IMG/VR virus record: IMGVR_UViG_3300032305_001786
Location: 1-34,478 of that record
Length of the DNA stretch: 34,478 nucleotides
Direction: 5' to 3' (one strand)
From: a virus
Taxonomy: Duplodnaviria > Caudoviricetes
Shown here one piece after another: positions 1-34,478 of this stretch. Positions within the stretch are counted from its first letter, which is position 1; the number at the start of each line of letters is the position of its first letter. Both the position numbers and the translations under genes were made by a program. The notes under the pieces were generated by a model. It was not told the origin of the DNA. It saw nothing but the letters and a program-made list of their open reading frames with translations, and searched no databases.

Positions 1-2
1 AT

Positions 3-764
3 ATTTTTAATCCTAATAATGATCCTACAACAGGACAAATATCAACCCAATATCAACGATTAATATATAATTCAATAAAGGAATTATATTACTCAAACTA
101 TTTAAGTGGAAGTTATAGTTCGCCTATTTCTCAACCAATTTTAATTCCAGGTAATGATACTGAAGGAAATATATTAGTAGGTGGTACTTATACACCATCA
201 TTTGATAATTATTTACAAACAACATTATCATATCCTCATTATTTTCCAACTGAATCAAATACTATAATAGGAGTATTAGCAATACCATCTAGATTATTTG
301 GAGATAACATACAACCAAATAGTTTTTATTATAAAACATCTAATGGAACATATATTGATGATGGACAGGGAAATCTTATTTCAGGTAGTGATATTGTAGG
401 AAATATTATATATCAACATGGTATGATAATACTAACTACAGGTAGTAATAGTGTTATCAATACTTTCGCAACAAGTTCAAATGTTACTTGTTCTTTTTCA
501 AGCTCATATTCAATATATGAAACTCAATATAAATGTACAATTAGGGAAAATGAATTCAACTTTAGTCAAAACCCTACTTTATTATCCGGAAGTTCTGATG
601 ATACGCTATATGATTTTGCTACTGGTTCTTACTTTACTCCTTACATAACAACAGTAGGTTTATATGATGAACAACAAAATCTAGTAGCCATAGGTAAATT
701 ATCCCAACCATTACCATCATCAAGAACAACAGATATGACAATATATATTAATATAGACAGATAA
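3..764 (+). CDS. Virion structural protein (baseplate/tail-associated), 5'-truncated
   Basis: The frame of ORF 423..764 stays open back to position 3 (IFNPNNDPTTG...). C-terminal PYITTVGLYDEQQNLVAIGKLSQPL resembles tail-collar/baseplate-attachment domains; Ser/Thr/Gly rich. Confidence 0.65.
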   Translation: MFNPNNDPTTGQISTQYQRLIYNSIKELYYSNYLSGSYSSPISQPILIPGNDTEGNILVGGTYTPSFDNYLQTTLSYPHYFPTESNTIIGVLAIPSRLFGDNIQPNSFYYKTSNGTYIDDGQGNLISGSDIVGNIIYQHGMIILTTGSNSVINTFATSSNVTCSFSSSYSIYETQYKCTIRENEFNFSQNPTLLSGSSDDTLYDFATGSYFTPYITTVGLYDEQQNLVAIGKLSQPLPSSRTTDMTIYINIDR

Positions 765-766
765 TC

Positions 767-1228
767 ATGAATTTAGTAGAACCAGTTATAACAGTTGAAG
801 ATTTAATCAACAACGAAAACTTTGACCCAACCCAATATGAAGGTTATATTTATATAACTACTAACTTAGAAACAAATCGTAGTTATATAGGTAAAAAGAA
901 TTTCTTTCATAAAACAAATGTTAAATTAGGTAAAAAAGAACTTGCTACTTTACCTGTAACACGTGGTAGAGCCAAACAAACCAAATTAGTAGTTAAACCA
1001 AGCGATTGGAAAACATATTATGGTTCATCACAGGAAATAAAGGAAGATCTTAAAAAATATCCTAAGGACAAATTTGTACGAGTAATATTAAAACTTTGCA
1101 AATCAAAGAAAGAACTCACATATTTTGAATGTAAATATTTATTTCAATATGGTGTATTAGAAGATTCATCAAAATGGATTAATGATAATATCTTAGGTAA
1201 ATTTTACTCAAAAGATATATATTTATAA
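767..1228 (+). CDS. GIY-YIG endonuclease (T4 EndoII/Seg-like)
   Basis: GYIY...SYIGKK motif, then SDWKTYYGSS, a conserved Glu (YFE) and NDNI. Confidence 0.88.
   Translation: MNLVEPVITVEDLINNENFDPTQYEGYIYITTNLETNRSYIGKKNFFHKTNVKLGKKELATLPVTRGRAKQTKLVVKPSDWKTYYGSSQEIKEDLKKYPKDKFVRVILKLCKSKKELTYFECKYLFQYGVLEDSSKWINDNILGKFYSKDIYL
1220..1227 (+). promoter_or_regulatory. Putative late promoter motif TATTTATA
   Basis: 11 nt upstream of ATG 1239; the same motif precedes portal, scaffold and neck genes. Confidence 0.6.
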
Positions 1229-1238
1229 TAAAATAACT

Positions 1239-2015
1239 ATGAAAAAACAAATATTAAACAAAGAGTTTTGTAGAATGCAAAAACTAGCAGGTCTAATCAC
1301 TGAAAACGAATTAAATGAAGCAGTTGAGGCTAAAGCTTGGTTAGTTGATGAAGAAGATGGTGTTCCAAAAATTTTTCGTTTTGCTACTGTTGAAGATGCT
1401 AAAGATGAACAATTTGATGAAATGGCTGATAACCCATACAATCGCCCATTATTCACTTCATTAGAAGATTTGAAATCTTATTTAGAGGCTCAATATATGC
1501 GTGATTATGATATTGAAAAATATCGTTTTGTAAAAAACCTAAACGAAAACCTAAACGAAAACAAATACAGAGCATCAGATTTTCCTGAAGTAACTGGATT
1601 TGAAGAAGATAATAATAGGATAATCATTACTTTTTCTGATAATACTAAAGATTTAATTGAACCAAGAAATTTTGCTAATAAAGAAGTAGGGTACTCTAAA
1701 TTCCTTGAGTTATTAAATACTATGGATACTGATCCTAAAGCTAAACAAGCAGTAAGTGATTTTTTAGAAATCAAAAGATTTAATGTAATTAGTACAAGTG
1801 ATATTAATAAACTTTTAGCTGACAATGGTGTAGATGAAAAATATTACGCGTCTATGGGTGGTAAAGAAATCGAAGGAGGAACAGAGACATGGATAGATAT
1901 AATAGAAGATATTATAGGTAAACCATACGACTCTGGAAATATCAGTAAAAAAGATGATATGAAAATACAAACATTCATGAATCATCTAAGCCGTTTAGGT
2001 ATTGAAGTAGTATAA
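1239..2015 (+). CDS. Modular hypothetical protein with RMQKLAGLITE leader (putative internal head protein)
   Basis: N-terminal EFCRMQKLAGLITENELNE; internal NLNENLNEN linker; acidic. Confidence 0.75.
   Translation: MKKQILNKEFCRMQKLAGLITENELNEAVEAKAWLVDEEDGVPKIFRFATVEDAKDEQFDEMADNPYNRPLFTSLEDLKSYLEAQYMRDYDIEKYRFVKNLNENLNENKYRASDFPEVTGFEEDNNRIIITFSDNTKDLIEPRNFANKEVGYSKFLELLNTMDTDPKAKQAVSDFLEIKRFNVISTSDINKLLADNGVDEKYYASMGGKEIEGGTETWIDIIEDIIGKPYDSGNISKKDDMKIQTFMNHLSRLGIEVV
1534..1562 (+). repeat. 12-bp in-frame tandem repeat (aaaacctaaacg x2.4) encoding NLNE-NLNE
   Basis: Read directly from the sequence. Confidence 0.85.
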
Positions 2016-2026
2016 AAGATATAAGT

Positions 2027-2054
2027 AAGCTTGGTTCGCCAAGCTTTCTTTTTT
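2027..2054 (+). terminator. Intrinsic terminator (AAGCTTGG-TTCG-CCAAGCTT plus T tract)
   Basis: Perfect 8-bp stem, UUCG loop and T-rich tail just after stop 2015. Confidence 0.75.
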
Positions 2055-2059
2055 ATATT
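2031..2059 (+). promoter_or_regulatory. TTG-N20-TATATT promoter (Bacteroidota sigma70-like)
   Basis: TTG 2031-2033, TATATT 2054-2059; identical spacing at four other sites. Confidence 0.7.
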
Positions 2060-2066
2060 ACTGCTA

Positions 2067-2987
2067 ATGGTAAACCAACTATTAGTCACATTAATGAATT
2101 CTGTACTTAGTACAGGCAAATCTACAGCGAGAGGTAATTACGCGTATACTTGTCCTAAGTGCAATCATCATAAACCTAAACTAGAAATATGTTTAGATGA
2201 AAATAGTCCTGATTTTCAAAAATTTGGATGTTGGGTATGTAAATTTAAAGGTAAAAAGTTAATAAATCTATTTAAAGCAATAGATGTACCTTCAGATAAA
2301 ATACATGAACTAAAATCATTAGTTAAAAGTGATGCAGTTATTGAGAAACAAATAGTTAGTGAACAAGTTAAACTACCTGAAGAATATCAACATGTGTTAA
2401 ATAATCCATCCCATGCTGCTAAACGAGCATTAGCTTATTTAAAAAGTAGAGGTTTAACAGAAGATGATATATTTAAATATAATATAGGTTATTGTGAAAC
2501 AGGAAAATATTCTGATATGATTATTGTTCCTTCATATGATGAATCTGGTACTTTAAATTATTTTGTTGGTAGAAGTTATCTGCCTGAATCAAATAGAAAA
2601 CTCAATCCAGATACATCACGTAATATTATACCTTTTGAAATATTTATAAATTGGAATTCACCAATCATACTATGTGAAGGTATGTTTGATGCCATTTCAA
2701 TTAAACGTAATGCTATTCCATTGTTAGGTAAAAATATACAATCAAAGTTAATGTCTAAAATAGTTTCATCTACTGTTAAAAAAGTATATATAGCTTTAGA
2801 TAAAGACGCTATTAAACAAGCACTTGATTTTTGTGAACAATTAATTAATGAAGGTAAAACAGTACATTTAATAGAGTTAGAAAATAAAGATCCAAATGAA
2901 ATGGGCTTTAAAGCATTTATTAAATTACTATATAACTCAATCCCTCTAACATACTCAGGTTTATTAGAGAAAAAACTACAATTATGA
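2067..2987 (+). CDS. DNA primase (DnaG/T4 gp61-like)
   Basis: Zn finger CPKC...CWVC; TOPRIM motifs ILCEGMFDAI and IALDKDA, KDPNEM. ATG 2067 preferred over TTG 2031. Confidence 0.92.
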   Translation: MVNQLLVTLMNSVLSTGKSTARGNYAYTCPKCNHHKPKLEICLDENSPDFQKFGCWVCKFKGKKLINLFKAIDVPSDKIHELKSLVKSDAVIEKQIVSEQVKLPEEYQHVLNNPSHAAKRALAYLKSRGLTEDDIFKYNIGYCETGKYSDMIIVPSYDESGTLNYFVGRSYLPESNRKLNPDTSRNIIPFEIFINWNSPIILCEGMFDAISIKRNAIPLLGKNIQSKLMSKIVSSTVKKVYIALDKDAIKQALDFCEQLINEGKTVHLIELENKDPNEMGFKAFIKLLYNSIPLTYSGLLEKKLQL

Positions 2988-3751
2988 GTAAAATAAAACA
3001 CTCTTATAATCGAATCTTAGAAATATCTGATGATCATAAACAAATAACTTTACCTGATTCAAGGTATTACCGCCGTAATGGTAACTATTATCCAAGTGTA
3101 ACTTATGTATTAGGTTATTATCCTAAAGGAAAATTCTTTGAAGATTGGTTAAAAAAAGTAGGTTATTCTTCTGAACATATTGTTAAGAAAGCAGCTGAAG
3201 AAGGTACTCAAGTCCATGAAATGATTGAAGAATATCTAAATGGTAATGAAGTTAATTTCCTTAATCAATATGGTAATCCACAATATAGTCCTGATGTATG
3301 GCAAATGTTTTTACGATTTGTAGAATTTTGGGAAATATATGATCCTAAACTAATTGAAACTGAAGTTCATTTATTTTCAGATGAATTAAAAGTAGCAGGT
3401 ACATGTGATTTAATTTGTGAAATTGATAATAAGTTATGGTTAATTGATTTTAAAACATCAAATCATATCCAACCAACATATGAATTACAAACTGCTGTTT
3501 ATGGTCAATGTTATAAAGAATGTTTTGATAAACCAATTGATAACTATGGTATATTGTGGTTAAAATCATCTAAACGTAAGTTAAATAAGGAAAAAATGTC
3601 TGGTAAAGGATGGGAAATAGTGACTTCAGAACGTTCACATGAAGAAAATATAGATATATTTAAAACTGTGAAACGTTTATTTGATTTAGAAAATCCAAAA
3701 GATGCACCTATTTTTACCGAGTTTAAAACATCTGCTAAACGAAAATTATAG
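2984..3751 (+). CDS. PD-(D/E)XK exonuclease (Cas4/RecB-like phage exonuclease)
   Basis: YPSVTYVL, GTQVH, E...AGTCDLI...LIDFKTS, LQTAVY motifs; ATGA overlap with primase. Confidence 0.88.
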   Translation: MSKIKHSYNRILEISDDHKQITLPDSRYYRRNGNYYPSVTYVLGYYPKGKFFEDWLKKVGYSSEHIVKKAAEEGTQVHEMIEEYLNGNEVNFLNQYGNPQYSPDVWQMFLRFVEFWEIYDPKLIETEVHLFSDELKVAGTCDLICEIDNKLWLIDFKTSNHIQPTYELQTAVYGQCYKECFDKPIDNYGILWLKSSKRKLNKEKMSGKGWEIVTSERSHEENIDIFKTVKRLFDLENPKDAPIFTEFKTSAKRKL

Positions 3752-3767
3752 TTCTATTTTTTATCAA

Positions 3768-3775
3768 TATTTATA
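3768..3775 (+). promoter_or_regulatory. Putative late promoter motif TATTTATA
   Basis: Intergenic, upstream of the kinase gene. Confidence 0.5.
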
Positions 3776-3781
3776 AGAGAC

Positions 3782-3810
3782 TTGGCTTCCCCAAGTTTCT
3801 TTATTATATT
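3782..3810 (+). promoter_or_regulatory. TTG-N20-TATATT promoter overlapping a hairpin (3777-3799)
   Basis: TTG 3782-3784, TATATT 3805-3810, ATG 7 nt downstream. Confidence 0.7.
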
Positions 3811-3817
3811 TACACTG

Positions 3818-4642
3818 ATGATAAAATTATTAGAATTATTAAAAGAAATTTCCCAAAATAAAATGGTAGTCATGGCTGGTGGAGCTGGAGCTGGGAAATC
3901 ATATTTGCTTAATAAAGTAAAATCAAAAGTACCAGACGCAAAAATACTTAACCCTGACACATATATTGAGGATAAAGATAGTCCAATGTATAATAGTTTG
4001 ACAAAAGCATCAGCTCAAATTGATGATGTTGATGTACCTAATGCTATAAGTAAAGGAGAGTCATTTATTTGGGATACAACAGCGTCAAACGCTGCTAAAA
4101 TGTTAGGTGGAGAATACCGTCGTAAACAAGTTAAAGGTATATTAAATACTGAAGGATATGATGAAATGATGGTAATGGTTTATACGCACCCTATAGTATC
4201 GTTTTTACGTAATTTTAAACGTGAACGTAAAGTACCTACAGTTGGAGTATTATCAACATGGAATAATGTTTATGGTAATATAGAAGCATATAAAAATAAG
4301 TTAGGTGACAATTTTATATTATATCAAGCACCTGACAAAGAATTTCAAACACAAATTGATGAGTTTAATAATGCTATTAAAAGTGGTCAATTAAAAGAAT
4401 TTTTTAATAATTTACTATCTTCAGGTGAATTTAAATCAACATTTAGAAAAGATAAAGTTGAACCACAATCCCCAGAAGAAATAGAAAAAGCTGAAAAAGC
4501 TAAAGCTCAATCAAAAGCATTAGTAGACGCTCAAATTGATAAACTTCAAAAAGAATTTTCAAATATTGAAAATAAAGTTAAAGATTCTATCATCACTGAT
4601 GAGAACGAAGTAATAAATAAAATAGTTAATTTTATAAAATGA
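3818..4642 (+). CDS. P-loop kinase (zeta-toxin/AAA_33-like) with MIKLLELLKE leader
   Basis: Walker A GGAGAGKS, NPD, DTTA, RNFKRERKVP lid motif. ATG 3818 preferred over TTG 3782. Confidence 0.8.
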   Translation: MIKLLELLKEISQNKMVVMAGGAGAGKSYLLNKVKSKVPDAKILNPDTYIEDKDSPMYNSLTKASAQIDDVDVPNAISKGESFIWDTTASNAAKMLGGEYRRKQVKGILNTEGYDEMMVMVYTHPIVSFLRNFKRERKVPTVGVLSTWNNVYGNIEAYKNKLGDNFILYQAPDKEFQTQIDEFNNAIKSGQLKEFFNNLLSSGEFKSTFRKDKVEPQSPEEIEKAEKAKAQSKALVDAQIDKLQKEFSNIENKVKDSIITDENEVINKIVNFIK

Positions 4643-6099
4643 GTTTAGGTAAATATTTAGCTGAAATAATAATTGAACCTACTCCTAAAAAAGTAGCTTT
4701 ATACCCAGGAGCATTCAAACCACCTCATAGAGGTCATTTTGAACTAGTACAACGTTTATCCAAAGTTGCTGATGAAGTATTAATAGTTATTTCACCTATT
4801 GCTCGTGAAGGAATAACAGCGCAACAATCACTATCAGCTTGGAAATTATATTTACCTATGCTACCTAAAGCTAAGGTAGTTATTTCAGATGTGGCTTCAC
4901 CTGTGACATATGTTTATGATTATATAAAAGCTAATCCACAACAAGATATAGTAGTTGCATTTGGTAAAGGTGAAGAGGAACGTTATAAAGCGCTTTTAAA
5001 TAAAGAGAAATACTCAAATATTAAAATATATGACGCTGGTAATATAGGTGGTTTATCCGCATCTAACTTACGTAATTCTATCAAGTCTAATAATCCAACT
5101 GATATAGCTAAATTTTTACCTCAAGGTATTGAAGTAGCAAATTATATGAATGCTTTAAGTTTAAGTTTAAGAACTGAACCTACATTTAATTCAATTACTG
5201 AAAATCAAGATTTAGATTTTAATAATGCGTTATTAGATTTAACAAAATATTATGTTGATAATGGTTATAATGTAAAACCATTACCTAAAGTTATTATTAA
5301 TAATGATGATATTGAAAATGCTTCTAAATTACTAAGTAAAACAGCTTATTATGACCCAACAAATAATTCAATAACTTTATTTACAGCTGGAAGACACCCA
5401 AAAGATATATTAAGATCATTTTCACATGAAATGATTCATCATATACAAAACTTAGAAAATAGATTAAATAATATTAATACAACTAACACTACTGAGGATG
5501 ATTACTTAAGCCAACTTGAACAAGAGGCTTATTTAAAGGGCAACATAGTTCTTAGAAATTGGGAAGATAGTATTAAAAACAATACAGTTATGAATGAACA
5601 AAAAGAAAAATCAAAATTTATAATATTCTGTGATATGGATGGAGTATTAGTAGATTTTGATAAAGGTTATGAAGAATTAACAGGTTTAAACACTAAACAT
5701 GTTGATGTGCAAGATAGTAATGATTTTTGGAATAAATTTAAATCATCACTTGCGGAAAAAAATATGGAAGAATATGACTATTGGGCTAATCTTAAATGGA
5801 TGTCTGATGGTAAACAATTATGGAACTATATAAAATCATATAATCCATATATATTAACAGCTCCATCACGTGATCCTGGCTCGAAATTAGGTAAAAAAGA
5901 ATGGGTAGAACAGTTAGACAATATGAAAAATATATATTTTCGAGCCGCCCAAAATAAACCTGATTTCTCAGGAAAAAATCGTATACTTATTGATGACCGA
6001 GCTGATACTATTGAAAAATGGAATTCTAAAGGTGGAATAGGTATATTACATACTTCTACTGAAAATACAATTGAACAACTTAAAAAACTAGGATTATAA
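4639..6099 (+). CDS. Three-domain protein: HxGH nucleotidyltransferase, zincin-like metallopeptidase, HAD 5'(3')-nucleotidase
   Basis: PGAFKPPHRGH...SASNLR; HEMIHHIQ...EQEAY; DMDGVLVDF...ILTAP...K...LIDDR. Confidence 0.85.
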   Translation: MSLGKYLAEIIIEPTPKKVALYPGAFKPPHRGHFELVQRLSKVADEVLIVISPIAREGITAQQSLSAWKLYLPMLPKAKVVISDVASPVTYVYDYIKANPQQDIVVAFGKGEEERYKALLNKEKYSNIKIYDAGNIGGLSASNLRNSIKSNNPTDIAKFLPQGIEVANYMNALSLSLRTEPTFNSITENQDLDFNNALLDLTKYYVDNGYNVKPLPKVIINNDDIENASKLLSKTAYYDPTNNSITLFTAGRHPKDILRSFSHEMIHHIQNLENRLNNINTTNTTEDDYLSQLEQEAYLKGNIVLRNWEDSIKNNTVMNEQKEKSKFIIFCDMDGVLVDFDKGYEELTGLNTKHVDVQDSNDFWNKFKSSLAEKNMEEYDYWANLKWMSDGKQLWNYIKSYNPYILTAPSRDPGSKLGKKEWVEQLDNMKNIYFRAAQNKPDFSGKNRILIDDRADTIEKWNSKGGIGILHTSTENTIEQLKKLGL

Positions 6100-6641
6100 T
6101 GAATAGAACATTTGAACAAGACTCACCTGAACAAGAACCATCAGGTTTTTCAGCTATGAAAGCTGAATATGATATAGCAGTTACACCTAAAGAATCAATA
6201 GATGATGCTATTGCTGCTTTTAATGATATTAATAATTATGGAATATATGTTTCAAATATAAGAAACACTGGTGTTAATAAAGCTGAAATAAATAAAGCTA
6301 TAGAAGATTACTTTGGTCCTAATATTCCTGCTAAACGTAAATCTATTGAAAAACAAACAGGTAAAACATTTCCAATTAAGACTAAACAAGCTATAGATGA
6401 TTTTATTAAGTCATTTAGTTCAAAACCTAATTTATTAAAATTTGTTGTTAAAGATGATATGTTGGTTTTTCCACAGAAAAATAACCCAACTAAAGATGTA
6501 ACCAAAAAAATAATCAAAACTGTGTTAGACAACGCTGGAGTAGATTATACTGTTAAAGAAAAAGAAACAACTATGGAATCTAAAGATATTAAATCATTAA
6601 AAGAAGAATTAATATCTAAAATATACAAAAAATTAATCTAA
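6099..6641 (+). CDS. Hypothetical protein
   Basis: 180-aa ORF coupled by TAATG; C-terminal amphipathic helix DIKSLKEELISKIYKKLI. Confidence 0.7.
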   Translation: MNRTFEQDSPEQEPSGFSAMKAEYDIAVTPKESIDDAIAAFNDINNYGIYVSNIRNTGVNKAEINKAIEDYFGPNIPAKRKSIEKQTGKTFPIKTKQAIDDFIKSFSSKPNLLKFVVKDDMLVFPQKNNPTKDVTKKIIKTVLDNAGVDYTVKEKETTMESKDIKSLKEELISKIYKKLI

Positions 6642-6647
6642 CATATA

Positions 6648-7220
6648 ATGTTAAATAAAGAGTTTCAAAAAAAAGACGTCCAACGTCTTCGTAATCTTGT
6701 TCAAGGTAAATATGAAGATAAAACAACAGTTGGAGTAGGTTATTCAAAAAAATATATAAATCATAAAGAAGGTGAAGTTTGGGAAGAGAATGGTAGACAA
6801 TGGACTATAAAAAACGGTATAAAACAAAATGTTACTAAGTTAGATTTAGCTAAAGAAGCACATGTTTTACCATTATTGTGTCCTAAATGTACTAAACCAA
6901 TGAAAATACATATTGATAAACCGTTTTATCAAGTACATAAAATGTGTTTAAATTGTGTTACTGAATTTGAAACAAAACTTAAAATTGAAGGCAAGTGGGA
7001 AGATTATCAAAAACAGATGTATAATAATGCTATTAATAATCTCATAAATGACTTTAAAGATTGGGCTGAGGATGAATTAAAAGAAAATAATAAATCATTT
7101 TCAACTGAAGATGGTATTGTTGAAAATTGGGTTGGTGGTAATAAAGATAAACTAAAGAAAAATATTAATGATTCATTAAAATATTTAGAAGATCTTAAAA
7201 ATAACTCAACAAATTTGTAG
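6648..7220 (+). CDS. Hypothetical Zn-finger protein
   Basis: CPKC...CLNC pair; ORF fills the gap between neighbours. Confidence 0.72.
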   Translation: MLNKEFQKKDVQRLRNLVQGKYEDKTTVGVGYSKKYINHKEGEVWEENGRQWTIKNGIKQNVTKLDLAKEAHVLPLLCPKCTKPMKIHIDKPFYQVHKMCLNCVTEFETKLKIEGKWEDYQKQMYNNAINNLINDFKDWAEDELKENNKSFSTEDGIVENWVGGNKDKLKKNINDSLKYLEDLKNNSTNL

Positions 7221-7260
7221 CATAGCTACTATGTTTTACCTAATAAAATAAATATGGGCC

Positions 7261-7479
7261 GTGATCGACAATCAAGAAAAAATAAAAAATTTCAAACTAT
7301 TAAGCCAAATGTTTTTAATGGTTGGTATGTTCTTCAATCCATTAGGATTCGATATCCTTTTTTACTTAGTCATGAGTTTAACCAATTCATATCTGATTAC
7401 AACACTTCTTTTTTACCTGGTATCAGCATGTTGCTTTGGTGGGTATTTCTTCTTACGTAAAAAAATTAAAGAACAATAG
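7261..7479 (+). CDS. Small membrane protein (2-3 hydrophobic segments)
   Basis: Hydrophobic runs MFLMVGMFF, ILFYLVM, LITTLLFYLVSACCFGGYFFL with a basic tail; GTG start uncertain. Confidence 0.6.
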   Translation: MIDNQEKIKNFKLLSQMFLMVGMFFNPLGFDILFYLVMSLTNSYLITTLLFYLVSACCFGGYFFLRKKIKEQ

Positions 7480-7488
7480 GTTTTAACA

Positions 7489-7496
7489 TATTTATA
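7489..7496 (+). promoter_or_regulatory. Putative late promoter motif TATTTATA
   Basis: Intergenic; context ttttaacaTATTTATA is identical to 24131-24146. Confidence 0.7.
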
Positions 7497-7514
7497 CTAT
7501 ATAATATAATCATA

Positions 7515-8168
7515 ATGGAACAATTTAAAAGAATGCAACAATTGGCTGGTTTAATTACTGAAGGTATGGGAGCATACGAATATGAAAAAGGTAAAGAAGC
7601 TGGTGAAAAAGTTGAAAAGAAAAAAATGAAAAAATCTGAATTAAAAAAGCAGATTAAAGAAATGATCTTAGCTGAGATAGATATTGATTTATCTAATGAT
7701 GATAATTTTTATGATCCAGTAGCTGAAGCTAAGAAAAAGAAAAAAGAAGTTGAAGATATTGAAGTAGATACTAATGTTGATATGGGTACTGAAATGGATA
7801 TGGGTACAGAAATGGACACAGCATCAGTTCCAGCAGCATCAGACGTTCAAAAAGAATTAATGGACGCGTTAGAAGCGGCTAAAGCATCAGGTGATGAAAA
7901 ATTAATTCGTCAAATCGGAAACGCATTAACTTACTTCACTCGTAGTCAGGTATCTAAAGAAGAGAATCCACCATCAATGAATGAAGGTATAGAAGATATA
8001 GAAGTATCAGAGGAATCATATGAGCGTATGAATAATTTAGTTAGCCAAGATGACTATAAAAATTTCATTGATTCTGCTACTAATATTATGAATGATTTAA
8101 CCAAAGATGGATTTGAAGTAAAAGAAGCATTCTATTATCTATATACTAGATTAACAGCTGAAATATAA
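7515..8168 (+). CDS. Acidic modular protein with RMQQLAGLITE leader (putative internal head protein)
   Basis: MEQFKRMQQLAGLITEG; second motif MKKSELKKQIKEMILAE; MNE linker. Confidence 0.78.
   Translation: MEQFKRMQQLAGLITEGMGAYEYEKGKEAGEKVEKKKMKKSELKKQIKEMILAEIDIDLSNDDNFYDPVAEAKKKKKEVEDIEVDTNVDMGTEMDMGTEMDTASVPAASDVQKELMDALEAAKASGDEKLIRQIGNALTYFTRSQVSKEENPPSMNEGIEDIEVSEESYERMNNLVSQDDYKNFIDSATNIMNDLTKDGFEVKEAFYYLYTRLTAEI
7779..7814 (+). repeat. 18-bp in-frame tandem repeat (DMGTEM x2)
   Basis: gatatgggtactgaaatg / gatatgggtacagaaatg. Confidence 0.85.
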
Positions 8169-8192
8169 CAAATACAAACCAAATATAAACAA

Positions 8193-8360
8193 ATGAAACA
8201 AGAGTTATTTGAAAAAATGCAACAGACATGGGATATGTTTATAGCAGAGCATAATGGTAAAACTAAAGCAGCTCATAGTCGTGCTAGAAAATTAGCCAGT
8301 GAATTAAAAAAATTAGTAACTGAATATAAAAAAGCTTCAGTTGCTGAATCAAAATTATAA
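8193..8360 (+). CDS. Histone H1-like (Hc1-type) small basic protein, 55 aa, absent from the ORF track
   Basis: MKQELFEKMQQTWDMFIAEHNGKTKAAHSRARKLASELKKLVTEYKKASVAESKL; the KAA-x-x-RARK...EL...L..EY[K/R]KAS pattern is as I recall it for the Bacteroidota Hc1-like family. Confidence 0.75.
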   Translation: MKQELFEKMQQTWDMFIAEHNGKTKAAHSRARKLASELKKLVTEYKKASVAESKL

Positions 8361-8362
8361 TT

Positions 8363-9232
8363 ATGAAAAAATCAGACTTTGTTAAGTTAATAACTGAAAC
8401 ACTTTCAAGTAAATTAAATGAAGAATTCAATCCAGCGGATAAAATAACTCTGGATGTTCCATTATTTATACGTTTATTAGAATACGCTCGTGAAGATGCT
8501 AAAACAGATATGGATTTACATAACGTAACTGAAAAAGCAGTTTCATTAAGTACTGAAGGTAAAATTTTAACAATGAGTGATTATAATAATATAATTGATA
8601 TAAGTAAAGAAAATATGAATGAGATGCTTAATCCTAAATTAGAAAAAATTGCTAATCAAATAAGAGCCAAATTTCCTAAACAAGGTTCATATGATCCTGG
8701 TGAATTATTTGATAAATATATAGGCGATTATAATTTATCCTCAGAAGAAGATAAAATGGAAGTTTATGCTATCATTAGAGATAAAGAAAATGAAGAATTA
8801 GCTGAATCAGCACTTGGTGAAAAGAAATTAACACCAGCTGAACTTAAAAAACGTGAAGAAATAGTTAAATCAATGAAAGATACTTTTAAAGGTCCTAAAG
8901 CTGCTATGTATGCTATAGCAACTGATAAAGCTAAAAAAGTAGCTGAAGATTTAGATATTGGTCATCAAGATGATGAACCAGATATGTTAAAAGCTGATGT
9001 AGCTAGAATAGCAGAATATGCTAACAAATTATACATAATGTTAGATAAATTTGATAAAATGCCTACTGAAGTAGATTTTCCAGATTGGTGGCAATCAAAA
9101 ATTCATATAGCAGCAGAAAATATGGATAAAGCTACACATTATTTAGAATTTGAAATGAAACAACCATCTATAGATAGAAATATTAATTTAGCCGAAAAAA
9201 TAATTAAAAAATTAAAAGCTAAGAAACAATAA
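8363..9232 (+). CDS. Modular hypothetical protein (putative internal head polyprotein)
   Basis: Leader MKKSDFVKLITE...LNEE; modules (LDVPLFIRLLEYARED; LTPAELKKREEIVK...MYAIAT; DDEPDMLK...WWQSKI) separated by MNE/LAE/VAE. Confidence 0.75.
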   Translation: MKKSDFVKLITETLSSKLNEEFNPADKITLDVPLFIRLLEYAREDAKTDMDLHNVTEKAVSLSTEGKILTMSDYNNIIDISKENMNEMLNPKLEKIANQIRAKFPKQGSYDPGELFDKYIGDYNLSSEEDKMEVYAIIRDKENEELAESALGEKKLTPAELKKREEIVKSMKDTFKGPKAAMYAIATDKAKKVAEDLDIGHQDDEPDMLKADVARIAEYANKLYIMLDKFDKMPTEVDFPDWWQSKIHIAAENMDKATHYLEFEMKQPSIDRNINLAEKIIKKLKAKKQ

Positions 9233-9663
9233 TGACTAAACAAGAATTAATAGATAAAATTAAGTTAATCGCTAAAAGTAAATACAAAAAACAAATTGAA
9301 TTTACTTCAGGCGGTAGAACAAATGTTGTTGCTAAATATCCAAGTGTAAATGATGTTTTAGTTGATTTAATGACAGAACAATATGAAATATTTGTTACTG
9401 ACATTGAATGGGTAGCTCCAAAACCAACTACATTTAGAGTAATGTTAGCTAATGGTGAATATTTCTTTTTAACTCATACTGATAGAAGTTGGATAGCACA
9501 AATAGAAGGTAAAAATTTTTATTTATTAAATTTAAGTGAAAGAATAGATGCTATGAATGCTATATCTCGTGTATTAAGATATGGTCAAGGTAAAAATGAA
9601 ACTCCAGGATCTACAGAAGAAGCTCCAGCTGAAGTAACACCAGAAGAATTACCACCAGCATAA
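9232..9663 (+). CDS. Hypothetical protein
   Basis: 143-aa ORF, TAATG coupled; Pro/Glu-rich tail. Confidence 0.72.
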   Translation: MTKQELIDKIKLIAKSKYKKQIEFTSGGRTNVVAKYPSVNDVLVDLMTEQYEIFVTDIEWVAPKPTTFRVMLANGEYFFLTHTDRSWIAQIEGKNFYLLNLSERIDAMNAISRVLRYGQGKNETPGSTEEAPAEVTPEELPPA

Positions 9664-9675
9664 AAATAAAATAAA

Positions 9676-10815
9676 ATGGATGTATTAGATTTGTTTTTCA
9701 AAAAATATTCTTATAAATTTTCTAAAGGATATCCGGACATGAATAATGATCAGGATATTTTATTATTGGAAAATATATTAAATGAATTAGATATAAAAAT
9801 AAGTTTTAACGAAGTGAAAAAACCAATTGATTTTCTCTCAGATGAAGCTAAAAAAATAACACAGAATGTTATTCAAAATTTGAATATTTCTGCAGATGAT
9901 ATTAAAGCTTTATCTAAAAATAAAATAGTAATTTTATCAGATAAACGTCAAAAGATATTTTCTGAATTAGAAAAATTAGGTTATAAACGAGATAGTAATA
10001 TATCTGGTTCATCACAAGGAGGATTTAGAACTGATAATAATATTGAAATATTAGTTAAACCTAAATCAGCTCAAGGTGAAAAATCTGCTGGTAAGCAAAA
10101 TGAATCATCGTTTTTAGATTTAATAAATAATAAAGTTAAAGAAAATGATGGTCCAATTACTGTGATTATCCAGAGTGATAAGAAAAAAATTAAATTTAAT
10201 AATATAGAAGAAGCTAAAGATAGTTCAGTTGAAGGTGCTACACAATTTGCTAAAGCAGATGCTCAATTAGTTGATGATGAAGGTGAAGTGATAGGTAATA
10301 TATCACTTAAAAAACGTAATGCTGTTAGATGGGAAAGTTCAAAAACTAGAGAAATTGACGGTATTAATGTGTTTAAAAACTTTATTCAAAAAGTATCAAA
10401 TAATGTATTTCCAAATGTAAGTTTAAAACCGCTTGATAAGAAAAATAAATTTAAATTATATAATCCTCAAACTAATAAAGTATTATCTAAAGTAATCATT
10501 AAAAATACTCCTTCAGATGTAGTTAATGATGTAATATTTGGTAATGATGTTCCTAAAACTATAGTTATTAAAGAAGATTTTGAAAACTTTTCTAATTATA
10601 CTTTTGAAAACGGAGTTTTAGTTATTAATTGTTACAAAATATATACTGATGTTAAAGATATTATGGGTACTGATGATGAACCAGTATATGCATTTTCAAA
10701 TCATATTGGACAAGCATATGGTATCGAATTCAGATCATTCAGTAAAGGATTACTATACAAAGATGATTCATTAAAAGGTTCTAGTGAAGAAATAGATTTT
10801 AAAGATCTAAAATAA
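9676..10815 (+). CDS. Putative PD-(D/E)XK restriction-endonuclease-like protein
   Basis: AGKQNE...KADAQL...ISLKK fits the E...(P/A)D...(E/S)xK catalytic pattern; N-terminal segment ends ILLLENILNE. Confidence 0.55.
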   Translation: MDVLDLFFKKYSYKFSKGYPDMNNDQDILLLENILNELDIKISFNEVKKPIDFLSDEAKKITQNVIQNLNISADDIKALSKNKIVILSDKRQKIFSELEKLGYKRDSNISGSSQGGFRTDNNIEILVKPKSAQGEKSAGKQNESSFLDLINNKVKENDGPITVIIQSDKKKIKFNNIEEAKDSSVEGATQFAKADAQLVDDEGEVIGNISLKKRNAVRWESSKTREIDGINVFKNFIQKVSNNVFPNVSLKPLDKKNKFKLYNPQTNKVLSKVIIKNTPSDVVNDVIFGNDVPKTIVIKEDFENFSNYTFENGVLVINCYKIYTDVKDIMGTDDEPVYAFSNHIGQAYGIEFRSFSKGLLYKDDSLKGSSEEIDFKDLK

Positions 10816-10818
10816 AAA

Positions 10819-10826
10819 TATTTATC
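10819..10826 (+). promoter_or_regulatory. Variant late motif TATTTATC
   Basis: In a 14-nt intergenic gap, 3 nt before ATG 10830. Confidence 0.5.
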
Positions 10827-10829
10827 ATC

Positions 10830-11918
10830 ATGGATAAATTAAGACAAATAATTCGAGAAATAGCTAAACAACGTAATCTTAAACCAGATTGTGGTTGCGG
10901 ATGTAGTGGTAAATGTGGAGGTGAAAAAGCACCAATGATAAATGAAAATTTATCACGCAAACCCTTATTAAGTGAACATTTACAATACCATGTTGATAAT
11001 AAAAAACCATTAACTGAAAATACATTTCGTTATGGTTCTACTTCATTTCTTAGTTTATGGAAAGAAGCTAGAAAATTATACTCACGTAACTTACTTGAAG
11101 TATCAGGTTTAGATAAAGACATTATTGTTGAAACCAATTTAGGTGAATATGGTATATATGAAGGTCAAAAAGTACCATTAGATTTACCTATGATTGAAGA
11201 AGGTCAAATGTTAGATAATTATGAAGTTGATTTTTTTCATACTAAAGCTAATGTATATGCTAATATAGAAATACCTAGTGAAAATCCAACATTTAAAGAT
11301 GATATTCAAATAAAAGGAATAGGCAAAACTGAAGAAGAAGCATTTGAAGATTTAAAACAAAATTATAATAGTTACAAGAAAACAGGAGTAAATGAAGCTG
11401 AGTTTAAAAATACTCATAAAATTACATTAACTTTTGATGATGAAAGATTTATAAAAAGAATTCAAACTATCCCTACATTTCAAAAAATGTTAGCTCCTAA
11501 CCAAATTAAAAATTTAAAAGTAGGAGATAATGAATTAGTTGTAAATAATGTAGCTTTAAATGGTTTAGAACGTATGGAGTCTACAGGTCTTTATAAATTA
11601 AAAAAGAATATTAATGAAGCTGAATATCAAGGTAAAGAGGTTCAACTTAATAAACCTAAACGTGGTGGTTCAAAGAAATTCTACGTTTATGTTATGAATC
11701 CTAAAACTAAAAAAGTTAAAAAAGTACAGTTTGGAGCGGCAGGTGGAGGTCAAAACTTAGCAGTTAAACTTAGAGATCCTAAAGCACGTAAAGCATTTGC
11801 GGCACGTCAAAACTGTGATAAGAAAAAAGACAGAACAACACCTGGTTACTGGAGTTGTAATATAGGAAGATATTGGAAGTCATTAGGTGGAGGTTCAAAT
11901 TTTAGCGGGTATTGGTAA
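10830..11918 (+). CDS. Modular hypothetical protein with basic C-terminal domain common in T4-like phages
   Basis: Leader MDKLRQIIREI; CGCGCSGKCGG; INE/IEE/VNE/INE linkers; C-terminal KKFYVYV...VQFG...ARKAFAARQNC...GYWSC. Confidence 0.78.
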   Translation: MDKLRQIIREIAKQRNLKPDCGCGCSGKCGGEKAPMINENLSRKPLLSEHLQYHVDNKKPLTENTFRYGSTSFLSLWKEARKLYSRNLLEVSGLDKDIIVETNLGEYGIYEGQKVPLDLPMIEEGQMLDNYEVDFFHTKANVYANIEIPSENPTFKDDIQIKGIGKTEEEAFEDLKQNYNSYKKTGVNEAEFKNTHKITLTFDDERFIKRIQTIPTFQKMLAPNQIKNLKVGDNELVVNNVALNGLERMESTGLYKLKKNINEAEYQGKEVQLNKPKRGGSKKFYVYVMNPKTKKVKKVQFGAAGGGQNLAVKLRDPKARKAFAARQNCDKKKDRTTPGYWSCNIGRYWKSLGGGSNFSGYW

Positions 11919-11919
11919 T

Positions 11920-12270
11920 ATGAAACTATCAGAATTAAAACAACTTATTAGAGAAGAATACAGTTCAGCTTCAAAACTATACGAAATTGAAGGTGTTATT
12001 GTTATTGATACAGACACAGCATTTCATAAACAAATTATGTCTGATGTTCGTGCTGTTAAAGGAATAACAATTGTGAAGGATTATATTTATGAACCTGTAG
12101 GTGCAGCCGCTAATAGAGGATACGCTGATTTAGTTATTAAAATAGATCCATCTCCATTCAAACAAATGAAAGCACAAGATATTGTTGACCAAGTAGTTAA
12201 TGATATTAAAAGTGTTAAAGGTGTTAGAGCATTTAAAGTAAAAAAAGGACCATTTCAAGTTAATGTATAA
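11920..12270 (+). CDS. Hypothetical protein with MKLSELKQLIREE leader
   Basis: ATG 11920 follows stop 11918; internally repeated (V/I)(R/K)(A/S)VKG(I/V) motif. Confidence 0.72.
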   Translation: MKLSELKQLIREEYSSASKLYEIEGVIVIDTDTAFHKQIMSDVRAVKGITIVKDYIYEPVGAAANRGYADLVIKIDPSPFKQMKAQDIVDQVVNDIKSVKGVRAFKVKKGPFQVNV

Positions 12271-12728
12271 TGGATTTACATAAATTAGTTAAAGAAATAT
12301 TAAACGAAAAGAAAGTAAAACGTGACAGATGTTTACGTATTGCTGACCGTAAGTTTGATAAACCATCTGCTTACAAATCTGGTGCTGTAGTTAGATGCCG
12401 TCAAGGTAAAATATGGAAAGGTATTAAAGAAACAAATGATCCACAATCAGGTAAAGCAGCTCCATATGGATCAGGATATTCTAAATTAAAAGAATTAATT
12501 CAAGAAATTATAAATGAAGATGAATCACTTTATAAATGGTTCAAACGTTCTGGTCCTAAAGGTAAAGAAGGTGGATGGGTAGATTGTAACGCACCTGATG
12601 GTAAAGGTGGATATAAAGCATGTGGTAGAAAAAAAGGTGAAAAACGAGCCAAATACCCATCATGTCGCCCAACACCATCTAAATGTAAATCACCAGGTAA
12701 AGGTAAAAAATGGGGGAAAACAAAATGA
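12270..12728 (+). CDS. Basic Cys-containing modular protein
   Basis: Leader MDLHKLVKEILNE; internal LKELIQEIINE; modules RDRC...SAYKSGAVVRCR and SLYKWF...WVDC...CGR...YPSCRP. Confidence 0.75.
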   Translation: MDLHKLVKEILNEKKVKRDRCLRIADRKFDKPSAYKSGAVVRCRQGKIWKGIKETNDPQSGKAAPYGSGYSKLKELIQEIINEDESLYKWFKRSGPKGKEGGWVDCNAPDGKGGYKACGRKKGEKRAKYPSCRPTPSKCKSPGKGKKWGKTK

Positions 12729-13294
12729 TAAAATTATTAGGTATATTAAGTGAAATATTATCTGAAAATGATCCTAAAATAGGTACAGGCAAAAAACCTA
12801 AAGGATCAGGACGTCGTTTATACACAGATGAAGATCCTAAAGATACTGTATCTATTAAATTTAAAACTAAAGAAGATATAGTTAATACTTTAAATAAAAA
12901 ATCATTTAAATCTAAACCTCATAATCGTCAATCTCAAATTATTAATGTAATCCACCAACGAGTTAGAGCTGCTTACAATAAAGCAAAAGATCCTGAAGTG
13001 AAATCTAGATTAAAACGTGCTTTAGATTATATTGAAAAACGTAAAGAGACATCTAAAGAAAAAACTCAACATTTAAAAAATTTAAAAGAATTAGTAACAG
13101 CTACAGAAGTTATTTGTGATAATTGTGGTTGGGAATGGAAAATATCTCAAGGTGGTAAAGATCCATATTTATGTCATAAATGTGATTATGATAATACTCC
13201 AAAACAATTAAATGAAAAATGTTGGAAAGGATATACTCAAAAAGGTATGAAAACAATGTTTGGTAAAAAATATCCAAATTGTGTAAAAAAATAA
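12725..13294 (+). CDS. Basic modular protein with MIKLLGILSE leader, Zn ribbon and C-terminal CWKGY...PNCVK module
   Basis: ATGA overlap start at 12725; CDNC...CHKC; LSE/LKE/LNE linkers. Confidence 0.75.
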   Translation: MIKLLGILSEILSENDPKIGTGKKPKGSGRRLYTDEDPKDTVSIKFKTKEDIVNTLNKKSFKSKPHNRQSQIINVIHQRVRAAYNKAKDPEVKSRLKRALDYIEKRKETSKEKTQHLKNLKELVTATEVICDNCGWEWKISQGGKDPYLCHKCDYDNTPKQLNEKCWKGYTQKGMKTMFGKKYPNCVKK

Positions 13295-13304
13295 AAAACA
13301 ACTT

Positions 13305-13793
13305 ATGATAAAACTTATATCATTACTTAAAGAAATAGGAGAAGGTGTACCACCTTATAAATGGAGCGGCCCAGAAGAAAAATCTGGTGGTATAATTTAT
13401 TATTTTACAACTGAAGATAATGATTATTATAGAGTAAGATTTGATGGTACTATAGGTAATGGCTGGGAATTAAATTTTTATGTAAGAGATGAATATGAAT
13501 ATTCTTCAGGCGCCATAACTAATAAAGGACGCCAATTTAAAATAATTTCTACGATAATGGATATCATAAAATCATTTATTGAAGAATACCCCGCAGATTT
13601 AATTATATTTACTGGTTCTAATAAAGAAGGTTCAACAACAAACCAACGAGATCTTTTATATAAGAGATATATTGAGAAAAACATTAATCAACTTCCAGGT
13701 TGGGATACAAATGTCGGAATGCCTGGTCAATCAGGACATCTTTCTTTGTTTAGAGAAGAACCATTACCAGGAATGGAACTTAAACCAAATTAA
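13305..13793 (+). CDS. Hypothetical protein with MIKLISLLKE leader
   Basis: 162-aa ORF; IIFTG...QRDLLYKRY motif. Confidence 0.72.
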   Translation: MIKLISLLKEIGEGVPPYKWSGPEEKSGGIIYYFTTEDNDYYRVRFDGTIGNGWELNFYVRDEYEYSSGAITNKGRQFKIISTIMDIIKSFIEEYPADLIIFTGSNKEGSTTNQRDLLYKRYIEKNINQLPGWDTNVGMPGQSGHLSLFREEPLPGMELKPN

Positions 13794-13821
13794 AAATAAT
13801 AGTTAAATTAATAAATAAAAT

Positions 13822-14250
13822 ATGATAAAACTTATTAATATATTAAACGAAGCAGAATTAAATAAATGCCCCGCTCCTACTCAAAACATTGAGTTAAATC
13901 TTAAAAATAGACAAAAGGCTATAAATGAATATGGATATGGTCCTTTAAATCCTAATGAACCAAATGAAAAGTTCTGGGATGCTAAAGTAAAAATGTGGAA
14001 ATTAGATTCTGCAGAAGAAGCTAAAAAATCTCTTTGTGGAAACTGCGCTGCGTTTGATATAACAACTAAAACATTAGATTGTATAGCTAAAGGTATTGGA
14101 GATGATGAAGGTTCAGAAAATCCTTATGATGTAATTAATGCTGGTAAATTAGGATACTGTAGATTCTTAAAGTTTAAATGCGCGGCGGCTAGAACATGTG
14201 ATGCATGGGTTGTAGGTGGACCTATTAAGGATTCTAAGAAGTCAAAATAG
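13822..14250 (+). CDS. Cys-rich hypothetical protein with MIKLINILNE leader
   Basis: CGNC...GYC...KC...RTCDAW; possible metal or Fe-S binding. Confidence 0.72.
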   Translation: MIKLINILNEAELNKCPAPTQNIELNLKNRQKAINEYGYGPLNPNEPNEKFWDAKVKMWKLDSAEEAKKSLCGNCAAFDITTKTLDCIAKGIGDDEGSENPYDVINAGKLGYCRFLKFKCAAARTCDAWVVGGPIKDSKKSK

Positions 14251-14251
14251 T

Positions 14252-14719
14252 ATGACAGTTGAAGAATGGATACTTACTTTAACCTATACTCAAGAGTCAT
14301 TATCTAACTTATCAATTTGCCCATATGCGAAACAAGCATATCTAAATAAAAGATATTCTATATTAGATACGGAATTTAATACTATTAATTTAGATATTCA
14401 ACAATCTGATTTAACTAAACATCAAGTTATTATTTTTAAATTAAAAGATTATCAGTCTTATGATATTGAAACATTAAGACAAAAAACAAATGATCTTAAT
14501 AATGAATTTAATAAAAATGATATTGTTGTTTTAGATAATGATCCTAGAGATTCATTTGTTATTAATAATATTAAAACTACTTATGATGGATGTTATCTTT
14601 GGCTCATACAATCTTTATCAGATTTAAATGACAAATCAAAAGAACTAGAAAAAACAAATTATTATAAACATTGGACAAAAGAACAATTGGATGATGTTGT
14701 TAATTGGAGAAAAATTTAA
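14252..14719 (+). CDS. Hypothetical protein (DUF1415-like CP[Y/F]AK motif)
   Basis: W...LSICPYAK; ATG 14252 directly after stop 14250. Confidence 0.6.
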   Translation: MTVEEWILTLTYTQESLSNLSICPYAKQAYLNKRYSILDTEFNTINLDIQQSDLTKHQVIIFKLKDYQSYDIETLRQKTNDLNNEFNKNDIVVLDNDPRDSFVINNIKTTYDGCYLWLIQSLSDLNDKSKELEKTNYYKHWTKEQLDDVVNWRKI

Positions 14720-14983
14720 ATGATCCCATACACTAATATAGAAGTAACAGACAAATATATTATTCGTGAGTTTAATGAAAATATAGATCCAATTGAATTG
14801 GTGTGGCATCGTGATTTAAAATCACGTACTATAACTATTTTAGAAGGTAACGGATGGTATTTTCAACAAGACAATGAACTTCCTTTGGAATTAAAGGAAG
14901 GAGTTAGTATATTTATACCAAAATTAGAGTGGCATAGAGTGATTAAAGGAAATAGCCCTCTTAAAATTAAAATAGAAGAATGA
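14720..14983 (+). CDS. Small cupin-fold protein
   Basis: WHRD...ILEG.GW...IFIP..EWHRVIKG cupin motifs. Confidence 0.7.
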   Translation: MIPYTNIEVTDKYIIREFNENIDPIELVWHRDLKSRTITILEGNGWYFQQDNELPLELKEGVSIFIPKLEWHRVIKGNSPLKIKIEE

Positions 14984-15534
14984 AAAAATCAGAACTAAGA
15001 CAACTTATCAAAGAAGAAATTCAATCCTTAATCTTAGAAAGATTTGTAAATTTATTTAATAAAGAAGACATTAAACCTTATATTCAGGATATTTGGGATA
15101 TAATGCAACACACTTATGAGCCTATAGGTGGTTTTAAAACAGCCTCATCTCCAGATGAATTACTTAATAAAGTTAGTTTTGCTAAATTAGTTAGAAAAGA
15201 TAATAAGATAATAGCCGCAGCTTTATATAAAGACAAATATGGTAGAAAAGCCATAGCAGCAGGTTCAGATGGAAGTCCAGAAGGAACAGCAGCTGTTAAA
15301 AAAATTATTTATGAGGATGTTAAATTCTCTAGATCCTGGGGTGAATACTCAGGAAAAGCAGAAAACTTATTTCTAAAATATGGTGGAGTTCCAGTCCCTA
15401 ATACTTTAGTAGGAGATATTTTAGGTAAAGAAATTATTGAAAAAGATCCTGACGGATTTCACTATACTCGTTTAATACAGGATGAACCTGTAAGAAAAAT
15501 AATGATAGGAAATCCTGAAGGTTTGGCTTCTTAA
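14980..15534 (+). CDS. Hypothetical protein with MKKSELRQLIKEE leader
   Basis: Leader ends LILE; globular alpha/beta domain of unknown function follows. Confidence 0.75.
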   Translation: MKKSELRQLIKEEIQSLILERFVNLFNKEDIKPYIQDIWDIMQHTYEPIGGFKTASSPDELLNKVSFAKLVRKDNKIIAAALYKDKYGRKAIAAGSDGSPEGTAAVKKIIYEDVKFSRSWGEYSGKAENLFLKYGGVPVPNTLVGDILGKEIIEKDPDGFHYTRLIQDEPVRKIMIGNPEGLAS

Positions 15535-15551
15535 GATATCTTTCATATATT
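15523..15551 (+). promoter_or_regulatory. TTG-N20-TATATT promoter
   Basis: TTG 15523-15525, TATATT 15546-15551. Confidence 0.65.
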
Positions 15552-15574
15552 AACTATATAAATAATAACAGGTT

Positions 15575-16159
15575 ATGAGTAATATATTAGTTATACATGG
15601 TTTTAATAGTGGTCCTGGAAGCAAATCTGAATTATTAAAACAAGTATTTCCAAATTCAGTTGTTTTTACACCTCAATTAAATAATCGACCAATAGAAGAT
15701 TTAAAATTATTACAAGAATTTTTAGATACTCATTCTGATATCCATGTAGTAGGAACATCTTTAGGTGGTTTTTATACTATGTATTTAGCATTAACTAATA
15801 GTAATAGAGATGATTTGTCATTTTATATGATTAATCCATCTTATAACCCATATAATTATTTTAAAACATTTTTATATCAAGAATTTACTAATTATAAAAC
15901 AAATTCAATTACTGTTATTAATAATAAATTGCTTGATGAATTGATGGATCTTGAAACTTATGTTCATAAAAATTTTGAAAATAAACCAAACATGTATTTT
16001 TATTTTGGAACTAAAGATGATGTTTTAAATCATAAAATTTTGATTAAAAAAATATATTCTTTTAAAACACCCAACAACATGTTTACTTCTTCTCAAGATC
16101 ATAGACATGAAAATATTGATAGTGTTATTGAACAAATAAAATTGAATTCTGTCTTATAG
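15575..16159 (+). CDS. YqiA/YcfP-family alpha/beta hydrolase (esterase)
   Basis: HGFNS oxyanion motif, GTSLGG nucleophile elbow, D...DH triad residues. Confidence 0.88.
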   Translation: MSNILVIHGFNSGPGSKSELLKQVFPNSVVFTPQLNNRPIEDLKLLQEFLDTHSDIHVVGTSLGGFYTMYLALTNSNRDDLSFYMINPSYNPYNYFKTFLYQEFTNYKTNSITVINNKLLDELMDLETYVHKNFENKPNMYFYFGTKDDVLNHKILIKKIYSFKTPNNMFTSSQDHRHENIDSVIEQIKLNSVL

Positions 16160-16180
16160 TTTGGATAATTTAAAAAAGTA

Positions 16181-16222
16181 TATATTTTTACCAAAACATT
16201 ATATGTTTATACCAAAACATTA
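16181..16222 (+). repeat. Imperfect 21-bp intergenic tandem repeat (core taccaaaacatta)
   Basis: 16181-16201 vs 16202-16222. Confidence 0.7.
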
Positions 16223-16242
16223 AAATTAAAAATATACAAATC

Positions 16243-16665
16243 ATGAACAAACTAATGTTAAATGAACAATTTAGACGTATGCAAAAACTTGCAGGTCTTT
16301 TAACTGAAAATGAAAAAACACCATCTATTCCCTCAGAATTGAATCTTACTGATGAAACAAGTGGAATGATGGAAGAAGAAAATTTAAATGAAGATAAACC
16401 AACAGTAGGTAAGATGAAAGATTTAATTTACCAAGACTACCGAGAAATTGTAGATAGTGGTAAAGTTGAATATGGTACAGAAGAATGGTTATTTTTGTTA
16501 CAATTAGCTCTTAAAGTATATGGATTAGATATTCAAAATGAATATGATATATTAAAAGGTATTAACGGTAAAGGACCATATGCTAAACAAATAAAAGCTT
16601 TAGGTAATTCTTGGATACAAGATTTAGAAATAGCACTAGATGATTTAGAAGTAGAAGCATATTAA
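16243..16665 (+). CDS. Acidic protein with RMQKLAGLLTE leader (putative internal head protein)
   Basis: MNKLMLNEQFRRMQKLAGLLTENE; LNE linker; VEYGTEEW module resembles the C-terminus of ORF 1239. Confidence 0.78.
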   Translation: MNKLMLNEQFRRMQKLAGLLTENEKTPSIPSELNLTDETSGMMEEENLNEDKPTVGKMKDLIYQDYREIVDSGKVEYGTEEWLFLLQLALKVYGLDIQNEYDILKGINGKGPYAKQIKALGNSWIQDLEIALDDLEVEAY

Positions 16666-16683
16666 TCAACTTATAACTTTATA

Positions 16684-16758
16684 GACAGATTCATAGCCTG
16701 TCGCTCGTAAGAGATAAAATTATGGAAGCTGTGGCTCCGATCGAAAGATTGGAGCCAC
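16684..16758 (+). ncRNA. Candidate structured RNA (pseudoknot plus two GNRA hairpins)
   Basis: GACAG/CTGTC stem; CTC-GTAA-GAG; 12-bp GTGGCTCCGATC-GAAA-GATTGGAGCCAC; GC-rich island in an AT-rich genome. Confidence 0.45.
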
Positions 16759-16764
16759 CTTAGT

Positions 16765-16793
16765 TTGTACTTTATAGATAAAGATATTATATT
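16765..16793 (+). promoter_or_regulatory. TTG-N20-TATATT promoter
   Basis: TTG 16765-16767, TATATT 16788-16793, ATG 8 nt downstream. Confidence 0.7.
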
Positions 16794-16801
16794 AACAATA
16801 T

Positions 16802-18127
16802 ATGAATAAGAAAATATGCATAATTGGAGCTGGAGTAGCGGGTATAAACGCTGCAACTAAATTAGTAGACAACGGATATCCGGGTGAATTAATAACAATA
16901 ATTGATAAAGGTAATGATCCTCATAATCGTTTACCTGAAGAAGTAATGACAGGTATGTTAGGAGCGGGAGGATGGTCAGATGGTAAATTAACATATCATA
17001 CAGCAATCGGAGGCCAATTAGCAAAATATTGTGGTGAAGACAAAGCAATGGAATTAATGAAACAAGTAGTAGATAACTTTACTCGTTTTCATCCTAAACC
17101 AGAAGAAATTTTTATGTCTGATCCACAGGAAGAACCTGAATTTATTAAACCATATTTTGGTTTAAGAATGTTTCCTGTATGGCATATTGGTTCAAATTAT
17201 CTACATGAAATCGCTAAATCATGGTATTCGTTTTTAACTGATAAAGGTGTTAAATTTGCTTGGAATTTAGAAGTTACTAATATTGATTTTAATACAAAAG
17301 TTTTAACTTATAATAATTTAGGAGCAAACCAAGAAAGTATTAATAATGCTTGTATTCAACAATATGACGAATTAATATTTGCAGTAGGTAAATCAGGTAT
17401 TGATTTTGCTCAAAAACTATCAGATAATTATACTTTACCTACAGAACCAAAATCAGTACAAATTGGAGTACGTTTTGAAGCACCACAAAAATACTTCCAA
17501 AAATTAATTGATATCAGTTACGATTTTAAATTATATCAGAAATTTGATAATGTATCGTTACGCTCATTCTGTACTAATAATAACGCGGCTTATGTAGCAG
17601 TAGAAGAAACATACGGTGACATCAGCTATAATGGACATGCTAAAAAAGGTGAACAATTTAGAAACAATATGACTAACTTTGGTATCTTAATGGAAATTAA
17701 AGGTATTGATAATCCATTTGAGTGGTCACGTCATGTAGTAGGACAATTACAAGTTGATAGTAAAGGATTATATTACTCACCAAACAAAACACGTACACCA
17801 GGTATAACATCAGAAGGTAATATTGTAAGTGCTTACCAAATAGATGATTTAGAAGAGTTTGATGAAGTATTAGGTGAATACGCAAATTATATTACTAACT
17901 TTATTGAGAATATGGATGAAGTATTTGGATTTGGTGATGATTGGGGTATGTATATTCCTGAAGTAAAATATCTATCACCTGAACCATTAGTAAATTATGA
18001 CGATTTATCATTAACTGAATACCCAAATGTTCATTTTGTAGGTGATGCTTTAAGTGCTCGCGGAATTACAGTATCAGGAGCGCATGGAATATATGTTGCT
18101 GAATATTTATTATCAAATAGCAACTAA
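16802..18127 (+). CDS. FAD-dependent oxidoreductase (COG2509/HI0933-like)
   Basis: IIGAGVAG Rossmann motif; GAGGWSDGKL; IGVRFE; RSFCTN; SYNGH; FVGD. Confidence 0.88.
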   Translation: MNKKICIIGAGVAGINAATKLVDNGYPGELITIIDKGNDPHNRLPEEVMTGMLGAGGWSDGKLTYHTAIGGQLAKYCGEDKAMELMKQVVDNFTRFHPKPEEIFMSDPQEEPEFIKPYFGLRMFPVWHIGSNYLHEIAKSWYSFLTDKGVKFAWNLEVTNIDFNTKVLTYNNLGANQESINNACIQQYDELIFAVGKSGIDFAQKLSDNYTLPTEPKSVQIGVRFEAPQKYFQKLIDISYDFKLYQKFDNVSLRSFCTNNNAAYVAVEETYGDISYNGHAKKGEQFRNNMTNFGILMEIKGIDNPFEWSRHVVGQLQVDSKGLYYSPNKTRTPGITSEGNIVSAYQIDDLEEFDEVLGEYANYITNFIENMDEVFGFGDDWGMYIPEVKYLSPEPLVNYDDLSLTEYPNVHFVGDALSARGITVSGAHGIYVAEYLLSNSN

Positions 18128-18627
18128 TGGCAAAAATAGTATTACTAAGTTGTACCAAATCAAAATTAAGCAAACCATCTCCAGCTCAGGAACTATACTC
18201 TGCCTCTCCAATGTTTCAAAAGACATTAGAGTATGGCAAGGCGCTTAAACCTGATAAAATGTACATATTATCAGCAAAGCATCATCTTGTACCATTACAA
18301 AAAGAACTAGCTCCATATGATAAAACATTGAAGGAAATGCCAAAAGATGAAAAAGAAAAATGGGGTGAGGAAACAGTAAAACAAATGAAATCAGCAGGTA
18401 TTAATCTTGAAAAAGATCAATTTGTATTTTTAACCGGAGCTGAATATATGAAACCATTCTCAAAATATATTCCAGAAGATAATATTGAAAAACCAATGGA
18501 AGGAAAACGTTTTGGTGAACGTTTAAAATGGTTAAATAGTCAAGTTAATAAAATCCAAGAAATAATTAATAAAATAAAAATAGTAATTTATGAGAATCTT
18601 AAAAGAGCAGCTAAACGAGTATATTAA
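18127..18627 (+). CDS. DUF6884/YaaA-like protein
   Basis: LLSCTKSK...AQELY.ASPMF...ILSAKHHL...PYDKTL...LTGAEY. Confidence 0.65.
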   Translation: MAKIVLLSCTKSKLSKPSPAQELYSASPMFQKTLEYGKALKPDKMYILSAKHHLVPLQKELAPYDKTLKEMPKDEKEKWGEETVKQMKSAGINLEKDQFVFLTGAEYMKPFSKYIPEDNIEKPMEGKRFGERLKWLNSQVNKIQEIINKIKIVIYENLKRAAKRVY

Positions 18628-18829
18628 GCTCTACTTAAATGATGTTGAAGATTATGGTGATGATAATGAATTAATCATAGCTGAAATGACATTATCTAAA
18701 CTACAAAATAATTTAATTACAGAATCTGAATTTGATTTACAGCAAGTAATGACTGAAGCTATAAACAAATCTCAAACTAAATCAAAAATTATTTTAAATG
18801 ATTTTCTTACATATGTAGAAAATATGTAA
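18590..18829 (+). CDS. Small acidic hypothetical protein
   Basis: 79-aa ORF overlapping the previous gene; several [L/I/M]-x-E sites (LKE, LNE, IAE, ITE, MTE). Confidence 0.6.
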   Translation: MRILKEQLNEYIKLYLNDVEDYGDDNELIIAEMTLSKLQNNLITESEFDLQQVMTEAINKSQTKSKIILNDFLTYVENM

Positions 18830-18831
18830 GT

Positions 18832-18860
18832 TTGGTTTTTAGATTTTACTTTGTTATATT
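18832..18860 (+). promoter_or_regulatory. TTG-N20-TATATT promoter
   Basis: TTG 18832-18834, TATATT 18855-18860, ATG 6 nt downstream. Confidence 0.7.
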
Positions 18861-18866
18861 CATAGT

Positions 18867-19391
18867 ATGAAAATAGGTTTATGTGGAACAGTGAGTGTTG
18901 GAAAAACAACACTTGTTAATGCTCTTAAAGAATTAGAGCAATTTAAAAATTATCAGACAGCAACTGAACGTAGTAAATATTTAATGGAACTAGGTATACC
19001 ATTAAATACAGATTCAACATTACCAGGTCAGTTTGTATTTATGGCTGAACGAGCTAGTGAATTACTACAAGAAAATATTATTACTGATAGAACAGTATAT
19101 GATGTATGTGCATTTACATTTAGTGCTAAATCAATTGATTTTTCACAAAAAAGAACATTTGTTGAAGCAGCTATACCATTAGTTAAAATGTATGATATAA
19201 TATTTTATGTATCACCTGAAGGAGTTAACATTGAAGATAACGGTATTAGAACAACTGATCCTGATTATCGTACAAAAATAGATATGGTTATTCAAGCTAT
19301 GTTAGATGAATATCCACCAAATAAATTAGTTAAAATATCTGGAACCACTGAGGAAAGAATACAACAAATTAAAGAAGCATTATCTTTATAA
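18867..19391 (+). CDS. P-loop nucleoside/nucleotide kinase (AAA_28, NadR/Ttd14-like)
   Basis: GTVSVGKTT, ITDRTVYD, YDIIFY, EDNGIR, GTTEERI. Confidence 0.82.
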   Translation: MKIGLCGTVSVGKTTLVNALKELEQFKNYQTATERSKYLMELGIPLNTDSTLPGQFVFMAERASELLQENIITDRTVYDVCAFTFSAKSIDFSQKRTFVEAAIPLVKMYDIIFYVSPEGVNIEDNGIRTTDPDYRTKIDMVIQAMLDEYPPNKLVKISGTTEERIQQIKEALSL

Positions 19392-19399
19392 TATTTATA
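19392..19399 (+). promoter_or_regulatory. Putative late promoter motif TATTTATA
   Basis: Intergenic; heads the run of genes containing the terminase. Confidence 0.7.
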
Positions 19400-19413
19400 C
19401 ATAAATAATAACC

Positions 19414-20073
19414 ATGAGAAAAATAAATATTCGTCAAATTATTAAAGAAGAAATAGATATTGCTTTAGATGAAATGGCTCGTGCTAAAGTAATTTACACA
19501 GTTAAAGATAAACCATCATTACAAAAAGTAGTAGACGCAACTAAAGGTAATACTAAAATGGCTTTACAATACCTTTTAGATAAAGGTGAAATGGTTATAG
19601 CTGATTTAGCTAAAGAATTAAAGAAAGATCCAGCTACATTTAATAATCCTGGTTTTAGAAAATTAATGTCAGACTTATCTGATAAAAATGTAGTATCAAT
19701 GAATTCAGCAGGTACTCCATCTGTTCCAAGTATGTCTAAAGTAGAAAAACCTGCTCCTAAAGTTGATATGACTGTTGGTGGTGATGATTTTGAAAAAGAA
19801 ATGCCATCAGATATGGATGTAATGGCTGGTGAAAAAGAATTTGGTAATGTTGGAGTTGAAAAATTAGCTGATGAAGAAAAAGCTAAATTTGAAAAACTAA
19901 ATTCAGCTATTAGAAATAAGGTAGCCAAATTAGAAAAAATGTCACCTAAAGATAGAGCTAAATCAATGGATTTAGTTGTTGTAAAACAAATTATTAACAA
20001 ACCTGAAGTTAAAAAATTATTTAGATCTAAAGGTGTAGACGTGATGGACTTGGTAAGTTCAGTTATAAGCTAA
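19414..20073 (+). CDS. Putative winged-HTH protein with IRQIIKEE leader
   Basis: Leader ends ALDE; ALQYLLDKGEMVIADLAKELKKDPATF...LSDKNVV resembles a MarR/ArsR-type wHTH. Confidence 0.6.
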   Translation: MRKINIRQIIKEEIDIALDEMARAKVIYTVKDKPSLQKVVDATKGNTKMALQYLLDKGEMVIADLAKELKKDPATFNNPGFRKLMSDLSDKNVVSMNSAGTPSVPSMSKVEKPAPKVDMTVGGDDFEKEMPSDMDVMAGEKEFGNVGVEKLADEEKAKFEKLNSAIRNKVAKLEKMSPKDRAKSMDLVVVKQIINKPEVKKLFRSKGVDVMDLVSSVIS

Positions 20074-20074
20074 T

Positions 20075-20635
20075 TTGAAAATTAAAATAGAACATATTAT
20101 TATAGCTATACTTGTCGTTGCATTAATTTTGCAACGACAATGTTCTTCTCCTGGTGATGTGACTGAAAAAATAATAATTGAAACCAGATATGATACTATA
20201 AAAAAAGAAACACCAGTATATACTCCTAAATGGAATACACGTACTGAAGTAGATATAGATACTTTTCTTTCTCCTGTAGATAGCTTGGCTATATTAAAAG
20301 AATTTTATATATTATATAATTACATAGATACAGTAGGAACAGATAGTGTTAAAATTATTATTAATGATTCTGTCACAACAAATAAAATAATAGCAAGACA
20401 AGTAAATTATAAAGTAATATATCCAACTATTACCATAACTAAAGAAAAAATGTTAAACAAGACACAGTATTTTTATGGTTTTGGAATAGGAGCAAGAAAT
20501 AATGGTTTTAATTATGTGGGTCCTGAACTTATGTTAAAAACAAAAACAAATAAAGCATATGGATTAGGTGTTGGTATTAATAATAATCTATCTCCAGTTG
20601 CTAATTTTAGAATGTACTGGAAAATAGGTAAATAA
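20075..20635 (+). CDS. Exported/membrane-anchored protein (possible spanin-like lysis protein)
   Basis: TTG start; N-terminal hydrophobic helix followed by Cys; C-terminal Gly/aromatic beta strands ending YWKIGK. Confidence 0.55.
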   Translation: MKIKIEHIIIAILVVALILQRQCSSPGDVTEKIIIETRYDTIKKETPVYTPKWNTRTEVDIDTFLSPVDSLAILKEFYILYNYIDTVGTDSVKIIINDSVTTNKIIARQVNYKVIYPTITITKEKMLNKTQYFYGFGIGARNNGFNYVGPELMLKTKTNKAYGLGVGINNNLSPVANFRMYWKIGK

Positions 20636-22233
20636 TGAGTCAAGACTTAAAAGAAATAATAAAACAAGAATACATAAAATGTCTACAGTCACCTGAGCAT
20701 TTTATGAAAAAATATTGTAATATCCAGCATCCACAACGTGGGCGTATTATTTTTAATTTATATCCATTTCAAGGTAAAGTATTAAATTTATGGAGAGATA
20801 ACCCATATTCTATAGTACTAAAATCACGTCAGTTAGGTATTTCTACATTAGCAGCCGGATATTCTTTATGGTTAATGTTATTCCATAAAGATAAAAATGT
20901 ACTATGTTTAGCTACTACACAAGAAACAGCTAAAAACATGGTTACTAAGGTAAGATTTATGTATGATAACTTACCAACTTGGTTGAAAATAAAAGATGTA
21001 GAAAATAATAGATTAAGTTTAAAATTATCTAACGGTTCAACTATAAAAGCTAAATCATCCAATAGTGATGCAGCACGTTCAGAAGCAGTATCATTACTTA
21101 TAATTGATGAGGCGGCGTTTATTGATAATGTAGCTGAAACATGGGCTTCTGCTCAACAAACTTTAGCTACTGGTGGTGGAGCTATTGTATTATCTACACC
21201 TTATGGTACTGGTAATTGGTTTCATAAAATGTGGGTATCAGCAGAATCATCAACTGATGATGGTACTGGTAAAAAGTTCTTACCTATTAAGTTACCATGG
21301 TATGTTCATCCTGAAAGAAATGAATTATGGAGAAAAGAACAAGATGAATTATTAGGTGATCCTAGATTAGCAGCACAAGAATGTGATTGTGATTTTAGTA
21401 CATCTGGGGATGTAGTATTTTATAATGATTTTTTAGATTTTTATGAAAAAACATATATAAAAGAACCTCTTGAACGAAGAGGAGTAGATAAAAATCTTTG
21501 GATATGGGAACAGGTTGACTATCATCGCCAATATATGGTTGTAGCAGACGTTGCTCGAGGTGATGGTAAAGATCACTCAGCATTCCATGTTATAGATATT
21601 GAATCTAATACTCAAGTAGCAGAATATAGAGGTCAATTATCAACTACAGAATTTGGACATTTATTAGTTGGTATAGCTTCTGAATATAATGAAGCATTAT
21701 TAGTAGTTGAAAATGCTACTATGGGTTGGGCTACTATACAGACAATAATAGAAAGAGGATATAGAAACCTATATCATTCATCTAAAAGTGATAAAGCAGA
21801 AGCTTCTACGTATTTTGATAGATATGGAAGTAATGATAATTTAACACCAGGATTCACTAACTCATTAAAAACTAGACCAATGGTAGTAAACAAGTTTAGA
21901 GAGTATATAAGTGAAAAAAGTGTTATAATACAATCTAAACGTTTAATTGAAGAAATGAAAGTATTTATTTGGAAAAACGGCAGAGCTGAAGCACAAGCAG
22001 GTTATAATGATGATTTAGTTATGAGTTTAGGCATAGGATTGTATGTTAGAGATACTGCTTTAAGATTTAGTGAAAATGGTACTGAATTATCTAAATCTGT
22101 ATTAAATAATTTTACAAAGACTTCATTTAATGCTGGAGCATATTCAGCAAATAATAATTTTTATTCACCAACAAAAACCTGGGACATGGATGTAAACGGC
22201 CAAAAAGAAGACATAAGCTGGTTACTAAGATAA
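20635..22233 (+). CDS. terL: Terminase large subunit (T4 gp17-like)
   Basis: YPFQ, KSRQLGIST Walker A, LIIDEAAF Walker B, LSTPYG coupling motif, ADVARG and DDLVMS nuclease motifs. Confidence 0.97.
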   Translation: MSQDLKEIIKQEYIKCLQSPEHFMKKYCNIQHPQRGRIIFNLYPFQGKVLNLWRDNPYSIVLKSRQLGISTLAAGYSLWLMLFHKDKNVLCLATTQETAKNMVTKVRFMYDNLPTWLKIKDVENNRLSLKLSNGSTIKAKSSNSDAARSEAVSLLIIDEAAFIDNVAETWASAQQTLATGGGAIVLSTPYGTGNWFHKMWVSAESSTDDGTGKKFLPIKLPWYVHPERNELWRKEQDELLGDPRLAAQECDCDFSTSGDVVFYNDFLDFYEKTYIKEPLERRGVDKNLWIWEQVDYHRQYMVVADVARGDGKDHSAFHVIDIESNTQVAEYRGQLSTTEFGHLLVGIASEYNEALLVVENATMGWATIQTIIERGYRNLYHSSKSDKAEASTYFDRYGSNDNLTPGFTNSLKTRPMVVNKFREYISEKSVIIQSKRLIEEMKVFIWKNGRAEAQAGYNDDLVMSLGIGLYVRDTALRFSENGTELSKSVLNNFTKTSFNAGAYSANNNFYSPTKTWDMDVNGQKEDISWLLR

Positions 22234-22235
22234 CA

Positions 22236-22243
22236 TATTTATA
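22236..22243 (+). promoter_or_regulatory. Putative late promoter motif TATTTATA
   Basis: In a 13-nt gap, 3 nt before the portal ATG. Confidence 0.7.
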
Positions 22244-22246
22244 ATT

Positions 22247-24127
22247 ATGGCAGACACTAATATATTTACACGATTAAAACGATTATTCTCAACAGATGTT
22301 GTCATCAGAAATGTTGGAGGAAATGAACTTAAAGTAATAGATGTTAACGCAATCCAACGTTCTGGCGAGATTGAAACTAACTCATTATTAGATAGATTTA
22401 ATAGAATCTACACTACAAGTCCTACTTCATTATATGGTTATCAACAAAACTTTAATTACCAAACATTACGTACTCAATTATATTCAGAGTATGATGTAAT
22501 GGATGGTGATGCTATTGTAGCTTCTGCTTTAGATATTATAGCAGATGAATGTACACTTAAAAATGAACAAGATGAAGTATTACATATTAAGTCAAATGAT
22601 GAAGATGTTCAGAAAATATTATACAACTTATTTTATGATGTATTAAATATTGAATTTAACTTATGGTCATGGGCTCGCCAAATGTGTAAATATGGTGATT
22701 TTTTCTTAAAACTAGAAATAGCAGAAAAATATGGTGTTTACAATGTTATACCATATACCGCATACCATATTGAAAGACAAGAAATGTTTGATCGTGAAAA
22801 TCCATCAGCTGTAAGATTTAGATATGATCCTGAAGGATTATCAGCTGGTGAATATGGATATTATAATCTACCAGGTTCAAATACAAACAATAGTATATAT
22901 TTTGATAATTACGAAATGGCACATTTCCGTTTATTATCTGACACTAACTTTTTACCATATGGTAGAAGTTATATTGAACCAGCTCGTAGATTATTTAAAC
23001 AATATACATTAATGGAAGATGCGATGTTAGTTCATCGTATTGTTCGCGCACCAGAAAAACGTGTTTTCTATATTAATGTAGCAGGTATTAACCCAGCTGA
23101 AGTAGAAGGCTTCATGCAAAAAACAGTTAATACTATGAAACGTACTCCATATATTGATCCTAAAACCGGTGATTATAACTTGAAGTATAATATGCAAAAC
23201 ATGATGGAAGATTTTTATATTCCAATTCGTGGTAATGACCAATCAACTAAAATTGATACAACAAAAGGATTAGAATATGATGGTATTAAAGACGTTGAAT
23301 ATTTAAGAGATAAATTATTTGCAGCGTTAAAGGTACCTAAAGCTTTTATGGGTTATGAAAAAGACTTAACTGGTAAAGCTACATTAGCTGCTGAAGATAT
23401 TAGATTTGCTCGTACTATAGAACGTATACAACGTATATTAGTATCTGAATTATACAAAATAGCATTAATTCACTTATACACTCAAGGTTATACTGAAGAA
23501 TCATTAACTAATTTTGAATTATCATTAACCACACCATCAATTATATACGATCAAGAACGTATAGCTTTATTAAAAGAAAAAGTAGAATTAGCTGGTAATA
23601 TTTTAGAGAAAAAATTATTCCCATCAGATTGGATTTATGATAATTTATTCCATGTAAGTGATGAACAATATAATGAGTATAGAGATTTAATTCGTGAAGA
23701 TGCTAAACGTGATTTCCGTTTAACACAGATTCAAGAAGAAGGTAATGATCCATTAGAAACAGGTAAGTCTTATGGTACACCACATGATTTAGCTTATTTA
23801 TACGGTAATACTAAAAATCATGGTACTGTACCTGATGGATATGATGAAAAAACTCCATTAGGTCGTCCAAAAGAAAAAGTATCTAATATTAACACACAAG
23901 ATAACTCACTTGGTCGTGATAGATTAGGTAGAAAAGATAATAAAGTTGATGACCAAGAATCATTTGGTACACCTAATTATAAAGGAGGATCACCATTAGC
24001 ATTAGAAAATAACCACTATGAATTTTTAAAAAATAAAGTAATACTAGAATCTATGAAGAAAAAATTAGTATTTGATAAAGAAAGAACAACTGGAACATAT
24101 CTAGACGAAAATCTTATTAAGGATTAA
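22247..24127 (+). CDS. Portal protein (T4 gp20-like)
   Basis: ALDIIADE, LMEDAMLVHRIVRAPEKRVFYINV, EDFYIPIRG, DVEYLRDKLFAALKVP, EDIRFARTIERIQ. Confidence 0.96.
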   Translation: MADTNIFTRLKRLFSTDVVIRNVGGNELKVIDVNAIQRSGEIETNSLLDRFNRIYTTSPTSLYGYQQNFNYQTLRTQLYSEYDVMDGDAIVASALDIIADECTLKNEQDEVLHIKSNDEDVQKILYNLFYDVLNIEFNLWSWARQMCKYGDFFLKLEIAEKYGVYNVIPYTAYHIERQEMFDRENPSAVRFRYDPEGLSAGEYGYYNLPGSNTNNSIYFDNYEMAHFRLLSDTNFLPYGRSYIEPARRLFKQYTLMEDAMLVHRIVRAPEKRVFYINVAGINPAEVEGFMQKTVNTMKRTPYIDPKTGDYNLKYNMQNMMEDFYIPIRGNDQSTKIDTTKGLEYDGIKDVEYLRDKLFAALKVPKAFMGYEKDLTGKATLAAEDIRFARTIERIQRILVSELYKIALIHLYTQGYTEESLTNFELSLTTPSIIYDQERIALLKEKVELAGNILEKKLFPSDWIYDNLFHVSDEQYNEYRDLIREDAKRDFRLTQIQEEGNDPLETGKSYGTPHDLAYLYGNTKNHGTVPDGYDEKTPLGRPKEKVSNINTQDNSLGRDRLGRKDNKVDDQESFGTPNYKGGSPLALENNHYEFLKNKVILESMKKKLVFDKERTTGTYLDENLIKD

Positions 24128-24138
24128 TACTTTTAACA

Positions 24139-24146
24139 TATTTATA
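24139..24146 (+). promoter_or_regulatory. Putative late promoter motif TATTTATA
   Basis: Intergenic, 16 nt before ATG 24163. Confidence 0.7.
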
Positions 24147-24162
24147 ATAAAATTTACTTATA

Positions 24163-25017
24163 ATGTTAATAAAACATAATAAATTCAAAAACTCAGGCTT
24201 AATATTTGAACTATTAGTTAGACAAATTACAGCAGACACATTATCAGGTAAAGAGTCACCATCAATTAATATTTTAAAAAAATATTTTGTTAAAACAGAA
24301 TTAAGTAAAGAATATAAATTATATGATACTGTGTTAAAACAGTCTCAAATTACAGAAGCTAAAGCTAATATGATCATTGAAGAAGTATTAAAAGCATCTC
24401 GTAAATTGAATAGAACTATTTTACGTAAAGAAAAGTATAATTTAATTAGTGAAATTAAATCTCATTATAATTTAGATGAGTTTTTTAGAACTAAACTTCC
24501 AAATTATACATCTCAAGCTGCATTATATACATTAATTGAAATATATAATAATCAAGAATTAACAGATCCTAACCAAATTATTTCTAATAAAATAACATTA
24601 TTAGAAAATTTAACTGCTCAACCAGTTAAAGAAAAGGAAGTTAGAGAGAATATTATTGAAGAGTTTAAAAAATATGATAAAGATTTACGTCTATTAACAT
24701 ATCAAGTTTTATTAGAAAAATTTAATGGTAAATATAATTCTTTAAATGATAATCAAAAGGTAGTATTAAGAGAATTTATCAACTTAGTAGATAATACCCC
24801 ACGTTTAAGAGAATTTTATAACATTAAAATTAATGAAATTAAAACTCAATTAACTAAATTAAATAAATCAGTTACTGATAAAGTAACTCAAATTAAGTTA
24901 AATGAAGTTATATCATTAATCACAGAAATTAATAAAACTTCAAAAATATCAAATGATGATTTAGTAAATTTATTACAATACTATTCATTAGTTGATGAAT
25001 TAAAATCAGTAAAATGA
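24163..25017 (+). CDS. Alpha-helical prohead-associated protein (hypothetical)
   Basis: Lies between portal and protease, the position of T4 core genes 67/68; Leu/Lys/Glu rich. Confidence 0.7.
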   Translation: MLIKHNKFKNSGLIFELLVRQITADTLSGKESPSINILKKYFVKTELSKEYKLYDTVLKQSQITEAKANMIIEEVLKASRKLNRTILRKEKYNLISEIKSHYNLDEFFRTKLPNYTSQAALYTLIEIYNNQELTDPNQIISNKITLLENLTAQPVKEKEVRENIIEEFKKYDKDLRLLTYQVLLEKFNGKYNSLNDNQKVVLREFINLVDNTPRLREFYNIKINEIKTQLTKLNKSVTDKVTQIKLNEVISLITEINKTSKISNDDLVNLLQYYSLVDELKSVK

Positions 25018-25337
25018 CCCCAGATAAATTAAAAGAATTAGTTAAAAAAACTCTACAAGAAATGTCTATGACTGGTGGAGGTACAGCTGGAGGAGCATTT
25101 AGTGCTGGTGTAGGTATGAATTATGCTACACCTAAAGCATTTAAAAAAGTAAAAAACATAGATGAAACAGCATATGGTACAGGTAATTTAGGTCCTGGTC
25201 CTAAAGCTGGAAAAGATGGGGTTAAAGATAATTATTATGTGAAAGCATTTGGATTTAAACCTGTTAATCGCAAAAAACAAGCAAAATCATCTAAAGCTAT
25301 AGATTATAAAGATCTATGGGGTAAAACATATAAATAA
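25014..25337 (+). CDS. Small basic protein with LKELVKKTLQE leader
   Basis: ATGA overlap; Gly-rich modules after LQE and IDE. Confidence 0.7.
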   Translation: MTPDKLKELVKKTLQEMSMTGGGTAGGAFSAGVGMNYATPKAFKKVKNIDETAYGTGNLGPGPKAGKDGVKDNYYVKAFGFKPVNRKKQAKSSKAIDYKDLWGKTYK

Positions 25338-25345
25338 TATTTATT
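25338..25345 (+). promoter_or_regulatory. Variant late motif TATTTATT
   Basis: Intergenic, before ATG 25361. Confidence 0.5.
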
Positions 25346-25360
25346 ATAAACAATATTAAC

Positions 25361-26788
25361 ATGAGAAATACACTTCAAGAACAATACAATTCAATTAAAG
25401 AAGGCAAAGGAGCTAAAGATGTGTTTTTAAAACACGCTAAATCTTTATTCCCAAATTTAATACCTAATCATTATGAATTTAATTCAGCATCTAAAATACT
25501 TCTTCAACGTGGTATTATATCTGAAAACATGATCCTAAATGAAAACTTATGGGGTATAACTACAGGTAATAATAAACAACCTGATTGGTTTAAACTATTT
25601 AATGAAAATATAGTTACAGAACTTAATTATTATGATGTAGCTAAATCTATAAACAAAGAATATAATCCTAACATTTATAAAGATGAATTGAACGATTTCT
25701 TATATGATGAAGCAAGTATTAATGCTATTAATAGTGGATCAGATATACTTACTACATTTAAGAAATTTTTAGGTGTAATTAAAGAATCTAAAGAATATAA
25801 TGCTTCATCTGAAGAAAAAGAAACTAAAGCTGATGCTTCTAAACCATCTAAAGAAGTAGATGAATATAAAGAAAAATCTGCTAGTAAACAATATGAAGCA
25901 GAAACTGGTAATGATGTTATTTTTGACCAATACTTAAATGGTATTCAAATTGAAACAAATAAATCAGAAAATAACAGTAAAACTGTTGATGAATTAAAGA
26001 AAATTGTATTAAAGAATCTTAAAAAAGATAACTTATACTATACTAAAAACGCTGCTTTCGGTATTGAAGGTATTGGATATACAGACGAAGCACCAGGTTT
26101 AGGTAAAACTAAAGAAGTAAAAGGTAAATACGCTTCATCAGGTATGGAACCAGTTAAATTAAAAGAAGGTATTGGAATGTTTAATGATCCTATAGGATTT
26201 AAAAAACCTGAATTAAGTGATATAGATAAAATGTTTACTAAAGAATATAAAGGTGACGGAATATATGTAATCTTTAAAAATGGTAAAGAAGTTAAAACTA
26301 TTAAAGGTGAAGGTAACGCTAACGCATGGATAAATGATCAAAAAAGAAATATGAAATTACAAGAATCTCAATTACGATCAGTAATTCGTCAATTAATTAA
26401 AGAAGAACTTAATTTAAAAGAAATCGATCAAATCGGTGAAGAAGCCGCTAAAGAAGCTAAAGTTAAGAAAATTAGCGACGAAATTAATAAACGTAAGAAA
26501 AAAATCAAAGCGTTAGAAACATTAAAAGAATTAGAAGATGATTCAATTAATCCTAAAAAATTAAAAGAATTATATTCTGAAATTAAAAAACTTGAAGCTG
26601 CTAAAAACAAACTTGAGAAAAAAGGTAAGAAAAAAGAAACATTAGTAGACGAAGTTACTGTTATAGATAAAACTACTACTAGTGATGAAGTAGCTGATAT
26701 TGCTAAACAAGAAAAAACTACACCTGCCGCTGTAAAACAAGCAATTAGTACTGCTAAAACTTCAGGTAAACCAGTAAATGTAGCTTAA
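25361..26788 (+). CDS. Large modular prohead core/internal protein (hypothetical)
   Basis: Many [L/I]-x-E sites; internal LQESQLRSVIRQLIKEEL motif; coiled-coil C-terminus; directly upstream of the protease. Confidence 0.72.
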   Translation: MRNTLQEQYNSIKEGKGAKDVFLKHAKSLFPNLIPNHYEFNSASKILLQRGIISENMILNENLWGITTGNNKQPDWFKLFNENIVTELNYYDVAKSINKEYNPNIYKDELNDFLYDEASINAINSGSDILTTFKKFLGVIKESKEYNASSEEKETKADASKPSKEVDEYKEKSASKQYEAETGNDVIFDQYLNGIQIETNKSENNSKTVDELKKIVLKNLKKDNLYYTKNAAFGIEGIGYTDEAPGLGKTKEVKGKYASSGMEPVKLKEGIGMFNDPIGFKKPELSDIDKMFTKEYKGDGIYVIFKNGKEVKTIKGEGNANAWINDQKRNMKLQESQLRSVIRQLIKEELNLKEIDQIGEEAAKEAKVKKISDEINKRKKKIKALETLKELEDDSINPKKLKELYSEIKKLEAAKNKLEKKGKKKETLVDEVTVIDKTTTSDEVADIAKQEKTTPAAVKQAISTAKTSGKPVNVA

Positions 26789-26789
26789 A

Positions 26790-27404
26790 ATGAAACAAGT
26801 ATTAATAGAAACAATACCATTTATAGTATCTCGCCAACAGTTAACTGAAGGTGTTAAAACAGCGGCTGGTAACCCGATTGTTGAAGGAATATTAGCTACA
26901 GCCGAGGTAAAAAATGGTAATGGTCGCTATTATAAAAAAGAACTTTGGGAACGTGAAATAGACAAATATATGTCTTGTGTTAAAGAAAATAGAGCACTAG
27001 GTGAATTAGACCATCCTGAATCTTCTATTATTAACTTAAAAAACGTATCTCACAATATAGTAGATATTTGGTGGAATGGAGATAAAGTAATGGGTAAACT
27101 AGAAATATTACCTACTCCATCTGGTAATATTGTTAAAGCACTTATTGACAATAATATTACTATAGGTGTGTCTTCACGTGGTATGGGTAGTTTAAAATCA
27201 CTTGGAGAAACAATGGAAGTACAAGATGATTTTGAACTATTATGCTGGGACTTTGTATCAACACCTTCAAACCCAGGCTCATGGATGCAAGTAACTAAAG
27301 GTGGTTTAAATGAAGGTTTAATTCACAACACTAACCCATACATTAAAGTAAATTCAGTTATAACAGATATACTTTGTGCTAATGGAACTTGTCCAATATT
27401 TTAA
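26790..27404 (+). CDS. Prohead core protease (T4 gp21-like)
   Basis: KNGNGRYY, ALGELDHP, VSH, TPSG, GVSSRGMGS, WDFVSTPS. Confidence 0.96.
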   Translation: MKQVLIETIPFIVSRQQLTEGVKTAAGNPIVEGILATAEVKNGNGRYYKKELWEREIDKYMSCVKENRALGELDHPESSIINLKNVSHNIVDIWWNGDKVMGKLEILPTPSGNIVKALIDNNITIGVSSRGMGSLKSLGETMEVQDDFELLCWDFVSTPSNPGSWMQVTKGGLNEGLIHNTNPYIKVNSVITDILCANGTCPIF

Positions 27405-27433
27405 TCCTCTCCTTGGATAGTATTCCTGGATCG

Positions 27434-27464
27434 ACCCTCCCCTAAAAAGGAGGGTTTCTTTTTT
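27434..27464 (+). terminator. Intrinsic terminator
   Basis: ACCCTCC/GGAGGGT stem followed by TTCTTTTTT. Confidence 0.8.
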
Positions 27465-27495
27465 GCAACTCTTCGCATTTTGAATTCTTCATATA

Positions 27496-27503
27496 TATTT
27501 ATA
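27496..27503 (+). promoter_or_regulatory. Putative late promoter motif TATTTATA for the scaffold-MCP transcript
   Basis: After the terminator and upstream of the scaffold gene. Confidence 0.7.
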
Positions 27504-27611
27504 TGTGAATATGCCGTTCCAAATCTACATACGGTATCTATTTATTAATAATCCCTATTACGCTACAGTAATTAAGCGTATTTCCAAAAAAACAATTTGA
27601 GGACAAAAATT

Positions 27612-28583
<972 letters not shown>

Positions 28584-28616
28584 TTTAATAAAACAAAAAT
28601 TTAATTTTTAAAAACA

Positions 28617-30290
28617 ATGAACTCAATTCAATCATTATTAGAAGGTGCTAACCCATGGAAAGCTCTTCAAAGTGACGCAACCCGTTTAGCTGCTAAATGG
28701 GGTAAGACAGGTTTGTTAGAAGGTTTAAAAACAGAAACCGAAAAAAACAACATGTCTATGATGCTTGAAAATCAAGCAAAACAATTAGTAATGGAAACTT
28801 CACAAACTGGTGCTGGTACTGCAGGCGCTGCTTTTACCGCTGGTGTTGGTGAACAATGGGCTGGTGTAGCTCTTCCATTAGTACGTAAAGTATTTGGTCA
28901 AATCGCTGCTAAAGAATTTGTTAGCGTTCAACCAATGAATTTACCTTCAGGTCTAGTATTTTTCTTAGACTTCCAATATGGTACAACTAAATCTCCATTT
29001 AACAATGCTGCTGGTGCTGGTTTTTATGGTACTGAATCAGTATATGGTGTAACTAACCCAGGAGCTAATGCTTCTGCAAATGGTGGTTTATATGGTGCTG
29101 GTCGTTTCAGTTACTCTATTAACAACACATCTTCATTTAGCTCAGCTACTGTAGCTTCAGCTTCATGGTCTGATTTTAACTTTGATTCTAACTACTCAGC
29201 TTCAGCTACAGTTGCTGAAGGTACTCAATGGAAAAAATTAACTATCACCTTACCTTCAAACACAGATTTTAATGGTGTACGTGCTTTCACTATCGCTTCA
29301 CAATCTGGTTTCCAACCAGCAGATATTCAAGCTGCTTATACTACTACAACTGGTACTGTATTTAGTGGTACAACAGGAACAGTTACTTTCTTAGTTACTG
29401 GTTCTAAAGTAGGTCAAGTTGCTACATTAGCTAATGTAACTGCTTCATTCCAATTACAACCAACTGATCAATTACGTGGTGATTTCGAAGATGGCAACAC
29501 TAGCTTAAACACTAATAACAACCCAATCTCAATTCCTGAAATCAACGTAAAAATGAAATCAGAGCCAATTGTAGCTAAAACTCGTAAGTTAAGAGCTGTT
29601 TGGACACCTGAATTCGCTCAAGATTTAAATGCTTACCATGCGTTAGATGCAGAAGCTGAATTAACTAGTATCATGAGTGAGTACATCTCATTAGAGGTTG
29701 ACTTAGAAATCTTAGATATGTTAATCCAAAATGCTTCAGCTGGTACTGAGTATTGGTCAGCAATTAACAACATTGCTTTTACAAGTGCAACTGGTAATGG
29801 AACTACAACTAACTTAGGATTTTACAATACTCAAGGTGGTTGGTTCCAAACTTTAGGAACTAAAATGCAGAAATTAAGTAATATCATCCACCAGAAAACA
29901 TTACGTGGTGGTGCTAACTTCTTAGTATGTTCTCCAACAGTAGCTACTGTTCTTGAATCAATTCCTGGATTTGCTACTAGCGCTAAAGGTGATGCTGCTC
30001 AAATGACTTATGCTTTTGGTGTACAGAAAGTTGGTAACTTAAACAATCAATATGATGTTTACAAAAATCCATACATGATTGAAAATACTATCTTAATGGG
30101 CTTCAAAGGTAAACAATTCTTAGAAACTGGTGCTGTTTTTGCTCCTTACATTCCGTTAATCATGACTCCACTTGTATACGATCCAGATACTTTCACTCCA
30201 CGTAAAGGTTTATTAACTCGTTATGCTAAGAAAATGGTTCGTCCTGAATTCTATGGTAAAATCTTAGTAAGTGGTTTAAATACCCTTTAA
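28617..30290 (+). CDS. Major capsid protein (T4 gp23-like)
   Basis: KWGKTGLLEG, LENQ, VSVQPMNLPSGLVF, AKTRKLRAVWTPEFAQDLNAYH, DAEAEL, FAPYIPL, TRYA. Confidence 0.98.
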   Translation: MNSIQSLLEGANPWKALQSDATRLAAKWGKTGLLEGLKTETEKNNMSMMLENQAKQLVMETSQTGAGTAGAAFTAGVGEQWAGVALPLVRKVFGQIAAKEFVSVQPMNLPSGLVFFLDFQYGTTKSPFNNAAGAGFYGTESVYGVTNPGANASANGGLYGAGRFSYSINNTSSFSSATVASASWSDFNFDSNYSASATVAEGTQWKKLTITLPSNTDFNGVRAFTIASQSGFQPADIQAAYTTTTGTVFSGTTGTVTFLVTGSKVGQVATLANVTASFQLQPTDQLRGDFEDGNTSLNTNNNPISIPEINVKMKSEPIVAKTRKLRAVWTPEFAQDLNAYHALDAEAELTSIMSEYISLEVDLEILDMLIQNASAGTEYWSAINNIAFTSATGNGTTTNLGFYNTQGGWFQTLGTKMQKLSNIIHQKTLRGGANFLVCSPTVATVLESIPGFATSAKGDAAQMTYAFGVQKVGNLNNQYDVYKNPYMIENTILMGFKGKQFLETGAVFAPYIPLIMTPLVYDPDTFTPRKGLLTRYAKKMVRPEFYGKILVSGLNTL

Positions 30291-30312
30291 TCTGAATTAA
30301 ATAATAAAAATT

Positions 30313-30341
30313 AAGCCCGAGTTTGACTCGGGCTTTTTTTT
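30313..30341 (+). terminator. Intrinsic terminator after MCP
   Basis: AAGCCCGAGT-TTG-ACTCGGGCTT plus T run. Confidence 0.9.
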
Positions 30342-30345
30342 GCTA

Positions 30346-30353
30346 TATTTATT
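30346..30353 (+). promoter_or_regulatory. Variant late motif TATTTATT
   Basis: Directly after the terminator, before phoH. Confidence 0.55.
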
Positions 30354-30369
30354 AACAAACATAGTTATT

Positions 30370-31038
30370 ATGAAAGAACCAAATCGTGAGCGAAAAAATG
30401 ATATTAAAAGTATCAATAATGTTGTTTTAAATGAAGAACAAAAAGAAGCTAAGAGATTAATTGTAGAAAATCAAATAGTAGTAGTTACAGGTAGAGCAGG
30501 TTCAGGAAAATCATTAGTTTGTGCACAAGCAGCATTAGATTTTTTAAAGAAAAAGCAGGTAAATTGTATATATAATACTAGAGCTGCTGTGGAAGTAGGT
30601 AGAACTTTTGGTTATTTACCAGGAGATTTAAAAGAAAAGTTTGATCCTTATTTAGAAGCTTTAATAGAAAATTTAAATAAATGTTGCACAGACAAAAATG
30701 AAGTAGAAAAATTAATTAAGGAAGAAAAAATAAAAGCATTACCTGTACAATTTGTAAGAGGTAAGACAATGGATGATATACTTATAGTTGAAGAAGCTCA
30801 AAATCTAACTAAAGGAGAAATATTAGCTCTTTTAACAAGATTAGGTAAAACAGGTAAAATTATTATCAACGGAGACAATGAGCAAACTGATATAAGAATT
30901 CCAGATGGACAAATAAATGGACTTACTTATGCAATTGAATTATCTAAAAAAATAGATGAAATAAAATGGATTAAGTTAAAGGAAAATCATAGAAGTGACT
31001 TGGTTGGTAAAATATTAGATTATGAATACGGAAAATAA
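30370..31038 (+). CDS. phoH: PhoH-like ATPase
   Basis: NEEQ, GRAGSGKS, TRAAVE, GYLPGDLKEK, VRGKT, EEAQN, LTRLG, GDNEQTD, HRS; ATG 30370 preferred. Confidence 0.93.
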   Translation: MKEPNRERKNDIKSINNVVLNEEQKEAKRLIVENQIVVVTGRAGSGKSLVCAQAALDFLKKKQVNCIYNTRAAVEVGRTFGYLPGDLKEKFDPYLEALIENLNKCCTDKNEVEKLIKEEKIKALPVQFVRGKTMDDILIVEEAQNLTKGEILALLTRLGKTGKIIINGDNEQTDIRIPDGQINGLTYAIELSKKIDEIKWIKLKENHRSDLVGKILDYEYGK

Positions 31039-31048
31039 TAATTATAAA

Positions 31049-31056
31049 TATTTATA
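31049..31056 (+). promoter_or_regulatory. Putative late promoter motif TATTTATA (within palindrome TTATAAATATTTATAA)
   Basis: 5 nt before ATG 31062. Confidence 0.65.
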
Positions 31057-31061
31057 ACAAA

Positions 31062-31514
31062 ATGGCAGATTTAACAATACATTTAAATGAAAAAATTACT
31101 TTAGATGGTAATGATAGAGGAATATTAACTACACAAACTATTCCTGGAATTAACAATATTGATAATAGAGTATTAAATATTCCAACTGGTTCATATACAC
31201 CTTTATTTTATTTTAATCCATCTAATATAGATGCTGGAACTTTTTCTACAGGTAGTTTTAAATACGGAAGAATAACTAATAAATCATCAACTGTACCAAT
31301 TCAAGTAAAAATAACTGCGGATACTGTCCCATCATCAACACTAATAAATACATCATTTATTATAACTCCAGGTAATTCATTTTTCTTATCAACTACAGCT
31401 ATTACTGGATCAACTGGAAATAATGTGTTTGTATTTAACCAATATGTTTATTACATATCAGTATCACCATCTGGGTCAGCAGCATCTGTTGAATATTTTA
31501 TAGCAACTACTTAA
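31062..31514 (+). CDS. Beta-rich virion protein (possible head decoration or neck protein)
   Basis: Ser/Thr-rich, low charge, RITN motif; lies between MCP and neck genes. Confidence 0.6.
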   Translation: MADLTIHLNEKITLDGNDRGILTTQTIPGINNIDNRVLNIPTGSYTPLFYFNPSNIDAGTFSTGSFKYGRITNKSSTVPIQVKITADTVPSSTLINTSFIITPGNSFFLSTTAITGSTGNNVFVFNQYVYYISVSPSGSAASVEYFIATT

Positions 31515-31526
31515 TAATAATAAATT

Positions 31527-32669
31527 ATGGCAAATATCCCTATATGGCCTGGTTCATCATCATTTACCCCAGGAGATACTCCATTTGGATTTTACGATTA
31601 TGATGTTTCATTTCAACAAGAAGCAGACAAAGTAGCTAAGTTTTGCGCTCAACGTTTAGGATATCCTATAATGGAAGTTGAACTACAAGACATACATTTC
31701 TATACAGCTTTTGAAGAAGCCATAACCACATATGGTAATGAATTATATGCTTATAAAATACAACAAGATTATTTATCTTTTGAAGGATCTTCAACTAACA
31801 TAAATGTTAATAATACTATTATAACTCCATCGTTTGCTTCTATAGTTAGAATGTCAGAACAATATGGTGAAGAAGCAGGATCTGGAGGTAACATAACATG
31901 GATTAGAGGATTATTACCTATGACTGCTAGTGTTCAAGATTATGATTTAAATGCTTGGGCTATCAGTAATAATATTACTGGTGGTATTGAAATTAAAAGA
32001 ATATTTTATGAAGCAGATCCAGCTATTGTAAGATATTTTGATCCATATGCTGGTACAGGTACTGGTATGCAACAGTTATTAGATAATTTTGGTTGGGGTA
32101 ACTACTCACCTGCTATTAACTTTTTATTGATGCCTATCAATTATGATTTACAAAAAATACAAGCTATTGAGTTTAATGATCAAATTCGTAAATCACAATT
32201 TAGTTTTGAGTTAGTTAATAATCAATTAAGAATATTCCCTACACCTAAATTAAATAGAAATTTAAGTATACAATATATTTTAAAGGAAGATAGGTTGAAT
32301 GCTGGTATGGTAAGTGCATCAAATCAAGTAACCAATATCTCTAATGTACCATTCACTAACCCAGTGTATTCACAAATTAACTCAGTTGGTAAGCAATGGA
32401 TTTATGAGTATGTGTTAGCCATATGTAAAGAAACATTAGGATTAATTAGAGGTAAATACCAGACTGTTCCTATCCCTAATTCAGAAGCTACCTTAAATCA
32501 CAGTGACTTATTAACTGATGCTAGAACAGAAAAATTAGCTTTAATTGAAAGACTAAGAGTATACTTAGGTGATACATCAAGAACTAAATTACTAGAAGCC
32601 AGAGCATTAGAGGCAGATTATAGACAAAAAGAAATGCAACAAGTTCCACTTCCTATTTATGTATACTAA
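31527..32669 (+). CDS. Neck/head-adaptor protein (T4 gp13-like)
   Basis: RLGYPIMEVEL and WIYEYVLAICKETLGLIRGKY...LN motifs. Confidence 0.85.
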   Translation: MANIPIWPGSSSFTPGDTPFGFYDYDVSFQQEADKVAKFCAQRLGYPIMEVELQDIHFYTAFEEAITTYGNELYAYKIQQDYLSFEGSSTNINVNNTIITPSFASIVRMSEQYGEEAGSGGNITWIRGLLPMTASVQDYDLNAWAISNNITGGIEIKRIFYEADPAIVRYFDPYAGTGTGMQQLLDNFGWGNYSPAINFLLMPINYDLQKIQAIEFNDQIRKSQFSFELVNNQLRIFPTPKLNRNLSIQYILKEDRLNAGMVSASNQVTNISNVPFTNPVYSQINSVGKQWIYEYVLAICKETLGLIRGKYQTVPIPNSEATLNHSDLLTDARTEKLALIERLRVYLGDTSRTKLLEARALEADYRQKEMQQVPLPIYVY

Positions 32670-33178
32670 TGGCACTATTTGGATCAGCAAGAGATATTTC
32701 AGTATTTAGACATATAAACAGAGAACTGTTAGGAGATATTATCAATCAACAAGTAGCTTTTTATAAATTTAAATTAGACGAAACTATAAGTAATATATAT
32801 GGAGAAGCATCTGGTGAAAAATATTATGATGGTCCAATATTATTTAACTGTTTAATTACTCGTCTTGATCAGCAATACGCTGACGCACCTTATGGTGTTG
32901 ATTTTAATTGGCAAATACAAGCTGCATTTTTAAGAGATGATTTAGTAGATTCTATGTATGTACCTGAAGTAGGTGATATATTATTATACCAAGAAAATTA
33001 TTATGAAATAAATAGTATAATAACAAATCAATTATTTGTAGGTAAGGATCCATCATATCCAAATGAAACTAATCCATTAAACCCTGGTTTAGAAAACTTT
33101 GGTTATAATGTATCAATAGTTGTTAAGGCGCATGTTGTACCAGCAGATAAATTAGGAATTTCTCGTGAGCGTTTATAA
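32669..33178 (+). CDS. Neck/head-closure protein (T4 gp14-like)
   Basis: NIYGEA, PEVGDILLY...YYEI; follows the gp13-like gene. Confidence 0.78.
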   Translation: MALFGSARDISVFRHINRELLGDIINQQVAFYKFKLDETISNIYGEASGEKYYDGPILFNCLITRLDQQYADAPYGVDFNWQIQAAFLRDDLVDSMYVPEVGDILLYQENYYEINSIITNQLFVGKDPSYPNETNPLNPGLENFGYNVSIVVKAHVVPADKLGISRERL

Positions 33179-33197
33179 TATTTATTACAATACGTAA

Positions 33198-33205
33198 TAT
33201 TTATA
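33198..33205 (+). promoter_or_regulatory. Putative late promoter motif TATTTATA (variant TATTTATT also at 33179)
   Basis: 4 nt before ATG 33210. Confidence 0.7.
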
Positions 33206-33209
33206 ATAA

Positions 33210-34478
33210 ATGACAAACGGAAGAAAACCTATACCTAAATCTCAAAAGAAAATTTCAGAAGAACTTCAAACTCCGTTGTCAGAGGGAGGAGTAGGGTTTC
33301 AGCCTGCTGGTAATCCTAATAATATATCATTAAATAATAATTCTAATGAGCAAATTACTGGAATTGATTTTAATAGAGCATTAAAGCAAAGTTTTACTGA
33401 TGATAATGTTAAACCATTCACTGTTGGTATTGAAGATATAGATAACACTGTATTTTATTATTTTCAAAATGTTATTAGACCGTTTGTTATACAAAACGGA
33501 AACAGAATAGAAGTACCTGTTATATATGGTTCACCTGAGCGTTGGAAATCAGTTCAAAAAGATGGATATTATAGAGATAAATTAAATAAAGTAATGTTAC
33601 CTTTAATAATGATTAAACGTAATGACATTACTAAAAACAGAAGTATAGCCAATAAATTAGACGCTAACTCTCCTAATTTATATGTTAGTTTTAAAAAACA
33701 ATATTCTCCTAAAAACTTCTATAATAATTTTAATGTATTAACAAATCGTGTTCCTAATAAAGAATACTATGCTAATGTAGTTCCAGATTATGTAACTATA
33801 ACATATGAATGTATGGTTATGACTTATTATATGGACCAAATGAATAAAATTATTGAAGCCATAAACTATGCTTCAGATTCATATTGGGGTGAACCTAATA
33901 GATTTAAATTCAAAGCATCAATAGATACATTTAATTCAGTAACTGAATTATCTACAGATCAAGATCGTATAGTTAGAAGTACATTTAATATTAAATTAAA
34001 TGGATATATAATACCAGATGTTGTACAAAAAGATGTTACTGCGCTAAAAAAATTACCATCAATATCTAAAGTAACATTTACATTAGAAACAGATAGTACT
34101 TCAGAAACATTATTAACTTCTGTTAAACGTAATCCAATGAAATCAATACCAGCTACTTTCTTTGATAATGTCACTGTAGTAAGTAATATTAGTACTGATG
34201 GGGTATCACAAGAAATACTAGATTATTTAGCATTAAATAAAATAAAAACTGCTAACACATCATTAACAACTAATAATGGTACAATATCAACAGCTACATT
34301 TGTTAATACTACAATAGCTATAGCTCCAGGTTCATTACCTCTAACAACAATAAACAATTTTTCAATATATATAAACGGACAGTATGTAGAAAGTAGTGCT
34401 ATAACTTCATTTGTTCAAGCTGGATCAAATGTGATATTAACTCTTAATAATTCTGAATTAGGATTTGGCTTAAATACA
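33210..34478 (+). CDS. Tail terminator/sheath stabiliser (T4 gp15-like), 3'-truncated, absent from the ORF track
   Basis: Open from ATG 33210 to the window end; VPVIYGSPERW, LPLI, VPDYVTITYE, QMNKIIE, FNIKLNGYIIP. Confidence 0.78.
   Translation, partial: MTNGRKPIPKSQKKISEELQTPLSEGGVGFQPAGNPNNISLNNNSNEQITGIDFNRALKQSFTDDNVKPFTVGIEDIDNTVFYYFQNVIRPFVIQNGNRIEVPVIYGSPERWKSVQKDGYYRDKLNKVMLPLIMIKRNDITKNRSIANKLDANSPNLYVSFKKQYSPKNFYNNFNVLTNRVPNKEYYANVVPDYVTITYECMVMTYYMDQMNKIIEAINYASDSYWGEPNRFKFKASIDTFNSVTELSTDQDRIVRSTFNIKLNGYIIPDVVQKDVTALKKLPSISKVTFTLETDSTSETLLTSVKRNPMKSIPATFFDNVTVVSNISTDGVSQEILDYLALNKIKTANTSLTTNNGTISTATFVNTTIAIAPGSLPLTTINNFSIYINGQYVESSAITSFVQAGSNVILTLNNSELGFGLNT

What the first reader, a model, noticed from the sequence alone, without database searches (positions are those of the whole stretch)
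3818..14250. Third leader class MIKLxx[LI]LxE on a kinase and three adjacent unrelated ORFs
Seen: 3818 MIKLLELLKE, 12725 MIKLLGILSE, 13305 MIKLISLLKE and 13822 MIKLINILNE. All four are exactly 10 residues ending in L-x-E and all start atgataaaa. The MCP begins similarly (MNSIQSLLE). Established: the T4 capsid targeting sequence is also about 10 aa and ends at a gp21 cleavage Glu. Inference: a CTS-equivalent cassette grafted onto different cargo genes.
Basis: partly seen in the sequence, partly recalled or inferred. Interest (0 to 1): 0.8.

Follow-up and report, generated by a model that had tools for sequence, protein, structure and literature searches.

The report
Capsid-loading tag on swappable phage cargo
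Four unrelated proteins of a T4-like phage begin with the same ten-residue peptide, built like the tag T4 uses to load proteins into its head, so they are likely packed into the capsid and likely clipped free by the head protease.

Summary
The four MIKLxx[LI]LxE starts are real: 4 matches, 0 in 100 shuffles. The window is the head region of a T4-like phage; its nearest cultured relative by capsid protein is Flavobacterium phage immuto_2-6A. The leader has hydrophobic residues at 4, 7 and 8 and Glu at 10, the register of T4's capsid-targeting sequence (CTS). It matches the cleaved T4 gp24 propeptide at 6 of 10 residues. The peptide is conserved, not the DNA. It heads about 120 cargo clusters in related contigs and lies outside the predicted cargo folds. 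It is missing from 5 of 6 cargo homologues in phages with no detected gp21-type protease. The same cargo modules also occur inside polyproteins right after [LIVM]xE. One module of ORF 12725 is found in two cyanophage proteins detected in virions. Corrections: this is one spelling of a core shared with the MKKSELRQLIKEE class, and the capsid protein's N-terminus is in another register (Glu9). Packaging and cleavage are inferred, not measured. Verdict: new variant of the T4 CTS. This scan has noted the same system on other DNA several times.

The parts
3818..3847 (+). Leader MIKLLELLKE
   Evidence: predicted separate helix 2-9 with the lowest pLDDT block (67)
3818..4642 (+). Cargo 1: P-loop kinase, 274 aa; substrate unknown
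   Evidence: Pfam Zeta_toxin E 8e-8 from residue 12; closest folds bacterial polynucleotide kinase Z 13.6, rmsd 3.0, 156 aligned, model range from residue 12
12725..12754 (+). Leader MIKLLGILSE, followed by a second site ILSE (Glu14)
   Evidence: the extra four residues are an indel among relatives
12725..13294 (+). Cargo 2: basic (pI 9.7) three-module protein: DPKxGTG module, CxxC/CxxC module, CWKGY module
   Evidence: its only four [LI]xE sites (10, 14, 122, 164) all fall at module borders; last module hits S-CREM2 gp160 (E 2.6e-8) and S-SCSM1 ORF29 (20 of 26 identical)
13082..13090 (+). Internal predicted cut site LKE122 before the CxxC module
13208..13216 (+). Internal predicted cut site LNE164 before the CWKGY module
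13305..13334 (+). Leader MIKLISLLKE
   Evidence: pLDDT block 56, helix 4-13
13305..13793 (+). Cargo 3: DUF6934 protein with a weakly GNAT-like predicted fold, 162 aa
   Evidence: Pfam DUF6934 E 5e-9; best VIA Z 7.3-7.8, a middling score; homologue in cultured immuto_2-6A gp231 begins MIKLIDLLTE
13822..13851 (+). Leader MIKLINILNE
13822..14250 (+). Cargo 4: Cys-rich protein, 142 aa; GenBank homologues are labelled high-potential iron-sulfur protein, which Pfam does not support
26790..27404 (+). gp21-type prohead protease, the predicted cutter
   Evidence: PF03420 E 2e-29; 30% identical to T4 gp21, His75 and Ser128 align with T4 His85 and Ser140
27612..28583 (+). Scaffold-like core protein; N-terminus MTNRDLLKEA, C-terminus RFQKLAGII
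   Evidence: position between protease and capsid gene, 5.9 [LI]xE per 100 aa; conserved ends in relatives
28617..30290 (+). Major capsid protein gp23; LLE9 site, not in leader register
   Evidence: PF07068
8363..19449 (+). Further ORFs whose starts carry the same h-x-x-h-h-x-E core: 8363, 10830, 11920, 12270, 14980, 19414 (also 4639, upstream of this span)
3767..3774 (+). ATATTTAT motif 43 bases before 3818, a candidate late promoter element also found before the portal and other head genes
   Evidence: function inferred

Best explanation
The ten-residue leader is likely a capsid-targeting propeptide that brings each cargo protein into the prohead core and is likely removed by the phage's gp21-type protease after Glu10. 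Shown: the shared peptide, its T4-like register, the protease gene, the interchange of cargo behind the leader, and LxE at module joints. Inferred: the short amphipathic helix (Leu4, Leu/Ile7, Leu8) docks on a core protein during head assembly. On maturation the protease cuts at L-x-E, freeing the cargo and splitting modular proteins such as ORF 12725. The mature pieces stay with the DNA, and the enzymes among them would be injected at infection. New genes gain a place in the virion by landing behind such a leader.
For: Register: T4 IPII/IPIII begin MKTYQEFIAE and gp24 MAKINELLRE. In IPIII, residues 4 and 7 carry targeting and 8 and 10 processing, and gp21 cuts after L/I-X-E (PMC9026906 passages). 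gp24 loses its first 10 residues (PMC9958956 passages). Conservation: 108 of 120 kinase homologues and 24 of 26 DUF6934 homologues, found with the leader left out of the query, keep the exact 10-residue register while positions 5, 6 and 9 vary in the kinase set. Peptide rather than DNA is kept. Breadth: 118 of 124 unique pattern hits in viral contigs have no in-frame ATG upstream and fall in 66 cargo clusters. 368 of 2801 unique ORFs carry it, in 122 of 852 clusters, and 8 clusters with it also use another leader type. Appendage: the leader is a separate low-confidence helix and solved folds align from residue 12-18. Controls: the DPK module in HTVC033P and 4 of 5 homologues of 13822 lack the leader in phages with no PF03420 match. 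Joints: internal copies of five modules follow [LIVM]xE in 40/41, 24/24, 6/8, 14/14 and 8/9 contexts against a background of 0.12-0.20. Virion link: in S-CREM2 the register marks 4 of 13 non-structural virion proteins against 4 of 129 undetected proteins, Fisher p 0.0025; the CWKGY module occurs in S-CREM2 gp160, detected in virions, and in S-SCSM1 ORF29, labelled virion protein in GenBank. Location: in complete relative G001, 14 of 39 ORFs beside the head genes have leader-type starts against 5 of 178 elsewhere.
Against: No cleavage, packaging or injection has been measured for this phage or, in my searches, for any Immutovirus-like phage. The leader shares only 3 of 10 residues with the IPII/IPIII CTS and has Leu where T4 has Tyr and Phe. 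9 of 13 non-structural S-CREM2 virion proteins miss the strict register, and both cyanophage papers say such proteins may be co-purified. S-SCSM1 ORF29 has no such leader at its own start. 14 of 104 distant kinase homologues with a P-loop match are leaderless (4 look truncated) and their origin could not be established. One of the five 13822 controls has a loose register match (MPVMVSE), and the PF03420 search rang in none of those five records, so absence there rests on the positive control. Counts over contigs are not independent, loci were fetched with this pattern or these cargos, and the G001 region was delimited after looking.
Confidence: 0.72

Rival explanations
1. The leader is a protease-removable tag that works in the cell late in infection, for example holding cargo inactive or tethered until the prohead protease is active, and the cargo is not retained in virions.
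For: All sequence evidence for an LxE cut fits this equally. Cyanophage authors allow co-purification. T4 gp21 can cut a host protein when co-expressed (PMC12991175 passages).
Against: Positions 4 and 7, the T4 targeting positions, are as conserved as the cut site. In S-CREM2 the register is enriched among virion-detected proteins.
Confidence: 0.12
2. The leader does bring proteins into the prohead, but most cargos are scaffold-like or DNA-neutralising filler that is degraded or never injected; many tags are vestigial passengers.
For: Several cargos are short basic modules (pI 9.3-10) and 97 of 119 cargo representatives have no Pfam hit. T4 gp22, gp67 and gp68 are degraded.
Against: Cargo includes intact enzyme domains: two ADP-ribosyltransferases, a NUDIX hydrolase, a lysozyme and an M23 peptidase. 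In ORF 12725 all four [LI]xE sites lie at module borders.
Confidence: 0.1
3. The repeat is a DNA or RNA expression cassette: an A-rich start that favours translation in a host without Shine-Dalgarno sites.
For: All four start ATGATAAAA with A-rich upstream DNA; only 12 of 178 leaders have an SD-like word.
Against: Synonymous codons vary freely: Ile2 uses three codons and Leu4 at least five. LxE recurs at internal module joints where no initiation is needed.
Confidence: 0.05
4. Chance similarity among K/L/I/E-rich starts in an AT-rich genome.
For: GC is 27-29% around the four genes; a loose register occurs in 3% of unrelated S-CREM2 proteins.
Against: 0 matches in 100 shuffles against 4 seen, all at ORF starts; about 1400 stretches estimated in viral contigs.
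Confidence: 0.01

Closest known systems
Capsid targeting sequence (CTS) of phage T4 internal proteins IPI, IPII, IPIII (and Alt)
   Same: Ten residues at the N-terminus, hydrophobic at 4, 7 and 8, Glu at 10, shared by unrelated proteins, in a genome with a gp21-type protease. The idea that the CTS lets T4-like phages load varied proteins is already in print (PMC9026906).
   Different: Aliphatic (MIKLxxLLxE) rather than aromatic (MKTYQEFIAE); 3 of 10 identical. Far more cargo families, several leader types in one genome, genes beside the head module, and cargo modules chained through LxE joints. Nearest cultured relative infects Flavobacterium. Not tested experimentally.
Ten-residue propeptide of T4 vertex protein gp24 (MAKINELLRE)
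   Same: 6 of 10 residues identical to the 3818 leader, same register, known to be removed by gp21.
   Different: gp24 is a shell protein; here the peptide heads enzymes and small basic modules.
Propeptides of ejection proteins of giant phages SPN3US and phiKZ
   Same: Removal after Glu by a prohead protease; identical N-termini on diverged head proteins (PMC5694885 passages).
   Different: Those propeptides are mostly over 100 residues and cut at A-X-E or S/A/G-X-E.
Non-structural virion proteins of T4-like cyanophages S-CREM2 and S-SCSM1
   Same: Kinase, cytidylyltransferase and basic modular proteins detected in virions; four S-CREM2 ones begin MK[DRN][FL]xxFLxE; CWKGY module shared.
   Different: The sections and passages I read do not mention a targeting leader or processing.

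Membership tests
T4-type capsid targeting sequence | About ten residues at the true N-terminus | tested here: met
   (118 of 124 without upstream in-frame ATG); 12725 has a minor alternative ATG
T4-type capsid targeting sequence | Hydrophobic residues at targeting positions 4 and 7 | tested here: met
   L4 and L/I7 in all four and in 108 of 120 kinase homologues; positions
T4-type capsid targeting sequence | L/I-X-E at residues 8-10 | tested here: met
T4-type capsid targeting sequence | Shared by proteins otherwise unrelated | tested here: met
T4-type capsid targeting sequence | gp21-type protease with catalytic His and Ser in the same genome | tested here: met
T4-type capsid targeting sequence | Leader dispensable for the cargo fold | tested here: met
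   predicted models and fold matches start after the leader; leaderless homologues exist
T4-type capsid targeting sequence | Cargo present in virions | tested here: inconclusive
   only indirect: one shared module and register enrichment in cyanophage virion proteomes
T4-type capsid targeting sequence | Actual cleavage after Glu10 during maturation | not testable with these tools
   needs virion N-terminal mass spectrometry
T4-type capsid targeting sequence | Sufficient to package a foreign protein; binds the scaffolding core | not testable with these tools
   needs a reporter fusion
T4-type capsid targeting sequence | Cargo injected with the DNA | not testable with these tools
   needs infection experiments
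T-even IP leader in the strict sense (MKT[YF]xEF) | Aromatic residues at 4 and 7 and sequence likeness to IPII/IPIII | tested here: not met
   3 of 10 identical, Leu/Ile at 4 and 7
Capsid-protein N-terminus as the same leader | h4-h7-h8-E10 register | tested here: not met
   0 of 55 related capsid N-termini; all have Glu9

The most novel reading that the evidence does not exclude
Immutovirus-like phages run an open, plug-in payload system: a reusable ten-codon leader acts as head address, protease site and recombination landing pad, so that well over a hundred enzyme and peptide families (ADP-ribosyltransferases, kinases, NUDIX, GNAT-like, metal-binding peptides) are loaded, cut apart at LxE joints and injected as a first-strike host-takeover and anti-defence kit. 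The leader would then be a search handle for injected anti-defence proteins of Bacteroidota phages.
Probability: 0.35. Interest if true: 0.7.

Novelty: new variant of a known kind. Interest (0 to 1): 0.42.

Why it matters
T4's three internal proteins each block a host restriction enzyme and share only their leader (PMC12373910 passages). If this leader works the same way, it flags about 120 mostly unannotated families as candidate virion-delivered proteins in a widespread group of large aquatic phages. It would also explain why kinases and nucleotidyltransferases keep appearing in T4-like virion proteomes. A cultured phage, immuto_2-6A, carries the same leader on a homologue of ORF 13305, so one mass-spectrometry run can test it. 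The mechanism itself is T4's, known since the 1990s, so the surprise lies in scale and modularity rather than in principle.

Tried and rejected
Complex prediction of the 12725 leader (residues 1-32) with the scaffold-like protein and ORF 24163 gave no answer (score 0.06, mark 0.32); it is not used as evidence. Searches for cellular homologues of the kinase found nothing useful: no match in complete bacterial and archaeal genomes, one weak 43-residue hit in the species genome collection, no close PDB sequence, and no origin for leaderless relatives. A count of the leader pattern in cellular genomes was not obtained, so that control is open. The ESM Atlas gave only unnamed viral clusters for 13822 and nothing for 24163. 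The GNAT-like match for 13305 stays below Z 8. No A_AAA_AAG slippery site in frame was found near the ends of 22 window ORFs. The DNA-identity profile for same-upstream, different-cargo pairs (242 pairs, 14 groups) falls to background at codon 11-12, but this follows partly from how pairs were chosen, so it does not prove crossover in the leader. Literature searches found no paper describing this leader or a virion proteome for immuto phages; the library lacks most subscription papers. Repoila et al. 1994 was not held.
Full report
Context. The window is the whole held record. It carries a T4-like head module: terminase, portal (PF07230), prohead protease (PF03420), a scaffold-like gene and gp23. 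By capsid protein the nearest cultured phage is Flavobacterium phage immuto_2-6A at 56% identity, with similar gene order. The host is therefore likely a member of the Bacteroidota (inference).

Observation. The four leaders are exactly as described, and the pattern has 4 matches against 0 in 100 shuffles. They share 19-25 of 30 bases, with background identity downstream. ORF 12725 has an alternative ATG at 12710; the ATGA overlap and its absence in several relatives favour 12725. The window holds more leader-type starts: 14 of 42 ORFs match either the h-x-x-h-h-x-E core or an R-M-Q-K-L-A-G type. MKKSELRQLIKEE-type starts have the same core, so the 'third class' is its shortest spelling. The capsid protein has LLE9, and 0 of 55 relatives are in the leader register.

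Spread. Of 124 unique hits, 118 have no upstream in-frame ATG, and they form 66 cargo clusters. Over all fetched loci, 368 of 2801 unique ORFs carry the leader, in 122 of 852 clusters; 9 clusters use two or more leader types, 8 of them including this one. These loci were fetched with the pattern, the protease or the cargos, so the proportions are not population estimates. I scanned 119 of the 122 cluster representatives: 97 have no Pfam hit at E 0.001. Hits above cut-off include ADPrib_exo_Tox, ART-PolyVal, NUDIX, phage lysozyme, peptidase M23, DUF5824, DUF6267 and DUF6934. In G001, a complete 154.8 kb relative, leader-type starts occur in 14 of 39 ORFs at 52.7-83 kb and 5 of 178 elsewhere; the borders were chosen after looking.

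Peptide, not DNA. Among homologues found with the leader left out of the query, 108 of 120 kinases and 24 of 26 DUF6934 proteins keep the exact register; the rest are truncated, extended or variant. In 178 leaders from protein-found loci, Ile2 uses three codons and Leu4 at least five. Among 150 distant kinase relatives, 46 gave no P-loop pattern match. Of the other 104, 72 have a hydrophobic-x-E leader of some type, 14 are leaderless, 9 internal and 9 other.

An appendage. AlphaFold2 models show the leader as a short helix with low confidence: pLDDT 67 against 88 or more elsewhere for the kinase, and 56 for 13305. Solved P-loop kinases align from residue 12 onward (best: bacterial polynucleotide kinase, Z 13.6, rmsd 3.0, 156 residues). 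GNAT-like chains align from residue 15-18, at Z below 8. In HTVC033P, with no PF03420 match while immuto rang as control, the first module of 12725 starts without a leader. Five of the seven GenBank homologues of 13822 were examined; none of the five records has a PF03420 match, four lack the leader and one has a loose match.

Joints. The same modules occur inside proteins of up to about 1200 residues. Internal copies follow [LIVM]xE within 8 residues in 40/41, 24/24, 6/8, 14/14 and 8/9 unique contexts, against 0.12-0.20 at random positions of the same proteins; the contexts are related by descent. All four [LI]xE sites of ORF 12725 lie at module borders. The same upstream gene end is followed by the leader and then different cargo in 14 groups, one with 7 cargo families; the window's 13305 pairs with L292 in this way. 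This fits cargo exchange at the leader but does not prove it.

Comparison with T4. From the T4 record, IPII and IPIII begin MKTYQEFIAE and gp24 MAKINELLRE. Passages of PMC9026906 give residues 4 and 7 for targeting, 8 and 10 for processing, L/I-X-E as the gp21 motif, and propose the CTS as a way for T4-like phages to load varied proteins. Passages of PMC9958956 state that gp24 loses 10 residues. Passages of PMC12373910 state that Ip1-3 share only the leader and inhibit GmrSD enzymes. The window protease aligns with gp21 at His85 and Ser140, the residues mutated in the dead enzyme in PMC12991175 passages. Mullaney and Black 1996 and Repoila 1994 were not read; they are cited through these papers.

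Virion link. From PMC10665884 I read sections 18 and 19 and tested 153 S-CREM2 ORFs in two fetched stretches, out of about 219. The register marks 4 of 13 non-structural virion proteins, 4 of 129 undetected proteins (Fisher p 0.0025) and 0 of 11 structural proteins. The last module of 12725 matches S-CREM2 gp160, detected in virions, and S-SCSM1 ORF29, labelled virion protein in GenBank (PMC9602691 passages). Both papers caution about co-purification. No supplements were read; supplementary proteome tables could bear on the virion link.

Mechanism and odds. Most likely (0.72) the leader docks the cargo on the prohead core, the protease cuts after Glu10 and at internal LxE joints, and the mature pieces stay in the head. 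Injection of the enzymes is a further inference. Rivals are intracellular processing (0.12), filler or vestigial cargo (0.10), an expression cassette (0.05) and chance (0.01). The receptor is unknown.

Novelty. It works like the T4 CTS and meets every sequence criterion except strict T-even likeness; cleavage and packaging are untested. Searches found no paper on this leader in Immutovirus-like phages. Earlier notes of this scan describe the same system on other DNA; they are unchecked AI notes and are not counted as support. Cultured immuto_2-6A gp231 is a homologue of 13305 (hhalign probability 98.6) and begins MIKLIDLLTE, which makes the test direct. Score: new variant of a known kind, interest 0.42.

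Noticed in passing
window 1239, 7515, 16243 and scaffold end near 28560-28583: A second leader type, F-x-R-M-Q-K-L-A-G-L-x-x-E, repeats the C-terminus of the scaffold-like protein (RFQKLAGII), which is kept in 54 of 54 related scaffolds. It may address cargo through a different docking site.
   Followed up: partly
window, + strand: 3767, 7488, 10818, 19391, 22235, 24138, 25337, 30345, 31048 and others: ATATTTAT occurs 20 times on the + strand and 4 on the - strand, 12 of the 20 between genes, often 4-20 bases before a start, including the portal. Candidate late promoter; it resembles the reverse complement of the T4 late promoter (recalled, not from a call).
   Followed up: partly
window 4639-6099: Cytidylyltransferase-like plus NT5C-like fusion with a register-matching start and an MNE site at 318-320 just before the NT5C part; immuto encodes the parts as gp088 and gp087. 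Such nucleotidyltransferases recur in cyanophage virion proteomes.
   Followed up: partly
window 24163-25017: Conserved 284-aa protein between portal and protease, 5.6 [LI]xE per 100 aa, with no Pfam, PHROG or Atlas hit. Candidate prohead core protein and possible leader receptor.
   Followed up: partly
window 25361-26788, residues about 330-351: An internal MKLQESQLRSVIRQLIKEE stretch repeats the MKKSELRQLIKEE leader type inside a head-region protein.
   Followed up: no
window 12270-12728 and 10830-11918: Basic modular proteins with LxE joints; two short motifs of 12270 recur in S-SCSM1 ORF29 (weak matches).
   Followed up: partly
window 8193-8360: Histone H1-like Hc1 match (E 1.4e-7) in the middle of the cargo cluster, without a leader.
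   Followed up: no
L039:175-2016, L027:473-1530, L061:282-2776: Runs of three or four nearby genes each starting MIKLK[DE]L[IL]xE, MIKLKQLIKE, MIKLKDILME or MIKLIDILNE, including a NUDIX hydrolase.
   Followed up: no
L207:1803; L206 (record 103806, 117631, 118632, 125241): A further leader type MENFDLKKFLVE in immuto_2-6A, also seen on relatives of 13822; it is absent from this window.
   Followed up: partly
L372:14609-19236 and L371:3837-13331 (S-CREM2): Virion-detected SAM hydrolase-labelled, kinase and cytidylyltransferase proteins begin MK[DRN]FxxFLxE, a CTS-like start not mentioned in the sections I read.
   Followed up: partly

What the first reader, a model, noticed from the sequence alone, without database searches (positions are those of the whole stretch)
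7515..26788. Second leader class L[RK]Q[LI]I[KR]EE on many unrelated proteins
Seen at N-termini: 8363 MKKSDFVKLITE, 10830 MDKLRQIIREI, 11920 MKLSELKQLIREE, 12270 MDLHKLVKEILNE, 14980 MKKSELRQLIKEEIQSLILE, 19414 MRKINIRQIIKEEIDIALDE and 25014 MTPDKLKELVKKTLQE. Internal copies occur in 7515 (MKKSELKKQIKEMILAE), 12270 (LKELIQEIINE), 25361 (QLRSVIRQLIKEEL) and weakly in the scaffold (EDLKNFIESVIED). The downstream domains share nothing. Two carriers lie inside the portal-protease block. Inference: an amphipathic helix that co-assembles with the prohead core, recruits cargo and is then cut off.
Basis: partly seen in the sequence, partly recalled or inferred. Interest (0 to 1): 0.82.

Follow-up and report, generated by a model that had tools for sequence, protein, structure and literature searches.

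The report
Clip-off capsid-loading helix on phage cargo
An uncultured T4-like phage related to Flavobacterium phages starts many unrelated proteins with the same short helix ending in a motif that fits its head protease; the helix likely loads them into the capsid and is then cut off, as shown for phage T4, but no particle of this group has been measured.

Summary
The motif is real. All ten quoted carriers are at the stated places. A matrix trained on the window alone finds 8/198, 3/157, 8/348 and 5/200 N-terminal hits in four related genomes (shuffle means 0.07-0.31). It finds 0/45 named replication, metabolic or lysis proteins and 0/18 tail proteins of Flavobacterium phage immuto. The full leader is about 20 residues, MKKSEL[KR]Q[IL]I[KR]E-E-I-x-x-x-L-x-E, and sits on more than 100 unrelated families. 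Its core (hydrophobic-x-x-hydrophobic-hydrophobic-x-E) has the spacing of the T4 capsid-targeting sequence and ends in the gp21 site L/I-x-E. Leaders are swapped on the same cargo while that junction stays (49/50; 60/64). In cyanophage S-CREM2 the generic core marks 5/52 virion proteins against 2/167 undetected ones. Best reading (0.75): a longer variant of the T4 tag that loads cargo, such as a predicted GNAT-fold protein, into the prohead. Terminase and a baseplate-block gene also score. Nothing is measured in this clade. The scan reported such leaders before on other DNA.

The parts
7626..7676 (+). internal leader copy in gene 7515 (residues 38-54), beginning at a Met; the gene also starts with an RMQxLAGL-type leader
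   Evidence: score 28.2; sequence
8363..8422 (+). leader of gene 8363, sites ending at E12 and E20
   Evidence: score 24.4; sites
10830..10859 (+). short leader of gene 10830, site ending at E10
   Evidence: score 27.9
11619..11918 (+). basic C-terminal module of 10830 (pI 10.3) behind I-N-E263; a stand-alone gene in two phages without a gp21-type protease
11920..11955 (+). leader of gene 11920, site ending at E12
   Evidence: score 29.8
12270..12308 (+). leader of gene 12270, site ending at E13
   Evidence: score 27.1
12486..12518 (+). internal copy in 12270 (residues 73-83) between two basic Cys-containing modules
   Evidence: score 28.7; pI
14980..15039 (+). full 20-residue leader of 14980, predicted helix 3-19, sites ending at E12 and E20
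15040..15534 (+). cargo domain of 14980, predicted GNAT acetyltransferase-like fold
   Evidence: pLDDT 91; best Z 10.9, rmsd 4.3, 141 aligned
19414..19473 (+). 20-residue leader of 19414, sites ending at E12 and E20
   Evidence: score 27.1; junction kept in 8 of 8 homologues
25014..25061 (+). leader of 25014 (K at the usual E12 column; site ending at E16); not conserved in most orthologues
26366..26422 (+). internal copy in 25361 (residues 336-354), flanked by sites at E335, E348 and E354
   Evidence: score 31.5; 19 of 60 positional orthologues
26790..27404 (+). T4 gp21-type prohead protease (Peptidase_S77), the predicted processing enzyme; its own N-terminus fits the generic core
   Evidence: PF03420 E 2e-29; 30% identical to T4 gp21, E 9e-22
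22247..24127 (+). T4-type portal protein
   Evidence: PF07230
24163..25017 (+). conserved all-helical protein of the head block, no known family; candidate core protein
   Evidence: 7989 of 8000 scored candidates are homologues; model pLDDT 69, pTM 0.37; only uncharacterised fold matches
27612..28583 (+). acidic protein between protease and capsid genes, taken as the scaffold by position; central conserved helix at 28020-28058 only weakly like the leader
28617..30290 (+). Gp23-type major capsid protein
   Evidence: PF07068; 56% to immuto
3818..3847 (+). sister leader (MIKL type) on a P-loop kinase; the same type starts 12725, 13305 and 13822
1239..1304 (+). sister leader (RMQKLAGL type, like the scaffold's C-terminal tail); also at 7515 and 16243

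Best explanation
The motif is a portable 12-20-residue leader, predicted to form an amphipathic helix, that likely acts as a T4-type capsid-targeting sequence: it likely docks unrelated proteins into the assembling prohead core and is then likely cut off by the phage's gp21-type protease after L/I-x-E (E12 and/or E20). Shown by sequence and searches: the motif, its enrichment, its absence from replication and tail genes, its portability and the conserved glutamate junction. Inferred from T4: packaging, cleavage and delivery of some mature cargo into the host. Internal copies likely come from fusion of tagged genes and would make these proteins precursors that are cut into modules. The binding partner is unknown.
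For: (1) Context: portal, S77 protease and Gp23 capsid; nearest cultured relative is immuto. (2) Enrichment of 25-70 fold over shuffles in four genomes; 0/45 named replication, metabolism or lysis proteins and 0/18 tail, baseplate or neck proteins of immuto. (3) T4's 10-residue tag uses residues 4 and 7 for targeting and 8 and 10 for processing, and gp21 cuts after L/I-X-E (PMC9026906). T4 IPII, IPIII and gp24 match the generic core, and the leader has the same spacing at L6, I/L9, I10, E12. (4) In the 14980 family the conserved body is preceded by E in 50/50 and hydrophobic-x-E in 49/50, while only 23/50 score as this leader at the N-terminus; others carry MKLL-type, FDL-type or 4-5-residue stubs. 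The predicted GNAT fold starts at about residue 19-20. (5) The 10830 module follows hydrophobic-x-E in 60/64 proteins and in 3/3 cultured T4-like phages with an S77 protease. In 2/2 phages without one it is a free gene that starts at the predicted cut. (6) 439 representatives at 50% clustering match the leader profile; 139 of the best 150 have it within residue 6; 125 bodies fall into 111 families. (7) In S-CREM2 the generic core, fixed, marks 5/52 virion-detected against 2/167 undetected proteins, p=0.009.
Against: No virion data exist here for this clade; the S-CREM2 proteins carry the short T4-like tag, not this leader, and the authors warn of co-purification. T4's own tags score negative on the leader matrix (-4 to -9), so sequence kinship is not shown beyond the shared spacing. 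The terminase N-terminus, which is not expected inside the head, scores >=12 in 6 of 14 distinct sequences. A conserved gene just before the baseplate gp25-like gene carries the motif (64/120 score >=12). The wider [LIM][NTKSRQ]E count in carrier bodies is no more enriched than an Asp control in most genomes; only [LIM]NE is (4-5 fold in three genomes, about 2 fold in two). The E12 and E20 counts in profile hits are partly circular.
Confidence: 0.75

Rival explanations
1. The helix is an oligomerisation or localisation tag for late proteins that act in the infected cell or in tail and baseplate assembly, and the carriers are not packaged in the head.
For: A conserved gene in the baseplate block carries the motif in G002, G003 and immuto. 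The helix is amphipathic (moment 0.54-0.88 in carriers, overlapping non-carriers at 0.23-0.76). No measured virion data.
Against: It does not explain the fixed glutamate junction on swapped leaders, the link to the presence of an S77 protease, or the S-CREM2 virion association of the generic core. 0/18 named tail proteins carry it.
Confidence: 0.13
2. The leader mimics the terminase N-terminal helix and binds the portal or packaging motor from outside the head.
For: Terminase N-termini score >=12 in 6 of 14 distinct sequences, up to 20.8; the window's scores 10.4.
Against: The terminase lacks the MKKSE start and the L18-x-E20 site. The motif is degenerate enough to hit unrelated helices (cGAS, old yellow enzyme). 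More than 100 unrelated families competing for the portal is implausible (inference).
Confidence: 0.05
3. The signal is at DNA or RNA level (A-rich translation start or a recombination anchor) or is compositional noise.
For: Leader codons lean to the commonest A-rich codons (for example GAA in 43 of 44).
Against: Synonymous codons vary at Leu and Ile positions across 52 DNA instances. Hits lie in coding frames of one strand (13 on +, 1 on -). Shuffles give 0.07-0.31 hits. Internal copies exist far from starts.
Confidence: 0.03

Closest known systems
Capsid-targeting sequence (CTS) of phage T4 internal proteins IPI, IPII, IPIII (also Alt and gp24 propeptides), removed by gp21 (PMC9026906, PMC5694885, PMC3012670; passages read)
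   Same: T4-type head module with a gp21 homologue; short N-terminal tag on diverse unrelated cargo; same spacing of hydrophobic residues and final glutamate; ends in L/I-x-E.
   Different: Longer (12-20 against 10 residues for IPIII), Lys-rich, two tandem sites; T4 tags score negative on its matrix; occurs internally and in fusions; coexists with three or four other tag types in one genome; spread over more than 100 families; not measured.
Propeptides of phiKZ-like and SPN3US head proteins; P1 DarB packaging signal (PMC5694885, PMC9024508; passages read)
   Same: N-terminal addressing of proteins to the head; glutamate-specific maturation with redundant sites in the giant phages.
   Different: Those propeptides are mostly over 100 residues with A/S-x-E sites; P1 Dar proteins share no consensus.
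Encapsulation peptides of bacterial microcompartments, such as PduP (PMC4594438, PMC12339742, PMC12108088; passages read)
   Same: About 18-residue terminal amphipathic helix on unrelated cargo of a protein shell; the PduP residues reported as important (L6, L9, I10, I13, L14) overlap the leader's L6, I/L9, I10, I14.
   Different: No homology shown; those peptides stay attached through a long linker and are not cleaved; position 13 of the leader is mostly Glu. An analogy only.

Membership tests
T4-type capsid-targeting sequence | Genome encodes a gp21-type (S77) prohead protease with T4-type portal and capsid | tested here: met
T4-type capsid-targeting sequence | Short N-terminal peptide with hydrophobic residues spaced as T4 positions 4, 7, 8 and Glu at 10 | tested here: met
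   generic core matches T4 IPII, IPIII, gp24 (not IPI or Alt) and 6 of the 7 N-terminal carriers (not 25014)
T4-type capsid-targeting sequence | Ends in L/I-x-E at the boundary of the cargo domain | tested here: met
   49/50, 8/8 and 60/64; fold starts at residue 19-20
T4-type capsid-targeting sequence | Shared by unrelated cargo, absent from replication and tail proteins | tested here: met
   exceptions: terminase and a baseplate-block gene
T4-type capsid-targeting sequence | Sequence homology to the T4 tag beyond the shared spacing | tested here: inconclusive
   T4 tags score -4 to -9 on the leader matrix; the leader profile finds nothing in T4, S-CREM2, Melnitz or RM378; too short to decide
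T4-type capsid-targeting sequence | Carriers are packaged in virions and cleaved; tag is sufficient to package a foreign protein | not testable with these tools
   no virion proteome of this clade found; only indirect support from S-CREM2
Bacterial microcompartment encapsulation peptide | 15-20-residue terminal amphipathic helix on cargo | tested here: met
   helix 3-19; hydrophobic moment
Bacterial microcompartment encapsulation peptide | Separated from the cargo by a long poorly conserved linker | tested here: not met
   in 14980 the helix runs straight into the first strand
Bacterial microcompartment encapsulation peptide | Self-bundling and condensation of tagged cargo | not tested
   needs an in vitro assay

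The most novel reading that the evidence does not exclude
This phage clade runs a multi-address loading code. One tag copies the scaffold's C-terminal tail, another is a short T4-like tag, and this one is an encapsulation-peptide-like helix that bundles with itself to condense cargo into the prohead core, convergent with bacterial microcompartments. The protease then frees hundreds of families of injected effectors, cut from fused polyproteins.
Probability: 0.25. Interest if true: 0.75.

Novelty: new variant of a known kind. Interest (0 to 1): 0.5.

Why it matters
In T4 the tagged internal proteins include an injected anti-restriction factor (PMC9026906, PMC3012670). If this leader does the same job, it is a sequence handle that predicts which of the many unannotated proteins of abundant aquatic Bacteroidota-type phages are packaged and possibly injected. 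Only 3 of 95 carriers scanned had any Pfam hit at E<=1e-4. It also tells where the mature protein starts, which helps folding and annotation, as with the GNAT-fold 14980. A cultured relative (immuto) carries the leader, so the idea is directly testable. The mechanism itself is known from T4, so this extends rather than overturns.

Tried and rejected
Co-folding 24163, the scaffold (central helix to C-terminus) and the leader gave no verdict (score 0.00 in two runs); this is no evidence either way. Scaffold helix as source of the leader: ranked first in 17 of 58 scaffolds under an expanded matrix, median score 0.3; best HMM hit in 10 of 58; only immuto (8.8 bits) and the Mel-JY01 scaffold (E 0.056) look alike. 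Kept as a weak lead. 24163: no Atlas hit, low-confidence model, only uncharacterised fold matches. tblastn of the 21-residue leader against phage records: no match, too short. PDB sequence search with the leader profile: chance-like helices only. Pfam on the 34 leader rows: nine single-member weak hits. Mel-JY01 and RM378 head regions: 1 of 32 and 0 of 24 genes score >=12. Sequencing runs: no RNA holder listed. Upstream TATTTAT motif: enriched before tagged genes in G003 (7/13 vs 23/144) and G001 (7/11 vs 93/337), not significantly in the window, G002 or immuto. Two Roseobacter phage homologues of the 10830 module (CRP-2, CRP-6) align only from query residue 10-11 and were not tested for a protease. 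Literature searches returned nothing; searches listed no title or abstract start describing this leader. The library lacks most subscription journals, the immuto isolation paper was not listed, and I read no supplements, which may hold virion data.
Full report
Setting. The 34.5-kb window is a fragment of a T4-like myophage. It encodes terminase (20635), a Portal_T4 protein (22247), a Peptidase_S77 protease (26790), an acidic scaffold candidate (27612) and a Gp23 capsid protein (28617). The nearest cultured relative by capsid protein is Flavobacterium phage immuto (56%). The host of the window's phage is inferred from that, not shown. I fetched three long uncultured relatives (G001-G003), the whole immuto genome and 80 loci around the protease, and called genes with a simple script.

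Observation. All ten quoted copies are present, and the nine carrier bodies are unrelated. A matrix built only from those ten copies scores >=12 at the N-terminus of 8/198, 3/157, 8/348 and 5/200 genes in G002, G003, G001 and immuto. Shuffle means are 0.07-0.31 and internal-window expectations 0.04-0.28. Five G002 hits are orthologues of window carriers, one G001 hit is the terminase, and one immuto hit (146609) looks spurious. Hits cluster between the primase region and the capsid gene (G002 7/37 against 1/161; I drew those boundaries after seeing the data). The title regex itself fits only 2 of 10 copies.

Anatomy. A 24-position profile matches 439 representatives at E<=0.001 among 1.84 billion. 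Of the best 150, 139 carry it within residue 6, and the 125 bodies of 40 residues or more fall into 111 single-linkage families. I scanned the 95 longer ones: 3 had a Pfam hit at E<=1e-4. The consensus is M-K-K-S-E-L-[KR]-Q-[IL]-I-[KR]-E-E-I-x-x-x-L-x-E, with hydrophobic-x-E ending at residue 12 in 120 and at residue 20 in 93 of 132 N-terminal cases; this is partly circular because the profile holds those columns. Of 53 internal copies, 39 begin at or next to a Met, which suggests fusion of whole tagged genes, though the profile favours Met. In the 14980 model (pLDDT 91) residues 3-19 are one helix, and the rest matches GNAT acetyltransferases (best Z 10.9, rmsd 4.3, 141 aligned; most rows start at residues 14-20). 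A shared fold does not show function.

Link to the protease. T4 gp21 cuts after L/I-X-E. The first ten residues of IPIII suffice for packaging, residues 4 and 7 mainly target, and 8 and 10 direct processing (PMC9026906, passages). T4 IPII, IPIII and gp24 match the pattern hydrophobic-x-x-hydrophobic-hydrophobic-x-E; IPI and Alt do not. The leader has this spacing at L6, I/L9, I10, E12. The same core is in the first 14 residues of 11/43 window genes (shuffle mean 1.0) and of 13/198, 14/157, 36/348 and 16/200 genes in the relatives (means 2.5-7.5). The window protease is 30% identical to gp21 over 199 residues.

Swap tests. In 50 members of the 14980 family (query included), E precedes the conserved body in 50 and hydrophobic-x-E in 49. 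Only 23 score as this leader at their N-terminus; others have MKLL-type, FDL-type or 4-5-residue stubs. The basic C-terminal module of 10830 follows hydrophobic-x-E in 60 of 64 distinct proteins, whose N-termini are this leader in 23, MIKL-type in 3 and unclassified in 38. In cultured phages it follows such a site in Melnitz, C48C1 and HTVC008M, which encode an S77 protease. It is a free gene beginning at the predicted cut in Aegir and HTVC111P, which have no S77 hit. That is five genomes only.

Measured analogue. Using Table 3 of PMC10665884 (section read), the generic core fixed marks 5 of 52 virion-detected S-CREM2 proteins and 2 of 167 undetected ones (p=0.009). The five are those named SAM hydrolase, kinase and cytidylyltransferase and two hypothetical proteins. 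They carry the short T4-like tag, not this leader, and the authors note possible co-purification. PMC9602691 (passages) reports related nucleotidyltransferases in other cyanophage virions; the passages of PMC12801897 list none among its 23 virion proteins. The window's own nucleotidyltransferase-domain gene 4639 fits the generic core but found no cyanophage homologue.

Against. Terminase N-termini score >=12 in 6/14, and a conserved gene before gp25 scores in 64/120; neither is explained. T4's tags score negative on the matrix, and the profile finds nothing in T4, S-CREM2, Melnitz or RM378. [LIM]NE is 4-5 fold enriched in carrier bodies in three genomes and about 2 fold in two, but the wider pattern is matched by an Asp control.

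Mechanism. Late-made cargo carries the helix (late timing inferred from gene position). The helix likely associates with the prohead core, the shell closes, and the protease likely cuts at E12 and/or E20 and at internal sites. This would leave mostly basic modules (predicted pI 8-10.6; 8363 is 5.1) and enzymes inside the head, some of which would enter the host. The partner is unknown. The helix resembles microcompartment encapsulation peptides in length and hydrophobic spacing (PMC4594438), and those bundle with each other and condense cargo (PMC12339742; PMC12108088). Self-bundling is therefore a testable variant, but it is only an analogy.

Novelty and verdict. It works like the T4 capsid-targeting sequence and meets the sequence-level criteria; packaging and cleavage are untested, so membership is probable, not shown. 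I found no paper on this leader in searches of an incomplete library. Six earlier notes of this scan reached the same reading on other DNA; my reading was recorded before I saw them, and they are not independent evidence. PMC5694885, PMC3012670 and PMC9024508 were seen as passages. New variant of a known kind; interest 0.5.

Noticed in passing
G002 40006 (L084:6006-6353), G003 9568, immuto 81525; outside the window: Conserved 110-140-residue gene just before the gp25-like baseplate gene starts with an extended form of the leader (135 homologues; 98/120 have the generic core). It could be the source of the tag or a counter-example.
   Followed up: partly
window 20635-20667: Terminase N-terminal helix resembles the leader (10.4 here, up to 20.8 in relatives).
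   Followed up: partly
window 1220, 3768, 7489, 10819, 19392, 22236, 24139, 25338, 30346, 31049, 32654, 33198: TATTTAT lies 11-50 bases upstream of 12 genes; 7/18 tail genes against 3/45 replication or metabolic genes in immuto. Candidate late promoter; from memory it is the reverse complement of the T4 late promoter.
   Followed up: partly
window 1239, 7515, 16243 and 28557-28580: A second tag (RMQKLAGL type) matches the conserved C-terminal tail of the scaffold.
   Followed up: partly
orthologues of window 25014 in L001-L080: 36 of 59 start with a further tag-like KYK[LI]-type N-terminus instead.
   Followed up: no
G001 130917-183715: At least eight genes start with a very short MKI[ILV]xxE form of the core; G001 also has a second, divergent capsid-gene match near 236-238 kb.
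   Followed up: no
window 7626: The internal copy in 7515 starts at an ATG behind an A-rich stretch and may be a second in-frame start.
   Followed up: no
window 3818-6099; G001 6421: P-loop kinase, nucleotidyltransferase and 5'-nucleotidase domains sit in the tagged cluster; G001 fuses homologues of 4639 and 12710 into a 1337-residue protein. A similar cluster is in HTVC008M.
   Followed up: partly
window 8193-8360: Histone H1-like Hc1 protein (PF07432, E 1e-7) inside the cargo cluster.
   Followed up: no
L226:18839-19939 (Mel-JY01): The scaffold of this phage holds a leader-like stretch centrally; its head block resembles this clade although the record names a cyanobacterial host.
   Followed up: partly
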